Made by a program: the position numbers and the translations under genes. Source: Cetorhinus maximus (taxonomy: Eukaryota). From it: a stretch of 64,000 bases of DNA. The DNA lies in assembly GCF_964194155.1 (NCBI RefSeq), contig NC_135894.1, positions 2,356,001-2,420,000 on the forward strand. Direction: 5' to 3'. Shown piece after piece: positions 1 through 64,000 of this stretch (positions within the stretch are counted from its first letter, which is position 1; the number at the start of each line of letters is the position of its first letter). The notes under the pieces are model-generated. The model did not search any database. It had not been told where the DNA came from and saw nothing but the letters and a program-made list of their open reading frames with translations.

Positions 1-109
1 GCTTTGTTAATAATCTTTAAAGGGAATAACTGACGACCTTAATCTAAAGGGGAGTTATAGCAACAAAGTTCGCACCAGTGATATACTTCTCCTGCGCTAT
101 GTAAGAAGT

Positions 110-3100
110 CATGGCCTCTTGCATTTTCACTGGCCGCCATGTATTCATGAAGTGTGTCCAGATGCTGCTACTGGTTAACCTCATTTCAGAGCAGGATCTT
201 TGGATTGAATCAGTGCAGAGCATTCACGATGCTCAGATTGTCATCAAAAGCACATTCAGTGAGGAGGCCACACCGCAGGTAATTACTGAACAGGCAGAAA
301 AGGGGATGGCTGGCCAGCAGACAGAGGACAGGAAGGCAGGTAATGCCGGAGCCCCCTGTTGCCGTGCCCCTCTGAAATACTTGTAACATTTAGGGTACGG
401 ATGGGGGAGACAACTTCTCAGGGGAAAGCAGGAGGTACCAAGTCCATGGCGCCACGGGTGGCTCTGCTGCACAGAAGGGTAGCAAGAAGAGTGGCTGGGC
501 TATAATGACAGGCGAGTCAATAGTATGGAGAACAGACGGGCGTTTTTACAGGCACAAAAGGGGCTCTAGGATCGTGTGTTGCCTTCCTGGAGCCAGGGAC
601 AAGGAAGTCCCGGATGTGCTAACGAGCATTCTGAAGAGGGAGGGTGAAAAATCAGTATCATGGCAGAAACATCGGCACCAACGACATAGGAAAAAAGAAT
701 ATCATGTCCTATAAAATACATATTGTTGTTAGGACGTAAATTAAAATGTCGGACCTCAAAGGTGTTTAATAGTGAGGTCAGGGTGAGTTAAAACTAGATT
801 GGCAAGGAGATGGAATAATGAGTGTGGAGACAGAGGAGGGGGAATCAAGGATTGAATCAAAAGATGGCAAAGTCAGAAGCCAAAGTGGAACAACAAAATG
901 ACTTAAGAACATTAGAACCAGGAGCTGCAGTAGGTAATTCAGCCCCTCGATCCTGCCCTGCCATTCAATACTATCATGGCTGATCTCATTTCGGCCTCAA
1001 CTCCAATTCCCACACTCTCCCCATAAACTTTCAACTCATTACAAATGTAAAATCTATCTTTCCCTTCCTTAAATTTATTCAGCGTCCCGGCCTTCACTGC
1101 ACTCTAAGGCAATGAATACAAACGGTTCCCGACCCTTTGTGAAATGTAATTCCTCCTCATCTCTGACATTAGTCTAACACCCTTTATTTAAAACTATGAT
1201 GTCTTGTTCTCGAATGCCCCAGAAGTGGAAGCCTACGCTCCACGTCTACTTTGTCTATCCCTTTTAGCATCTGACATAACTCAATTATATCTCCTCTTAT
1301 CTTTCTAAATTTTCGCACTTATAGGCCGAAACTGCTCAATCTCTCCACATAAAACAAGCCTTCCATCTCTGGAAATAATTTACTAAACTCATCTGTACCG
1401 CTTCCAGAATAACTGCATCCTTCCACGAGTATGGTGAGCAAGGCAGAAGAAAAGAACAATGGCGGAAGGCAGTCGGTTTCCTAGCGCAAAATAAAGTAAA
1501 GAAGATAAACGAGGATAAAAATGGAGGTCTAAAGCATTTGAAATTTAATATGCACGAATTAACACTAAGGTGGAAGAGTTAACACTGCAAATATATACAA
1601 ACGGTTATGATATAGTTGCAAGTGCAGAGACATGGCTGCAGGGTGAACATGGATGAGAGCTGTACAATTCACTATTTAGGAAGGACAGAGAGATGGAGAA
1701 AGTAGGTAGATTGGCCTTGTTAATACACGTGCACATCAATGCAATAGTGAGGAAACACTTTGGCTCGTGAAATCATGATGCGTAATCTGTTTGGTTGGAG
1801 ATAAGAAAAAAACAACCGGCAGCAAACCTTGTTGGGTGAGCCCGTAGGCCCCCATACATTAAAGGAGGTGGAAGCCGCTTAGCAGCAAATTAGAGACGCA
1901 TGCAAATAGTGTACAAATGTACTCATGGTAGACAATGCTCTACATATAAATTGGACAAACAAAGGTATTGATAATACAGTGAAGGAGGATAACCTGGAGT
2001 GTGTCTGTTATTTTCTAAAGACAACACGTTGATGAACCAGCTGGAGACATACTGGGGATTGAGCATTGAGAACGTAATCATTAACTCATGTTGTGTGCCT
2101 CCCTTGGGGATGAGCGACCATAAAATGATAGAGTGAAGAATTTTAATTTTAAAAAAACTAGGGTTATAAATGTAAATAAAGGGAAATACATGCATATGAG
2201 GCGCGATTTGGTATTAATGGTTTGGGGAACGTTATTAAGAAGGTTGATGTCGAAGAGGCATTGCTTAATATTTTTGGAAATTCTTAAGAAATTACAACAA
2301 TTATTCATTCCTTTCCGGCACTAAAATAAAAACAAATAAATAAATAATAGTGGCTTTACCATGGATTGTAGCAGAAATTCGGGATATTATTGGATTCAAA
2401 GAGGAGATAAATAAAAATTGCGAGAAAGAAGAGCAAGGCTACGGATTGTGTGCAGTTTAAAATTCAGTAAAATTAGTTAAAGAAGGGGGAAAAGGAGTAT
2501 GAGTTTAAGTGTCCAGGCAACATAAAGGCTGACTGTAAAAACACCTATACCTATGTGAAGAAAAAAACAAACAATAAAGGATTAGCAAAGGTAAATGCAG
2601 ACCCCTTGCAGTCATTAATAGGGGAAATTATAACGGCGAGCAAAGGAATGTCAGAATAATTGAACACATTTTTGATCCTGTGATCACGAAGGAGAACATA
2701 AATAATTTCCCAAGAATATTAGGGAATCATGTGTCTAGTCAGAGGGAGGGATTGAAGGAAATCAGTTTTATTAAAAAAAACATATTGCTCTGGGAATCCA
2801 TGAGGTTAATGCCTCAAAATACCCCAAAGTCTGAGACTCTACATTCCAGGGTAGCAACGGAAGTGATTTTCGAAATTTTGGAATCATTAGTGGTGATCTT
2901 CCAAAATTCTATAAACTATGGAGCAATTCCTACAGATTGGCGGGTGGAAAATGTATCCGCACAATTTTAGAAAGGAGGGAGAGAATCAAAACAGAGAATT
3001 GCAGACCAGTTAACCTCTCATCAGTAGTGGGGAATATGATTAGTCAATTTAAAAAATTACTTGGAAAGTGTTAACGGGATTAGACAAAGTCAGTATATGG

Positions 3101-4385
3101 ATATGAACGGGACATCATGCTTATCTAATCTTGTGTAGATTTTTGAATGTGTAACTTGTAGAATAGAAAAGGGGGAACCAATTGATTTGGTGTATTTCTA
3201 TTTCAAGTGCGCTTTTCATAAGGTTCCACATAAGAGGTTAGTGGGCAAATGTAAAACACTTGGGATTGGGGATAATATCCTGGGATGAATTGAGAATTGG
3301 TTGACAGACGGGAAACAGAGTGTGGGAATTAATGGGTCATTTTCGGGATGGCAGGCATTGGTTAGTTCTGTGCCGCTGGGGTCAGTGCTTGGGCACCAGC
3401 TATTCCGGATGTATATAAATAACTTGAATGAGGAAGCAAGACCAAATATTACCAAGTTTTCTGATGACTGAAAACTATGCGGAGTTGTGAGTTCTGAAGA
3501 GGATGCAAATATGATTTAAGGCGACTTAGACCAGCGGTGTGTGTGGCGAAATATATGGCAGATGCAATACGACGTGGATAAATGTGAAGTTATACGCTTT
3601 AGAGTGTGACATAGAAAAGCAGAGTATTATTTAAATGGTGATATATTGGGTAAACTCGATGTAGAAATGATTATTTTTGTCATTGTTTACCAATGAATGA
3701 ATGTAAGCAGGCAATTGCAGCAATCAGTTAGTAATACAAATGGTATGTCGGCCTTCATTGCGAAATGATTTGAGTTCAGAAGTAGGTATGCGTTTCTGTA
3801 GTTGTACAAATCCTTGGCGAAACCAGAACTGGAGTATTGCTTCCAGTTTTTATCTCCATAACTAAAAAAAGATACACTTGCCATAGAGGGAGTGCAGGTA
3901 AGTTTCGGTAGTCTAATACCGCGGATGTCAGGACTGTCATATGAGGAGAGAATCGTTAAATTGTGCCTGTATTCACTAGAGTTTTGGAGATTGAGATCGG
4001 ACCCGACTGAAACGATTAAAACTCTACCTGGGCTAGAGAGACGAGGTGCAGGGAGGATGTTTCCTCTTGTTGGAACGTCTAGAACCAGGGCCAAGCTTTC
4101 AGACTACAGGGAAAGACCTTTGGTACTGAGGTCATGAAAAGATTCTTCACTTAGAGGGTGATCAACCTTGTGGAATTCACTACCACACAAGGCTGTAAAG
4201 ATAAGGTCTAAAATAATGGTATAAATGGTTTCATATTTTTGGATGTTGGTGGCATCGGGGGATTTCGAGATTAAGCGGGAATATGGCTCTTATTTAGAGG
4301 CTCATTGATGAACAAATTGAATGGCGTACAGGATATAAGGGCCGACTTGACTATACCTGCTCCGAGTTTGAATGTAATCTATGTA
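110..4385 (+). mobile_element. Near full-length decayed CR1-type LINE (ORF1 esterase, APE, RT, 3' end)
   Basis: ORF1 SGNH-like TGESIVWRTDGRF..SRIVCCLPGAR (505-600); APE remnants ~1530-2300; RT PLGSVLG..LF..YINNL ~3373-3425 and KFSDD ~3454; CR1 C-terminus GLSYEER..LYSLEFWRLRSD; many stops and frameshifts. Confidence 0.9.
904..1440 (-). mobile_element. 5'-truncated CR1 3' end inserted antisense in the CR1 above
   Basis: taagaac..ttcagcccctcga..ccattcaat..atcatggctgatct is the reverse complement of a CR1 3' terminus; host sequence resumes afterwards. Confidence 0.8.
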
Positions 4386-4399
4386 CACATAACCCGTCC

Positions 4400-5172
4400 C
4401 ACATCTCTTCTTTAGGAGCATCAAACGGTGTTTCAGTTCCTCGTCATGCTCTCGTCTGGAACTGGGAATCAATGTCAATTTTGCTTCCTATTTCCAACCC
4501 TAACATCCCTTCACATGGGCCATCTGCAGCATTTCCCTCCCCCTCCATTGACATCTCTGGCTTTATTTATGGTGATAGACAGCCAACAAATTTTCATTGC
4601 AAGCCCCTGAATCCCATAGCAACCTCGGCTGCAGCGGCTCATTCCCGGCTTCCAGCAAGGAAACCTTCTAATTATCCGTGCTCCTTCACCTCAGTCACAT
4701 TTGTTGTGATGATGCTGCCTTCCTAAAGACGGCTTCAAACATATCTTCCTTTTTCCATACCCCGCCCTCCACCGACGCACCACTAATGTGGTTTACAGCG
4801 TCCTCTTCCGGGTTCGACCCATCTTCGGAGCGACTGCTTTCTCCCCTTACCATCTCTCCCAGAACGTTGTCATCATGTTTCACCACAGCAGCCTCTGCTT
4901 TCAGAGGATCACCTGGCACAATTTCCACCAGGTCCAGCATGATGACACCACCAATCACATCTTCTCCTCAACCACTTTGTTTGCATTCCGTGGGGGCCGT
5001 TGTCCCCGGGACACACAGGTCCACTTCTCCATCAGTTTCAACACATCATTCCCCTCACAATGCACCATTCCATGCAAGCACTGACGTTGCAGCACCTGCC
5101 GCTTTAAATCCCACCTCCTCACTGTCCAATGGCACAGACACACCTTTCATTTGCACCTCCTTCAATTTGCTC
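4400..5172 (+). mobile_element. Penelope-like element fragment (RT C-terminus/linker)
   Basis: Decayed GDRQPTNFHCKP..SH, LSHICCDDAAF and FICTSFNL resemble the PLE RT thumb and the start of the GIY-YIG region. Confidence 0.7.
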
Positions 5173-5183
5173 ATTTTACATAT

Positions 5184-5388
5184 ATTCATTCACGGGATAT
5201 TGGCTTCCCTGGCAACGTCACTTCTTATCCTCACTTTTACCCCACTCGCCTTAGCATTGAAAGGTTCACATAATAGGCCACGATTCAGAAAGTCTGTTCA
5301 ACATAACCTTCCGAAGTGAAACTGGGTATGGGCAATAAACGCTGGCACAGACAGCAAAGCCCAAATCCCGTAAAAGATACTTAAATAT
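5184..5388. repeat. Two short LINE/SINE 3' tails in inverted orientation
   Basis: ttcattcacgggatattggcttccctggc (5186) aligns with the reverse complement of gggcaataaacgctggcacagacagcaaagcccaaatcccgt (~5330-5371). Confidence 0.6.
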
Positions 5389-5404
5389 CATTCTCCAATA
5401 AACA

Positions 5405-5900
5405 CCCCATCTTCAGCATGATGCCACGACAAATCTATTCTTCCCCTCATCCAACAACACCCGCCTCCAGCAACACCGCTCCCTACCGCCTCCCTGCCCC
5501 ACGCCACGATAACCCCGTCAGCATTGCATAGGTCCTGTTCCCTCCTGGGCACCCTGGCCCACTCGTCAATCAGCCGTGAATCCAAATTCCCTTCCAGCAA
5601 AGGCGCCCCATGCAATAGCACAAGATACAGAGCTCGCCCCTTTATCTCCTCCATCCTCCGCTTCCAAATGCCCATACAGTCCTCTCAGGTGAACGGCCAC
5701 TTCACTTGCACATCCTTCAATTTGACCTAACGCTGCCGCTCTCCCAATGTCGCCTCCCATACGGTGGGGAGACTAAATAAGCTCTTGTTTATCGCTTGGC
5801 TGAACGTTTTCACAAAATCTGCCAGCATGACAGAGATCGTTGCCATTGAAACACACGATCCTGCTCTGATACCTACGTGTCTGCCCATTCTATTTTAATG
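5405..5900 (+). mobile_element. Second Penelope-like fragment (GIY-YIG endonuclease)
   Basis: SQVNGHFTCTSFNL followed by decayed C..C..YxGETK (ccatacggtggggagactaaa ~5757-5777). Confidence 0.7.
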
Positions 5901-5959
5901 CCAAATATTTTCATTGAATTACAATTTCTCCAACTGCCGAGGCCAATTCTTTGTGTCTC

Positions 5960-7800
5960 TGGAACCAATCAGTTCCAATAGAACAATGCCACCACCTTCC
6001 CCGTCATTCCCAGACCTGTGCCACTGGAGGTTACAACCTTGGAGTTTAGAAAGGATGTGACGGGGAAGGCCTTCCCCAGCATCAACCAACTACATAATGA
6101 TTTTTGTTGGAAAGCTCTAGCGATGAGACATTCTGCCAAATATCTTTGACAGCCTTCTCGATCGTCCAAATCTCATCATCTCATTTTCCCTTAAGACCTG
6201 GAGGATGTTACGCGCAAACCAGTGCCTGTTGGACTCATGTTCATAAATGTTTTCGACACAGTTATTTTTTCCAAGAGGGAAATATGATTTGGAATGTTAA
6301 AGCAACTTGGAGCATTCCGCGGCAAATCACTCATTCCCATCCACAGCAATACCGGAGGCAGGTGGAATCTGAAAACTTAATGGCTCTTGGTGATGGCACA
6401 CAGAGTGTTTACGCACAGCCTGCTGCAGCCACCCACAAATCTGGCCATCAGGATGAGGGCAACTATTTTGAACTTTTTCCCATTGATCTAGGGAATTGTA
6501 CATCCTCTCCCTGCGAGCATCTGCCATCTTCGACCTCAATCTAAATAAGAATTTGGTTGGGTGGCCACCACAACGCATGCGTGCGCAATGGCCCAGGCCT
6601 TCGCCATGCACAGCAATACCAAACGTGCCTCAGACTTGATGACCAGGCGGTTACTGTCAAGGAAAGGAGGCGTCGCTCTCACATGCCCATTTCTTAATCT
6701 TCAACATTGCTGATCAACAACATCGAGTTTCGGATGCATGCCGAGGCCCCTTCGAGCGATATCTGCAGAACCTTCAGGCAATCTGACCAGACAGTGAAAG
6801 GAACAAAGTTCCATTCGTCCATGTCCCTAACGAACATGTCCTCGCGGTTGCCACGATTTATCCGAGGCCAGTTGGATCTGGACACAGATCCATATCAGTG
6901 TTTGCACCGTGCAAAAGGCGGTAATATCATTCATGTCCAGTGAGGCTTTGCCCTGCGGGATTCCACTGTCAGGGTCATCAATCCTCTCATGCTCGAATCC
7001 TTCCCGTTAGACTCAACTAACGATTTTAACGTGCACACAAGCAGGACAGGGAAAGGACTGAAGCCATGTCTGACTCCAGGTTTATTTGTAAATCTTTCTG
7101 TTTTCCCCTTCTGATTGAAACCGCTCTACTGACGCTTCTGTAGAGCTGTTTGTTCCAATTGTGGATTCCCTCACCTTGTCAAATTTTTGAAAAATATATA
7201 CATCATGTAGGTCCTTGACTTTTTAACAGAGGCCTTCTCCTGGTTTGGGCCGATAAAGAAGATGTCCGCACATCTGTCTTGCACATAGGTATATCCCGGA
7301 GTAGCGCGAGACTTTCAGAGATCTTCCTTCTAGGCACAGCAAAGTTATGATTAGAGTGGATCAAAAATCTCCAGAGCAGATGTGACCCACTTCGCAACTT
7401 ACATGGAAGTACATTTAAAGTCCACGTTCTACAGCAAAATTGGTAGCCAATATGTTTTGTTCTCCATTTCCCACTTCCGTTTGTCGATTATGCTGATGAT
7501 GCATTTTCTCGTGGAGGATAACATGCTGCCAGCCAAAATAATACTCTCCTACACTTCCAGCCCTCCAAGGTGGCGATTGGCGGCTGCTGGATTGTTATTT
7601 TTACCCGCTGTTCTAGTTCTAAAATGAGGAAGACTGACCTTACAAAATTGAGAGGTGTGGTGAGAGTGACTGTCCTTTACATAAAGGCCACTTTTTACCG
7701 AGTGTGGCATCTGAGAGCCCGATAAAAAATAGAGTCAAAAGGGATTTGGTTAAAAATATCCGCTGTTTGGAGTTTAATCAGTCGGAAAGGAAGACGGTTA
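5960..7800 (-). mobile_element. Tx1-type L1 LINE ORF2 remnant (RT to C-terminal region)
   Basis: Minus strand: AVPRRKISESLALLRD, KASL.MNDITAFC (degenerate YMDD), FVPFTVWSDCLKVL, VK.IWQNVSSLELSNK. Confidence 0.75.
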
Positions 7801-7929
7801 TAATTGTTGGTCTTCACTTAGTTCTCTCTGTTCCAAAAGATGAATGCAGGATATCTTCTGTGCAGTGTCCACGGCCCAACAATAATCAGCTGCTTCGTCA
7901 ATGAATTTCTTTCCAACATATGAAGAGAA

Positions 7930-8125
7930 CTGGGGATGTTCGCTTATGATCGCACAATGTTGAGAACCATTCACGACTCCTCATGCACTGCAGCAGTGCA
8001 TGTCCAAATGCAGCAAGACCTGAACAATGGACAAACTTCGGCTGAGAAGTTTCAAGTAATATTCGTGCCATACAGCTGCCAGTCATAGACCATCTCCAAG
8101 AAGAGATATTCAAACCATTGCCCCT
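7930..8125 (+). mobile_element. Short RT fragment of the second LINE family (as 18920-21545)
   Basis: gcagtgcatgtccaaatgcagcaagacctg..ccatctccaagaagag parallels 21318-21450. Confidence 0.6.
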
Positions 8126-8126
8126 T

Positions 8127-8480
8127 GAGGGGCTTATGTAGGTTAGACAGGATTTTTTTTTTCCACTTAGTAGAGGGTACAATAACAAAGGGGCAAATAT
8201 TTATGTTACGAGGTAGAAGGTTTAGAGGGAATGTGAGGAAGATTTCATTTTCACAAACAGTGTGTCTTAGTCTCGAAACTCCTGATTGAAACGGTGGCAG
8301 AGGCAGAAACCCTCATAACATTTAATAAGTATTTGGATGAACAATTGGAATGTCATTGCTTACAATGCTATGGGCCTAGCGCTGGACGTTGGGATTATAA
8401 TAATTAGGTAATTGTTTGACCAGCGGAGTTCAGATTGTCTGAATAAACGTTTTTTTTTCAGTGCTGTAGACCTCTATGGC
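8127..8480 (+). mobile_element. CR1 3' end fragment
   Basis: aggtttagagggaatgtgaggaag..tttaataagtatttggatga..gtgctgtagacctctatg parallels the other CR1 termini in the window. Confidence 0.75.
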
Positions 8481-8539
8481 TATCCGACCTTTCATTTATT
8501 TCCATTTAAGAATCAAGCTGTATTGTCGTTCTGCAATCA

Positions 8540-11500
8540 TGAGCAAACTGAAGCAGTTGAGAAGAATTGGAATGTCACAGTCACAAATGAGAAGACATTC
8601 TCATTGGCCTGGATTGCATTGTGGTGCCGTCAAATTCTGTAGAAGATTCTACACATGTCACGTGATAGGGGAAACACGAGCAGTAATTAAGCCGACACCA
8701 ATAATTTCAACAGCAGAATTAAATTAACATTTTTTTTTGTCATGATTGACTGTTTCAAAGTGCTCCCTAAGAATAAAATTGAAAAATAACACTCACTGAC
8801 AATACTTTATGTGCCCATCAGGTTTCCTGATGCAACGGATTTCAGAAAAAAATATTGCAAATAACATTTTGGAAGCGTTAAGCATTTTATTAAAAAGGTA
8901 TGGTTCACGGAAAGAAATACATCAGGTCAGGTATAAAAAATCATGCCAGAGCTGTTTAAGGAAGAAATTAACAGGTTATCTTCTGGAGTCACAAGGGGCT
9001 TTGGATAGTTGGCATCAAACTCTAAGTCTATGTTGTCAAAGTACTGTCAGGATTTTTCAGATGAATTGGAATGCAAGAATTCCAATATTGTTCTTTTTTA
9101 ATAGGGGCAGTCCTACTGCACTCACTTGCTTAAGTTATTTTAAATAGTTTATGGCCCTAAGGTTAGGAGATCAATGAAATTGAGAAATAGGTGGGTCACA
9201 ATGCTAAATTGCTCTCCCTGATTAAGTAGCGAACTTCCGAAAAAAAAATGGATGGAGCATGTGACGTGGCTGGGAAACATTTAACGATGTCACAGCAAAC
9301 TATGTAAGTGACAGCTGACAGACAATCTGCAGCTCGGAATTTTGTTTCAGGAGAGAAGTGCTAGTTCTGTTACCAACACAAGGTGAGTCGTCAAAGGTCA
9401 GTTTTAATTGGTCTTAGTGCGTTAAAAATAACCCGTGTCAAACAAATTATTTAATAAATGCTCGAGGCAGAAAGAAGAAGTTGGGGGTCTGACATGTATA
9501 GTTGGTTAAAAAGTAGTTAGGCAGGGAAGAGGACCAAACGGGTGTTTTAGCGACAGTAGCTAACGAGCGGGTAAAATGCAGGACTTTCAAGTTGATTGTT
9601 CTTTGATCAAATTGGATAATGAATTGGAACTTAGCAAATTAAATTTAAAATTTAATTACCCTCCAGACACTTTTCGATGTCATTTTGAACAACTATTGCA
9701 GCTGCACAAATCAATTTGGGGTAACTTGCTGCCGTGGGCAGATTGAGCTCTAAGCAATGTGGCTGCAGAAATTTCATCTTCGATAAGTCAATATCCTTAT
9801 AGATTAATCCGGCAAAGTAATCACAAGTACAGAAAAAAAAATGGCTTCATTATTTTAAATTATATCAGTACTAGGTGCAGTAAGTGGAGTTCATCTATTT
9901 CACTGGTAAAGAAATTGAATGGAACACAAAGGATATCTGAGTGTAACATCGAATGGTGAATGGGGTGGCAAAGTAATATTGATTTTGTGTACAATATTTG
10001 GAAGGTTGCATTGAGAAAGTGGGATTACCGAAAGTGATCAGAAAGTTTGACTTGCTAATAAGATATTGGCAACCCCTAATATTGGAGAGAGCAAAGGAGA
10101 AATTGGCTTTGTTACGCTAAATTAACTTTATCAGTTTAAAGTCATGCTATTTGTTATGAAGATTATACCTGCGATATTTTAAAGAATGACATGCAAAACA
10201 ATTATAGATCTCAGCATTTGTGCTCTTTACATTGGCGATTTGGCAGCTTTCAAGCACTCATGGTAGGAGCATTTACAACATCTAAAAGCATTGTTTACTC
10301 AGTTAGAAATATCCAATTCGGCAATGAACTCGTTTGAAACTGAATTTCCAGAAGTAAAGGTTACATATCTGGGTCAGATAATTGGTTATAGTGAAGGGGC
10401 TCCGAGAGATGTGAAATTCAAGGCAATTGTGGGACCCCTGTGACTTCATCAAAACTAGAAGTATTGAGATTCCTGGACATGAATGGGTTTTAGTGGAAAA
10501 TTGGACAACATTTTAAGAGTGTGGTGGCTCTACTGACTGAACCAGTATAATATTTCAGGGAGTTTCAATAGCCAGATTAATGTCAGAAGGTGAAAGACAG
10601 TTTGCCAGTTGTATTAACTACACCACCAGCTTTGTCAGTACACAATTACACCAAGTACATTAAGTTTGTCATTGATGCAAGCGATATGGGCATTTGGGTC
10701 TTTTTTTTTCCAGAAGAGAAGAGTGAGGTCATAGATTTAGCGAGGTCAAAACGTTCCAAGTATTACAAAATAAATGGGAATTTTATAAGACGGGTAGATT
10801 AAGTGGGACTACAAGTACAAAGGTCCCTGAAGCCCACAGTTCAAGTCGACAAGTTTGCGACGAACGCTTACGGAATGCACTCCATCTTTGGCGGAGGTAT
10901 GGGGTTTAAAATTAAGGATACAATGTTGCTCCTGTATAAAACTCTGGTGAGGACATAAATCGAGTATTGTGTGCAGTTCTGGTCACCACATAACAGGAAG
11001 GACGTAATAGCAGTGGAGAGAGTGCAGAGGAGGTTTACAAGAATGTAGCCAGGGTTAGAAATGTGTAGCTACGACGAGAGATTGGATAATTTGGGGTTAT
11101 TTTCCTTCAAACAAAGTAGGCTGTGAGGTCCCTTGATAGAGGTGTACAAATTGCGAGTGGAATGGAGAGAGTGGACAGGATAAAATTATTTCCCTTGGTG
11201 GAGAATACCAGAACCAGTTGACATAGATTCAAGATATTTCCAGAAACTGTAGGGGGGACATGACGAAGAACTTTCTTTATGCAGAGGTTAATGGGTGTTT
11301 GGAATTCGCTGCCCAAGTTGGTGGTCGAGGCAGAGACTCTAAACTCATTAAAAATGTACCTGGATCTTTCCCTAAAGCGCTGTAAGTTGCAGGGCTACAG
11401 GCAGGGTGCAGGAATATTGGATTAGAAAGGATATCTGGTTATCCTGGGGCTGGCATTGAAAAGATGATCCGAATGGCCTCCTTCTGTGCCGTAACTTTTC

Positions 11501-12049
11501 TATTGTTCTAAGATGACCTTGGAATTAAGAAAAAAAAGCAATAGGTTGTTCTTCACCAAAGTTCCATGTACTAAATACAGTCATTCAAAGATCGAATAAG
11601 GTGTTTTTGAGTTTTGAGTTAGCATTACATCATTTTGAAATTCATATTGATATGAATTAAACAGAAACAATAGTTTTTACACACCACAATCCTTGAAAGA
11701 TTCTAAACAAATGTTGTGGCAAAAGTGCAAGGCTTTTCACATGGAGTATATCAATGTAAATATTAAATCTACAGAGTACACCTGTTTCTGGTAGTGAAAA
11801 CATGATTCCAGATGTTTTATCAAGAGTGTGCAGCTTAAATGGATATTTGACATTTAAAACCTCGACAGTGAACTGGAATGTTTTGTATTGATACCAATGA
11901 TTTGCATATATATTGTTATTTTAGGACATGCACCTGGTAATGTTGTAATGCATGTATATAGATACATATAGAAGAAAGTTTAAGATGGTTAATAAAATGA
12001 ATTAGTCTTTTAAAGTCATGATGGCTCATTTTTTGAAGAAGTAAGGGGA
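8540..12049 (+). mobile_element. Decayed Gypsy LTR retrotransposon (gag remnant, RT, RNase H), Gmr1-like layout
   Basis: SQYPYRL ~9787, WSSSISLVKK, YQFKVMLF ~10129, YIGDL (YIDD) ~10228, FVIDASDMG ~10665; after a CR1 insertion FTHHNP and ENMIPDVLSR ~11797-11826; polypurine tract gaagaagtaagggga at 12035-12049. Confidence 0.8.
10735..11512 (+). mobile_element. CR1 3' fragment inserted in the Gypsy RNase H
   Basis: LYKTLVR..EYCVQFWSPH..ERVQRRFTR; ends atggcctccttctgtgccgtaacttttctattgttcta; Gypsy RNase H resumes at ~11515. Confidence 0.85.
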
Positions 12050-12900
12050 TGTCAAGAAGATATAATAATGTTTGTAATGTTATTGCAATGTTTTATTAAA
12101 AAAAGTCTGTGCCTCTGTTTCTATCAGAGTCCTTTGTTTGTGAGAGAGATACTTAATTGTTTCAGACACTCACGCACACATGTTAAAACAATCAAACACA
12201 CACAGACAGAAATTCATGAACACACACCCATTAGCAATACATACACTGATACACAAACATACATGGACACAGAAAGCCATAACAGAAATATGTTCAATGG
12301 TGAGACAAAATCGATGTCAAGTCAGGTCCATCCAGTTCCTGATCAACTTAACTGACACATTGCATGGAGGACTATGTCCCAAGCGCAACCAGGAAAATAA
12401 TTGAAGAATGGCAACTCCATAGGTCACTGTGGCTAATTTAAGAAGAATCTAGACCTGGCTACCGTTACCGGATCCGAGTGTATGAACAGATTTTATCAAG
12501 AATTAAGAGCCACATATGCCCATCTGTTCTATACACTAATGCAATGGTCACTAAGCAGGAAGATATATTGCTATTAATTGTACTTGTTTGGAAAGGTTGA
12601 GAATTATATTTATAAATACAGGGGGATGTTGTAATGTGCGTTTGAGAGATCACATAATCAAATTAGCGAAAGGAATCTTTGTCAATCAAACCAAATTCAT
12701 TATCACTGAGCGGAAGACAACACACAGCTCTGCTGTTTTACTTGCCTTAAAGCTATATACGTCGGTTTACATATTTCCATGTGTATAATCCCATTTTATT
12801 ATCCCACAACCAAAATATGTTATGGATGATGTGTGCCTTATATCACTGAAAAGAAAGAGACATGAATAGGCATCGTTCACCACTTCCCCCTAACGTCTGT
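12050..12900 (+). mobile_element. Probable 3' LTR of the Gypsy element (right end uncertain)
   Basis: Starts TGT immediately after the polypurine tract; no matching 5' LTR visible. Confidence 0.4.
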
Positions 12901-13632
12901 CTGTTTACGAATATCAAATCCACACTGCAACTGTCCCTTTAAACCGTGCTCCTCAGTTTCTATAAGAACGTCATTAAAGGGCTCTTGATCACACTAGGTT
13001 CATACACATACCATCAAAGTTCACTTCTCCCGTCAAAGCTCTCGTTATTTGTACTAAGAACTCCATTAAGCCTTTCTATTACAATTTTCAGTTAAAATAT
13101 CTCTTATTCTTTTAATTAGTAAAGCCTCCTTTTCTCAGAATGAAGGAAGCATTGTATCCTTTACTCTGGCCTCAACTATTTATTTCACAGGTTATATAAT
13201 TCCGAAGTTTCACCAATATTTCAAATTAATTATTTGGACTGATCTGTGGTCGCACGATTTATCACTCTTTGCTTTTAACAGGCTGTAACATAAAAACAGA
13301 GTCTGCCGAAGTCACTCCCATATCCAAGGAGGATTGAAGGATTATAGTCAACGCCTCCACAACTTCCTCTGTTCATTGCCTCAGCGATATCACACATTCC
13401 ATTTAAGCCAGTTGAATGTTTATATTCACTGTGATATATAAAACTATTGGGATGGAATATGTGAAATGTACCTGATTGGTCAGGCACTGTAATTAATGTC
13501 ATTCTCAATGGATCATGACTCTCTCAATGGAGGGTTTCCCTCCTATTAATAAGGGACTTTTTTCAACGTGTTATCCATAGTGTCAGAGGGAAAATCAGCT
13601 CCAACACAAAACGGATCTCTGGTTCCAGATAG

Positions 13633-13823
13633 ATGGAGAGGAAAGGTCAGAAATTGAGAACAATTGATTGCAATGTTCCAACAATAGGACGGAAGTTATC
13701 ATCTTGGATTCACCCTCTTTCTCGAGTTGATTCGTGAATAATATTAGCAATTCGGATATGATATACACTTTACATTATTCAATTATTTTTACTATCCTAC
13801 TGTGGCTATTGTTGGTGTCCATG
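13633..13823 (+). pseudogene. GPR139-like GPCR pseudogene copy A, exon 1 (N-terminus and first half of TM1)
   Basis: ATG 13633 MERKGQKLRTIDCNVPT..., in-frame TGA stops and a +1 shift, then YYPTVAIVGVH-G|gtaag donor at 13824; upstream sequence aligns with 44830-44950. Confidence 0.75.
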
Positions 13824-14284
13824 GTAAGGCTCTCTATTCAGATAGTAATTCATGGAGCCATGTTTAAATGTATTAATGTTCCTGTCATTGACTTTGCCCT
13901 GTTTGCTGCTTTTGAGTTTTTCTGTTGAGCCCCTGTATCCACTAATTAAGTCTACCAAACACTGTTAACTGTGTTCGTGTTTCTGTTTTTGACTATTCAC
14001 TTTCCCCTCATTGTTCTTGCTGTAATTCCTGCGAAGTCCCTATATCGAGCATTGCGGTCTATATCCATTATATTTGGAACCTGGAGGCCATTCTCTCCAT
14101 TTCCACTCGGTTCCGTATTCACTGACTCCATTCCTTATCTGGCACTCTGGTCGATATGTGAGGCGGAAACACGTTGCTTAAAACTTGTGATTTGTCTTTG
14201 AACCTCAGCTGATCCCATGCCCACTTTATCCCAAATCCTGTGTACAATCAATTACTGATTATGAACCTCAGTTTAACTCCAGCT

Positions 14285-14600
14285 GTCACTGTGACTTCCA
14301 GACTCAGCCATTTCAATTCTCTGCTGACCACACTCTCAGAAACACATTTGCCGAAACAACGACCAAAGTTCTGCTGCCCATACCTGAAGTCACACCAGAA
14401 ACCGTTCACACACCATTCCTTTGCTCCCTAAAATATATCGCTAGCTTCTTTAGCAATGCCTTAATTTTAATATTTCCAGTGATAAAATCCCTCCATGGCA
14501 TTGCACCGCTGATTGCCCAAATATATGTCTTCGCACAAAGCAGCTGTTGTTCACATTTCGTTTGATTCCCTCTCACCTGACTCTCTAATTGACATGTGTT
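14285..14600 (+). mobile_element. L2-like LINE 3' fragment
   Basis: acttccagactc..ttcaattctctgctg, ccttaattttaatattt..aaatccctccatggc resemble the L2 ORF2 C-terminus. Confidence 0.5.
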
Positions 14601-15239
14601 TTCTTCCTTCCCGAGGTCCTCTTTTCCTTACCTTCCGAAAATTACGTGTGAGCTGTACATCTCACCTTGTTCGTCAGATAAGCCGCCGGTGCATCGTGCA
14701 TAGGCTGGTACAGCGAGGCAGTGTCTGAATGTGACTCAACCAGCCGTTTCACCAAACGTAGCAATGGCTGAATTTATAATTCCATTCTTGTGTTTGAATG
14801 CTTTCTGTGTCTTCATTCCTCCAATGTGTGACATTCCCTTTCCACATATATCTGCAAATTGTTGTCCATTATTCATTTGTATAACTTCCTGTTAAAATTC
14901 CATTTCTATCCTTCTGTGTCTTCCCTAGGATGGGTTTTGGGTCCCATAGGCTCACTGGTGCTTGTGTGCAGAGTTCAGAAAAGATGAATTCCTGCGGGTG
15001 TCACTGCTGGAATCTCCCACTTGGTTCTCCATGTTGCAAAGTCTGTTTCAGCAGCTTCGTGAAGATTCTTTAAATATTGGTGTGTCCCTGTCCATTGTAT
15101 GCCTGTGTTAATTACTGCCAGCGAATCGTATGTTAATCAGCGAGAGAAACCAATTTTTTGTTATTATTTAAAAGAAAGAAAAACATCTAGCTTGCAACTT
15201 AAGGTCTATTACTGACTTCTAAAACTGCCATTTTAGGGG

Positions 15240-18200
15240 AGGTGCTGCGGGCGGTTTTCTGTTGGATGTGTTGTGAACTGCTGCGCACTTTCAGGGAGGA
15301 CAGAGGATTTGATTACCCAACTCTGGCCGAACTATGGGAAATTAATTCACAGCGCACCTAGGTCTGTATCATTTCCAAGAAATGGAGCAGAGACTGCAGA
15401 TAATGGAAGCTCTGTAAAGAGGGAGGTCGATGGGGTGCTTTGCAATATCCTCTCCGGATTGTCACGACCTAATTAACAACCTACATCTGAACAAGAAGCA
15501 GCGTGTTAGGCGACTCTGATTAAAAAAGGAGGTGGTCACAGTGCTGCGTCTCCTCCTTCAAAACGACCTGGAGCCTCAACCAAGTGTGAGGGCAGGGATT
15601 GTTGTCAATGGCCGTTAAGGTCACAGTTCCATTGAACTTCCATGGATCTGGATCTTTCCAGAGTGGGACAGGTGACATATCCATCTCCTCCCAGTATGCT
15701 TTACAACGATGGATGCAGTAGGTGATATAAACCATCTATGCTGGGAGAACTGAATGCAATGTTTTCTCCCTCAGCGGAGAGAAGCATGAGGAGAGGCCAT
15801 CTCGTTTTACAAGCATGGCATACGTGGCTCTGCTGGGCCCCCATGTCAACGGAGAGAGGTAAAGGCAATGAACGAGCTTTCACTCCAGGAATGTAGAGTT
15901 GCTATTTGACCATGCACAGTACATGGATTTGATGAAGGCCCTCAATTCTGACAGCAGCTATGATGCATTCATTAGGGAGCAGACAGCCATTCCTACCGTC
16001 TTTGGACTTCCACGAAGTAGCAAAGGGTAGCTTATCAGAGATGAATCCATTGGGTTCACTGTCGAAAAGTTTTGCCCTTTGAGATCCCGATCTTATCAAG
16101 CACTCTCCAACAGCCTCTAAGGGTCTTGCGTCAACAAAATGTCCTCTCCGCCTCCTCCTTCTACTCCTCCTCCACCTGAGGAGCTTTCAGGATTCCTGGT
16201 GATAATGCTCAAATTTCGCACCAATCCACACTGCCATATATTTACGCACAAATAACACGTAGAGACTGAGAGCATTAGAACCGTCAGCAACATCGTGGAG
16301 TGGACATCGGTGTGATGATGCAACGCTTCTGATTCCTGAAGCGCTCTGAGTGAACCTTCCAGTACACGCTGTAGCAGGTGTTCAAGTTTCGGTTTCCTAT
16401 GCACCCTTCAGTTCTTCACCTTAATGAGGAGACAGGCATTGTCACCAGGAATCCGGTGGACACCTCTCGGTGTAGAGGAGGAGATGGAGGATGAGGCATA
16501 GAGGACATTTCCTGGATATCTTTGAGCCGGAGAGTCTATCGGTGAATGCCTGATAAGAGTCCGGAACCCAAAGCACAACACTTTCCACCAATCAACCTCA
16601 CATTACCCATCCTTACATCAATCTCAAAGAATGCATCCATTTGGCCACCTTTCTGTAATAAAATCCAGAAGCAAGAACCTTTTTTATTAACATATTTATA
16701 CAACAACATATCCAATTAAACAAAGAACAGCGCCTCCCCCCCCCCCCCCACCTCCCCATGTTTCCTTTCTTGTCGGCTCCCTCGAATTGCCTTGTGCTCT
16801 TACACAGCGCTTCTCCAGTGACTGCAGCATGGCTGGTGGAATGCCGCTTACGTTCAGAGGGGAAGGCTGAATATATTCTTGCTGGACAGCCTCGAGCAGC
16901 TCTGGGGTTGAGGGCTCAGAATGGGGCGGCGGCGCCTCGACATGGCCAGCAGCATTCTGGCTAAGGGGGGTGACAGCAAGAGTACTGACAAATTGGCATT
17001 AAATGGAGAACAAGTGCTGTCAACCACAGAAAGGACAGCAGGTTCGAACTCCATGGAGTCACATTACCCTCACGTGCTGGAACCTGTGCAATCCTATTAA
17101 TCAGCTGGAGCACAGGTTGCTGTGCTGCTGAGAGAATCTGAATGCCCCTTTGAGCACTGAGATCCACAGCCATGATGACAGCAACCTGAGCCTGCATGGC
17201 AGCAAGCATGGATCTCATGAGCGCAGTTTGAGCTCAAATGTGGCACTGAAATGTTGGATGGTTTCAGCGTGAGCTTCAGCGGAAGTTGAGACAATGTTCA
17301 CCAGATATTGTGTCACAGCTGGGCCCGCTACAGCAATCAAGGTGTTATCCGCCATTTCCATATTATTCAGCAATGTTTTCACCTGAATCCTATGTATCAG
17401 AATTCGTCTGATATCTCACCATCCGATAATCTGGCACACGGGCTATCCGTTCCCACTGGCCTGGCTGCTGCAAACTGGCGCTCGGTGATTTATCACGGAC
17501 ATGTTCTAACTTTGCAGCAGACTTCCATTTACAAACTTTGAAAATATTTGGACTGTTGTTTATAACTTCCAGACCAAGAGATGGAGGTTCATCATATGTG
17601 ACGTGCTGCTTCACACACTCTCTCCATCGTCCACTTCCTCTGTCGTCACACAGCACCACCTTTCTCTGCCCCTTCGTTACTCCAGAACCCCCACTCATTC
17701 GCGAACCCCTTCACGCTGTCGCTCTCTTCTGGAGCTGAAGTGTCTTGGATCCTGGCAGTTAATTGGATCGCATAATGTCAGAACGAGTGGGTTGGGAATG
17801 TCAGGGGAATTGCTGGTGAGTGGGATATGGAGTGCGGTAGAAAGCAAGAGGCCCATGGATGCAGCATTTGCACCTTGTACATCATCCTAGGCAGCAGGAC
17901 AAGGGTTAGCTGGGAGCTCAGAAGGCGCATAAGGCAGGAGTATAGTATCATCCAATATACTGTCAGTGACATCGGATGCTACAGGCTCTGTCAAAGCCGT
18001 TCCCAAGACACAGAGAACCATCTCCTCCCTCAGGCTCAGGAGTCGATGTCTCCCCTTGTCCTTGCCTGTTCTTTTCAGCTTCCTGTGATTAAGGAACCAC
18101 ATTTTCCCTCAATGGAGAGAAGGTAAAATGTCAGTATTCCAATTCGTGTGCTCCTGGAGACAGGAATGGTGTCAGGAATTGGCAGGTCTTTGGGTCACTT

Positions 18201-18290
18201 TTACAGTCATCTGCTGGCGTGCATGTGTACAAATAAGTAAATGACGCGGGCTGGCACTGAGCACCACCAACATGCCAGCCCCTGAATTTT
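15240..18290 (+). mobile_element. PIF/Harbinger DNA transposon remnant (transposase + ~15440-16560, probable second ORF on - ~16750-18130)
   Basis: LLQNDLEP..AVKVTVPLNFHGSGSFQSGTGDISISSQ (15550-15700), SSYDAFI, IGV..QRF, acidic tail; HARBI1-like DDE transposase. Confidence 0.8.
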
Positions 18291-18291
18291 A

Positions 18292-18800
18292 TTTTTATTA
18301 TTTTCTTTTAATTCATTCACGAGATGTGGGCTTCACTGGCAGGGCCAGCATTTATTTCCCACACGTAGTTGCCCTTGAGATGGGGATGGTGATGTGCATT
18401 CTTTGTCCGCAGTAGCCAATGTGGAGTAGGTAAACCCATAGTGCTGTTAGTGAGGGAGTACTAGGATTTGAACCAACGACTTTGAAGGAACAGCGATACA
18501 TTTCCAAGTCAGAATGCTGAGTAACTTGGAGGGGTACATACAGGTTATGATGTTCCCATGTATCTGCTGCCCTTCTTCTTTTAGCTGGCAAAACTCATGG
18601 GTTTTGAATGTGCTATCGAAAAAATCATGGTGAAATCCTTGTAGTTGGTTCACGCTGCTGCTAATGTGTGTCATCGGTGGAAGGAGTGAATATTATTCGG
18701 CTTGCTGCAAATCATGAGGGCTACTTCGTCCTGGACAGCACTCAGATTGTTCAGTATTATGTGCGCTGCATTCAAACAATTCTGAAGTGTTCCATCATAA
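18292..18800 (-). mobile_element. 3' end of the second LINE family (tail shared with the SINE)
   Basis: T-rich start then attcattcacgagatgtgggcttcactggcagggccagcatttatttccc..gcccttgaga. Confidence 0.8.
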
Positions 18801-18919
18801 CTGAGGGTGGGGCTGGGAGCGTGCAGCTAAATTGGGGTATCTGACACACAGGTATCATAATTGGGATATAGTCCCTCCCTTCTATCAAACACAGGTCATG
18901 AGATGAAATGAGGCAGTTC

Positions 18920-21545
18920 TGAGCAGTGAGCTCTTAGCGTGAGCAATCCCAGAGGTGGAGCTTTTCTGAATGGAAAGGGAGTCGTGTGTGCAAGGAACTG
19001 TAAAACGCTCTCTCTAATTTAGCTAACTGTTTCTATCACTAAGCCTGTCTGCTCCATCGGTTTATCACAGTAGACTAGTCAAGAGGCATCCTGTCACCGC
19101 CACAATAAGAATCATACGTTACAGATAATAGCCCAGGCATTCCTGTCACCAGCCCTGTCTAGGCCCAGTCCCAGGACAACGCAGGCCCAGCAGAGGTGGC
19201 GGCGCTGTTGTATACAGTCAGGGCTAGGCTACCGTGGACGTCCTCAACATTGACTCCAGCCCAAGGAAGTCTCATGGCATCAGGTTAAACATGCGCAAAG
19301 TAAACCAAAGGTGATGACCATGTATCACAACGCGCCCAATCCCAACTCAACCCGCAGTCAGATGATGAACCAGTGTTTCTCCAAGTTTGAACAACACTTT
19401 GAGGGAGCACTGATAATTGCAAGGGTACAACTTGTACTCTGGGTGGGGGATCGCAAGCTTCATTACCAAGAGCCCATTTGGTAGCACCATTTCAGGCAGA
19501 GCTCGCCGAAAACTAAAGAACGTTACAGCTAGACTAAGTCTGAGGCAGGTGGTGAGGGAATCAACCAGAGGAAAGAAACTTACTTGACTTCATCCTCACC
19601 AACCTGCCTGCCGCTGATTCATCAGTCTATGACAGTATCGCTAAGAATAATTGGCGCACAGGCCTTGTGGAGACGAATTTCCGTCTTCACGTTGAGGATA
19701 GCCTCCAATATGTTGTGCAGAACTACCAGCGTGCTAAATTTTATTGAGTGCTAACAGGCGTAGTAGATCAGATATGAGCTGTGGCCTCATTAAACTCCAC
19801 AACCTACCATTGCCATCAAGACGCGGGGTCAACTGGTTCAAAGATGAGTGCAGGAGGCCATGGCAGTATCGGCACCATGAAAATGAGGAATAGACCAGGC
19901 CAAGTTACAACAGATGACTGTTAGCGTGCCGAACAGCTTAAGTAACGAATGATAGAGAGAGCCAATCGATCCCACAATGATTGAATTACATGCAAACTCT
20001 TCAGCCCTGCGGCATCCCATCGTGAATAGTGATGGACAAGTAAGCAACTTACTGGAGGAGGACGCTCACGAAATTTCCAAAGGTTCAATGATGGGGTTGA
20101 TAGGACAAAAGTGCGAAAGATGGCGTTTAATTACTTGCAAGTATTTTGCATCTCGCCCTTCTGCTGAGGTTCCCAACATTATTGATGCCTGTCGTTTCGT
20201 TCCACGTGATATGAAGAAATGGCTGAAGGCACTGCATCCTTCAATGGATTTAGGCAATTCGAATGCTCTTCAAAACAACTGTTGCATTGTGTTCAAGAAA
20301 CAGCTGCGCATGAGCCAAGCTATGTAGAGGTGGTTTAGTGGTGATCTTGCTGGACTAGTCATTCAGAGGACCAGACAAATGCACAAGAGGCGTGCGTTGA
20401 AACCCCACCACCGCATGTTTTGTAACGTGATGTCAGTTAAAAGAAATCAAAATTGACAGCAAGCCTCAATGATCATGATAATAAAGGCATCATCGATTGT
20501 ATTCAAACGCCATTTTGGTTAAGTAGCCGCATTGAGGGAAGAACATCTGCCGAGTTTGTCTGGCCTGAATGTGATTCCCGTTCTGCAGCAATATGGGTGA
20601 CTCGAAAATGCGCTCTGAAATGGCTGAAAAGGGCAATTATGGGAGGTTATCATTGCCTTGCCAGAGACACACCCAGAGTATGACAACATTAAAAATAAAT
20701 TATGTTCAAGTACAGCTACAAAACTGGCATCCCCACAGCAAAGTGGAAAAGTGCCCAGGAATGACCCCGCACACAGAAAGAAGGCCAAATCCAAACCTCC
20801 CAATTCCCGCCTCATTAGTGTACTCTCGATCATCAGCAAACTGATGGATGGGGTCATCGACATTGCTATCACAATTATTGCTTAATAATAAACTGCTCAC
20901 TGACACGGAGTTTGGCTCACTCAGTTCCTGACCTCATTAGAGCATTGGTTCACACATGGACAGAAGAGTTGAACTCCAGAAGTAAATGGACAATGATTGC
21001 CCTTGACATCAAAGCAGCATTTTATAGAATGTGACAACAAGGAGCTCTAGGGAGGCTGGAGTTGATGGGGATCAGGCTGCAAACTCGCTGCCGGTAAGAG
21101 TCATATCGAACACACAAAGAAAAATGTCGGAGTTTGTTGGAGGTCAGTCATCCCAGCTCCATGACATCGCTGCAGGGGTTTCTAAGGTTAGTGTTCTAGG
21201 CCCAAATATCTTCACCTGCGTCATCAATGACCTACAGTCCATCATAAGTTCAGAAGTAGGGGTTTTCGCTGATTATTTGCATAAAGTCTTGCAACATTTG
21301 TGACATTTCACATACTGAAGCAGTCCCTGTCCCAGTGCAGGAGGTTCCGCACAAATCCAGGATTTGTCTGACAATGGGAAGCAGCAGTCTTGCCAATTAA
21401 GAGCCAGGAAACCCGCATCCCCAACAATAGAGAATCTAACCATTACAAATTGACATTCAGGGGTGTTACAATCGGTGAATACCCCGATAACAACATCCAT
21501 GGGGTTACCATTAAACCAAACCTAATCGGATTTATTATATCCTTA
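18920..21545 (+). mobile_element. Body of second LINE family (APE + RT; CR1/L2 group, clade not certain)
   Basis: LDFILTNL ~19583, LISVLSIISKLMDGVI, ALDIKAAF ~20998, VSKVSVLGPNIFTCVINDL and FADY ~21180-21277. Confidence 0.8.
20326..20700 (+). mobile_element. tRNA-derived SINE with 5-bp TSD, inserted in the LINE
   Basis: A-box-like ggtggtttagtggt, B-box-like gttgaaacccc, LINE-type tail, A-rich end; TATGT at 20321-20325 and 20701-20705. Confidence 0.8.
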
Positions 21546-23140
21546 CATCAGAGCAGAGCAAGTCACTCGAAAAGGAAATAATGAGATTGCAGAGACAACG
21601 TGTTCCCGCAAATGTGAATGGTTGAACCAAGACGTTCGACAAAACCTGGGTGTCGAGAAATGCAAGTTATTCGGTAAGAAATCAAAGAAACAGTAAAGCT
21701 TATGCTAGGTAACGAGGGCTCAGAACAGCGGACGCCCCATAAGAGTATTCAAAGTTCTGTGGGTTATTGAAAATGTAATTTGGAGAGCGAAGTGTAGGCA
21801 TGAGAATAATCACTGGCATCGAAAATAACATTAATTCCCAAATGGGATTTACAAGTATGTTAGTGGCAAGATGATACCCAGGGGACTAGTAGAGCACATT
21901 AGGTATCCAAGTGACAATATTAATGAGTAGAGGTAAGATAAAGGTACGTTTTTAAAAGAGTGCTTTGCATCGGTACCCACTATCGAGATGGATGATATAC
22001 GTATAGTAATAATATGTATGAAGAAGACAATTGCACATTGGATGCATGGCAATTTGATACGCTGGATACAAAATTAGCTCAGTTGTAGGAGGCAGAGTGT
22101 GATGACAGAAGAATGATTTATTGAGTGTACGCCAGTGTCCAGGGGAGGACCACAGGGATCTGTGCTCGGTCCTCTATTATTTGTCATTTATATAAACGAC
22201 GTTTTTGACAATGTGTGGGATGGTATTAGTACGTTTGTGGGTTGCACAAAGATGGACAAGGTGGTTAACTGTGAGTTTGATTGTCTTGAGCTACAGGAAG
22301 ATATAGACGGAATAGTCAAATAGGCAGATACGTGGCAAATCGAAGTTTTCCGTGAAAAGTGTTACATGATACACTTCGGAAGGAGTAAATTGACAAGGAA
22401 GTACTCAATGAACGGCATGACACTAGGAAGTTCTGAGGAACAAAGGGATCTTGGCGTGTGTGTCCATAGATATCTGAAGGCAGAGGGGCATCTGAGGGGG
22501 GTGGTCAAAAAGGCATATGGGAGACTTGCCCTTATCATTTGAGGCATATGTTACAAATGTAGAGAGTTCACATGAGAGTTTTATTGAAACTTTGTGAGGC
22601 CACAGCAGGCGTATTGATTTGTAGTTCTAGCTGGATCATTATACAAATGATGTGATTGATCTGGAGTGGGTGCAGAGGAAGTTCAACAGGGCGTTGACTG
22701 GGATGAAATATTTACTTTATGAAGGGATGTTTGATAGAGTTAGGTCGTTTTCGTTGGTTCAGAGAAGACTAAGGGGCGAAACTTCCGAGGTGCACAACAT
22801 AATGAGGGGCATAGGCAGGGTGGATAGGGTACAAATTCTTCCCCTTAGTTGAAGTGTCGGTCATAAGGGTGCATAAGTTCAGGGTGAGGGGCAGGAGGTT
22901 TAGGTTGGATGTGAGAAAATGTTTTTTTTATCCCGAGGGTGGTTACGGTCTGGAATGCACTGCCTGGGAGGGTGGTGGAGACTGATTGGCTCACATCATT
23001 TAAAATGTACCTGCATGAGCAAATAGCTGTGGGCCAAGTGCTGGTAAATGGGATTAGGTAGGTAGGTCAGGTGTTTCCCATGTGTCGTTTTAGTCTCGAT
23101 GGGCCGCAGGGGCTCTTCTGCACTGTGTGATTCTCTGATA
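21546..23140 (+). mobile_element. CR1 LINE, internally deleted, RT to 3' end
   Basis: GPQGSVLGPLLFVIYIND (22147-22200), LEWVQRKFNR, terminus gggctcttctgcactgtgtgattct. Confidence 0.85.
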
Positions 23141-23430
23141 TGTGTTTATCTTTGCATCTTTGTTTCGTATTGTGCATATATGTGTGTGAGTCTTTGAGTG
23201 TGTGTGTGTCTGTGTGTTTGATTTCTGTGCATATGCATTTCTGTGAGAACCCAGCAGCGTGCATGCATATTTTTTTTGTTCTTGCGTTTGAGCGTGTGTG
23301 TCCATGTGGGTGAGTATTTAATTTTTGGGGGGTTTTGTGTCAATCTTTTGACGTGTGTGCTTCTTTGAGCGCATGTGTTTGCTCATTAGTGTCTGTTTGA
23401 ATGTGTTTGTTTGCATTTGTACATGTGTGA

Positions 23431-23881
23431 NNNNNNNNNNNNNNNNNNNNNNNNNNNNNNNNNNNNNNNNNNNNNNNNNNNNNNNNNNNNNNNNNNNNNN
23501 NNNNNNNNNNNNNNNNNNNNNNNNNNNNNNNNNNNNNNNNNNNNNNNNNNNNNNNNNNNNNNNNNNNNNNNNNNNNNNNNNNNNNNNNNNNNNNNNNNNN
23601 NNNNNNNNNNNNNNNNNNNNNNNNNNNNNNNNNNNNNNNNNNNNNNNNNNNNNNNNNNNNNNNNNNNNNNNNNNNNNNNNNNNNNNNNNNNNNNNNNNNN
23701 NNNNNNNNNNNNNNNNNNNNNNNNNNNNNNNNNNNNNNNNNNNNNNNNNNNNNNNNNNNNNNNNNNNNNNNNNNNNNNNNNNNNNNNNNNNNNNNNNNNN
23801 NNNNNNNNNNNNNNNNNNNNNNNNNNNNNNNNNNNNNNNNNNNNNNNNNNNNNNNNNNNNNNNNNNNNNNNNNNNNNNNNN
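23431..23881. other. Assembly gap (451 N)
   Basis: Run of N. Confidence 1.
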
Positions 23882-24479
23882 GGGTGGAGGAGAGACAGAG
23901 AGTTGGAAAAGATTAACTTATTTTCTCCGGGATTATGCTTTCGTGGCAAGGCTTCCATTTTTTTTCCCATTCCAAATTTCCCTTGAGAAGTGTGTGAATA
24001 ATTAATTTATTCTGTGCGTGCACATGTGTGTGCGATTATATGTGTGGTTGTGTCTATTCTTTGCTTTTCAATGTGTGGGAGTTTCCGTGAATGTTTTTGT
24101 GCGTGTTTGTGTGTGTTCCTGTGTGTGTGTGTGTCAGAGATACAGAGAGAGAAGGAGCGGGAGAGGTACGTATTTCTGAAGGGACTGGTGCATTTTTGGC
24201 TAGGAAATCATTTATTTCCCGTTGCGGTTGAGAAATGTGTGTGCGTGTGTGTGTGAGCGTTTTCGTGAGAGTGTGTGAGTGAGGATGTATGAATTTCTGT
24301 ACGTCTGTTTTCGTATGTATTTGTCTGCGTTTATGTTTCTGTGTGTATGTGTGTCATTGCTTCTATGCATGTGATCCTGTGTGGGATTGTGAGTGAGCAT
24401 GCCGGTGCGTTTATGTATGTGTGTGTGCGTGTGTGTGTGTGTGTATGTATGCGTGTGTGTGTATGTATGTGTGTATGTA

Positions 24480-24917
24480 TGTGCATATGTGTTTGAATGT
24501 GTGTTTCTGTATTTGTGTCTGCGTATTTTTTTTAGGCGCTATTTTATGTCCGTGCCGGAGGGACGTGACAGCGTGCAACTGTATGTCAGCTCAGTCAATT
24601 TGTATGTGTCCTTCTGTATGTGCATATGTGTGTTCACGTGGATGCCTGTGGGTGCAATTAGGTTGTGTGTGTGTGTGAATGTGATTGTCTGTGTGTGTGT
24701 GGCTCGGTATGTGTGATCCTTTATCTGTACCAGTGCATTTACGTGTGTGTGTGTGTCTCTGTGTGTGTGTATGTATGTCTGTCTGTGTGTGTTTGGCATA
24801 TATATATAGAGAGTCTTGTCTGCATATCTATGTTTGTGATTTTATGTGTGAGTGCGTGTGGGCGTTTGTGTGAGCCTGTGCATGTGTTATTGCCTGTGTG
24901 CATGTGTGCCTGTGAGT

Positions 24918-24949
<32 letters not shown>

Positions 24950-26118
24950 GAGTGTCTTGGTGCCTGCATGTGGTCTTATTTAGGTTTTCTGGCGTGTGAA
25001 CTTGCTTGCGAGTGCGTGCGTGTGTGTCTGTGTGTTTGTGTTTGCAAGTTTGCATATGGACGTATGCGTGCTTCTGTTTTGACAAATGCTTCTGGGCGTG
25101 AATTTGTGCGCGTTTTGTGTTTTTGCTTATGCTGCTTTGAGAGAGGCAGCGTTTTGGTGGCAGTATATGTGTTTATGAGAGCTGGTTTGTGCATGTCTCC
25201 GCGTCCATGTGTGTCTACATGCGAGTGTGTGTGTGTGTGAGAGAAAAATAATACCTGTGATTCTGCTTCTCTTTGTGAATGTGTCTGTCTGTGCCTGTCT
25301 ACATGCGTGTGTAAATGCGTGTGATTGTGTGTATGTCTGTGTCTGTGTGTGTGAGTGTGTGTCTGTGTGAGCCTGTATTTGATTGATTAAGTTTGTGTTT
25401 ATCTATGTATGCGATTGCTTCCTGGCATGTGGGTGTGTGTGTTTCTGTATGTGTGTTTTCTGCTAGTGTTTGTTAGAGTGAGACAGCGTTTGGGTGGCAG
25501 TGTATGTGTTTGTCAGGTTTGTTCCGTGTGCATCTGTGAGACCATGAGTGTGCGTGTGGCTTTATGCATGTGATAGAGAAATGATGTGCTGGTGTTCGTT
25601 TCTCTTTGTAATTGTGTATTTGTCCGTCCGTTTGTGTATGTATGCATGTGTGTGCGTCAGTCTCAGTGCACTTCGTAAGTATATTTGAATGACTTTTTCT
25701 ACGTCTGTGCTTCTGTGCATGTCAATGCGATTGTGTGTATGTGAAAAGGTTTACAATGACTAAGTGAGTGTCCCCATGAATGTGTGTATACATCTGGGTT
25801 GGTTTTTGTGTGTGTGTGTGTGTGTGACTTTGTGCACGTGAGTGCATGTGTTGGGCGAATAAAAATACGTTTGGTAATATGTGTGCATTTGTGTGTCTGT
25901 ATTTCAACATGTTTGTCTGTGCATTAAAGATTGCGATTTTGTGTCTGCAACTGTATATGTGGTTGTGTGTGTGGCATGTTTGTGTGTGCGTGTGTGTGTG
26001 TGTGTGAGTCTGCACCTTTTCGTGACTGCGTTTTTCTGTTAGTGTTCATGCAAGAATTAGAATTTCTGATACCGTGAATGTATGTTCCAGCGTTGGTCTG
26101 TGAGTTTCAGGTTGTGCA

Positions 26119-26149
<31 letters not shown>

Positions 26150-26395
26150 AATTGTATATGTGTTTGAATGTGTGTTTCTGTATTCGTGTCTGCGCATCTT
26201 TTAGGTGCTAGTGTATGTCCGTGCGGGAGGGACAAAATGTCCATGACAGCATGCAACTGTATGTCAGCTGAGTCCATTTGTATGTGTCCTTCTGTATGTG
26301 CATATGTGTGTTCATGTGGGTGCCTGTGTGTGCAAATAGGTTGTGTGTGTGTGTCTGGCTCGGAATGTGTGATCCTTTATCTGTACCGGTGCAAT

Positions 26396-26433
<38 letters not shown>

Positions 26434-27660
26434 TGTGTGTGTGTGTGTGTGTGTGTCTGTGTGTGTGTGTGTTTGCCAGAGATATATAGAGAGTCTTGTC
26501 TGCATATCTATGTTTGTGATTTTATATTTGAGTGGGTGTGGGCGTTTGTCTGAGCCTGTGCATGTGTGATTGCCTGTGTGCATGTGTGCCTGTGAGTGTG
26601 TGTTTGTGTGTGTGTGTGTATGTGCGAGTGTCTTGGTGCTTGAGTGTGTACTTATATAGGTTTTGCGGCGTGTGAACTTGCTTGCGAGTGCGCGCGTGTG
26701 TTTCTATGTGTATGTGTTTGCAAGTTTGCATATGTACTTCTGTTTTGACAAATGTTTCTGGGCGTGAATTTGTGCACGTTTTGTGTTTCTGCATATGCTT
26801 GTTTGAGAGAGGCAGCGTTTGGGTGGCAGTATATGTGTTTGTCAGAGTTGGTTTGTGCATGCCTCTGCATCCATGTGTGTCTACATGTGTGTGTGTGTGT
26901 GCGTGTGTGAGAGAAAAATAATACCTGTGATTCTGCTTCTCTTTGTGAATTTGTCTTGGTGTGCCTGTCTATCTGCAAGTGTGAATGTGTGTGTTTGTGT
27001 GTATGTCTGTGTCTGTGTGTCTGAGTGTTTGTCTGTGTGAGCCTGTATTTGATTGATTAAGTTTTTGTTTTTCGATGTATGCGATTGCTTCTTGGCATGT
27101 GGGTGTCTGCGTTTCTGTATGTATGTTTTCAGCTAGTGTTTGTTAGAGTGAGACAGTGTTTGGGTGACATTGTATGGGTGTGTCAGGTTTGTTCCGTGTG
27201 TATCTGTGAGACGATGAGTATTCGTGTGGCTTTATGCATGTGAGAGAGAAATGATGTGCTGGTGTTCGTTTTTCTTTGTAATTGTGTATTTGTCCGTCCG
27301 TTTGTGCATGTATGCATGTGTGTGCGACAGTCAAAGTGAACTTCCTAAGTATATTTGAGTGTCTTTTTGTACGTCTGTGCTTCTGTGCGTGTCAATGCGA
27401 GTGTGTGTATGTGCATGCGTTTACAATGACTAAGTGAGTGTACCCATGAATGTGTGTGTACATCTGGGTTTGTTTGTGTGTGTGTGTGTGGGACTTTGTG
27501 TACGTGAGTGTATGTGTTGGGCGAATAAAAATACGTTTGTGAATATGCGTGCATTTGTGTGTCTGTATTTCAACATGTTTGTCTGTGCATTAAAGATTGT
27601 GCTTTTGTGTCTGCAACTGTGTATGTGATTGTGTGTGTGGCATGTTTGTGTGTGCGTGTA
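24480..27660 (+). repeat. Tandem duplication, period ~1.67 kb
   Basis: gcaactgtatgtcagct at 24575/26252; gagagaaaaataatacctgtgattctgcttctctttgtgaat at 25238/26908; taaagattg..ttttgtgtctgcaactg at ~25925/27591. Confidence 0.9.
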
Positions 27661-28535
27661 TATGCTTGTGTGTGTGTGTGTGTGTGTCTTTCTGTGTGTT
27701 TGTGTGACAGAGAGTGTTTATTGTAAGTTGCCGTGTGTACATGTGAGTTTGCCGTCATGTGTTTGGGTGTTTGTGCATTCCTGTACGTATGGTTGTGTAT
27801 GTCTGTTTTTGCATGTGTGTATGCGTGTTTCTGATTGTGCATGTGTGTGTGTGTGTTTGATTTTCTGTATGATTGTCTGTGTATTTCTGTTTTTGTGTGT
27901 GTGCTTGTTTGAATGTGATTGTGAGTGTTTCTGTGTGTATATTTTTAAGTGCATTTCTGTTTTGTGCATGTGTGTGCTTCTTTGTGTTTCTGAGAGTGTT
28001 TCTGAGAGCTGTTGTGTGTACATGCGAGTGTGCCCCTGCTTGTGTAAGTATGTCATTGAGTATATGTGCATTCTTGCACGTTGGGCTGCGTATTTGCATT
28101 TGTGCATTTGCATGTGATTGTGTGTGTATGAGTGTTTGTGTGTGAATGCGTGAGCATGTTGGTGTGCGTGTCATAATCTCTGTGTGCAACTGTGTTTGTG
28201 ATTGTTTTTGGCCATGTTGGTGTGCAGGATAATGTGTGAGTGTGTTTCTGCTGGCGATGTTTAGATTGAGACAGTTTTTCTGTGACATTGAAAGAGTGTG
28301 TATGTGCATAGATATGTGAGTGTTTATGTGTGTCTGTGTGTTTGAGGGAATCAATACATGCTTCTGTGCAAGTATGCTTGAGCGACAGTGTGTGCGTGTG
28401 TGTTCTTCTCAGGGGTCGATGTATATAAACATGCATTTAAGTGTGTTGTCAAGTGTTTGAGTCAGTGTGTCCATGTGTGTGTCTGCGTGTGTGTATGTGT
28501 ATGTGTGTGTGTGTTTGTTTGTCTGTGTGCGTTTA

Positions 28536-28838
28536 TACAGAATAATAAAACATTTAATAAAAGAGGATGGATGAACTATGTAACAAAACACAAACTCATG
28601 CCTCTTACAGATAAATACAACTTTGTAAGGATAACACAAGTTGTAAAAGCTTCTTTAGACTTTGTTTTCCACAGTAAGTACACAGTCCATCTGATCTAAA
28701 AGGCATCTTGTGGTCGGGCACATCACTTTCCGAAACCAAGTAACAGATGTCAGTCTTGCTGCATGCTATGGATCTCTCATCAACTCTCTCCAAATGCTCG
28801 CTAACCTGTCCTAGCTAAATCCGTCTATCAAACAAGGT
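28536..28838. repeat. AT-rich non-TG island, homologous to 31076-31390
   Basis: atgcc..ttacagata.atacaactt..aggataac.caagttg.aaaagctt and ctcatcaactctc.ccaaatg shared by both. Confidence 0.85.
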
Positions 28839-30443
28839 TTTTTTTCTTTGTGAGTGTGCCTTTGTACGTGTGCTTGTCTGTAAGTGTGATTTTCTGTGCA
28901 TCATTATGTATTTCATCATAACTACCCTTGAGGGACTATGTCTGTTTGTGGATACTTCTTTGTTTATCAATTTGCGTGTGTGTATTTGGTTATGTATACA
29001 ATAATTCAGTGAGAGTGCACATGCTTGTTTGTGTGTGTGCATGTGGGAGTGTTTGTCTGTATGTGTGGAATGTGTGTGGAGTTGTGTGTATATGTGTATA
29101 TGTTTGTGTGATGTCTTGTGTGTGTCTCAGAGAGTGATTTTGTGGAGATGAGTTTTTGTGTTGGAGAGGGGGTGAAAAAAATTGGGTGCTTATGCTTGCA
29201 ATTCTCAATATGTATTTCCATCTGCATGATTTTGCACTAATGTTTGCGTGTTTGCGTCTGTTAATGTGAATATTACTCTGTGTGGAGATCTGTGTGTGGG
29301 TATGTTTGTGTGAGCCAAAGTTTTTTTTTAAATATTTTGTTTTTTCTTTGTTTTTGATGGGAACTGGTTTTCAGAGGGTAGGCCAACATTTATTTCCCAT
29401 TACTATTATACCATCAGAAGTGTTTGTCAATTTGTATGTTTCTGTCTGTGCACATCTGTAAATGTGTGTGCATATCTGTGATTGAGTTTGCGCGTGTGCA
29501 TATATGTATCTGTGTGTGTGTGTGTGTGTGTGCATGTGTTCTGTTGGTGTCAACGCATGTGTTACTGCAAGGTAGTGTGTCCATGAATGTTCGAGTGAGT
29601 GAGCGTGTACGTGTGCGTGTGCATGGTGGGGTCGATGTGTCTTTGCATGCAGGAGAGTGTGCGAATGTGAGCTTGAGTGTGTGAGTATCTTAACATGTTA
29701 TTGCGTGTCTGAGTTGGTGTATTTGTCAGTGTTGTTTACTGTGTGTATGTCCCTGTATGTGCTTGTGTGCATTTTAATTTATGTATGTGTGTCCCTGTGT
29801 ATCTGGATGTTTTGGGCATGTGTATGTATATCTCGTGTTTGTCTTTGTGTTTGTATGCACATTTTGCTGAGTGTGTGTTTCTATTTGTGTTCATGGCAGA
29901 GACACTTTTTGTGTGATCGTGCATGTGTTTGTCAGTGTGTGTCTGTAAGTGCCTGTGCATTTCTGAGTAATGTTGTCTGTGTGTGAGCGTCTGTGTGTGT
30001 GTGTGCGTGGCGGGGTGGGGGGCTGTTTCTGTGTATAGACTTTCAATTTTATTTCTGCTTGTGTGCATGTGTGCGCTTTTTTTTCTGTGTTTATGCGGCA
30101 GAGAGTGTTTTGTGAGTTGGGGAGTGTACATGTGAGTGTGTCCGTGTGTTTGTATATATGTACTTGAGTATATCTGCATTTCAGCACCAATGTTTGCGTA
30201 TGTTTTTTTGTGCATTTGTGTGTGTGTATTTGTGATTGCGCGCGTGTGTGTGTGTATGCTTAAGTGTGCATGTGATTATGTGTGTTTCTGGTCTTCTGTT
30301 TGTTTGTGGCCATGTGTGTGCGGGTTTGTTATTGTGCGATTGTGTTTCCGCTGTTGATTGAAAGAGAGAGGCAGTGTTTGTGTGACAGCGGAAGTTTATG
30401 TCTGTGTCCATATGTGAGTGTCTGTGTGTGCCTGTGTGTGCGC

Positions 30444-30474
<31 letters not shown>

Positions 30475-31075
30475 CTTGTGAGTCAGTGCGTAATTCTGGT
30501 TAAGTATGTATGGATGTCTGTGTGCCTTTGCCTGTTCTTCTGTGGTGTCGATATGTAAAAACATGAATGTAAGTGTGTAAACAAATGTTTGAGGGAGTAT
30601 ATCCGTGTTTGTGTGTTTGTGCATTTGTGTGTGTTTTTGAGTTTGTTTGTATGTGTTTGTGCATGTGCGTTAGTTTGCATGTGATTATGTTTATGTGTTC
30701 CTGTGTTTGAGATTGTTTGTGGCCATGTGTGTATTTTTGTGTGCTATAGTGCACGTGGGTTTCTGTTGGCGTTTGTTAGAGAGAGGCAGTGTATGTCTGA
30801 CAGTGGATGTGCGTGTCACTCCGTCCATATGTGAGTGTGTGTGTGTGTGCATGTGAGTCAGTGGTTATTTCTGTGCAACTATATATGAGTGGCTGTGTGT
30901 GTACGTCCGTGGTTGTGTGGCATTGATGTGTATAAACATGCATGCAAATCTGTTCACAACTGTTTGATTGAGTCTCTCCGTGTGTGCGTGTGCGTGTGTG
31001 TGTGTATTTGTGTGTGTGTGAGAGAGTGCAAGCGTGTGTGTGTGTGTGTGTGTGTCTGAGTGCATGTGTGTGCAA

Positions 31076-32180
31076 ATAAAATGAAAAAAAAACACTTATT
31101 AAACAAGAAAAGATGACCTATATCAGATTACTCCTTCAAACAAGCTTATGCCTTTTACAGATACATACAACTTGGCTAGGATAACGCAAGTTGCAAAAGC
31201 TTACCTATACTCCGATTGCAACAGCAAGTACACGATGTAATCTAACAGGCAGCCTGCGTTCAGGCACATAACATCTGGAAACCAACTAACAGATTTTCCT
31301 ATTCTCAAATGCTTTGGATCACTCATCAACTCTCCCCAAATGTCTTAAATGCCGTAAGACAAGCCGGTTTGAGCAAAATCCGTACATCACACAAGTTTGT
31401 CCAAGATACAATCTCAATGACCTCTCGTTGGAATCCACTCCCAAAGAGATGCTTTCTGTCAGATGCCTTCCAAAGGTTTGACCACCAGGGTTTCGAAATC
31501 GCCTTCTGATTTTCCTCTCCCCATGTCAACACATGCATTGAACTTATCATCCATGCAATCTATTTCACCAACTCAGCCGTAAGCAGTAGATCATTAGCCC
31601 CAAGTAAATAGTAACACATTTTCACTAGCCCCTCTCGGCCTTCTGCCCTCTCAAGACTTTATCTAATTAAGTTTGAAGTTTAAAATTGAAGTTTGGTGCC
31701 TTTCTCTGCCCCTCACTTAACTTCTCCAAAGAGGGCATTTTTCCTGTTCCTGCCTTCCCGTTAACTTGAATGCGTTGTTGGGAGTTTCCCTGGTTCCAAT
31801 TCCCAGGACAACACCTTTTATCATGAAAGCTGCTGTTTGCCCCTTTTTTCCATTTTCTCTGGAGCCCTGTTGTGCCTGTGCGGTGGTGGGGCGGGAGTTG
31901 TCGTGGGGGATTCATGACGTGAGGGGCTGCCTCTCTGGATCCCTCTTCTAAGTCAAAAGTTCAAGTTTGCCTCCTCTTGTTTGCTTTGCTTCGTTGCAAG
32001 TCGTAAAACTTCTGCTCGAAATGCGGGAATCTTTCAAATGTGACATTAAAATTCAACTTAACGCCTTGCTAACACAGGAATGCAGAAACATCAATAAAAT
32101 GTAATATTTAAATATAAAACCCATTCCTAAGACTCACAAATATAAGTATACCTAACTTGATCTTTCCTATTTCCTTGCAC
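31076..32180 (-). mobile_element. Unclassified ~1.1 kb island, possibly a solo LTR
   Basis: Complex sequence within the TG tract; minus strand begins TGCAAGG; left 300 bp duplicated at 28536. Confidence 0.3.
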
Positions 32181-33937
32181 TTTTTGTGGTTGTGCGCGAG
32201 TGTGTGAGTGAGAGGTTTTTATGTTTTATTTTTAAATTAATTTTGATGAGATGTGGGCTTCGCTGGCTAGGCCAACATTAATTTATCATCACTATTAACC
32301 CTTCGGAAGATTTTGTATCACTTGCCTCTGTCTGTGTGTGCGTATGTGTGAGTGTGTGTGTGCATACCTGTATGTGAGTGTGTGTGTGTATGTGTATGTG
32401 TGTCTGCGTGTTCCTTGCGTGTCAACGCATCAGTATGTGCCAGATAGTATGTGCATGAATGCTCGAGTGTGTGTCTCTGTGTGTGCTCTCTGGCGTCGGT
32501 GTGTCTGCGTGCAGAAGAGTGTGGGCATGCCAGCTTGAGTGCGTGAGTGTTTGAATATGTTATTGTGTGTTTCTGTTTCAATGTGAGTGTATGTTCCTGT
32601 ATGTGATTGTGTGCATTTCTGTTTGTGTGTGTGTGTGTGTGTTTTTGTGTGTGTTATTATGTGTTTCTGTGTGTGTGTGTGTGTGTCGATATATTCCTTC
32701 GTGTGTGTGTGTATGCCACTCTGTATGTGTTTTGAGAGTGTTCTTGTGTGTGTGTGCTCATAGGTGTTTGCATGTGTACGCGTGTGTGTTCCTGTGAATA
32801 TGCCTGTTTGTGGGCATTTGTCTGTATGAATATTTCTGCTGGTGTTTGTAGGAGTGAGACAGTGTTTGAGTGAGAGTGACTGTGCGGGTCTTAGTGTGCC
32901 TGCGTGTTCCTTTGTGTGTTTGTGTGTGTATGTGTGTGTGTGTTTGTTTGTTTGTGTGTCTTTCTGTGCTTGTTTGTATGCATATGTCTGTGTGTACATG
33001 CGTGTGTTTGTATGAGTGAGAGAGAGAGAGATTGAGATATGGCGATTGAGATAATGTTTCTGCGATTGTTCTCATTATGAGTGTGTCCTTATATGCGTTT
33101 GTGTGTGTGTGTGTCTGTCTGTGTGTCTATTCGTCAGTGTGTATTTCTGTATAAGTAGGTGTGAGTCGCTCTAAGTCTAAGTGTGTGCTTCTCTGCGTGT
33201 CATTACTTTTTGCGTCCATGTGAGTTTGTTAACAAACTGCTTGAGTGAGTGTGAACTTTGCGTCTGCGTGTTTCACTCTGTGTATGTGTGTGTGTGTGTG
33301 CGTGTCTGTGTGTAACTCTCTGTGTCGATATGTGTCTTTGCAAGTGCATGTGTCTGTGTTAGTGCATGTCTGTTAGTTATTTCAAAAATATGTATTTTTT
33401 ACGGGCTGCAGGCATCGCTGTCCAGGCCAATATTCATTTGTGTTGCCTAATTTCACTTGTCAAATGTGTGTGTGTGTTTCTGTGCGTGTGTTTTAGAGAG
33501 ACAGTGTTTATGTGAGACTTTGTGTCATTAAAGGACCGCGAAAAAGGAGCATTTATCCTACTTATCTCCGCAGTCTGTAATGCACACCATCTGTTTATTC
33601 CCACTGACCCTCAGTTACCTGTCGCTCATTAATTCTCCCATCACCCTTGATTCCTCCCTTTGCCCCATCTCTCCGAATTCATCTTTGGGACCTCTATTAT
33701 GTCGCACTCACTCCTCGCTCCTCCCTGCCCTCCCCCCTTACCGCTTGTGATTGTACTTAATCTCTGTCTCATTCCAATGTATTACAGAACACCTTTGTAT
33801 TATTTCATGTCAATTTACGTCAGAACATCACAGGATGCTGTCACACTTTTGAAAATATCAATGACTACACAATCAAACAGATAACTTTTTCCCCAGATGT
33901 ATATACAAAACCATTCCTTTATCCATTTTCCTTACAG

Positions 33938-34854
33938 TGAACTTAATCACAATTGTGATCCTGAAGGGGAAAACTTCTGTTCTGAACCGATGTGTATCAT
34001 GTTACCTGTTGGCCATGGAAGTAGCCGATCTAATGGTCGTTATACTGGAGTGGATATTGAGACACATTCCAATTGTTTTTTAATGAACAATTTGTTTTAC
34101 TGTATTTCATTCTCCTGTGTAATATCCACGCCACGCTGCTTTATGCCGCCACCGACTCTTCTGCCTGGTTCACCGTCAGTTTCACCTTTGATCGATTTGT
34201 GACCATTTGTTGTCCAAATCTGAAAACTAAATATTGCAGCGAGAAAAAGGAAGCTTTGAATCTTGGAGCAGTGACTTTGCTGAACTGTTTAAAGAACATT
34301 TACTGCTGTTTTTTCTACACAGGGCAGTATTATCAACAGATCAACCCCTGGTTTTGTGGCGTCACACAGGGCGTTGAGCTTTCTCTGTTCTGGGTAATAA
34401 TCGAGTTCCTCCACCACATTCTAAACCATTGTGTCCCATTGTCCTGATTCTGATGCTCAATGTTCTCAGTGTTAGGCAGAGTTTAGCGAACAGCAGAGCC
34501 CGCAGGAGGCTCTGGGCTCAAAGCAGTGGGTGAGTCCCAGAGAACCAGAGATGGGCAGTCGAAGGAAATAAAGAAATACTCTTTTTGATATTGGCCAAAT
34601 TCATCCTGGTAAGGTCAATGATAGTGGTTTATTATATATGGACCCGGCTGTTGAATTTGGGGCTTCATTCTGTATATTTGGATTGGTTTGGTCAGGAATT
34701 GTGTTGCATGCTGCAGCTCCTGAGCTGCGGCAATAACACTGTGGTTTACGGTGTGACACAGACTCTGTTCAGACAGCAGTTGAAGAATGCGCTGAAATAT
34801 TCATTTACTCTCATTCTTCAATTCATTCAATGGTGTGAAGGACTCGATCACTGA
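33938..34854 (+). pseudogene. GPR139-like GPCR pseudogene copy A, exon 2 (TM1-TM7)
   Basis: ttacag| acceptor, (V)NLITIVILKGK..YLLAMEVADLMVVI, TAA at 34081 from an extra T, CNIHATLLYAATDSSAWFTVSFTFDRFVTICC, shifts ~34440 and ~34530, MLQLLSCGNNTVVYGVTQTLFRQQL. Confidence 0.9.
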
Positions 34855-34919
34855 GAGATTCCATTGGCCGGCCTGTCCATCATGTATTCCTCACACTGAT
34901 TGAAGTTTAAAGGGAATTG

Positions 34920-35289
34920 AACAGAGGGAGAAACAGACAGAAAGACAGGCAGAGGAACAGAGGTGGAAGAGAAAGAGACACAGGGAGAGAGAGAGAGAGA
35001 TAGACAGACAGACACAGAGAAAGAGAGGCGGATAGGTAGAGAGATCGAGATAGAAACCTGGAGGGAGAGAATGGCTGGGGGAGTGAATCGGGGCAGGAGA
35101 GTGAGACACGTGAGAAGGCGGAGCGTGGGGGAGGGACAGAATGAAAGAGAGAGTCGAGAGACAGACAGGAAAAGAGAGAGAGAGATAGAGAGAGAAAGAG
35201 ACAGAGAGAAAGAGAGCTGCCGAATGAGAGAGATAGAAAGACAGATAGAGGGTAGGATACAGATCGAAAGAGCAAAGGCACCGAGGGGT

Positions 35290-35320
<31 letters not shown>
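34920..35320 (+). repeat. GA-rich polypurine tract 3' of copy A
   Basis: (GA)n/GACA/GATA words. Confidence 0.95.
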
Positions 35321-35321
<1 letters not shown>

Positions 35322-36612
35322 TGGAATATTCGGAGACCGCAGCCAGCAAGTGCAAAATGAGGCCTGCACCGAAGAAATGGTGCTTCACGGCAGTTTGAAC
35401 GCAAGTCGCAATTGTCCGCTGAGTTTGCCGATTTATGGTGGCATTTCCCGCCATCCGTCAGTGGGGAGCTAGTTTTAATACGTCAGCATATAATTAAAAT
35501 CACAGCCGTAGCTGGTTTCGAAATATGTTCGCCAGAGCATCAGCCGAGTTTTCTGGGTCATTAGTTGCGCAAAAATACCACCACACCACCATCTGCCCAT
35601 TGCCTTCAAATTACTCTCACAGGTCTCTAAAGGGCTTGATTGGAGGTCTTGGATCATGCATTCTGTCTTGATTTAAGCAGAAGTGCCTGCGCGAGCAAGG
35701 GTAGATAATTTGTGCATGAAAGTGGCCTGTGAAAGAGGACACATCCCTAACGGAATGGTTCTCTGATCGATGTTGCACTGCTGGATCCACGCTTGGTAGA
35801 GCAGCAACGAACCGACCATCAGAACAGGAGCAGTCCCATCCATCCCCAGCAAGCTGTCTCGGTCTACCTTCGATTTCCATCATAACTTTGATCTCCAGCA
35901 TCACTCCACCCGGCTGCGACCTTTCCCTCTTTTAGGTGCCAGTTAATTCTGCAAAAATAGAGATATTGAGTGTATATCAGGATGCCAGCTGTGCTAGATT
36001 GTAACTATGCCTGTCCAGTGTAGTGTTGAGTGGTCGCATTGACGGGATTAGGGCAATGGTGGTGTGCGTGAAAGAGGGAATGGTGATGTCCCTTACGTAG
36101 TAGTGCGGGCCGTTTGGATGTTCGATGGTTGGTGACGGTGTGAGTTAGATCTGATGAGAGGAGTAATGTGCCCTGGTGGAATGGAGATCATTCTGCTTTT
36201 CGCGGCACAGTATGGCTGTCCTCCTCTTCAGGGAATTTTATTTAACCACCGCTTCCATCAGTTCCCAAGCCGGGTTGTTAACATTGATGCCAAATCTGTG
36301 GTCAGAGCTGGGGTACAGATCATCCTGCTTGGCCTCCATAGTATCGAGCATTCGCTCGAGGGGCCCTTCATTGAAGCCGTGGGCTGTCGACCATTTCACC
36401 TTGCTGACCGTATCTTCCGGGCAGTATTGATGAGCTGGTGGCGATGAACACTTTGTTGGCGGCTGCCTTTTGAAGATGGCGGCTGGCGTGATGCCAATAA
36501 AGAATGAGTGCTGGCGGCAGAATGTCAGACCATTTGCCTTGGAAATGGCGTGTTCCTCCGGCCTAAAAAAATATTGAGACGGGCGTGGAATGAATCGACG
36601 TAAATAAACCCT
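35320..36612 (-). mobile_element. Deleted PIF/Harbinger derivative (Myb/SANT-like exon plus transposase N-terminus)
   Basis: Minus ~36180-36385: GFNEGPLERMLDTMEAKQDDLYP..PAWELMEAVVK*NSLKRRTAILCREKQNDL; minus ~35570-35750: MIQDLQS transposase-like start. Confidence 0.65.
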
Positions 36613-36624
36613 AGTTTTTATTGG

Positions 36625-39600
36625 AATGTGGGAATCCAGTTTGCATTCACGCTACCACACTTGGCGCAAATCAAGCAAATTCCCTCTCTACGTTTTGGTG
36701 GGGGAGAGATCTCATTCTCCCACCACGCTGTCATCTCACTGTTTCCTCACGCTGGGCCACATATTTATAGTGCAGCCGTGTGCAAACCTCTCAGTGCTCC
36801 CAGCACAGGAATGTTGGACAATACACATGGCCCCAAAAGGCAAGAAGACTGCACCCCCTTAGTTTCATGGCACATCACTGGAGTGAATATTCGGCAGAGT
36901 TGAAGCCCGCTGTTATTCCCTTTATCCCCGCTTTTGCTGAAGAATGCGGAGCAACATCATCAATCCGATTTGAGAGACGATGTCAGTGGTGCTCAGCGCC
37001 AACGCCCAACAAAGGAGGGCAAACCACCAGTGGCAAAAAAGGAAGAATTAACTCCTCCGTTCCGCCAGCGGCAGTCACTCTTCTCATCACTATCAACTTC
37101 CGCACTTGCAAACAAATCACACATCTACAGGGAACTCTGTCACTGCCAGAAGAGGGTAGAGCACTATTCAACATAACACACAACTCTTCATTACCCTTTA
37201 CGCTTCTATGTGACCACCCACCACACACACTTGCCAGGCATACTTATCATCTGGTCTGACAGTTTCCCAGCTTTAACTCTCTCCATCACAATTAATTGTG
37301 GACAAACAGGCACTCAACACAAGGGCGAATTTGCTTCCCGGTGGAGAATTGCTGAAATCAGGGCCCTCATGGATTTTGAAAACAGAGCCATCCAGCTGGC
37401 CAGTGATGATCTTGTACATTCCTGTGGTGACGGTGAGGTCGGTTCTGCTCTACCAATTGAGGGTCCAGCATTGCAAAATCCATCTGACACCCATGTTTCG
37501 AGTGAAGTACCCTGTTGCACAGACGATTGTCATGCAGTCATTATCTCACCATGCTTCTTCAGGCATACCTGCGAAACAGCCAAGGAGCCCATTACACAAA
37601 GCCTCCAACCAAGTCTGGACCAATTTCCTGGAAAAGATCCGAAAGGCAAATTCATTGAAGACCCTTAACAGTGCTAAACAGACACCCTTCTCTGAAGTAG
37701 GGACACAGTCCTTGGTGGTACAGAGTGCCACATTAGCCTTGGGATCACAATCTGTTGAGCACATCGCACTTTGGTGGGGGGGGGTGGGGGGGGGGGGCGG
37801 TGGTTGCATGGAGATCCCAGGTCTCTCACAAGGACACCTGGAGGCCGGAGATCTGCTGAGTCCAAATAAGTTGACGATCCTCAGGAATCTGAACTACCTC
37901 AGCTGATGCAGCTGCATCGGCAAGTCCAGAAACATTTGGAAGCAATGTACACTGTACTCCTCAGATAGCAAGATGTGTTGGAGGAGAGCCCCGCCTTCAG
38001 GCTGTGGTGATAGCTCAGGCATGCCACCGCACTGAGGTCAACAATGGTAGGATGGCGCCCACCAAGGAGGCAGTTTTCCAAATGCACGGTACATGCACTA
38101 ATGTGCGGGCTGATCTCCATTCACGATGCCATAGTTGGTTTCTGGTGGAGTGTAATCGAGAGTGCTGCAGAACAGTTGAACATCAATCCAACTTCGCTAG
38201 AATGCTCAAAGAATCAGCCAGGGGCCCTCGGGCGCCCATAAAGTGGAGGATCAGCAGTTTTACACCAGGGTAAACCCATTCAGGTTGTTCCGGGAGTGTC
38301 TAACCCATCTGAATACCCTCAACTCGTGTCGCCAGCATTTCCAGATCCACAGGCCGTATCGCGTGACACTTCCACACACCAGAACGACGGAAGCAGCCCT
38401 CTGCCCACCAGGTCACCGAACTGCAGAGGACGCCCACTAATGTCACTATAGTCAGCTGGAGCAGTCAGCAGGCTGCCTCCATTGTACTGTGGATATCTGG
38501 GTAGCACGAATGTGTAGCAGCAGGGTTAGGAATTTTAAGAAGATTTAGTTGAACATCGTGGGAACATTTGTTGTCCATTTACACAATCACTATTTTAAAT
38601 AAGCATTCTATAATGTCGCTTTGCCGATGGCATCTTGTTCTGTGGAGCAGTGTTTTATGCACGAAGGTGTAAAATATTGGTTCCTGCTAAAGGCAAAGAC
38701 TGGCGTCTCATTCCAGGGCTTCTTCATCTGCTCTGTGCAGCCTTCAGGGCAAAGTGATGGTCCAGCATCAAATATCCTGGACAGCTCATTGATCCCTGTA
38801 TCTCGATGGTGCTTGGCATTGTTGTCAGGATGCAGTGAGCAACTGACATAGAGTTCCCTCAATCTCTCCCTGTACTCTCAGCACATTAACGTGGGTCTTA
38901 CCCCGATCCGTTCAGCACCTGTCACTGGTGCTGCTGTGCTCCTGTAGGCATCTGGTGCTGGAGGCTTTCAAAGAAACAGATACATTTAGCGTCTGCTGGC
39001 TGCATCGCAATGGAAAGAACGTGAACACTGCGCGCAAGGAAGCTTCTCTCGACCAGACAGGAGTCAGGCAGTCAGAGAGGGAATTTGAGGTTTTCCGAAG
39101 TTCCTTTCTGCAAGTTGTCATTATTCTTCTGGAATCGAACGATTATTAGGGCATCCGCTGTGCTTCCATGATAGGAATCTTATCGCAGAGGCGATGGGTG
39201 CTGCCATCAGCCAGGCCAGGCCGGAGTCAACCGTTGGCAGGTGCAATGTAAGAATCCTGAAAGCATGTCACCATCACCCCTCACAATTCTGGCAACTATG
39301 ACAGAGTCCTGAGAGCGCTTTCCTCATCAGGAGAGTGTGGTTGTCCTCGTTGCCATAATCATTGCATTCCAGGGTTCCTTCACCCACATCACCGCTGTTC
39401 TCCTTCTCATCAGAGGGAAACTTTATCTCCTCCATCTCCTCCTTATCCACATACTCTGTCCGTTGCATTGCCAGATTGTAATGGGCGCAGGAGGCAAAGA
39501 CAATGCGTGATACCATCTGCGAATTCCCTTTCAAGGATCCACCAGCCAGGCCCAGACAACAGAAGCACATCTTCAACATCCCATCACGATTATGATCCAG

Positions 39601-40715
39601 CAAGTTCCTTCTTGCTCCGTGAGCTCATTATAGCTTTGCCAAGTGGTAATATGGGTTCGCCGCGTTAGTGTCATCAGGCACACCCTCTGGGGGTAATCCT
39701 TGTCCTAGAGAAGCCATTCTGCAAACTCGGTTGAAACAAGAAGGCGTTAGGGATCACTTAATGACTAAAAATATGGAGTTCGTGGAAACTCCCAGTAACC
39801 ATGTGGTCAGGCACTAGTTGACCATTCTTTGAGGATAAACCCTTGCTGTTGACATAGTTTACCCCGTGTTGCTGTGTGGACCTGAGCATTACGTGAGTGC
39901 AGTACATTACACCCTGCAGCTGTGGGAAAACTGATATTTGAGTAAAATACCAGTGCTCTTTCATGATGGACCTCCTGGTCGCGGGTGAGATGCATAATTT
40001 GGGGTGCACAAAGGACAATGGAATCCGTGACCTCTTGGCTAGCGATATCACCCCGAGGTCACCTGTGAAGCCCTGAAAGGAGCCATAGATGTAATAATAG
40101 AGCACGGAAGTCACTTCCCCGGCCATGGGAAGTGGACAGCGTCGATGTCCCCATGATGTCAAATCCTGCAGCAGGTGGCAGATGAGACCTGCAAAATCCG
40201 TGGGCAAATTTCATTTTCAGCAAAAGAGTTTTTTGGTAATCTGCACGAAAGTAGACCTAGCTTGGCGCCACCCAGTGTTTGATCAGTGTTTCTTCCGCAG
40301 CCTGGCAGGAGGCCCAGTGGCCCTTGCTTCCTGTGTTTGCTGCTACTCACTTTGCAAGACAGGAAACTTTGTTGCTCCATTATCCATCATCTTTGCTCTA
40401 TGCAACGAGACGTTGTGCTAAATCAAATCCCTTACATGCTCCTGATGCATTCCTCCTGCTGCACGAAAGAGGGAGAAATGTGTGTTAGTTTTGATGTTCA
40501 AAAATATATACTCGTTAATTCAGAGGCCCCTTAAGAGCGTGCTGGCCAACAAGTGACTGGTCAATAATTAGTGCACTGCTTGTTTTCTAGAAACCCCGTC
40601 GACTACCACCGCACTCCCTGCGGCCGATTAGTGGCAGCTCAGCCCACTGGACAGCATGCTGAGCTATCAGCTCAGGGGCAGGCATTCTCATAACCCGCAC
40701 TGTAAACTTCACTGT
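36625..40715. mobile_element. PIF/Harbinger element with convergent Myb/SANT ORF (+, from 36827) and transposase (-, ~39260-40300)
   Basis: MAPKGKKTAPP..SLE..VEAR..LYP on +; ICHLLQDL..PLPMAGEVTSVLYYYIYGSFQGFTGDL and GMLKMCFCCL..GGSL..VSRIV..HYNLAMQR on -. Confidence 0.8.
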
Positions 40716-41329
40716 TAGAATGAACCAAAGGGGAGAATGATCCAAACCGGGATCATGACATTGCAATGGCCTGTGAATGATTCTGTCGGTGAGTCTCCAT
40801 GGACATTTTCAGCAATAGATTGTACAGCGTGACCAGTAGTTGAACTGCTCTGCAACGGTTTTGTATTCGGTTTTGTGCAGTATGCGCCCGATGAGTTGAT
40901 AGCTTTGGAGCACTTTTTGTCACTTTCAGACCTCTGCACTTCTTGATTGGGAAGATGAGCTAAAGGACCGTCTCCAAGCATGTTAATGTGGCTTCATCTG
41001 ATCTGCCTGAGCTGCGGAGCAAATGATTACTTTGTAGAATGTTTCTCCATTGCGTGGCCGCGTACCTAGCCAAAGCTCCACACCCTCCCCAAACATCACC
41101 CGTGCTTTTGCAATGCCATCAACTGCAGTGCAGGCTTTCACTCCGGCCAAATCGTGCAAACCACAGGGCAGCCCTGCCCCCGTCAACTTTCCCCATCCAC
41201 AGGATAGCTCTCCCCCTGCACGGCTCTGCTCATCTGCAAGGACGCCTTGTGAACTTTGCGTCTCTGCACACCTCAATTTTGAATTCAAGCAGGCGAGTTC
41301 CATGCCTTCTGCAATGTTACGGTGCAAAA

Positions 41330-42952
41330 TGCATAATCTAATCAAGCAGAGCCAGCATGGATTCTATAAAGGGAAATAAAATCTGATAAATTGAGTAGAA
41401 TTGTTTGAGGATGTAAGAAGCAAGATAGATAAAGGGGAAGCAATATAAGTAATAAATGTGATTTTACAATAGTCATTCGTTTAGTTAGTGCACATAAAGC
41501 TACATAATAAGATAACAACTCACGGCATTGTGGGTAGTATATTAGCATGGATAGAGGATTATCAATCTAATAAAGACAGGGAGTTGCGATAAGGAGGGAA
41601 TTTTCATTGTCGCAAACTGCAGCTCATTGCGCGCAGCAGGATCAGTGCTGGGTCCTGAATTATTTATAACATATATTAATGACTTAGTGAATGTATTATT
41701 GCCACGTCTGCAGCTGAGACAATAAATCGATACGAAGACACGTGGTGAGCATAAGGCCATAAACCATAAGACACAGGGACATCCAATGAAATAATGTAAC
41801 AAACAGAATAGGTCATTCACCCATTGAGTCTGCTTTACCATTTATTGTGATCATGGCTGATCTGATAAAGCACAATCCCACTTTCCGGCACTTACCCCAA
41901 AAGCGTTAATTCCCTTACTGAATAAAAGTGTTTCTGTCTCAGCCTTGCTTATAGTTTATGGCCCAGCATATGCATTCCCTCTGTGGTAAAGAATTTTGCA
42001 GATTGGCTATGCTCCAAGAGAATAAATTCACATTAATTCACTCCACATTTATGTTTTAAATGAGCGCCCATTTACTCTGACATTATGCTGGCACAGATAA
42101 TCTGCAGAGGGATATAGATTGGTTAAGTGATTGAGCAAAAACGTGGCAGATGGAATAGAGTGCGGGAAAATAAGAGGCTTTGCGCATTGGCAGGCAGAAT
42201 AGTGGAGCCGAATATTATTTAAATGGAGAAATATTACTGAAATGTACAGCAAAGAGCGAAATAGGCGTCCTTGTGCATAGATCACGCAAATTTTCCACAC
42301 AATTTCGGAAGGTAATAGTTAAGGCATATGGAATGTTGGTGTTCCTTGCAAAGAGAACGTATTATAAAAACAGGTACTGGTTATACCACACCTTTAATTC
42401 TGAAAACAGTTTTGTCCACTTATCTAAGGAAAGATATTTTTCAATTGTAGACAACGCAAAGGATGTTCATTAAGTTGAACCTGGGTATCGATGGATTTTT
42501 TTTTTCATCCGGGGATATTGAGCATGTTGGGCCTATTTTGATTGGAGTTTAGATGATTCGGAGGCTGCATGACTGAAACATATAAGGTGCTTAGGGTTCT
42601 TGACAGTTTAGAGGCAAAGAGGTTGCATCACTATGAGGGAAGGCCTGCAGCAAAAGGGCATAAGCTCAGGGTAAAGGTGCCCCCATTCAAGAGATGGCAA
42701 ATTTGTCGCTCAGTGGATAGCCAATCTGTGGATTTTCTTTTTTTATGCAGGGGGCTGTTGATGCTGGCTCGTTAAGGGCACTCAAGTCTAATGCAGACAG
42801 TTTAAAAAAAAAATCACATGGAATAAAGGATTACAGGGAAGAGGAAGGATAATGGAGTTGAGGATTATCAGGTCAGCCATTATTTCATTGAATAGGGGAG
42901 CTTAGTCAATATGTCCAATGGCCTAATCCTGTTCCTTTCATTTTATGGTATG
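41330..42952 (+). mobile_element. CR1 LINE RT to 3' end
   Basis: NLIKQSQHGFYKGK, QQGSVLGPELFITYINDL ~41634, AYGMLVFLAK, CR1-type terminus. Confidence 0.85.
41750..42085 (-). mobile_element. CR1 3' end inserted antisense within the CR1
   Basis: cataag..ataggtcattcacccattgagtctgc..gatcatggctgatctg; host RT resumes ctgcagagggatataga. Confidence 0.75.
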
Positions 42953-43519
42953 ACGGTACTACTCACCTCCAGGTCCCCCCACAAGCACAGTCGGCCATGT
43001 GCACGCCTTATGTATTCAGCTGTTTTGATGCACAGAAGAAAGTAAAAGGTGTGGGGATGCTTCCAGCGGGCTGGGATTCTAATGATTTGCAGATGTATTG
43101 CAGTGAGCTTACGGACGTCCGGCGGAAATGCAGCCCATCATTGGCAGGCCGAGTGGCGATTGCAAACTGATTGCCTTAGGTTATGAAACTATGTTTTCTC
43201 TCGTCGTTTTAGCCCTTCATGCCAACGACCACGCCCGACGACTGCGGGCAGGGGAATTTCCACGCTTTTCAAAATTGCTCCACGTAGTTTATATTATGTC
43301 TGATAATTCCTGCTCCCCAATCTGTCCTTCACTCGTCCCTGAATTAAATTTATCTTACTTCGTGTCCCTCTATTACACCACTCTGTGTACATGCTCCTGA
43401 AGGTTATCACTGTCCCCTTCAGTGTTTATGTTTACAAACTCCTGTCATCTTCAAATGATCTTCTTAAAATAGAAATAAAAAAATACATTTCTATGTATCA
43501 TAAAGGGCAGTGTCCCTAT

Positions 43520-44236
43520 TAAGGATCTCTGGTGAAAATAACTTTGTCAGAATAACAATCCTTCACAATTTCCATGTACCGTCTCTTAGTCAATGTCATA
43601 TCCGGACTTTCACTCCGCTTTTAACCCATGGAGTTCGGTTTCTGTAATAAATCCATTTAAATCCCCAACTTCCCACTGGGCCTTTTAAAGCCTTCCATGC
43701 TGAATATTGAGTTCAATAACTTTAGATCATGAACTCTGCCCTCCATTCCCACCCCATTTCCGATCACCCCCCTTTTCCAATAATTTATATATATATACTT
43801 CCATTATTTTTAAATGTATTTACATCCCTTGTTTTATCTCTACCATTTAGAGAATTTCGATTCCATCACCCCTCCCCACCCCCAGTACGGCGATCCCGTC
43901 CTGCTTTCTACCCTTAATGTCACCATCTGCACTTTTCTTAGCCAACATCGACACCGTAACACCTCTTTGTCCTTTTGCCAATGACATTTTTTTGGCAATC
44001 CCCACCTATCACTGGCCTTCTATACAGCTCTAACTTTCGCAGCCCCCCATCCCACCCCTTGAACCAAGTTAGATTTCACCTCATTCCTATTTTTCCTTCG
44101 TTCAAATGAAGATTCGCACGGACTCGAAATGTTAACAGTGCTCCTCTCCGCAGATGCTGTCAGACCTGCTGAGTTTTTTCCAGGGATTGTTGGTTTTGTT
44201 TCTGATTTCCAGCATCCTCAGGTTCTTGCTTTTATT
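43520..44236 (+). mobile_element. Penelope-like 3' region/pseudo-LTR
   Basis: atattgagttcaataactttaga, then cagatgctgtcagacctgctgagttt..tgatttccagcatc typical of fish/shark PLE ends. Confidence 0.7.
44095..44140 (+). ncRNA. Degenerate minimal hammerhead ribozyme relic
   Basis: caaatga-agattc-gcacg-gactc-gaaa-tgtt versus core CUGAUGA-stemII-GAAA; the core is mutated. Confidence 0.45.
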
Positions 44237-44902
44237 CATTTAAAGCCGCTTGATCACCCTGTTTTCATGCACATAACATCAAGGTCACTTCCTCATCAAC
44301 CCTCGAGCTCCTAAGGCAAAAAGAACAACATTCAGTTAATCATATATGATTTTCCACGAAATTCTCTGTGATTCTGGTCATTTCGAAACATCCTTTTCTC
44401 ACAAAGAAAGTTTAGTGTCATCCTTGATTATTAATTTCTTTCTAGAATATACAATCAAAATTTTGAACAATGTTTCTCCAACATTACGCTAAATGCTCAG
44501 CAGTTTTAATGTTTATCCCTCTATCCCTTTATAAGCATCGTGGAATACTTATAAAACTCCATTCCTCTAACGCCACTTCAACATCCAAAGAGGATTGGAA
44601 TATTATGTGTTAAGTTCCTTCCCGATTTGCACCATTCCTTCTCTCAGGAACCCTGACATATCCAATAGAGTGCGGGTAAATGTCCTAATTTAGTTAGATG
44701 TAAAACGTGCTGGATTGAAACGGGTTAACAGAAACTGCTTTTTTTTTTCAGTGGCTGTGTTAATATCAGCCCTCACTAGTCATATTTTGTTATTACAGGG
44801 TTTCCCTCTACTATTTATAGGGGACTGTGTTCAATGTGTTATTTCATAGTGTCAGTGGGAGCATCTCCTCCGGCACTAAAAGTGAACAGTGGCTCCAGAG
44901 AG

Positions 44903-45246
44903 ACGGAGAGCGGAGTTCAGAATCTAAGTACAATAGATTGCAATTTTTCAACAATCGATCTCAGAGCAATAAATTGGAATGTTACAACAGTGCATCAGAT
45001 CCTGAGAACATGATTGGAAGGTTGCAACAGTGGATCAGAATCTGAGATCAGTAGATTGGAATGTTTCAACAATGGATCAGAATCTGAGAACAATAGAATG
45101 GAATGTTCCTGCAATGGGCAGGAGATATTCCGATAGACATTACATGCTTTCACTGGACAGGATACCTCTAAAATGGCAGATAGAATACGTATTTATTGTT
45201 ATTCCATCAGTTTACTATCCCATCCTGGTAATTATTGATATCCCTG
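44903..45246 (+). pseudogene. GPR139-like GPCR pseudogene copy B, exon 1
   Basis: ACG at 44903 aligns with copy A ATG; open from 45030 (ATG at 45072, 45114) to VYYPILVIIDIP-G|gttaga donor at 45247. Confidence 0.8.
44912..45113 (+). repeat. Coding minisatellite, 5 units of 42/36/40/42/42 bp (consensus ATGGATCAGAATCTGAGAACAATAGATTGGAATGTTTCAACA)
   Basis: Units start 44912, 44954, 44990, 45030, 45072. Confidence 0.9.
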
Positions 45247-45496
45247 GTTAGAGTCCCTATCTCGTTATTTATTAAATAAATCGTTTTTACCTCTTTTTCT
45301 GTTGATGTAATTTAACATCTGGAGAGGCAGCATCCATTCACGTCTGTTCCAGTCAGTATGTCAAGCCTTTATCCACCAGCTCCATTTCCATCCCTGATTG
45401 ATATCTGAGGCTGTTCTCAGACTCCATGCTCCATTTGACCATGAGCTCATTTATCGGACTATATTCTCTCCATCCCAAATTCTGTGGACGACCATG

Positions 45497-48480
45497 ATAT
45501 ATGAAATTAAGGAACACAAGTAGGTGTAGATCATTGAGAGCTTCATTCCCAGTCCACCGTTCAATAAGATGATGGCTCAACTTCTACTTCAACATAATTT
45601 TGCCGCACTATCCCCGTATCCCTTAATGTTTTCTTTTAATATGTTGAAATATATCGATCCCAGTCTTAAAGATGTTCAACAACGGAACCTCCACAGCCCT
45701 GTGCGGCAGAGAATTCGAAAGATTCACCACAATTTAAATAATTTTAAAAAAACATTCCTAAATGGCTTTCCATTTTTTCTGAGACTGTGCACCTGATTCT
45801 AGTACACCCCGGCATGAGAAAGATCCTTCCTAAATCTACCCTGTAGAGCCAGAGAATAAGCTCCCAGACTGTTTTATCTTTCCTCATAGGACAGAACCTC
45901 CATTCCAGGAATTAATTTGATGAAACGTCGTTGCATTTTCTCTATGGCAAATATAGCTCTCCTTTGGTCGAGAGAGCATAACTGCACACCGTATTCCAGG
46001 TGTTGTATCACGAAGGCGAGCACGCACCCCCTCACTAAGGTCCTATATAATTGCAGTAAGACATCTTTACTTCTACATTATGTTAATCTTGAAATGAATG
46101 CCAGCATGCCATGAACCAGCTTCATTGCTTGTGGTAACTGCATGATTCAACCGAAGTACCTTTGAAATTTAGCATTTCGATAAATAACAGATAGCCTATA
46201 TTTCTGTTGTTTTCGTACCAAAGTAGACAGTCTCACATTTCTATTATGTATATTCCATCTGCCATATTTCTTTGCCTACTCGCGTTTACCCTCTAAATCC
46301 ACTGAACGCACCTTTGCCCCCTCCTCATATCTCATACTTCCACCATGTTTTCTGTCATCAGCAAAATTTGCAAATGTTATCGAAATACACTGTGAATAGC
46401 TGCGGTCAAATCTCTGGTCTCTGTGGCACACGCTAGTCATTGCCTGCCAACCTGCAATTCAGCAATTTACTCATGCCTCTGTTTTCTGCCCATTAACCAG
46501 TTCTCAATTCAAGCCAGTATAGTATCCACAACAGTGTGTTCGACACTTGTTTACTAAACTCTTGTGCGTGACTGTATCAAAAGCTTCCTAAACATTTCAG
46601 TACAAAACACTCATCAGTCGCCAATATACCTATTTCGCTTTTTATATTGTCAAAAATCTCCAACAGCTATGACAGACATGATTTTCCTTTCATAATTCCA
46701 TGTTGATTCTGCTCAGTCATACATTTTCCTAAGTGCCCTGTTATCATATCCTTTATAATAGAATCGCGCATTTTCCCTGCTACTTATGTTATGCCCGCAG
46801 GGGTTTATTTTGTTGTTTTCTCATGACCTTTCTTAAATAGTTGGGTTACATTTGCAACCTTCCAATCTGCAGCAGTATTTCAAACTCTAATGCAAATTCA
46901 ATGATGAAGAACGTTGCATCTTCTATCGATATAGCCACCTCCTTCAGCACTCTAAGATATAGATACATTCATATATAAAAACATTTAAATTATGAAACAG
47001 TCTGTCACCCGGGCCTTCAAGACAATCGTTAAGTTCATTGCGGATCTGGCTGCAACACTTCGCCTATCCCCCCTTACTTTTCACTCCATTATTTAATTAC
47101 CACCCCTGCAATGGCAATAAGGTTAGATATAGATATTTATGTTTCAGCTGGAAATTTATCAATTTTTTTGTGGATTCAAACACACAGCTCTCAATTCAGC
47201 TTTTTAACTATTTTTTGTGAAATCCTGCCCTTATCTAATGTCTGCAATAAGTGTCTCTTGCTGCTATACTGTAAATAACATCATCTCTATTACATTCTTC
47301 ATCATTATTATACATTAGGGTCAACATTTATTCCCCTTGTTCATAGGGCATTTAAGAGTTAACCACAATGTTGTGGGTCTGGAGTCATATGTAGGCCAGA
47401 CTAGGTAAGGACGGCAGGCTTACTTCCCTAAAGGACATCAGTGAACCTGATCTGTTTTTGAACAATGGTTATTGTTAGTTATTTAACTCCAGCTTTTTTA
47501 ATTAAGTGTATAAAAAATTTCGACATCTGCCATAGTGGGATTTGTACCCGTGCCATCAGACTCTTTCCCAGCCTTTCCACACTATTAGACTGTGACAATC
47601 CTACTTTGCTAGAACCTCCCCAAACCTATTTCCTTGTCAATTGCCTCTAATTTTGAGAATCTTCTCCTACATCACCAGTTCTTACCTTTATGTATTTTAA
47701 AGCACTCTGCTTCCAAAGTTCTACGACTAGCCGTAATATTGGGCTCAGAACATTTTATGTGAAGAATGTCCAAATGCTACAGCCCCCACATTCCCCAACA
47801 CTGTTTCTATTGCCCCGCGAACTGGAAATAATTTTTTACGTACTGGTTGTGAACCATGCATTAATCTCCCTAATCGTATTTACACTATGCATGTTTACAC
47901 AAAGCTCAGGCAATAATCAGAAGACTCTTACATTTGACGTTCTGCGTTTTATTAAAATTTGGAGTATGGCTCCTCGTCCTCCCAATGCAGAACTTCTAGC
48001 TTATGCCATTGGCGCCAACATGGACCGTCACACCTTTCTCTGCAGCCCTGAGCAACCATCTAGATCCCTTGCACAGGACAGGCAAGACAACTGCTCGACT
48101 ATCAATCTCAGTTGCTAAGAACAGTTTACATCCTTCTTAATATACTGTCCCCTACTGGCAGTACATTCATCCTTTCTCCCTCCACACCCCCCACCGCCCC
48201 CCAGAAACACACACACACTTGGAAGACTTCCTGTACTGTGGCGCCAAGGTCAGCCTGCTCTTCCGAACTGCAACCTTCACTCTTGTCCATACAAGCTGCG
48301 AGAACCTCGAAGGTGTTGATCAATTACATGGGTGAGGTTCCTCTCCACCCACCTTACCCATCCCCTTGCTTTCCTGTCCCATAGTGTCAACTTCCTATCC
48401 ATGATCACTGACCAAGTGATGGCGTGAACTGATGGCCATCTTGAAAAAAGTGTTCTGTCCATTGTACTTGCACCTCGGAG
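45497..48480 (-). mobile_element. CR1 LINE (3' end, RT, deleted middle, ORF1 esterase) in the intron of copy B
   Basis: Reverse CR1 terminus at ~45500, LEYGVQL, RT region ~46300-46960, VGDSILR at ~48140-48165. Confidence 0.8.
47300..47620 (-). mobile_element. tRNA-derived SINE (family of 20326-20700)
   Basis: gtgggtctggagtcatatgtaggccagac..ttccctaaaggacatcagtgaacc..tctgccatagtgggattt. Confidence 0.8.
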
Positions 48481-48959
48481 TTCCCATATGCTGCAGTCGA
48501 GAACATCATTTTTCCTGCCATATTTGTTGTGATAATTGAATGTGTCTTTCCGAATTAATTAATATTGCCCCTCTTAGATGAAATCGCTCTCTCACCAAAA
48601 TTCCGCAGCCTCCGTCAGTATTCTCAAGCAGCAGGCAACGACTTGTATATTTATACTCTCAGTTTTGCACAAGCTCAGAAACCAGTTTATCCTGGCTCCA
48701 TAGCCATGTCAAAAATCAGCACATCCTTCTCAGCAGAGATGCTGAATAAAGATCCATCGGTACCTTAGTTACATCCAGACTCGGCTATTCAAATATTATC
48801 CAGTCCGGACAATTGATCTTACAAAGCTTCATAAGCCTCAGTTCATCCAAAGCTCTGCTGTCCTCAGCCTATTACATGTATTCATCTGTCCTTGTTCATC
48901 AACTTCGAAGTTAGTCGTTTTGCCTTGTTGATTAAAAGCATTAGCTGGAAAGTTTGTGG

Positions 48960-50130
48960 TGGTGCTTTGGATGGTTGTCAGGAGGTTGTTTTGTGAGCTG
49001 CTGCGTATGTTCAGAGAGGACAGGATTTGGTGACCGAACTCTGGGTGACGTTAGGCGACTGTAGTTATAGTGCATCTGGGTCTGAACCATGGCAAGCAGC
49101 TGGAGCTGAGGATGCAAAGTGAGAAAGATCTGTAAAAGCGGAGGAGAGGGCTCTGCCTACCAACTTCACCCAAGGATCCCCAAAAGCACTTTACCAACCA
49201 GAGCTGAGACACCTTCCGTAAAACGACCTGGAACTTCACAACAGGGTGAAGGCTGCGCTGCCAGTGAACGTTAAGTTCAAAGTTTCACAGAACTTCCATG
49301 GTTTCAGAAATTTGCAGAGAGGAGGAGCTGAAATCTCCATCAATTCCAATTATGCTGGCCATCGAGGCATCCCAAGGCAACGGATACCTTCATTGCCTGG
49401 TGAGGAAACATCGTTTTCTCCCTCAGCAGGGAAAAGCAGGAAGAGAGGTTCCATGGCTTCCTAAGGATTGTGTGAATCACGGTGGACTACGTGGCTGTGT
49501 GGGGTCCCCTTGTTAAACAGGAATGCTACGGAAACTGAAAGAACTCTCAATCGAGACATGTGTTTGTTCAAAATATATTCTTTCCTGGGCGGTGGCGTCA
49601 CTGGCTAGTTGCCCTTCATAAGGTGGTCGTGAACTGGCATAATGTACAATTGCTGTGTGATCATTCACAGTGCATCATTTTAATAAATGTCCAGTGTCCT
49701 GACAGCAGCCACGATACTTTCATTTTGAAGAAGTCAGCCATTTCAACCATCTCTAGACCTCAACGAAGAACATTAGGGTGGCTTCTCGGAGGTGACGTCT
49801 ACCCATGTGTACAAGGCTTACTACACACATTTGATAACCACTCCCCACCGCCAAACGAACACACGAAAGTAACAAATGTATAGCGAGAGGAATATATCAC
49901 CCAGGAACATCAGCGAGCAGATGTTCAGTGTGATGAAGCGACTCTCTTGATTCCTGAACCGATCAGCGTGATCCCACCAATACATGCTGGAGATGGTGTT
50001 CGAAATCATGATGTCCTGCTGCACACTTCATATCAGCACCATCATGAGGACTCACGCTTTGTTCCCAGAAATCCCGCTGATACCACAGAAGGAGGTGGAG
50101 GCAGAGCGAATACTTCTCAGATTCCTTCGA
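48960..50130 (+). mobile_element. PIF/Harbinger transposase remnant, same subfamily as 15240-16560
   Basis: aaacgacctgga and flanks align with ~15240-15620; ALPVNVK, GWLLGGDVYP, CCTLH. Confidence 0.75.
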
Positions 50131-50929
50131 CCCAGATTGGCTGTTGGAGTGTGTCTGATAATACTGTGGTTCCAATTGGACAATCTCTCCTTCCCAAAAT
50201 AGGTCACTCATTCTCCAATGTTACATGCACCCGAGCCGCCCCATCAGGCCATCCTCTTGTCCGAAATCCTGTAATAAAAACCAACAATAAAAATAATTTA
50301 ATTATCATCTTAACCCAACAAGGCATACACTTGTGTGTGTGTTTGCATATTACATGTCTTGTGTGTTCCCTTGATGTACCTTGTGTTCCTAAACATTTCC
50401 TTCCCAGGGACTGCAGCATGGCTGGTGGAAGTCTCGTGAATTTCTTTGGGAGAGAATGCAGATGGCTGTGTCCTGTCACATTCAAAAGTTTTGTGTTTGT
50501 TGCTAAAGCCAGAATTTTGTGTCCTCTTGGAAATATGAAAAGTGCCTGAAGTCACCACAACAAGTTTCCTTTTACTCTTTGCTGAAAATGTTGTTCTTGC
50601 AATAGATAATATAGTCCACAAAACATTCAGAGCTTTCTGCAAGAGCACTAGTTTTCTGACAGGGACTGTGTTTGGAGTCCGAATAATCAGCAGCGGCCAC
50701 ATCTTGCAACATATCTGCCAGCAAAAGGGCTTTACTGCTGCCTTGAAACATCCAACATTCAATTAATCATTTACAATTTACCCTTTCATCTTCGGTGTGG
50801 CACTCGGTCACATCCCAGTCAGAGACCTCAGTGGCAGCAGCAGCAGCATTAAGAACGTCGTGTACCTGGTAGCCGGGCCCGTTGGTGGGGTGAAGCTCAA
50901 CGCCGAATGACTACAGTTAGGAGGTGTGT

Positions 50930-51590
50930 GAGATTCAGGCAGTTTCCAGAGCAAACTGTGGACAGAAGCAGACTCAAATACATCGGATTCAGTTCGAGAC
51001 AATTGAGGAGGAGGCTGCGACCTTCCAGGGAGGTCGTGCCTGGGCTGTGTGTCCTTCTCCACAAAAACCTGCAGAAAAGCTTAGACCAGAGATAAGCTCT
51101 GACAGTGACATTGATGATCACTGAGGCTCTTAAAGTTATCGCAACTGGCCATGGTCAAGGCTAATGCCTGACGTGTGTGACACCTCGCAGTGAGTTTTGA
51201 GAGGGTGATCATAATCTGATCGATGACTTTTTTTCAAGTGTGGCCCGATTCATCTCTTACGAATCTGGCACAGAATCCCAGGCACAGGGGGTGACATGGT
51301 TTGCCTCCATCGCTGGCTTTCGACAGGTAAAAAGAGTGGTATACTGCACTCACTTTGTGATAAGGGCACCCACATGGAATGTAGACTGATACATGAACAT
51401 AAATGACTCCGAACCTTTGAATGTGCAATTCCTTTGTGACCGTCACAAGCGGTTATTTCATGTTTGTGCTGTTAGCCTGTCAGTTTTCCCTACTGATTTA
51501 TTCTTCATGAATCTGGACTGTCTCGTAAGTACACACGGATCCCAATGCTGCATGGTTGGATACTCGGAGATGAAGGTTATCCTGTGAGGC
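50930..51590 (+). mobile_element. Another PIF/Harbinger transposase remnant
   Basis: LRRRLRPSREVV..LC, FASIAGFRQVKRVVYCTH, LNVQFLCDRH, GWILGDEGYP. Confidence 0.8.
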
Positions 51591-51764
51591 GGGTTGGGGT
51601 GGGCGGGGCTGCTCACGCTTGTCAGTCATTTCTTTAGCCAGTTTAAAAATAATTCACCAAAATGTCAACTTAGAAAAGTAACAGCAATCTTTTATTGAAC
51701 AAATGGCCTAGAATTAATTTGTGATGAACTCATAAACAGCAGTGGGCAGCTCAGCAGACTGCAA

Positions 51765-52430
51765 CATTTATTAACCAACACAAAACGTTTAACATTGTAA
51801 TGAAAAAGGTGCCAAACTTTATCTCTCTTTAACAATAGAGTATTATACAGGTGCCAGGGAAACAGGTAAATTAATCAAAGTAGTTAGTTTGAATCACATA
51901 CCAGGCACGTTAAAACTTATCAAGTGTTCACTCGAGGTAGCACGTGAATCTGGACCTTGCAAAGTCCCAGCCTGCAAAACTCGGTCATTGACAACGCTCT
52001 GCACCGGAAAACATAGAGTTGTCTGCTTCGCAAAGAGCGTCATTCACTTAGTAGATGGTAGTCCAGCAGCTGTTGATATTTATTTCGCTGTTTGTCCCTG
52101 GGGCCAGGCCAAAGAGCACTGCGTCCTATGCCACGTAGCTGCTCGGGATACGCCTCGATAATAACCACTGTAACTCTCTCCAGAACTTCTTTGTAAGGGG
52201 ACATTCAATACGTTGGTAAAGAACAGACACTTTGCTGCCACTGCTATTTCGAGGACAACGTGCGGAGAGCATTATCTCTGTATATGCAGCAAGTGAGTGA
52301 CAGGGAGGGTCTTTGTCCCAACAAGCCAAACGAAGTTTTGGTGCTGGTTTGGAAATCCTGGAATGAGGGAATCTGAGAAACGTCTTTGACAGTCTGCTCT
52401 GGGTGCCATGGGAGAATATCCACCCTCTTC
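51765..52430 (-). mobile_element. Tx1-type L1 3' end (zinc-finger region)
   Basis: ARCPRNSSG..ECPLTKKFWRELQWLLSRRIPSS..LFGLAPGT..ININSCW. Confidence 0.75.
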
Positions 52431-52449
52431 CTTCCCTACACGTCCTCGA

Positions 52450-53400
52450 ACAAATGACCTTTAGACCACTTCTTGATGAACCTTTTTTTGGTGTTGTCTC
52501 ACTGCTTAAACATATCTATGTTGGGTAGGAGGAATGAGGAAGTCTACTTGCCTGGAACAGCAAACGCGCTAAACCCATCCTTGGTAACTCCTGCTGCAGG
52601 TGTAGCAGATAGGGAGGGACAACTTAACTAGATGTCAGGGCATGTGGGCGTTGATGGGCACAGGAAAACATGCAGGAGGCTATTGTGTCCAGATACCGTT
52701 TGATCCAGCATCACTTCACATGAAGGTTGCCCTGGAACTGTGTGAAGCAAAAGTTGGAAAGAAGAGGTGGGAGCTCATTACACCAAGGACACGGCATTGT
52801 ATCCATCATGTATCTAATGGCATGTCACTCATGAGGAAGGTGTGCTGGATATTGAACGTAGCCTGTCAGGAAAAATTGATAATCACATAGTCTCATGCAG
52901 GTCAGGCCAGGTAAGGATGACACTCTTCATTCCTTCCCGGGCGTTGGAGAGGTTGGGGGGAAGGGAAGGTGTGGAGGGGTGGATGATCTTTTTGAATGGT
53001 GAAGACGAATGGTGAACACATAAACCTCTGTCGCTGATCCCTTCGCCTGTGCACTGAACCCCACACTATGTCCACAATTTCTCACACTGTAGTTTGAGTC
53101 TCTGGGCTGGTGCCAGATGAGTGTGATGGTGACTTTTCGGCCACGCCTACCGCCTGCTGGTGTCCCAGCCCTGACTCCTCCACGGCGACAGGGTCAGCAC
53201 CTCCGGTATCTGTGAGGGAAACAAAATGCTGTCATCAGATTAGGTGATACAGAACATTTTTTATTTCCTGGAGACCTCCTTCCAAACCAACCTGGTACTC
53301 AGTTGCTTCCATTCACTCTCTCCCTGGATGAACTCTCTCATACATTGGAGCTGCACATTATTATTCTCACCGTCGCTGCCAAGCCCAGAACACAGCCCTC
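52450..53400 (-). mobile_element. Probable Harbinger Myb/SANT second-ORF remnant
   Basis: LQCMREF..TRLVWKEVSRK at ~53260-53350 on -, convergent with upstream transposases. Confidence 0.4.
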
Positions 53401-54250
53401 CTCCAACACTGGACCACCGACAGCCCACTTCACCACTGGAATAAGCACCAGGGGCTTTTAAACCTAGTAGAGACTTGCTGTAAATCAAAGGTTTCTTGAA
53501 CGGTCTTCAGCTAATTTGCATTGCCATATCCTCCTCAGATCGAATGACTCGGGGATTTATGGAAACACGACCCTCTGTAGCCCTCGGGAGTTGTGCGGAA
53601 CTTCCCATGCATTGCCTAGAGGGTAAGGTTGATATGGTGCCTCATCGGATCACGGTGAATGGTTATTCCTCCAAGAAATCGACACGGCGTACACCTCAAT
53701 GTCAACCTTTATCATTGGCACTGGTGCTTCACATTGTCCAAGGGCTCACGCTCCTGTACCTTTGATGTGCCTCGTGTTCCCGGTGCCCACTAAAGGCCTG
53801 GCATGCCATATGCGGTGATGCCAGGCTGCATGACCTATAGGGATATCTCCCTCAATTTGGTGGAGCACAGAAGGTCACTGGAGTGCTTGTGCTTTTGGCA
53901 CTGTATCCAGATCCTCTGATGGTCCCCAGCGTACCAGATGTTCTCCGCTATGTTCACACAAGAAGCAACTTCTGTGGTGGCCAGAGGGAACCTGATTCCT
54001 TCAGGAATCAGGATGTCCCTGTGTGTGCTTATCTCCGTAAGAAACATCCCTTGGGACATATGTTTAACTGTGTTTGTGAGTAGATTCAAGAGTTTGTTCT
54101 CGTGCGTTTCCATGTGTTTTGCATCCGATCTTTTTCCACTTATGAGCCAATGTGTGTAACTGTGTGCTTCCGTGTGTGAGTGACTGTTGATATGTGTTTG
54201 TGAGTGTGAGCGTACATTTTTTCTTACTGAACCTCTGTGCCTGAATGTGC

Positions 54251-54591
54251 TTTTATTTATTCGTTCATGGGATGTGGGTGTCATTGTCACTGGCCAGTTA
54301 TTCCATATCCCTAGTTTAGGGGACATATAGGTGTAAACCACATGGGGCTTTGGGCTTGGAATCACATGCAGACCAGTCAATTTTCCTTCTCCAAAGGACA
54401 ATATTGAATCATGTCGTTTTTTATAGCAAACGACAAGTATTCATGGTTCCCATTAGACACTTAATTACCGATTATAATTGAATTCAAATTCTACCATATC
54501 CCGTGGCGAGATTCGAGTCCAGGTACCACGGAACATGACCCTGGGTCTCTGGATTACTAGTCCAGCAGATATCACATGCCAAATCCTCCTC
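54251..54591 (-). mobile_element. Near-complete tRNA-derived SINE
   Basis: Tail ttattcgttcatgggatgtgggtgtc; reverse B box gattcgagtcc; ctgggtctctggattactagtccag head. Confidence 0.85.
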
Positions 54592-54599
54592 TGAGTGTT

Positions 54600-55440
54600 T
54601 GCGTAAGTATCTGTCATTGACTTTATATCTTTCTGCGTGTTTCTGTGGGTGTTTTGAGTCTGCGCTTAAACGTGAGTGTGCGTCCCAATGCTTGTGTGTG
54701 TGTGTCTGAGAGAGACAGAGAAAAAGTGTGCGTGCGTGTGTATTTCAGTGTGTTTATTTGTGTGTCTCTTTGCGTGAGCATGTGAGTGTGCGTTTAAACG
54801 AATTAGCACCTGTATGAGTGTCTGTGTTTGTATGTGAGTAAGCATATGATTCTGTGTGTATGTGTAACCCAAATACCTGCTTTTTTTTTGCATGTATGTT
54901 CGTGAGTGTGGGTGAGATTGTGTTTGGTTGTGCGTCTGTGTGTTTTATTGAATATGTGTGAGAGAGCGAGTGTGTGCCTGTGAGTGTTTGTGTTTCATTG
55001 CATGTGTGTTTGACGCAAATGGTGCTTGACTGTGTGCGTGCTAGTTTGCATTTGTGTTTGTTTTTTTCTCCCTGTGAGTGTTTATGCTTATGTGCTTGTA
55101 CTTTTCGATGTATGGCTGGCCTTCTTCCCGTGTGTGTATTGGTGTGTGCGTTTGTATTTATATGTATGTGTCCCCATGATTTTGTATCAGTTTGTCTGCC
55201 ATTGTTTGTGTTTGTGTATGTGTGTGCATGCGCCTATTTCTGCCTGTGTCCTTCTCTGTTAGTGCTTCTGTGCAGGCGGACATGTGTGCTTATTTCTGCA
55301 TGTTTCTTTGTGTTTATACGTGTGTGCTTATTTCTGCCCTTGCATTTCTGTGTGAGTTCCAGCCTGTGGGTTCCTCTGTGCTGTTCTGTGTGCACGTACA
55401 CGTGTTTGTGTTTGTGAGTGTGTGCGTGTTTTTGTGTCAT
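54600..55440 (+). repeat. TG-rich tract in the intron of copy B
   Basis: Same composition and strand as 23141-33520 but much shorter. Confidence 0.9.
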
Positions 55441-56554
55441 TCTCATATGAGGAAACAACTTTCTTTCCTCCCTCTCCTATGGGATTCGAGACCGGTATTG
55501 TGTCGCTTGCGGTCTGTCGGTCTGAATAGTTAACCGGGCTTTCCACTGTTATTTCTGGCTCCCCCCATCAAAACCGTGTCCCCTCCTATCATTCCTCTTA
55601 CGATCATATTACATTCCTGAGGAACTTGTTGGGAGAATTGAAGAGGGATTCGTGAGTTGTTCATAACTGGAATGTTGAAGTGTGGATCATGGAAAATTGA
55701 CGCCGTGGCAACAGGACAGGGAGAGATATTCTAATGAAAAAAATATTCATAACGTACATTGCATAAGGGAGTTTTGTATGCGTCATCTAAAATACGTTAT
55801 TTTTCTTCAAGAAACAATGAGAAAACCAAAAAGGCCTTCATAGTTTTCAACCAGTGCCTGTAGGACTGTAGAAAAGGGACATGTTCCTGTCTTCCAATTA
55901 GACTAAACTCAGTGCAGATTACATATCTAGGAAAAATAAAAAAAAATATTGTTGCGTCTGTGTTTTAATGGTGGAACTGTTTACGTTTTTCCTCACTGGT
56001 TTTGAAATAAATAAATGTTTATCCTTTCAATGTATTATTAAAATTACAAGAAAGCCTGTTTTGTGACTGTTCTTATAAACTACAGTACTCGAGAGGCTAC
56101 GCCCTCCTCCTCAGAAATACATATGTTTGCATTCAGTAGTGAAGCGGAGAAAATGATAACATATCACACATCTCTCCTCTGTCCAAAAACATTAATAATC
56201 TCAAGTTCTTCCCAGTGACCCTCAGCTCCCCTTAATTCTTGGCTTCTCTCATTATCACTGAGCCCTCCCATCATCCTTTCGCTGCCAAGTCACCATTGGG
56301 TCAGCCTATTACGTCTGACTGTCCCATAAATAACCCTCACTCCCCTTCTTACTTTCTTGCCGTATTTGTTTGTTAATCTATGTTTCCTTCCACTGTTTCA
56401 AGAACATACTGGTATGTTTTATTCAGTTCCACTTATTTCAATACACCAATGGATTCAGTCACGCATTTGACAATATCAGAAAATCCTCAATCAGACTGAT
56501 AACATCATCCCAAGGCTGATGAATAATGTCATTGCTCATTTCCCTTCCTTACAG

Positions 56555-57396
56555 TGAACTTAATCACAATTGTGACACTGAAGGGCAAAAACTGTGTTCT
56601 GACGAAAAGTATCAGTTTTCACCTGGCGGTCATAGCAGTGACGGAAATAGTGGCCATTATCGTGGATCTGATATTGAGAAACATTATGATTGCTTTTCGG
56701 TAATAGTTTGTTTTCCTGCATCCCTTCCTAGTATGTTACGTCCAATCCGTACTGATTTATGCTGCCAGTGAGTGTTCTGTCTGCTTCACTGTCAATTTCT
56801 CCTTTGACCGATTTATGGGCATTTGATTTCCGAAACTAAAAATAAAATATTGCAGCGAGAAAACGGCGATTGTGACTCTGGGAACAGTGACTGTACTCAG
56901 CTGCTGAAAGAACATTTTCTGGCATTTTATGAACAGTGGTCGGTACATTGCCAGGTTTTGTGATATCAGACTCGGTGGTATGTTCTCTCCGTTCTGGGTA
57001 ACATTCGAGTTCCTTTGCAATATTCTAACCCCCTGTGTCCCATTTGCCCAGATTCTGCTGCTCAATGTTTTCACCGTCAGACACATTTCAATGAGCAGCA
57101 GAGCCCGCAGGAGACTCCGGGCTCATAGCAGTGGGGAGAGTCGCAGAGAGCCAAAGATGGAGAGTCGAAGGAAATCCAACATTATATTGTTTGCAATCTC
57201 GGCCAATTTCACACCGTTAAGGTCAACGTTAAAGCTTTATTCTATTTGGTGACTGATGCGGGATTTGGTTTATTGTTCAACATGGTTAGATCCGCCTGTT
57301 CTTGAATTGATTTAAGCCGTGACACAGACTCTGTTCAGACAGCAGTAGAAGAAGGTGCTAAAATATTGCTTTACTCAAATTCTTCATTTACTTTAA
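56555..57396 (+). pseudogene. GPR139-like GPCR pseudogene copy B, exon 2
   Basis: ttacag|(V)NLITIVTLKGKNC..FSFDRFMGI..TPCVPFAQILLLNVFTVRHI..SRARRRLR..MESRRKS; in-frame stops at 56701, 56704, 56824, 56905, 57250, 57313, 57346; 42-bp TM7 deletion relative to copy A. Confidence 0.9.
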
Positions 57397-57619
57397 CGAT
57401 GAGAAGAACTCAATCTCTCAGTGTTTCAGTTGGCCGTGCTGACTGTCGGACATGGTTATCAATTGCTGTTCGACAGAAAAAACACACCTCCTGTGCCCTC
57501 TGCCATTCAATTGGCCCGGCTGCCCTCACATCATGCATATCATTTACTGGTTAGATGGAAGAAGCTGCCGCTTGTTGGATTCCCCTTCCTGATTCGGAAA
57601 GAAAAATTACACAATGTAA

Positions 57620-58170
57620 CAGAGAGACAGAGAGTGAGGGAGACAGAGGAAGAGAGAGAGGGGAAACCAGAGACTGAGATAGGGTGAGAGAGAAAAATCG
57701 ATAGGCAGAGTGATAGCGATAGAGCGGAGAAGTAAACAGAGAGAGGGAGAGACAGGCATAGAGCTACGGGGTAGCCAGCGAAAGAGAGAGGAGCAGAATG
57801 GCAGAGAGAGGGAGAAAGAAATGCAGAGAAGAAGAGGGAGAGGGAGTGGGGCAGAATGAGAGAGAGGGAGAGACAAGGAGAGCGAGAGAGAGACAGAGTA
57901 AGAGGGAGGGATTTGGGGACAGAGTGAGGGACAGGGGGAGACTGACGGAGAAGGAGAAGGAGTGAGATAGAGAGCGACAGACAGAGGTATAGAAGATGTA
58001 GAGGTGGAGACATATAGACCAAGAAGGAGGGATGGACAATGAGCGAGATGAGAGACGGAAAACGGGATTTTGACGATGGTTGTGGGCAATTCCGAGAGGT
58101 AGAGAGAATGGGAACCCGATGCAGAGCAGGAGAAACTGTGATCGGGAGAGAGAAATGAGGAGGCAGAGAT
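57620..58170 (+). repeat. GA-rich polypurine tract 3' of copy B
   Basis: Purine-rich GA/GACA words. Confidence 0.95.
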
Positions 58171-58793
58171 TTACCAACTCCCAGTTAGATGAACGATTTA
58201 ACGGTGTGGTGGCTGTGCAAATCCAGAACACCCATGTCGCTGTTGCTAATGTGCTCACCTTCCAATCCACGTTAATCGACAAGGTTGGGAACTGCACAGA
58301 GGACAAATACGCCTTTTGGAATAGGGCCAGCAAATGCCAGTAAAAGGTTACTGTCAAGATGCATGGTAAGGGAAGAATACTCCACCTTCCTTCCAGCGTC
58401 ACTATTGGGCGAAGTCCCATCCACCTTATCTAAGATGGAGAGTTACAGCACGGGGTTATGTCCAAAGTTAATCTCCCACAACACAGTCTCCATAAAACCA
58501 AGAAAGGTGCAGAACGGCGTTAGGCATAGAGGAATTCTCCCGCCACACTGACTCCTTTAAACGCTCCCTGGGTAGGAACATCCCATGGTTATAAAATGGG
58601 GAAGTAATGTCAACACTGTCACCGTTAAACCCGCCCCAGGCGATCACAGCCACGGGGTTGGATGCAGAATCCAGTTTCCTCAGAAGGACACCGTATGATA
58701 CCCCAGAGCAGTTAGACATGGGCATGGAAAGAATATATTTCGCTCGACACTTAGTCGTCTAAAAGTCTGCGCCTGTTCGACTTGATGTTCGTT

Positions 58794-58937
58794 ACAGTGT
58801 AGAGCCCATTTTGCACAGCCTAATCAAACAGTGATGCGCCAGGCACAGCTTTAGGTTTGTTACAGAGTAAAACTCCATCTAGACAGCCTTATCAAATAGT
58901 CACAGGGCAGTTTGAACATAGGGTCGACAGAAAGTGA
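58794..58937 (+). repeat. About two degenerate units of a ~68-bp tandem repeat
   Basis: acagtgtagagcccattttgcacagcctaatcaaacagt (58794) versus acagagtaaaactccatctagacagccttatcaaatagt (58862). Confidence 0.6.
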
Positions 58938-58959
58938 CGTAGGAGCAACAGTAACCAAT

Positions 58960-59560
58960 AAGATCATGATTGATGTGGCTGTATGTCAGCTCCACGTCTT
59001 GTCTGCTATCAAATACTTGATATGCTTGAATAACGAAAATCTGTTTCACTCAGCCTTGAAGAAATGTAATCACCAAGCCTCCCGGGTTATCTGGGGAACA
59101 GGATTCCGTACAGCAATGACACTTTTGGAACTATTAAAAAAACACTTGTCACTGAATAAAACGGGGATCTCTTTTTTTAAAAAATATGCCCGCTAGTTTG
59201 ATACTAACTCAGGAGAGGAATCATCCCCTGTGCGCCCACTCTATACCATCCCCTCTGGGCCTTATATATTTGAATATTATCATAAAGATTCATCCTAAAG
59301 ACCAATGGGTTTAGTTCCGACCTCATCAATCGTTCTTCAAAAGTTGAGCCCTTCATTTCAGGAATGAGTCAAGTGCACATTCTCTGAACTGCTTCTACAG
59401 AGTTTATATAGTTTTTTTCTCTCTTCATAAGTACATGAAAATTGCACACACAACTCCATTGTCCCCAGTCCTTCCCATGATATGTAAAGCTGCACAAGAA
59501 CTTCCCTACATTTATATTCCATTCATATTCCAAAGCACACGAGCGCTCAATTTGCTTTCG
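58960..59560 (-). mobile_element. Highly decayed CR1 3' fragment
   Basis: Parallels the reverse CR1 ends at 904 and 45497. Confidence 0.5.
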
Positions 59561-59609
59561 AAATGGAAATGTATGCTTTACATGGATTCACATTCCCTGT
59601 ACACTGCTT

Positions 59610-59900
59610 TCGTTGATGGAAGGAAGGTCATTGGCGAAGCTACTGTAGATGGCTGGGCAGAGATCAAAACCGTGAGAAACTCCTGAAGTGATGTCGTTGA
59701 AACTAGATGATTTACCTCAAAAAACCACAGCCATCTTCCTTGGTGCTAGGTATGACTCCAAGCATTAAAGAGATTTCCACCAGCTTTACGTTGACTTCAG
59801 TTTTGCGAGGGCTGTTTGATGCCAGACTCGCACAAAGGAGCCCTTGCAATCAAGGGCAATCACCGTAACCTGACCTCGGAAGCTCAGCTCTTTTGTCCTT
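59610..59900 (-). mobile_element. RT fragment of the second LINE family
   Basis: Reverse complement parallels 20955-21245. Confidence 0.7.
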
Positions 59901-60369
59901 GTAGAGCAGGAGACACTGCGAGCGGCAGAGAAAAATCAGGAGGCAGGGAGTCATCGACTCTCAGATAGACGGACGGATAAACATTTTATATTAATTATTT
60001 GATGCTGGAATTCATGTCCCCTCCTTAATCTTTGTCGCTCACCCTCTGTTCTCCCCACCCACCCGCATCTTATTATGAGGAAAATAACATTGTTTAGGTG
60101 TTGCCCGATAAATACAGTTTTACCACTGTATTCCTGAGCCAACCCCAAAGCCATTAAGACCGATGGGCCCGCTTCAATTGTATTACTGGCTCACTGCAAA
60201 AAAAAATATTTTTTATATTCCCCCCCGTTCCATGCACTGTCTGCTCTACCAAACGCCATTGCATTGTCACTTGGTTCAGGGCTGTCCCTCTCACATCCAC
60301 CCCAAACCCCCGCACCCACATGCACCACATACCCACTCAGCCAAGACTCTCCACCTCCAATTCCAAGGA

Positions 60370-60660
60370 CCCATAGAAATGTACGACACATAAATAGGCC
60401 ATTCAGTCCACCGTGTCTGCCAATGCTGAAAATATATAGTCGCCCATTCTATTCTGACATTCAGGTACCCGATGCTTATCCTTGCAGGGTAAAATCTTTA
60501 GGTGCTAACCCGGGCGCACTTTGAATGAGTTGAGAAGTTCTGCCTCAGCCACAATCCGGGAAGTGGATTCAACACACCAATCACCCTCTGGGTGAAAATG
60601 TTTTTTTTTCATGTCACCATCCATTCTTTTGCAAATCATCATCAATCAGTGCCCCGTCCT
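60370..60660 (-). mobile_element. CR1 3' end fragment
   Basis: catagaaatgtac..aggccattcagtcca..caccctctgggtgaaaatg. Confidence 0.7.
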
Positions 60661-60809
60661 ATTTCAAAACAGCAAAATCCCACAGATTGTAGCTGCAGGG
60701 ACATTGGAATTTTGGGAAACTTGTTTATTTGACTGCCCGCCCCAGCAGATTCTGTTAGTCTTATTCTTTTGTTTATCCACCTGCCCATTCATTCTCACTG
60801 TTTCATAAA

Positions 60810-61545
60810 TATCTCCTCTCTGCCCCTGTCTGACCCCCTCTCTCTCTGTCTCTATCTCTTTCGTACTTTCTCTCTCACTGCAGCATCAATCCCTCTCTCC
60901 CCCTCATGCTTTTTCTCTCGATGAATCCTCAACCCGCCCTTTCTCTCTCCTCTTGTCCCTCTGTCACACTCTCCTGCTCTCTCTCTGCCTCTCTTTTTCT
61001 CTCAAGCTGTATTTATCACACATTCCTCCCTCAAACACTGATTTNNNNNNNNNNNNNNNNNNNNNNNNNNNNNNNNNNNNNNNNNNNNNNNNNNNNNNNN
61101 NNNNNNNNNNNNNNNNNNNNNNNNNNNNNNNNNNNNNNNNNNNNNNNNNNNNNNNNNNNNNNNNNNNNNNNNNNNNNNNNNNNNNNNNCTCATTACTCTG
61201 TGACTGTGTACATCTCCTTCCCTTCTCTCTCTCTTTTTTTATCTCTATACGCCCACCCAACATCTCACTCTATCCCTCCCCCACAATTTCCCATTGTTTC
61301 TCTCCCTGTCTCACTCGGTATCTCACTGTCATTCTCACGCTATATTTCTTGCATTCCTTCCGTCAAGTTCTGTTATTTCCCTCTCTCGCTCTCACTGTTT
61401 CCAGCCGTTTTTTCTGTGTCTCTCGACATTATCTATCTCTTTTATTTATCTCCCGCAACCTCTCTCCATCTCCCTCTGCACCCCTCTGTCTCTCTCCACC
61501 TGCTTCCCATAAGTCATTGGATGGAAATGCGGAAGGAGAGAGAGA
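60810..61545 (+). repeat. CT-rich polypyrimidine tract containing a gap
   Basis: (CT)n-like words. Confidence 0.9.
61045..61188. other. Assembly gap (144 N)
   Basis: Run of N. Confidence 1.
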
Positions 61546-62899
61546 GAAGGACGGACAGGGCCAAAATAAACTAAATTGAACATTCGTTAAACCCTCAGTC
61601 CATTACAGTGCCTCAGATGCCAGCATTATGCAGGATTTACAATATAGCTATGCTAACAAAGTTAACTTTGAGCCCTCCTGATTGCTTTGCAGTCGATCAA
61701 TTCACCTAGTCAACGATGTAATTTTGGAAATTCAGCGTGTAATACCCAAAACCACACAGGCAAGGCTGAAAGGAGCAAATGGCAAATGGTACCCACCCCT
61801 TCGACTCCAGATCCCATTCCCCGCACCCCCGCCCCACCCAACCCCCCGACCTACCACACCCGCCAAATCTCCCCTTCCACGTTAAAATAAAGGCCAGACA
61901 AATACTTGCATTTTGAACATTTATAAAAAGATTAAATATGGAAAAAAATCGCTGATCGGAGATACAGAGAGAGATAGGGAGAAACAAATCAGTTGACACG
62001 GAGAACAGAAGTGCGTGAGCACAGCAAGATCCCAAAGCTGTAATCAATTCATATTCAGGTAGGAAACTGGGAGCCTGTCCATCACTCGGCTCAAGCATGC
62101 TTTAAAACCGTCTTCCCTACTCTGTGTGTGCTCTGAGCTTAAGGTCACCCCCAAAGCTCGCACCCACCTAATCTCCCTACTACACTTCTGTCCCCACAAA
62201 GAGTTAAAATTCCTCTTTACACTTGGAAGAAGAAATCATCTACACTGTGTTTTACTTTTCCTTGTGGATCACTATTTCCGAAAGGATGTGAGAGCAGCTG
62301 GACACTGAAAACAGAATGCAGAACCGTCAAGGCCCTGGGCCTCCTCAAGCACAACGCCGCAACCACCACCCACTCAAATTAAATCTCTCTATATGTTTCA
62401 CCCACACTCTCTCCTCTCTCTCTCTTACCCTGCTTTCCCCACACACTCCCCATTTCCCTCTCCCTCTGCGTTTTTGTCTCACTCTCTCCTTTCTATCTCC
62501 CTCAGCAGATGTTAGAGGAACAGACAGAGATACACGCACACATCCACAACCTGAAAAATAGCAAACTGCGTTCATCTGGGACCTCTGCATTTCATATATG
62601 CCTGAAATCCATCACTCTCAATAATGAATGTTCTAAACCACTTGTACATAGCAAAATGCCAACAATGACCACACTTTAAGCTTCGATTGTAAGCTGAATA
62701 CTCTCTTGCTGACTCTCAAGTATCACGTGACAATGTGAAACCACTGACCAATGAATCCTTATCACGGACTTTTAAGGAGGCTCAAGCATGTTGCAACTCT
62801 AAACATCTCTGCAAATAAACATTTCTGTTGCTTTTCGAAACATGTTCGCAATAAGAATTTATTATAATAACAAGTATAAGTTTTCTGAACATCTGATTG

Positions 62900-63255
62900 T
62901 GTATTTATTTGCCAACCTCGCTGTTCTTTTCCCCTCTCTCGCTCTATTTATCGCTCTATTTATCTGTCGTTTCCTTTTTCTGCGTCTCCCCCTCCCTTTC
63001 CCTGCCCGTTTCTTGCTGTCTCTCTTTCTTTCTGACGCTATCTCTTTCTAACTGTATATCTTTCTGGCATTCTCTTTTTTAGCTGCCCCTCTCTCTGTCT
63101 CGTTTTCTCGACCACTCTCTGTCTATTTCTGGCCCTCTCCCGCTCTTCTTCTCTCTCCTTCACTCACTCTCTCTCTCTCGCTCTCGCTCTCGCTCTCAAT
63201 CTCGCTCTCCCCTCTTCTCTTTCAGTCTCTCTCATCCTCCCTCACTCTCTACCTT
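62900..63255 (+). repeat. CT-rich tract with (CTCTCG)n
   Basis: ctctcgctctcgctctcg at ~63175-63200. Confidence 0.9.
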
Positions 63256-64000
63256 AGGGCACATTACTGAGAGACAGACATCATTAAAATGGCGGATGCA
63301 CATTCACATGTAATCCTTAGCTCCACCCCTTCCTAAAAATGAATTAAAATGCCTTATTTGCTTTTGATTTCACCGCCATAAGAAACCCTTCTCTCTCCTT
63401 CAAAGGCACTGATCTCCACTCGTGACGTTGGTAGCAAACGACAACTTGGATAAATTTTCACGAAATGTGAAACACCTTTCATAAATCTCTAAGCAATAGT
63501 AGATGTTCATAATGATACAGGTTGCTTAGGAATACCTTAAGCTAGTATCTGGCTCAGGTGTTAGGCCCTTCAAAGGGTCTCCCTGCACAACGTCGGAATG
63601 GCTGCCCTAACTAATCTACCTACTGCAGTAACAATGCCCTTTACGGTTATTTCATTAGACATCTTTCTGACCCTGGCCCTTGCTTTCTAAGGTGATGCAT
63701 TTAATCAGAACGTCCAATGGGATTACTAAATCGCAAACTGACCGTCCATGACAACCTCTGCATGGTCATGTACTGCCTCAGCATTGTCCTCATCTGCATG
63801 ACAACAGTGTCTTGAGGCAGGAAGAAGGACATTCACACATTTCCGCGTTGCCATTGTCTCATTCTGTTTCTGTTGAAAAATTGTCTGTGGGAAAGCACAC
63901 CTCGGTGACATGTGTTGAAGTGCCTGTGTGTGTATGTGTAAGTGTTTGTGTGTGTGTCTGTGTGTGTGTGTGTTTGCTCATTGTGCGTGTGCCTCTGTCT

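Follow-up and report, generated by a model that had tools for sequence, protein, structure and literature searches.

GPR139 and GPR142 (PDB 7VUG, 9M42) are single-copy, conserved class A receptors whose relationship to the MIP, FMRFamide and proctolin receptors has been described (PMC8514136), and GPR139 accommodates Trp and Phe in a pocket formed by E3x32, F3x33, H5x43, W6x48, R6x51 and N7x38 (PMC7318219). A true GPR139 is present in the catshark, where it is 81.3% identical to the mouse protein, and this true ortholog is the only one listed in the supplement to that work (PMC13200729). Beside both receptors, GPR210A, GPR210B and a third, unnamed set form low-copy orphan clades of bony fishes (coelacanth, gar and teleosts), and sharks have 0 occurrences in the study (Rinne et al. 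2019, PMC6504862). Large receptor repertoires are known, in turn, from the OR, TAAR, V1R and V2R families, which are clustered, rich in pseudogenes and variable on their outer face (PMC10869828, PMC6368271). Cartilaginous fishes possess 20–62 complete olfactory genes, the smallest such repertoire known among vertebrates, despite their many olfactory neurons (PMC10869828), and are described as GPCR-poor (PMC8455134).

The stretch of DNA analysed here, referred to as the window, comprises 64,000 nucleotides (C16:2356001-2420000) of the 4.0 Gb genome of Cetorhinus maximus and contains two class A GPCR pseudogenes of two exons each, gene A and gene B, lying on the same strand (Table 1). In line with a lamniform origin, one single-copy gene of this genome has 100% identity to a protein recorded under Cetorhinus maximus. 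An earlier note on this DNA had described them as two diverged loci whose starts are about 31 kb apart, both dead and both carrying the motifs YYP, NLITIV and DRF; the motifs are found at the positions claimed, the starts are 31.4 kb apart, and the lesions in Table 1 leave neither gene intact. In both genes the intron is of phase 1 and lies directly before the TM1 asparagine. The splice junction had been read in the note as a Gly codon followed by the intron; the intron site stands, while the Gly does not, since in a phase 1 intron this G opens a Val codon.

Table 1. Features of the two receptor pseudogenes in the window (positions counted from the first nucleotide of the window).
Feature	Position	Strand	Remarks
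Gene A, whole	13633-34854	+	pseudogene; ATG 13633
Gene A, upstream block	13430..13600 (approximate)	+	anchor words 13487, 13544; likely core promoter/5' UTR
Gene A, exon 1	13633..13823	+	N-terminus to mid-TM1; stops 13735, 13759; frameshift near 13785
Gene A, intron	13824..33937	+	phase 1, GT..AG, 20,114 nt; donor GT 13824, acceptor AG 33936-33937
Gene A, exon 2	33938..34854	+	TM1 to C-terminus; four frameshifts at ~34076, 34439, 34528, 34576
Gene B, whole	45072-57396	+	pseudogene; ATG 45072
Gene B, upstream block	44700..44870 (approximate)	+	placed by alignment; anchor words 44755, 44812
Gene B, exon 1	45072..45246	+	frame open; weak donor GTTAGA, GT at 45247
Gene B, intron	45247..56554	+	phase 1, GT..AG, 11,308 nt; acceptor AG 56553-56554
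Gene B, exon 2	56555..57396	+	seven premature stops; in-frame deletions of 12 nt (ECL2) and 42 nt (TM7)

Comparison of the window with six shark relatives by tblastn gave E values as low as 1e-83 (exon 2) and 1e-13 (gene B exon 1), and no third family copy was found by this search. The Pfam 7tm_1 match of the window pieces is weak (E 1e-4 for one piece of gene A exon 2), and no Pfam match was obtained in the 35 other ORFs of the window. The joining of gene B exon 1 to another exon 2 of the window could not rescue a receptor, as both second exons are broken, and long introns are no sign of death, as open loci also sit 10–25 kb from the nearest exon 1. The intron of gene A includes one stretch of N and long CA/TG tracts of low complexity, and gene B exon 1 is preceded by worn 42-bp repeat units. 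Most likely, the two copies in the window do nothing and are plain relics. On the same contig, the neighbouring loci form a loose cluster; of the tandem array that had been claimed, the clustering holds, while a strict head-to-tail order does not, the neighbours lying in mixed orientation at distances of tens to hundreds of kb.

Both pseudogenes belong to a very large family. Searches of the genome with two non-overlapping TM3 motifs returned 938 and 87 exact matches compared with 8 and 1 for the reversed controls, that is, at least 1025 motif-bearing loci in Cetorhinus maximus against a control of 9. Gene B does not contain the motif and, thus, decayed copies are undercounted in this search. 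With the open piece of gene A as the query, 3580 candidates were obtained, and all 150 of those that were scored had E <1e-39; the exon 1 query yielded 1282 candidates, 150 of which were scored. The large lineage-specific family foreseen in the earlier note is therefore present, and none of the findings that the note had named as speaking against its reading, a count of one or two copies genome-wide among them, was encountered as far as these could be tested. The number of loci is to be read with care, since many copies, 99% alike, sit close to the start of a contig or on a small contig, with near-identical clades at 99.2–99.9%, so that the total is raised by passive amplification or assembly duplication; when collapsed below 90% identity, 55 open loci are reduced to 28. 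In a census of 89 of the 100 listed motif places (67 outside C20 and 22 on C20), exon 2 was open from acceptor to stop in 33/67 and 7/22 loci, respectively, where open refers to exon 2 alone, as called by profile coverage (26/67 with a stricter TM7 filter), in a sample biased to loci with an intact motif.

The family is not restricted to this species. Of 3393 candidates obtained from a protein database with an open paralog as the query, 1961 reached E<=1e-10. The 120 highest-ranking proteins come from 10 shark species and, with a single exception (119/120), are labelled 'G-protein coupled receptor 139', while all 10 mid-scoring representatives are chondrichthyan, rays included. Moreover, subfamilies are common to several shark orders and rays. 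In this genome the family amounts to about a thousand receptor genes and remnants, mislabelled as GPR139, and no published account of the expansion was found in the openly accessible literature searched. The same genome contains 39 class C NCD3G exons, 23 of them on C20, where V2R-type exons occur in 4 of 7 stretches inspected.

The label is misleading with respect to ancestry. A single GPR139 gene (L041/L042) exists elsewhere in the genome, and in a ranking of 119 scored candidates out of 2853 it was followed by a GPR142-like gene (54%), a third single gene, L044 (34%), and the family (27–33%). Orthologs of L044 are conserved across sharks, rays, chimaera, coelacanth, lungfish and teleosts. 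Human GPR139 reaches no more than 29.5 bits, the same level as the vasopressin V2 receptor. In two trees of 72 and 31 rows, both quick searches without bootstrap, the family forms one chondrichthyan clade (support 85 and 98), and its sister is a gene of amphibians and sturgeon (SH-aLRT 99 in both). The family, this sister gene and two low-copy fish lineages are joined in a clade (SH-aLRT 98 and 99) that leaves GPR139 and GPR142 outside, and a constraint uniting the family with GPR139 and GPR142, the grouping favoured by the earlier note, is rejected (p-AU 0.008). The amphibian sister gene was recovered in 20 clusters, each of the listed species having one, with identities of 66–74%, by a word-indexed search in which absences carry little weight; the Xenopus ortholog of the family, P0411, is single and conserved. 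The clade that holds the family probably corresponds to the bony-fish GPR210 orphans, which are probably the two fish clades of the trees; the amphibian and sturgeon sister does not appear in the relevant passage of PMC6504862.

Nevertheless, a more distant kinship is apparent. The phase-1 intron before N1.50 has the same acceptor position in GPR139 (L042), L044, the family loci and both window genes, in agreement with the note's claim of a TM1 intron common to the family and GPR139. This shared intron, together with the invertebrate neighbours of the family, fits the published link of GPR139/142 to the MIP, FMRFamide and proctolin receptors. A search of the genome with the Pfam Srw profile returned galanin receptors and further subfamilies, GPR139 not being among them. 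The fold is also of class A, with TM-scores of 0.72–0.76 to 7VUI. By alignment, however, the open paralog L004 keeps only 2 of the 6 residues of the GPR139 ligand pocket (H5x43 and W6x48), with F3x33 conservatively changed to Y and E3x32, R6x51 and N7x38 replaced. Identity to GPR139/GPR142 is ~30%, and in the main clade of the family, which is that of the window, P6.50 and the NPxxY-type TM7 are altered. The loci are therefore not copies of GPR139 itself, as had been supposed; the family derives from one non-GPR139 ancestor and has grown by segmental duplication.

This growth can be followed on the contigs. The motif positions on C16 (~1–5.2 Mb) are mirrored in reverse on C20, another chromosome, revealing an inverted block of 5 Mb common to both, and for 21 of the 22 C20 loci a twin exists on C16 (96.2–99.7%). 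An inverted alignment to C20, mostly at 96–97%, spans about 62 kb of the window, and all stops and frameshifts of exon 2 are shared; thus, both window genes were already dead when the block was duplicated onto C20. Between window and twin, pN/pS, taken as a gauge of neutral decay, is 0.87 for gene A (27 changes) and 0.53 for gene B (21 changes), counts too small to tell decay from constraint. Three of the 21 twin pairs differ in open or broken status (L128/L094, L131/L091 and L145/L074). The block could alternatively be a misplaced haplotype, but a difference of 2–3% appears large for haplotypes within a single shark and, therefore, it is read as a real duplication. Duplication, the mixture of intact and dead copies, including twins of differing status, and purifying selection on the survivors together bear out the birth-and-death evolution that had been proposed.

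Selection differs markedly between the parts of the receptor. The ratio dN/dS was estimated by the Nei-Gojobori method for 24 disjoint pairs of open loci, 80–99% identical, as dN over whole-exon dS with bootstrap over pairs. It is 0.33 (0.29–0.39) in non-pocket helices, 0.39 (0.32–0.47) in inner loops, 0.59 (0.46–0.75) at 29 pocket positions and 0.85 (0.66–1.03) in outer loops, reaching 1.24, given without an interval, in ECL3; in the helices of 14 close pairs it is 0.38 (0.27–0.54). The receptors thus have a conserved inner and a variable outer face, and the divergent loops noted earlier reflect relaxed or diversifying selection, relaxation fitting as well as positive selection because the outer-loop interval includes 1 and ECL3 lacks one.

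The pocket positions were assigned by generic numbering, and the helix limits agree with an AlphaFold model of L004 exon 2 (pLDDT 77.6), in which seven helices and helix 8, N1.50, D2.50, the DR motif and the C3.25–ECL2 cysteine pair identify a class A receptor. In 14 distinct genes of the main clade, entropy is 0–0.4 bits at 19 of the 29 pocket positions and exceeds 2 bits only at 6.58, 7.32 and 7.35, on the pocket rim. The floor is almost fixed (D2.57, R2.61, H3.28, Y3.33, D3.37, E5.39, H5.42 and W6.48), and a hypervariable buried pocket, as expected for odorant receptors, was not found in these 14 genes, so that the number of distinct specificities may lie well below that of the loci. Other subfamilies have floors that differ from that of the main clade. 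Fold matches of the model are mostly peptide and chemokine receptors, GPR139 showing the highest identity (22%), with no odorant or trace-amine receptor among the 49 matches listed. As judged from sequence, the fixed floor and variable rim point to peptide-like ligands rather than to the logic of odorant receptors.

Conservation is also found ahead of the coding region. A 170-bp upstream block, retained by both window genes, has a median identity among paralogs of 0.68, compared with 0.66 for the coding end of exon 1 and 0.48–0.55 for flanks and intron, and contains AT-rich homeodomain-like, Fox-like and TATA-like words. In a scan with consensus words, the O/E consensus was present in 0/14 main-clade upstream regions exactly and in 2/14 with one mismatch, compared with 1.9 expected, the region of gene B being mis-anchored; a homeodomain-like word was present in 14/14 compared with 9.6 expected, in regions that are not independent and come from the main clade only. 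As to expression, 138 contigs of X1, a run from another organism that is presumably RNA, match locus L020, almost all of them within exon 2. One of these starts on the final base of the acceptor AG and carries a further 204 letters upstream that do not align, so that it would be a spliced transcript; together the contigs give a weak hint of transcription. The X1 contigs matching a V2R gene were confined to two repeats and a single piece of the TM exon (132 nt, depth 2.6), compared with 30/30 bins covered by the DNA-like run X3; as an uncovered part is uninformative, this comparison yields no olfactory signature for X1. No contigs of run X6 fell on the family locus, and the GPR139 label is absent from the supplements of PMC11372145, PMC10529500 and PMC13188829 and from 12 of the 19 supplement files of PMC12286861.

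The reading that we prefer, at a probability of about 0.6, is that the intact members would serve as a sensor repertoire for peptide-like or amino-acid-like cues, the window loci being dead members of this family. Within this reading, external chemosensing in nose, skin or mouth is tentatively placed somewhat ahead of internal or barrier surveillance. The fixed intracellular face would couple all members to one G protein, which by analogy with GPR139 may be Gq; the fixed polar floor within a subfamily would hold a common chemical group, and the variable rim (6.58, 7.32, 7.35 and ECL1–3) would set specificity. The evolution of the family is like that of OR, TAAR, V1R and V2R, but the sequences are unrelated, and the family has a coding intron, a pocket floor fixed within a subfamily and no exact O/E site in the 14 main-clade upstream regions scanned. 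MRGPR and formyl peptide receptors are likewise lineage-specific expansions of a peptide-receptor lineage, used by sensory neurons and immune cells; they are an order of magnitude smaller and serve as an analogy only, with no homology claimed. The single conserved amphibian sister gene counts against a repertoire, as such a gene is expected of an endogenous-ligand receptor.

The same sister gene fits a passive origin, in which a few endogenous-ligand receptors were swept up in subtelomeric segmental duplications and their redundant copies decay slowly owing to the low mutation rate of sharks. The crowding of loci at the starts of contigs and on small ones, the 5-Mb C16/C20 block, the near-identical clades, the invariant pocket floor and the broken state of half of the sampled loci are consistent with such an origin, which we nevertheless consider unlikely in view of the region-dependent purifying selection that persists on helices even in close pairs, the subfamilies common to shark orders and rays, and the upstream block, which equals the coding end of exon 1 in conservation. 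It is also quite unlikely that the family serves endogenous signalling, with receptors reading matching expanded shark peptides in reproductive, neuroendocrine or gut functions. The characterised relatives do bind endogenous peptides or amino acids, and both the fixed floor with a variable rim and the peptide-receptor fold matches agree with this, but ~50% pseudogenes and differences in status between recent twins are, to our knowledge, rare among endogenous-ligand receptors, and we know of no matching expanded ligand set. That the family consists of true GPR139 duplicates sensing tryptophan and phenylalanine is very improbable and, for ancestry, already largely refuted, since the automatic label, the shared TM1 intron and the retained H5x43 and W6x48 are outweighed by the separate single GPR139 and GPR142-like genes, the low score of human GPR139, the rejected clade and the loss of E3x32, R6x51 and N7x38.

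For the biology of cartilaginous fishes, the preferred sensor reading leads to a tentative proposal, namely that sharks and rays may hold a seventh independent vertebrate chemoreceptor family, with hundreds of intact members, derived from a neuropeptide-receptor lineage of which amphibians have a single copy, 10 times as large as their known olfactory repertoire and perceiving peptide-like cues through a fixed floor and a variable rim. The ancestral ligand and expression site could be approached in practice through the Xenopus ortholog P0411, and a family with hundreds of apparently intact receptors, concealed by a single automatic label, would alter the chondrichthyan receptor count, whatever the tissue in which they operate.

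In both window pseudogenes, A and B, exon 2 forms part of a stereotyped cassette, being preceded by a CA/TG tract and followed by a CT-rich tract. The start of exon 1 is made up of 42-bp units whose number varies, up to approximately eight, as seen in gene B and the stretches L148–L177; most of these units contain an ATG together with an N-glycosylation sequon. The inverted twin of gene B on contig C20 lacks approximately 40 bp in this region.

Sequence features of the window and the orphan locus L044
Feature	Position	Remark
CA/TG low-complexity tracts, long	window 23000-33000, 54600-56000	upstream of exon 2, genes A and B
CT-rich tracts	window 34850-35480, 57540-58430	downstream of exon 2, genes A and B
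42-bp repeat units	window 44990-45115	exon 1 start, gene B; also L148-L177
N stretches (two)	window 23431-23881, 61045-61188	neither touches an exon
L044	G000:C5:143968827-143969744	further GPR139-labelled orphan, single-copy

The chromosome-sized contigs C16 (~1–5.2 Mb) and C20 (~0.4–5.1 Mb) share a multi-megabase block in inverted orientation with 96–99.7% identity, which may be a real duplication or else a misplaced haplotype; the C20 stretches compared with the window were L178–L185.

Elsewhere in the genome, a divergent subfamily comprises 26 loci within 0.6 Mb (C14, 20.7–21.3 Mb), including four head-to-head pairs that recur at ~80 kb intervals, with paired TM3 motifs ~1.46 kb apart and scant space for two first exons. 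Another subclade (L016, L019–L024) consists of many copies, 98–99.9% identical, on small contigs. Its flanks reach a depth of ~600 in same-species DNA contigs, hinting at a truly high copy number, although contig depth is not a copy count.

The sister gene of the shark and ray family (P0347, P0408–P0427) is conserved in sturgeon and in amphibians, with one copy per amphibian species listed (P0411 in Xenopus tropicalis), and Asn replaces D2.50 in all five aligned sequences. Conservation of the orphan L044 extends from chimaera as far as lungfish and teleosts, and this gene probably represents one GPR210 set.

Follow-up and report, generated by a model that had tools for sequence, protein, structure and literature searches.

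The locus examined here raises the question of whether a short tandem repeat that encodes glycosylation sites at the N-terminus of a receptor serves to tune ectodomain length, glycan number and start-site use among paralogs, as a sequence-only reading of it had proposed, or is an array that the genes merely tolerate. The window analysed is a 64,000-nucleotide stretch of the Cetorhinus maximus genome (contig NC_135894.1, positions 2,356,001 to 2,420,000, forward strand), and the repeat occurs in two genes within it, referred to as copy A and copy B. Both are two-exon class A G protein-coupled receptor (GPCR) genes, with a short exon 1 ending inside the first transmembrane helix (TM1), a phase 1 intron of 20 kb in copy A and 11 kb in copy B, and the seven-transmembrane (7TM) core in exon 2. 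Exon 1 of copy A (13633..13823) has a private ATG at 13633, a single repeat unit at 13642-13683, a stop at 13735 and a net frameshift before the donor, and its exon 2 (33938..34830) carries four frameshifting indels and a stop. In copy B, the part of exon 1 that follows the repeat (45114..45246) comprises a post-repeat ATG, a short ectodomain and the start of TM1, with a GT donor at 45247-45248; exon 2 (56555..57381) contains at least five in-frame stops, at 56701, 56704, 56824, 56905 and 57250. Both window genes are pseudogenes of a GPR139-like shark GPCR family and, as both are broken, neither start use nor glycans can be functional within the window. The copy A intron also holds a degenerate, TG-rich satellite spanning about 10 kb (23100-33300), with an internal 1.67-kb tandem duplication.

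The description of the array in copy B as five tandem units of roughly 42 bp is correct. TRF places an array of 42-nt period at 44917-45107 (4.7 copies, score 200, 21-bp sub-period), and a wrap-around alignment of 44912-45113 gives five units of 42, 36, 40, 42 and 42 bp; the single unit noted at the homologous place in copy A is likewise present at 13642-13683. Unit 1 (44912..44953) begins with GGA, lacks an ATG and encodes the sequons NLS and NFS; family-wide, unit 1 normally sits 5' of the start. Unit 2 (44954..44989) begins with ATC and has lost 6 bp, a loss absent from the earlier description, and its NVT lies in a frame severed from the receptor. Unit 3 (44990..45029) begins with GTG, and its 2-bp loss, which had been spotted from the sequence, shifts the frame. 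Unit 4 (45030..45071) also begins with GTG and encodes NVS; it is in frame, with the first in-frame ATG lying downstream of it. Unit 5 (45072..45113) has an ATG in the context ACAATGG and encodes NVP, as does the last unit of copy A. The four sequons and the terminal NVP were thus read correctly; units were also said to begin with ATG- or GTG-like codons, but only unit 5 begins with an ATG. As units 1 and 2, which hold three of the four sequons, are out of frame and upstream of this sole in-frame unit ATG, the exon-1 frame that opens at unit 5 contains no sequon.

The window interval 28192-58201 matches loci L067-L069, and the region is repeated in inverted orientation on contig C20 at 96-97% identity. 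Both the 6-bp and the 2-bp loss recur in this inverted twin, so they are not one-off assembly errors, and assembly error can be ruled out as their source. The twin has four units, exactly one fewer than copy B, and its last unit is a hybrid of units 4 and 5 of copy B. One DNA contig matches 44740-45078 without differences, but it possibly derives from the window's own sample and was not counted as independent. Summed DNA-contig depth over the copy B units is very high, although depth is not a copy number.

A first look at the genome gave 797 candidates with copy B exon 1, 1,412 with a paralog exon-1 peptide and 3,580 with exon 2; the genome was searched with single proteins as queries, and these figures are candidates, not gene counts. 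Open frames of around 300 aa are found in most of the 150 exon-2 candidates scored. The database searches gave 98 proteins, every one from a shark and together spanning seven genera; automatic naming has labelled most of them 'probable GPCR 139'. At least one unit is found in 82 of the 91 parsed, two or more in 51 and none in nine, and the 14-residue consensus recurs across the seven genera. The intact relatives P0038 and P0010 match Pfam 7tm_1 (61 and 65 bits; cut-off 30.5), and the 7TM model agrees, so that intact relatives combine a 7tm_1 match above the gathering cut-off with the seven TM helices of a class A (rhodopsin-like) GPCR; the broken window fragments match 7tm_1 below that cut-off. 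The sole PDB match is GPR139 (E 2.8e-14), the closest solved relative and a distant one. GPR139 is activated by L-Trp and L-Phe. Copy number and distance argue for an expanded clade separate from the GPR139 orthologs. On the large contigs C11, C16, C20, C21 and C23, receptor clusters sit no more than a few Mb from one end, suggesting subtelomeric positions. Several further gene pairs are collinear between C16 (about 1.2-4.5 Mb) and C20 (about 0.8-4.4 Mb), representing either a haplotype or a segmental duplication.

From 1.3 Mb of fetched DNA we obtained 121 arrays in 41 subfamilies, of which 36 belong to intact genes, 62 to dead genes and 23 are unresolved. They were detected through resemblance to exons that bear units, and near-duplicates are among them; one array, truncated by a fetch border, was set aside, leaving 120 for analysis. 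Genes were scored as intact if they had a GT donor, an open post-repeat exon 1 and an open frame of 290 aa or more in exon 2, as checked in sequence for 32 and by frame length for four. Comparisons of intact and dead genes leave out the 23 of 121 arrays that were unpaired, including five genes with a possible second exon 1.

Confinement of the repeat to pseudogenes, an outcome on which the proposal could have foundered, is ruled out by the 36 intact paralogs, which carry 1-20 coding units and 0-12 sequons each. At least one in-frame unit follows the first ATG in 36/36 intact models, and two or more do so in 25/36; at least one N-terminal sequon is present in 32/36. In a sample of 13 genes anchored on exon 2, the fetched stretch contained an exon 1 in 11 cases, each with two or more units; this sample consists of near relatives of the window's exon 2, and distant clades lacking units may exist. 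The idea of a minisatellite at the receptor N-terminus that varies in copy number and is for the most part coding is therefore supported: head-to-tail 42-bp units, within the 10-100 bp range of minisatellites, lie in variable number inside the ORF of intact models. Copy B itself, being a pseudogene, does not qualify as a coding VNTR, in which the repeat lies inside the ORF of an intact gene.

Unit number varies between close paralogs. It differs in 68 of 130 paralog pairs that are at least 97% identical (which may include alleles), near-identical paralogs differ by whole units, and four intact genes at 99.4% identity have 5, 7, 8 and 9 units. Median unit numbers are 4 in intact and 5 in dead genes (p=0.19). 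At the upper end, the intact-looking L130 (C48:854021, minus strand) has an exon 1 of 326 aa that holds 20 coding units and 12 sequons, and its exon 2 is open; its relative on C41, with 15 units, is broken. The longest array found, with 28 units, lies in a dead exon at L129 (C34:1039600-1040800), where the same TGA stop is seen in six units, a mutation spread by unit duplication. Two exon-1 copies stand upstream of one complete exon 2 at L065 (C24:29608684, 29612503), L129 (C34:1040796, 1034570), L130 and L132; exon-2 fragments lie in between at some of these loci and not at others, and the duplicates are possibly alternative first exons or decayed tandem copies.

The relation of the array to the start codon differs from that first described. 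The ACG at 44903..44905 had been taken for a former ATG, but among 120 paralogs the homologous codon is AGG in 76, ACG in two (copy B and its twin) and ATG in copy A only. AGG is the family state, hence the ACG is not a lost ATG, and the comparison had set two derived states side by side. Unit 1 begins with ATG in only 8/120 arrays. Had the repeat proved to be 5' UTR, it could have no part in the ectodomain; we see that this is half true, in that one or more 5' units precede the first usable ATG in 32/36 intact genes while at least one unit is coding in all 36. The post-repeat codon is ATG in 28/36. A stop occurs in an upstream unit in 3/35 intact genes, and in this respect the notion of a downstream unit ATG as a spare start is supported for the family. 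It is not supported for unit 5 as the functional replacement start of copy B, since exon 2 of this copy is dead and the fallback would in any case be the family ATG at 45114.

The consensus unit contains two ATGs, one in frame in a strong context (ACAATGG) and one out of frame (GGAATGT) that opens an 8-codon frame overlapping the ATG of the next unit. An out-of-frame uORF overlapping the main start is present in 21/36 intact genes. Further upstream, a TATA-like element at 44812..44819, about 100 bp before unit 1, is the putative promoter of copy B. We see a conserved TATA-like element between TTCCC and GGGA-like arms at both 44801-44827 and 13536-13560, in each case about 100 bp before unit 1. 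A strict TATA-like motif occurs 85-102 bp before unit 1 in 30/120 paralogs, compared to 1/120 control intron windows. The element is likely the core promoter of the family, and its position suggests that unit 1 is transcribed. A look-up for an intact paralog listed no RNA record, which speaks neither for nor against expression.

The proposal also implied that sequons should be conserved above neutral expectation, as in a selected glycosylation repeat, and this was not seen. Counting distinct substitution events in coding units, omega is 1.04, and 23 of 144 nonsynonymous events destroy a sequon against 13.7% expected (p=0.47). A sequon is kept in 43/73 unique coding units compared to 15/38 non-coding units (p=0.07). 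Pairwise omega for coding units of 14 intact representatives, with no transition correction, is 0.53 (0.35-0.80), with TM1 at 0.24, exon 2 at 0.39 and the adjacent ectodomain at 0.86. The corresponding dN values are 0.16 for units, 0.18 for exon 2 and 0.59 for the adjacent ectodomain; dS is 0.31 for units and 0.48 for exon 2. With transition correction, unique units give 0.80 (0.56-1.11) if coding, 1.25 if non-coding and 1.23 in pseudogenes, and the coding/non-coding ratio is 0.77 (0.43-1.20). The four estimates of coding-unit omega read 0.53, 0.80, 0.85 and 1.04, at low power, with about nine synonymous sites per 42-bp unit. These values suggest that constraint on unit residues is weak at most. 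The uniformity of the units looks to be partly a matter of homogenisation, or of ascertainment, as units were picked by likeness to the consensus.

The reading frame gives a somewhat different picture. After the first unit ATG, a stop or frameshift is present in 3/35 intact compared to 21/57 dead genes (p=0.003), a count from which four intact genes with a 10-bp insertion at the 5' alignment edge were excluded as artefacts; including them gives 7/35 (p=0.11). Scored as distinct events, the same lesions number two in intact and 12 in dead genes (p=0.10). Frame continuity in intact genes therefore looks modestly protected. The ectodomain after the array (45114-45200 in the window, and its paralogs) diverges faster than either the array or the 7TM core, with dN 0.59 and omega 0.86, and is a candidate for diversifying evolution on the ligand side.

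For the encoded tail, an AlphaFold2 model of a 5-unit database protein gives pLDDT below 50 for residues 1-61 (around 30 for the units), with no secondary structure ahead of the 7TM core. The tail of intact receptors is likely disordered and glycosylatable, and its exact length is likely of little importance. Judging from the 4/36 intact genes that have no N-terminal sequon, one N-terminal glycan is not obligatory. In other GPCRs, N-terminal glycans promote surface delivery (PMC9587021, PMC5134269), and export tags with more glycan sites can raise the surface level, which the authors themselves call speculative (PMC9587021).

Overall, we think it probable, with real room for doubt, that copy B has, in a dead gene, the 42-bp minisatellite shared by the whole family, which contains the start codon, changes by slippage or unequal crossover, encodes in intact genes a disordered, sequon-bearing tail and is near-neutral in unit number. 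The start codon and the next 13 codons would have been tandemly duplicated early in the shark receptor clade, and unit number would have changed since by slippage or unequal crossover. Each gain would keep the frame and add 14 disordered residues, usually a sequon, and a spare ATG. Translation would start at the first good unit ATG of a transcript begun from the TATA-like site, and at least one N-terminal glycan would probably help surface delivery, by analogy with other class A GPCRs; we infer slippage, transcription, translation and glycosylation alike. A unit whose length is a multiple of three and which carries an ATG can be gained or lost without a frameshift, and lesions upstream of it can be bypassed. 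Such an array is cheap to carry, and so can drift. Near-neutrality is favoured by omega of 1.04 and 0.80 in two estimates, by sequon losses that are not depleted and by the same unit number in intact and dead genes. Counted against it are the omega estimate of 0.53, the low dN of units, the consensus shared by seven genera and the sequon trend (p=0.07). Low dN and a cross-genus consensus fit real constraint, but homogenisation or consensus-based picking of units can also yield both.

The same observations bear on the view that unit number is selected in each paralog, so that ectodomain length or glycan load sets surface level or ligand access. Intact genes do span 0-12 sequons and 1-20 coding units, the unit is conserved in seven shark genera, one omega estimate is 0.53, coding units tend to hold more sequons (p=0.07), and multi-glycan export tags can raise GPCR surface level, a point that the authors call speculative (PMC9587021). 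Against this, sequon-destroying changes are not depleted, omega is near 1 in two other estimates, intact and dead genes have the same unit number, and the longest array, of 28 units, sits in a dead exon. The sequence evidence leans against strong selection on unit number, and we regard such tuning as unlikely. A broader idea treats the 42-bp unit as a 'start cassette' comprising a strong ATG, an N-glycan site and an overlapping uORF, whose copy number would be a heritable dial for output, glycans and tail length. We hold this to be rather improbable; if true, the dial would span a repertoire of unstudied shark receptors, which may number a thousand or more and are possibly chemosensory or immune.

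Alternatively the array might act as RNA, with an out-of-frame ATG in each non-coding 5' unit, so that unit number and mutations at unit starts would set output and N-terminal isoforms through leaky scanning. A uORF overlaps the main start in 21/36 intact genes, at least one 5' unit is non-coding in 32/36, unit DNA is more uniform at synonymous sites than its flanks (dS 0.31 vs 0.48 and 0.69), and the TATA-like site about 100 bp upstream would place the 5' units in the transcript. Yet the AAT-GTT (Asn-Val) codons create the out-of-frame ATG as a by-product, in the weaker context GGAATGT, this ATG is absent upstream of the start in many intact genes, and in a position profile its bases vary freely; we judge such attenuation distinctly doubtful. 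Least credible of all, and very improbable in our estimate, is a structural module built from the two heptads of the unit, either a coiled coil or a tethered ligand, with a role in oligomerising or gating the receptor. The heptad spacing (L/V and I/M residues 3-4 apart), the 21-nt sub-period and three sub-threshold coiled-coil-type Pfam matches in a 9-unit protein point in this direction, but AlphaFold2 leaves the units unstructured at pLDDT around 30, proline is common at unit position 13 (11/73 unique coding units) and omega is near 1. A homotrimer prediction for a 140-residue repeat tail scored 0.00 and was used neither for nor against binding. In short, the window copy is dead, and the evidence favours a start-codon minisatellite in tolerated drift.

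A coding VNTR whose unit carries its own start codon and sequon would be unusual and self-repairing in design, and near-identical receptors with 1-20 units offer a natural series for studying the effect of glycan number and tail length on GPCR delivery. The closest likenesses are shark RefSeq/UniRef models named 'probable G-protein coupled receptor 139' (P0003, P0010 and P0038 among others), machine annotations that share the exon-1 peptide and the unit, and of which 82 of 91 parsed have 1-9 N-terminal units. GPR139 is a single-copy gene, in which we know of no N-terminal tandem repeat; the human protein is a distant match, whereas the shark genes number hundreds to thousands. Coding VNTRs of mucins, CEL and DRD4 (in the last a 48-bp repeat in exon 3) are comparable in that an in-frame minisatellite alters protein length and, for mucins and CEL, the repeats are glycosylated. 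These lie at one locus each, whereas the shark unit holds a start codon and an N-sequon, is placed at an extracellular N-terminus and recurs through a multigene family.

Human GPR139 (PDB 7VUG/9M42), GPR142 and the orphan GPR210A/B clades (PMC6504862) resemble the shark receptors as class A members with a 7tm_1 domain. A whale shark paper describes cartilaginous fishes as relatively GPCR-poor (PMC8455134), and the repeat marks a very large receptor family in these animals. We found no description of the family expansion or the repeat in the literature searched, where supplements or subscription journals could hold one; term look-ups in the searchable text of PMC11979771, PMC8455134, PMC6504862 and PMC12294341 gave no description of the repeat. 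Glycosylated GPCR export tags (the SST3 and M3 tags and the D2R N-terminus) are similarly short N-terminal segments with N-x-S/T sites (PMC9587021, PMC5134269). They are non-repetitive and their role in surface delivery is demonstrated, whereas for the shark array it is inferred (PMC9587021, PMC5134269). Coding VNTRs and glycosylated GPCR N-termini are both already known, and a repeat unit built on the start codon, spread across a receptor repertoire, is a variant of them.
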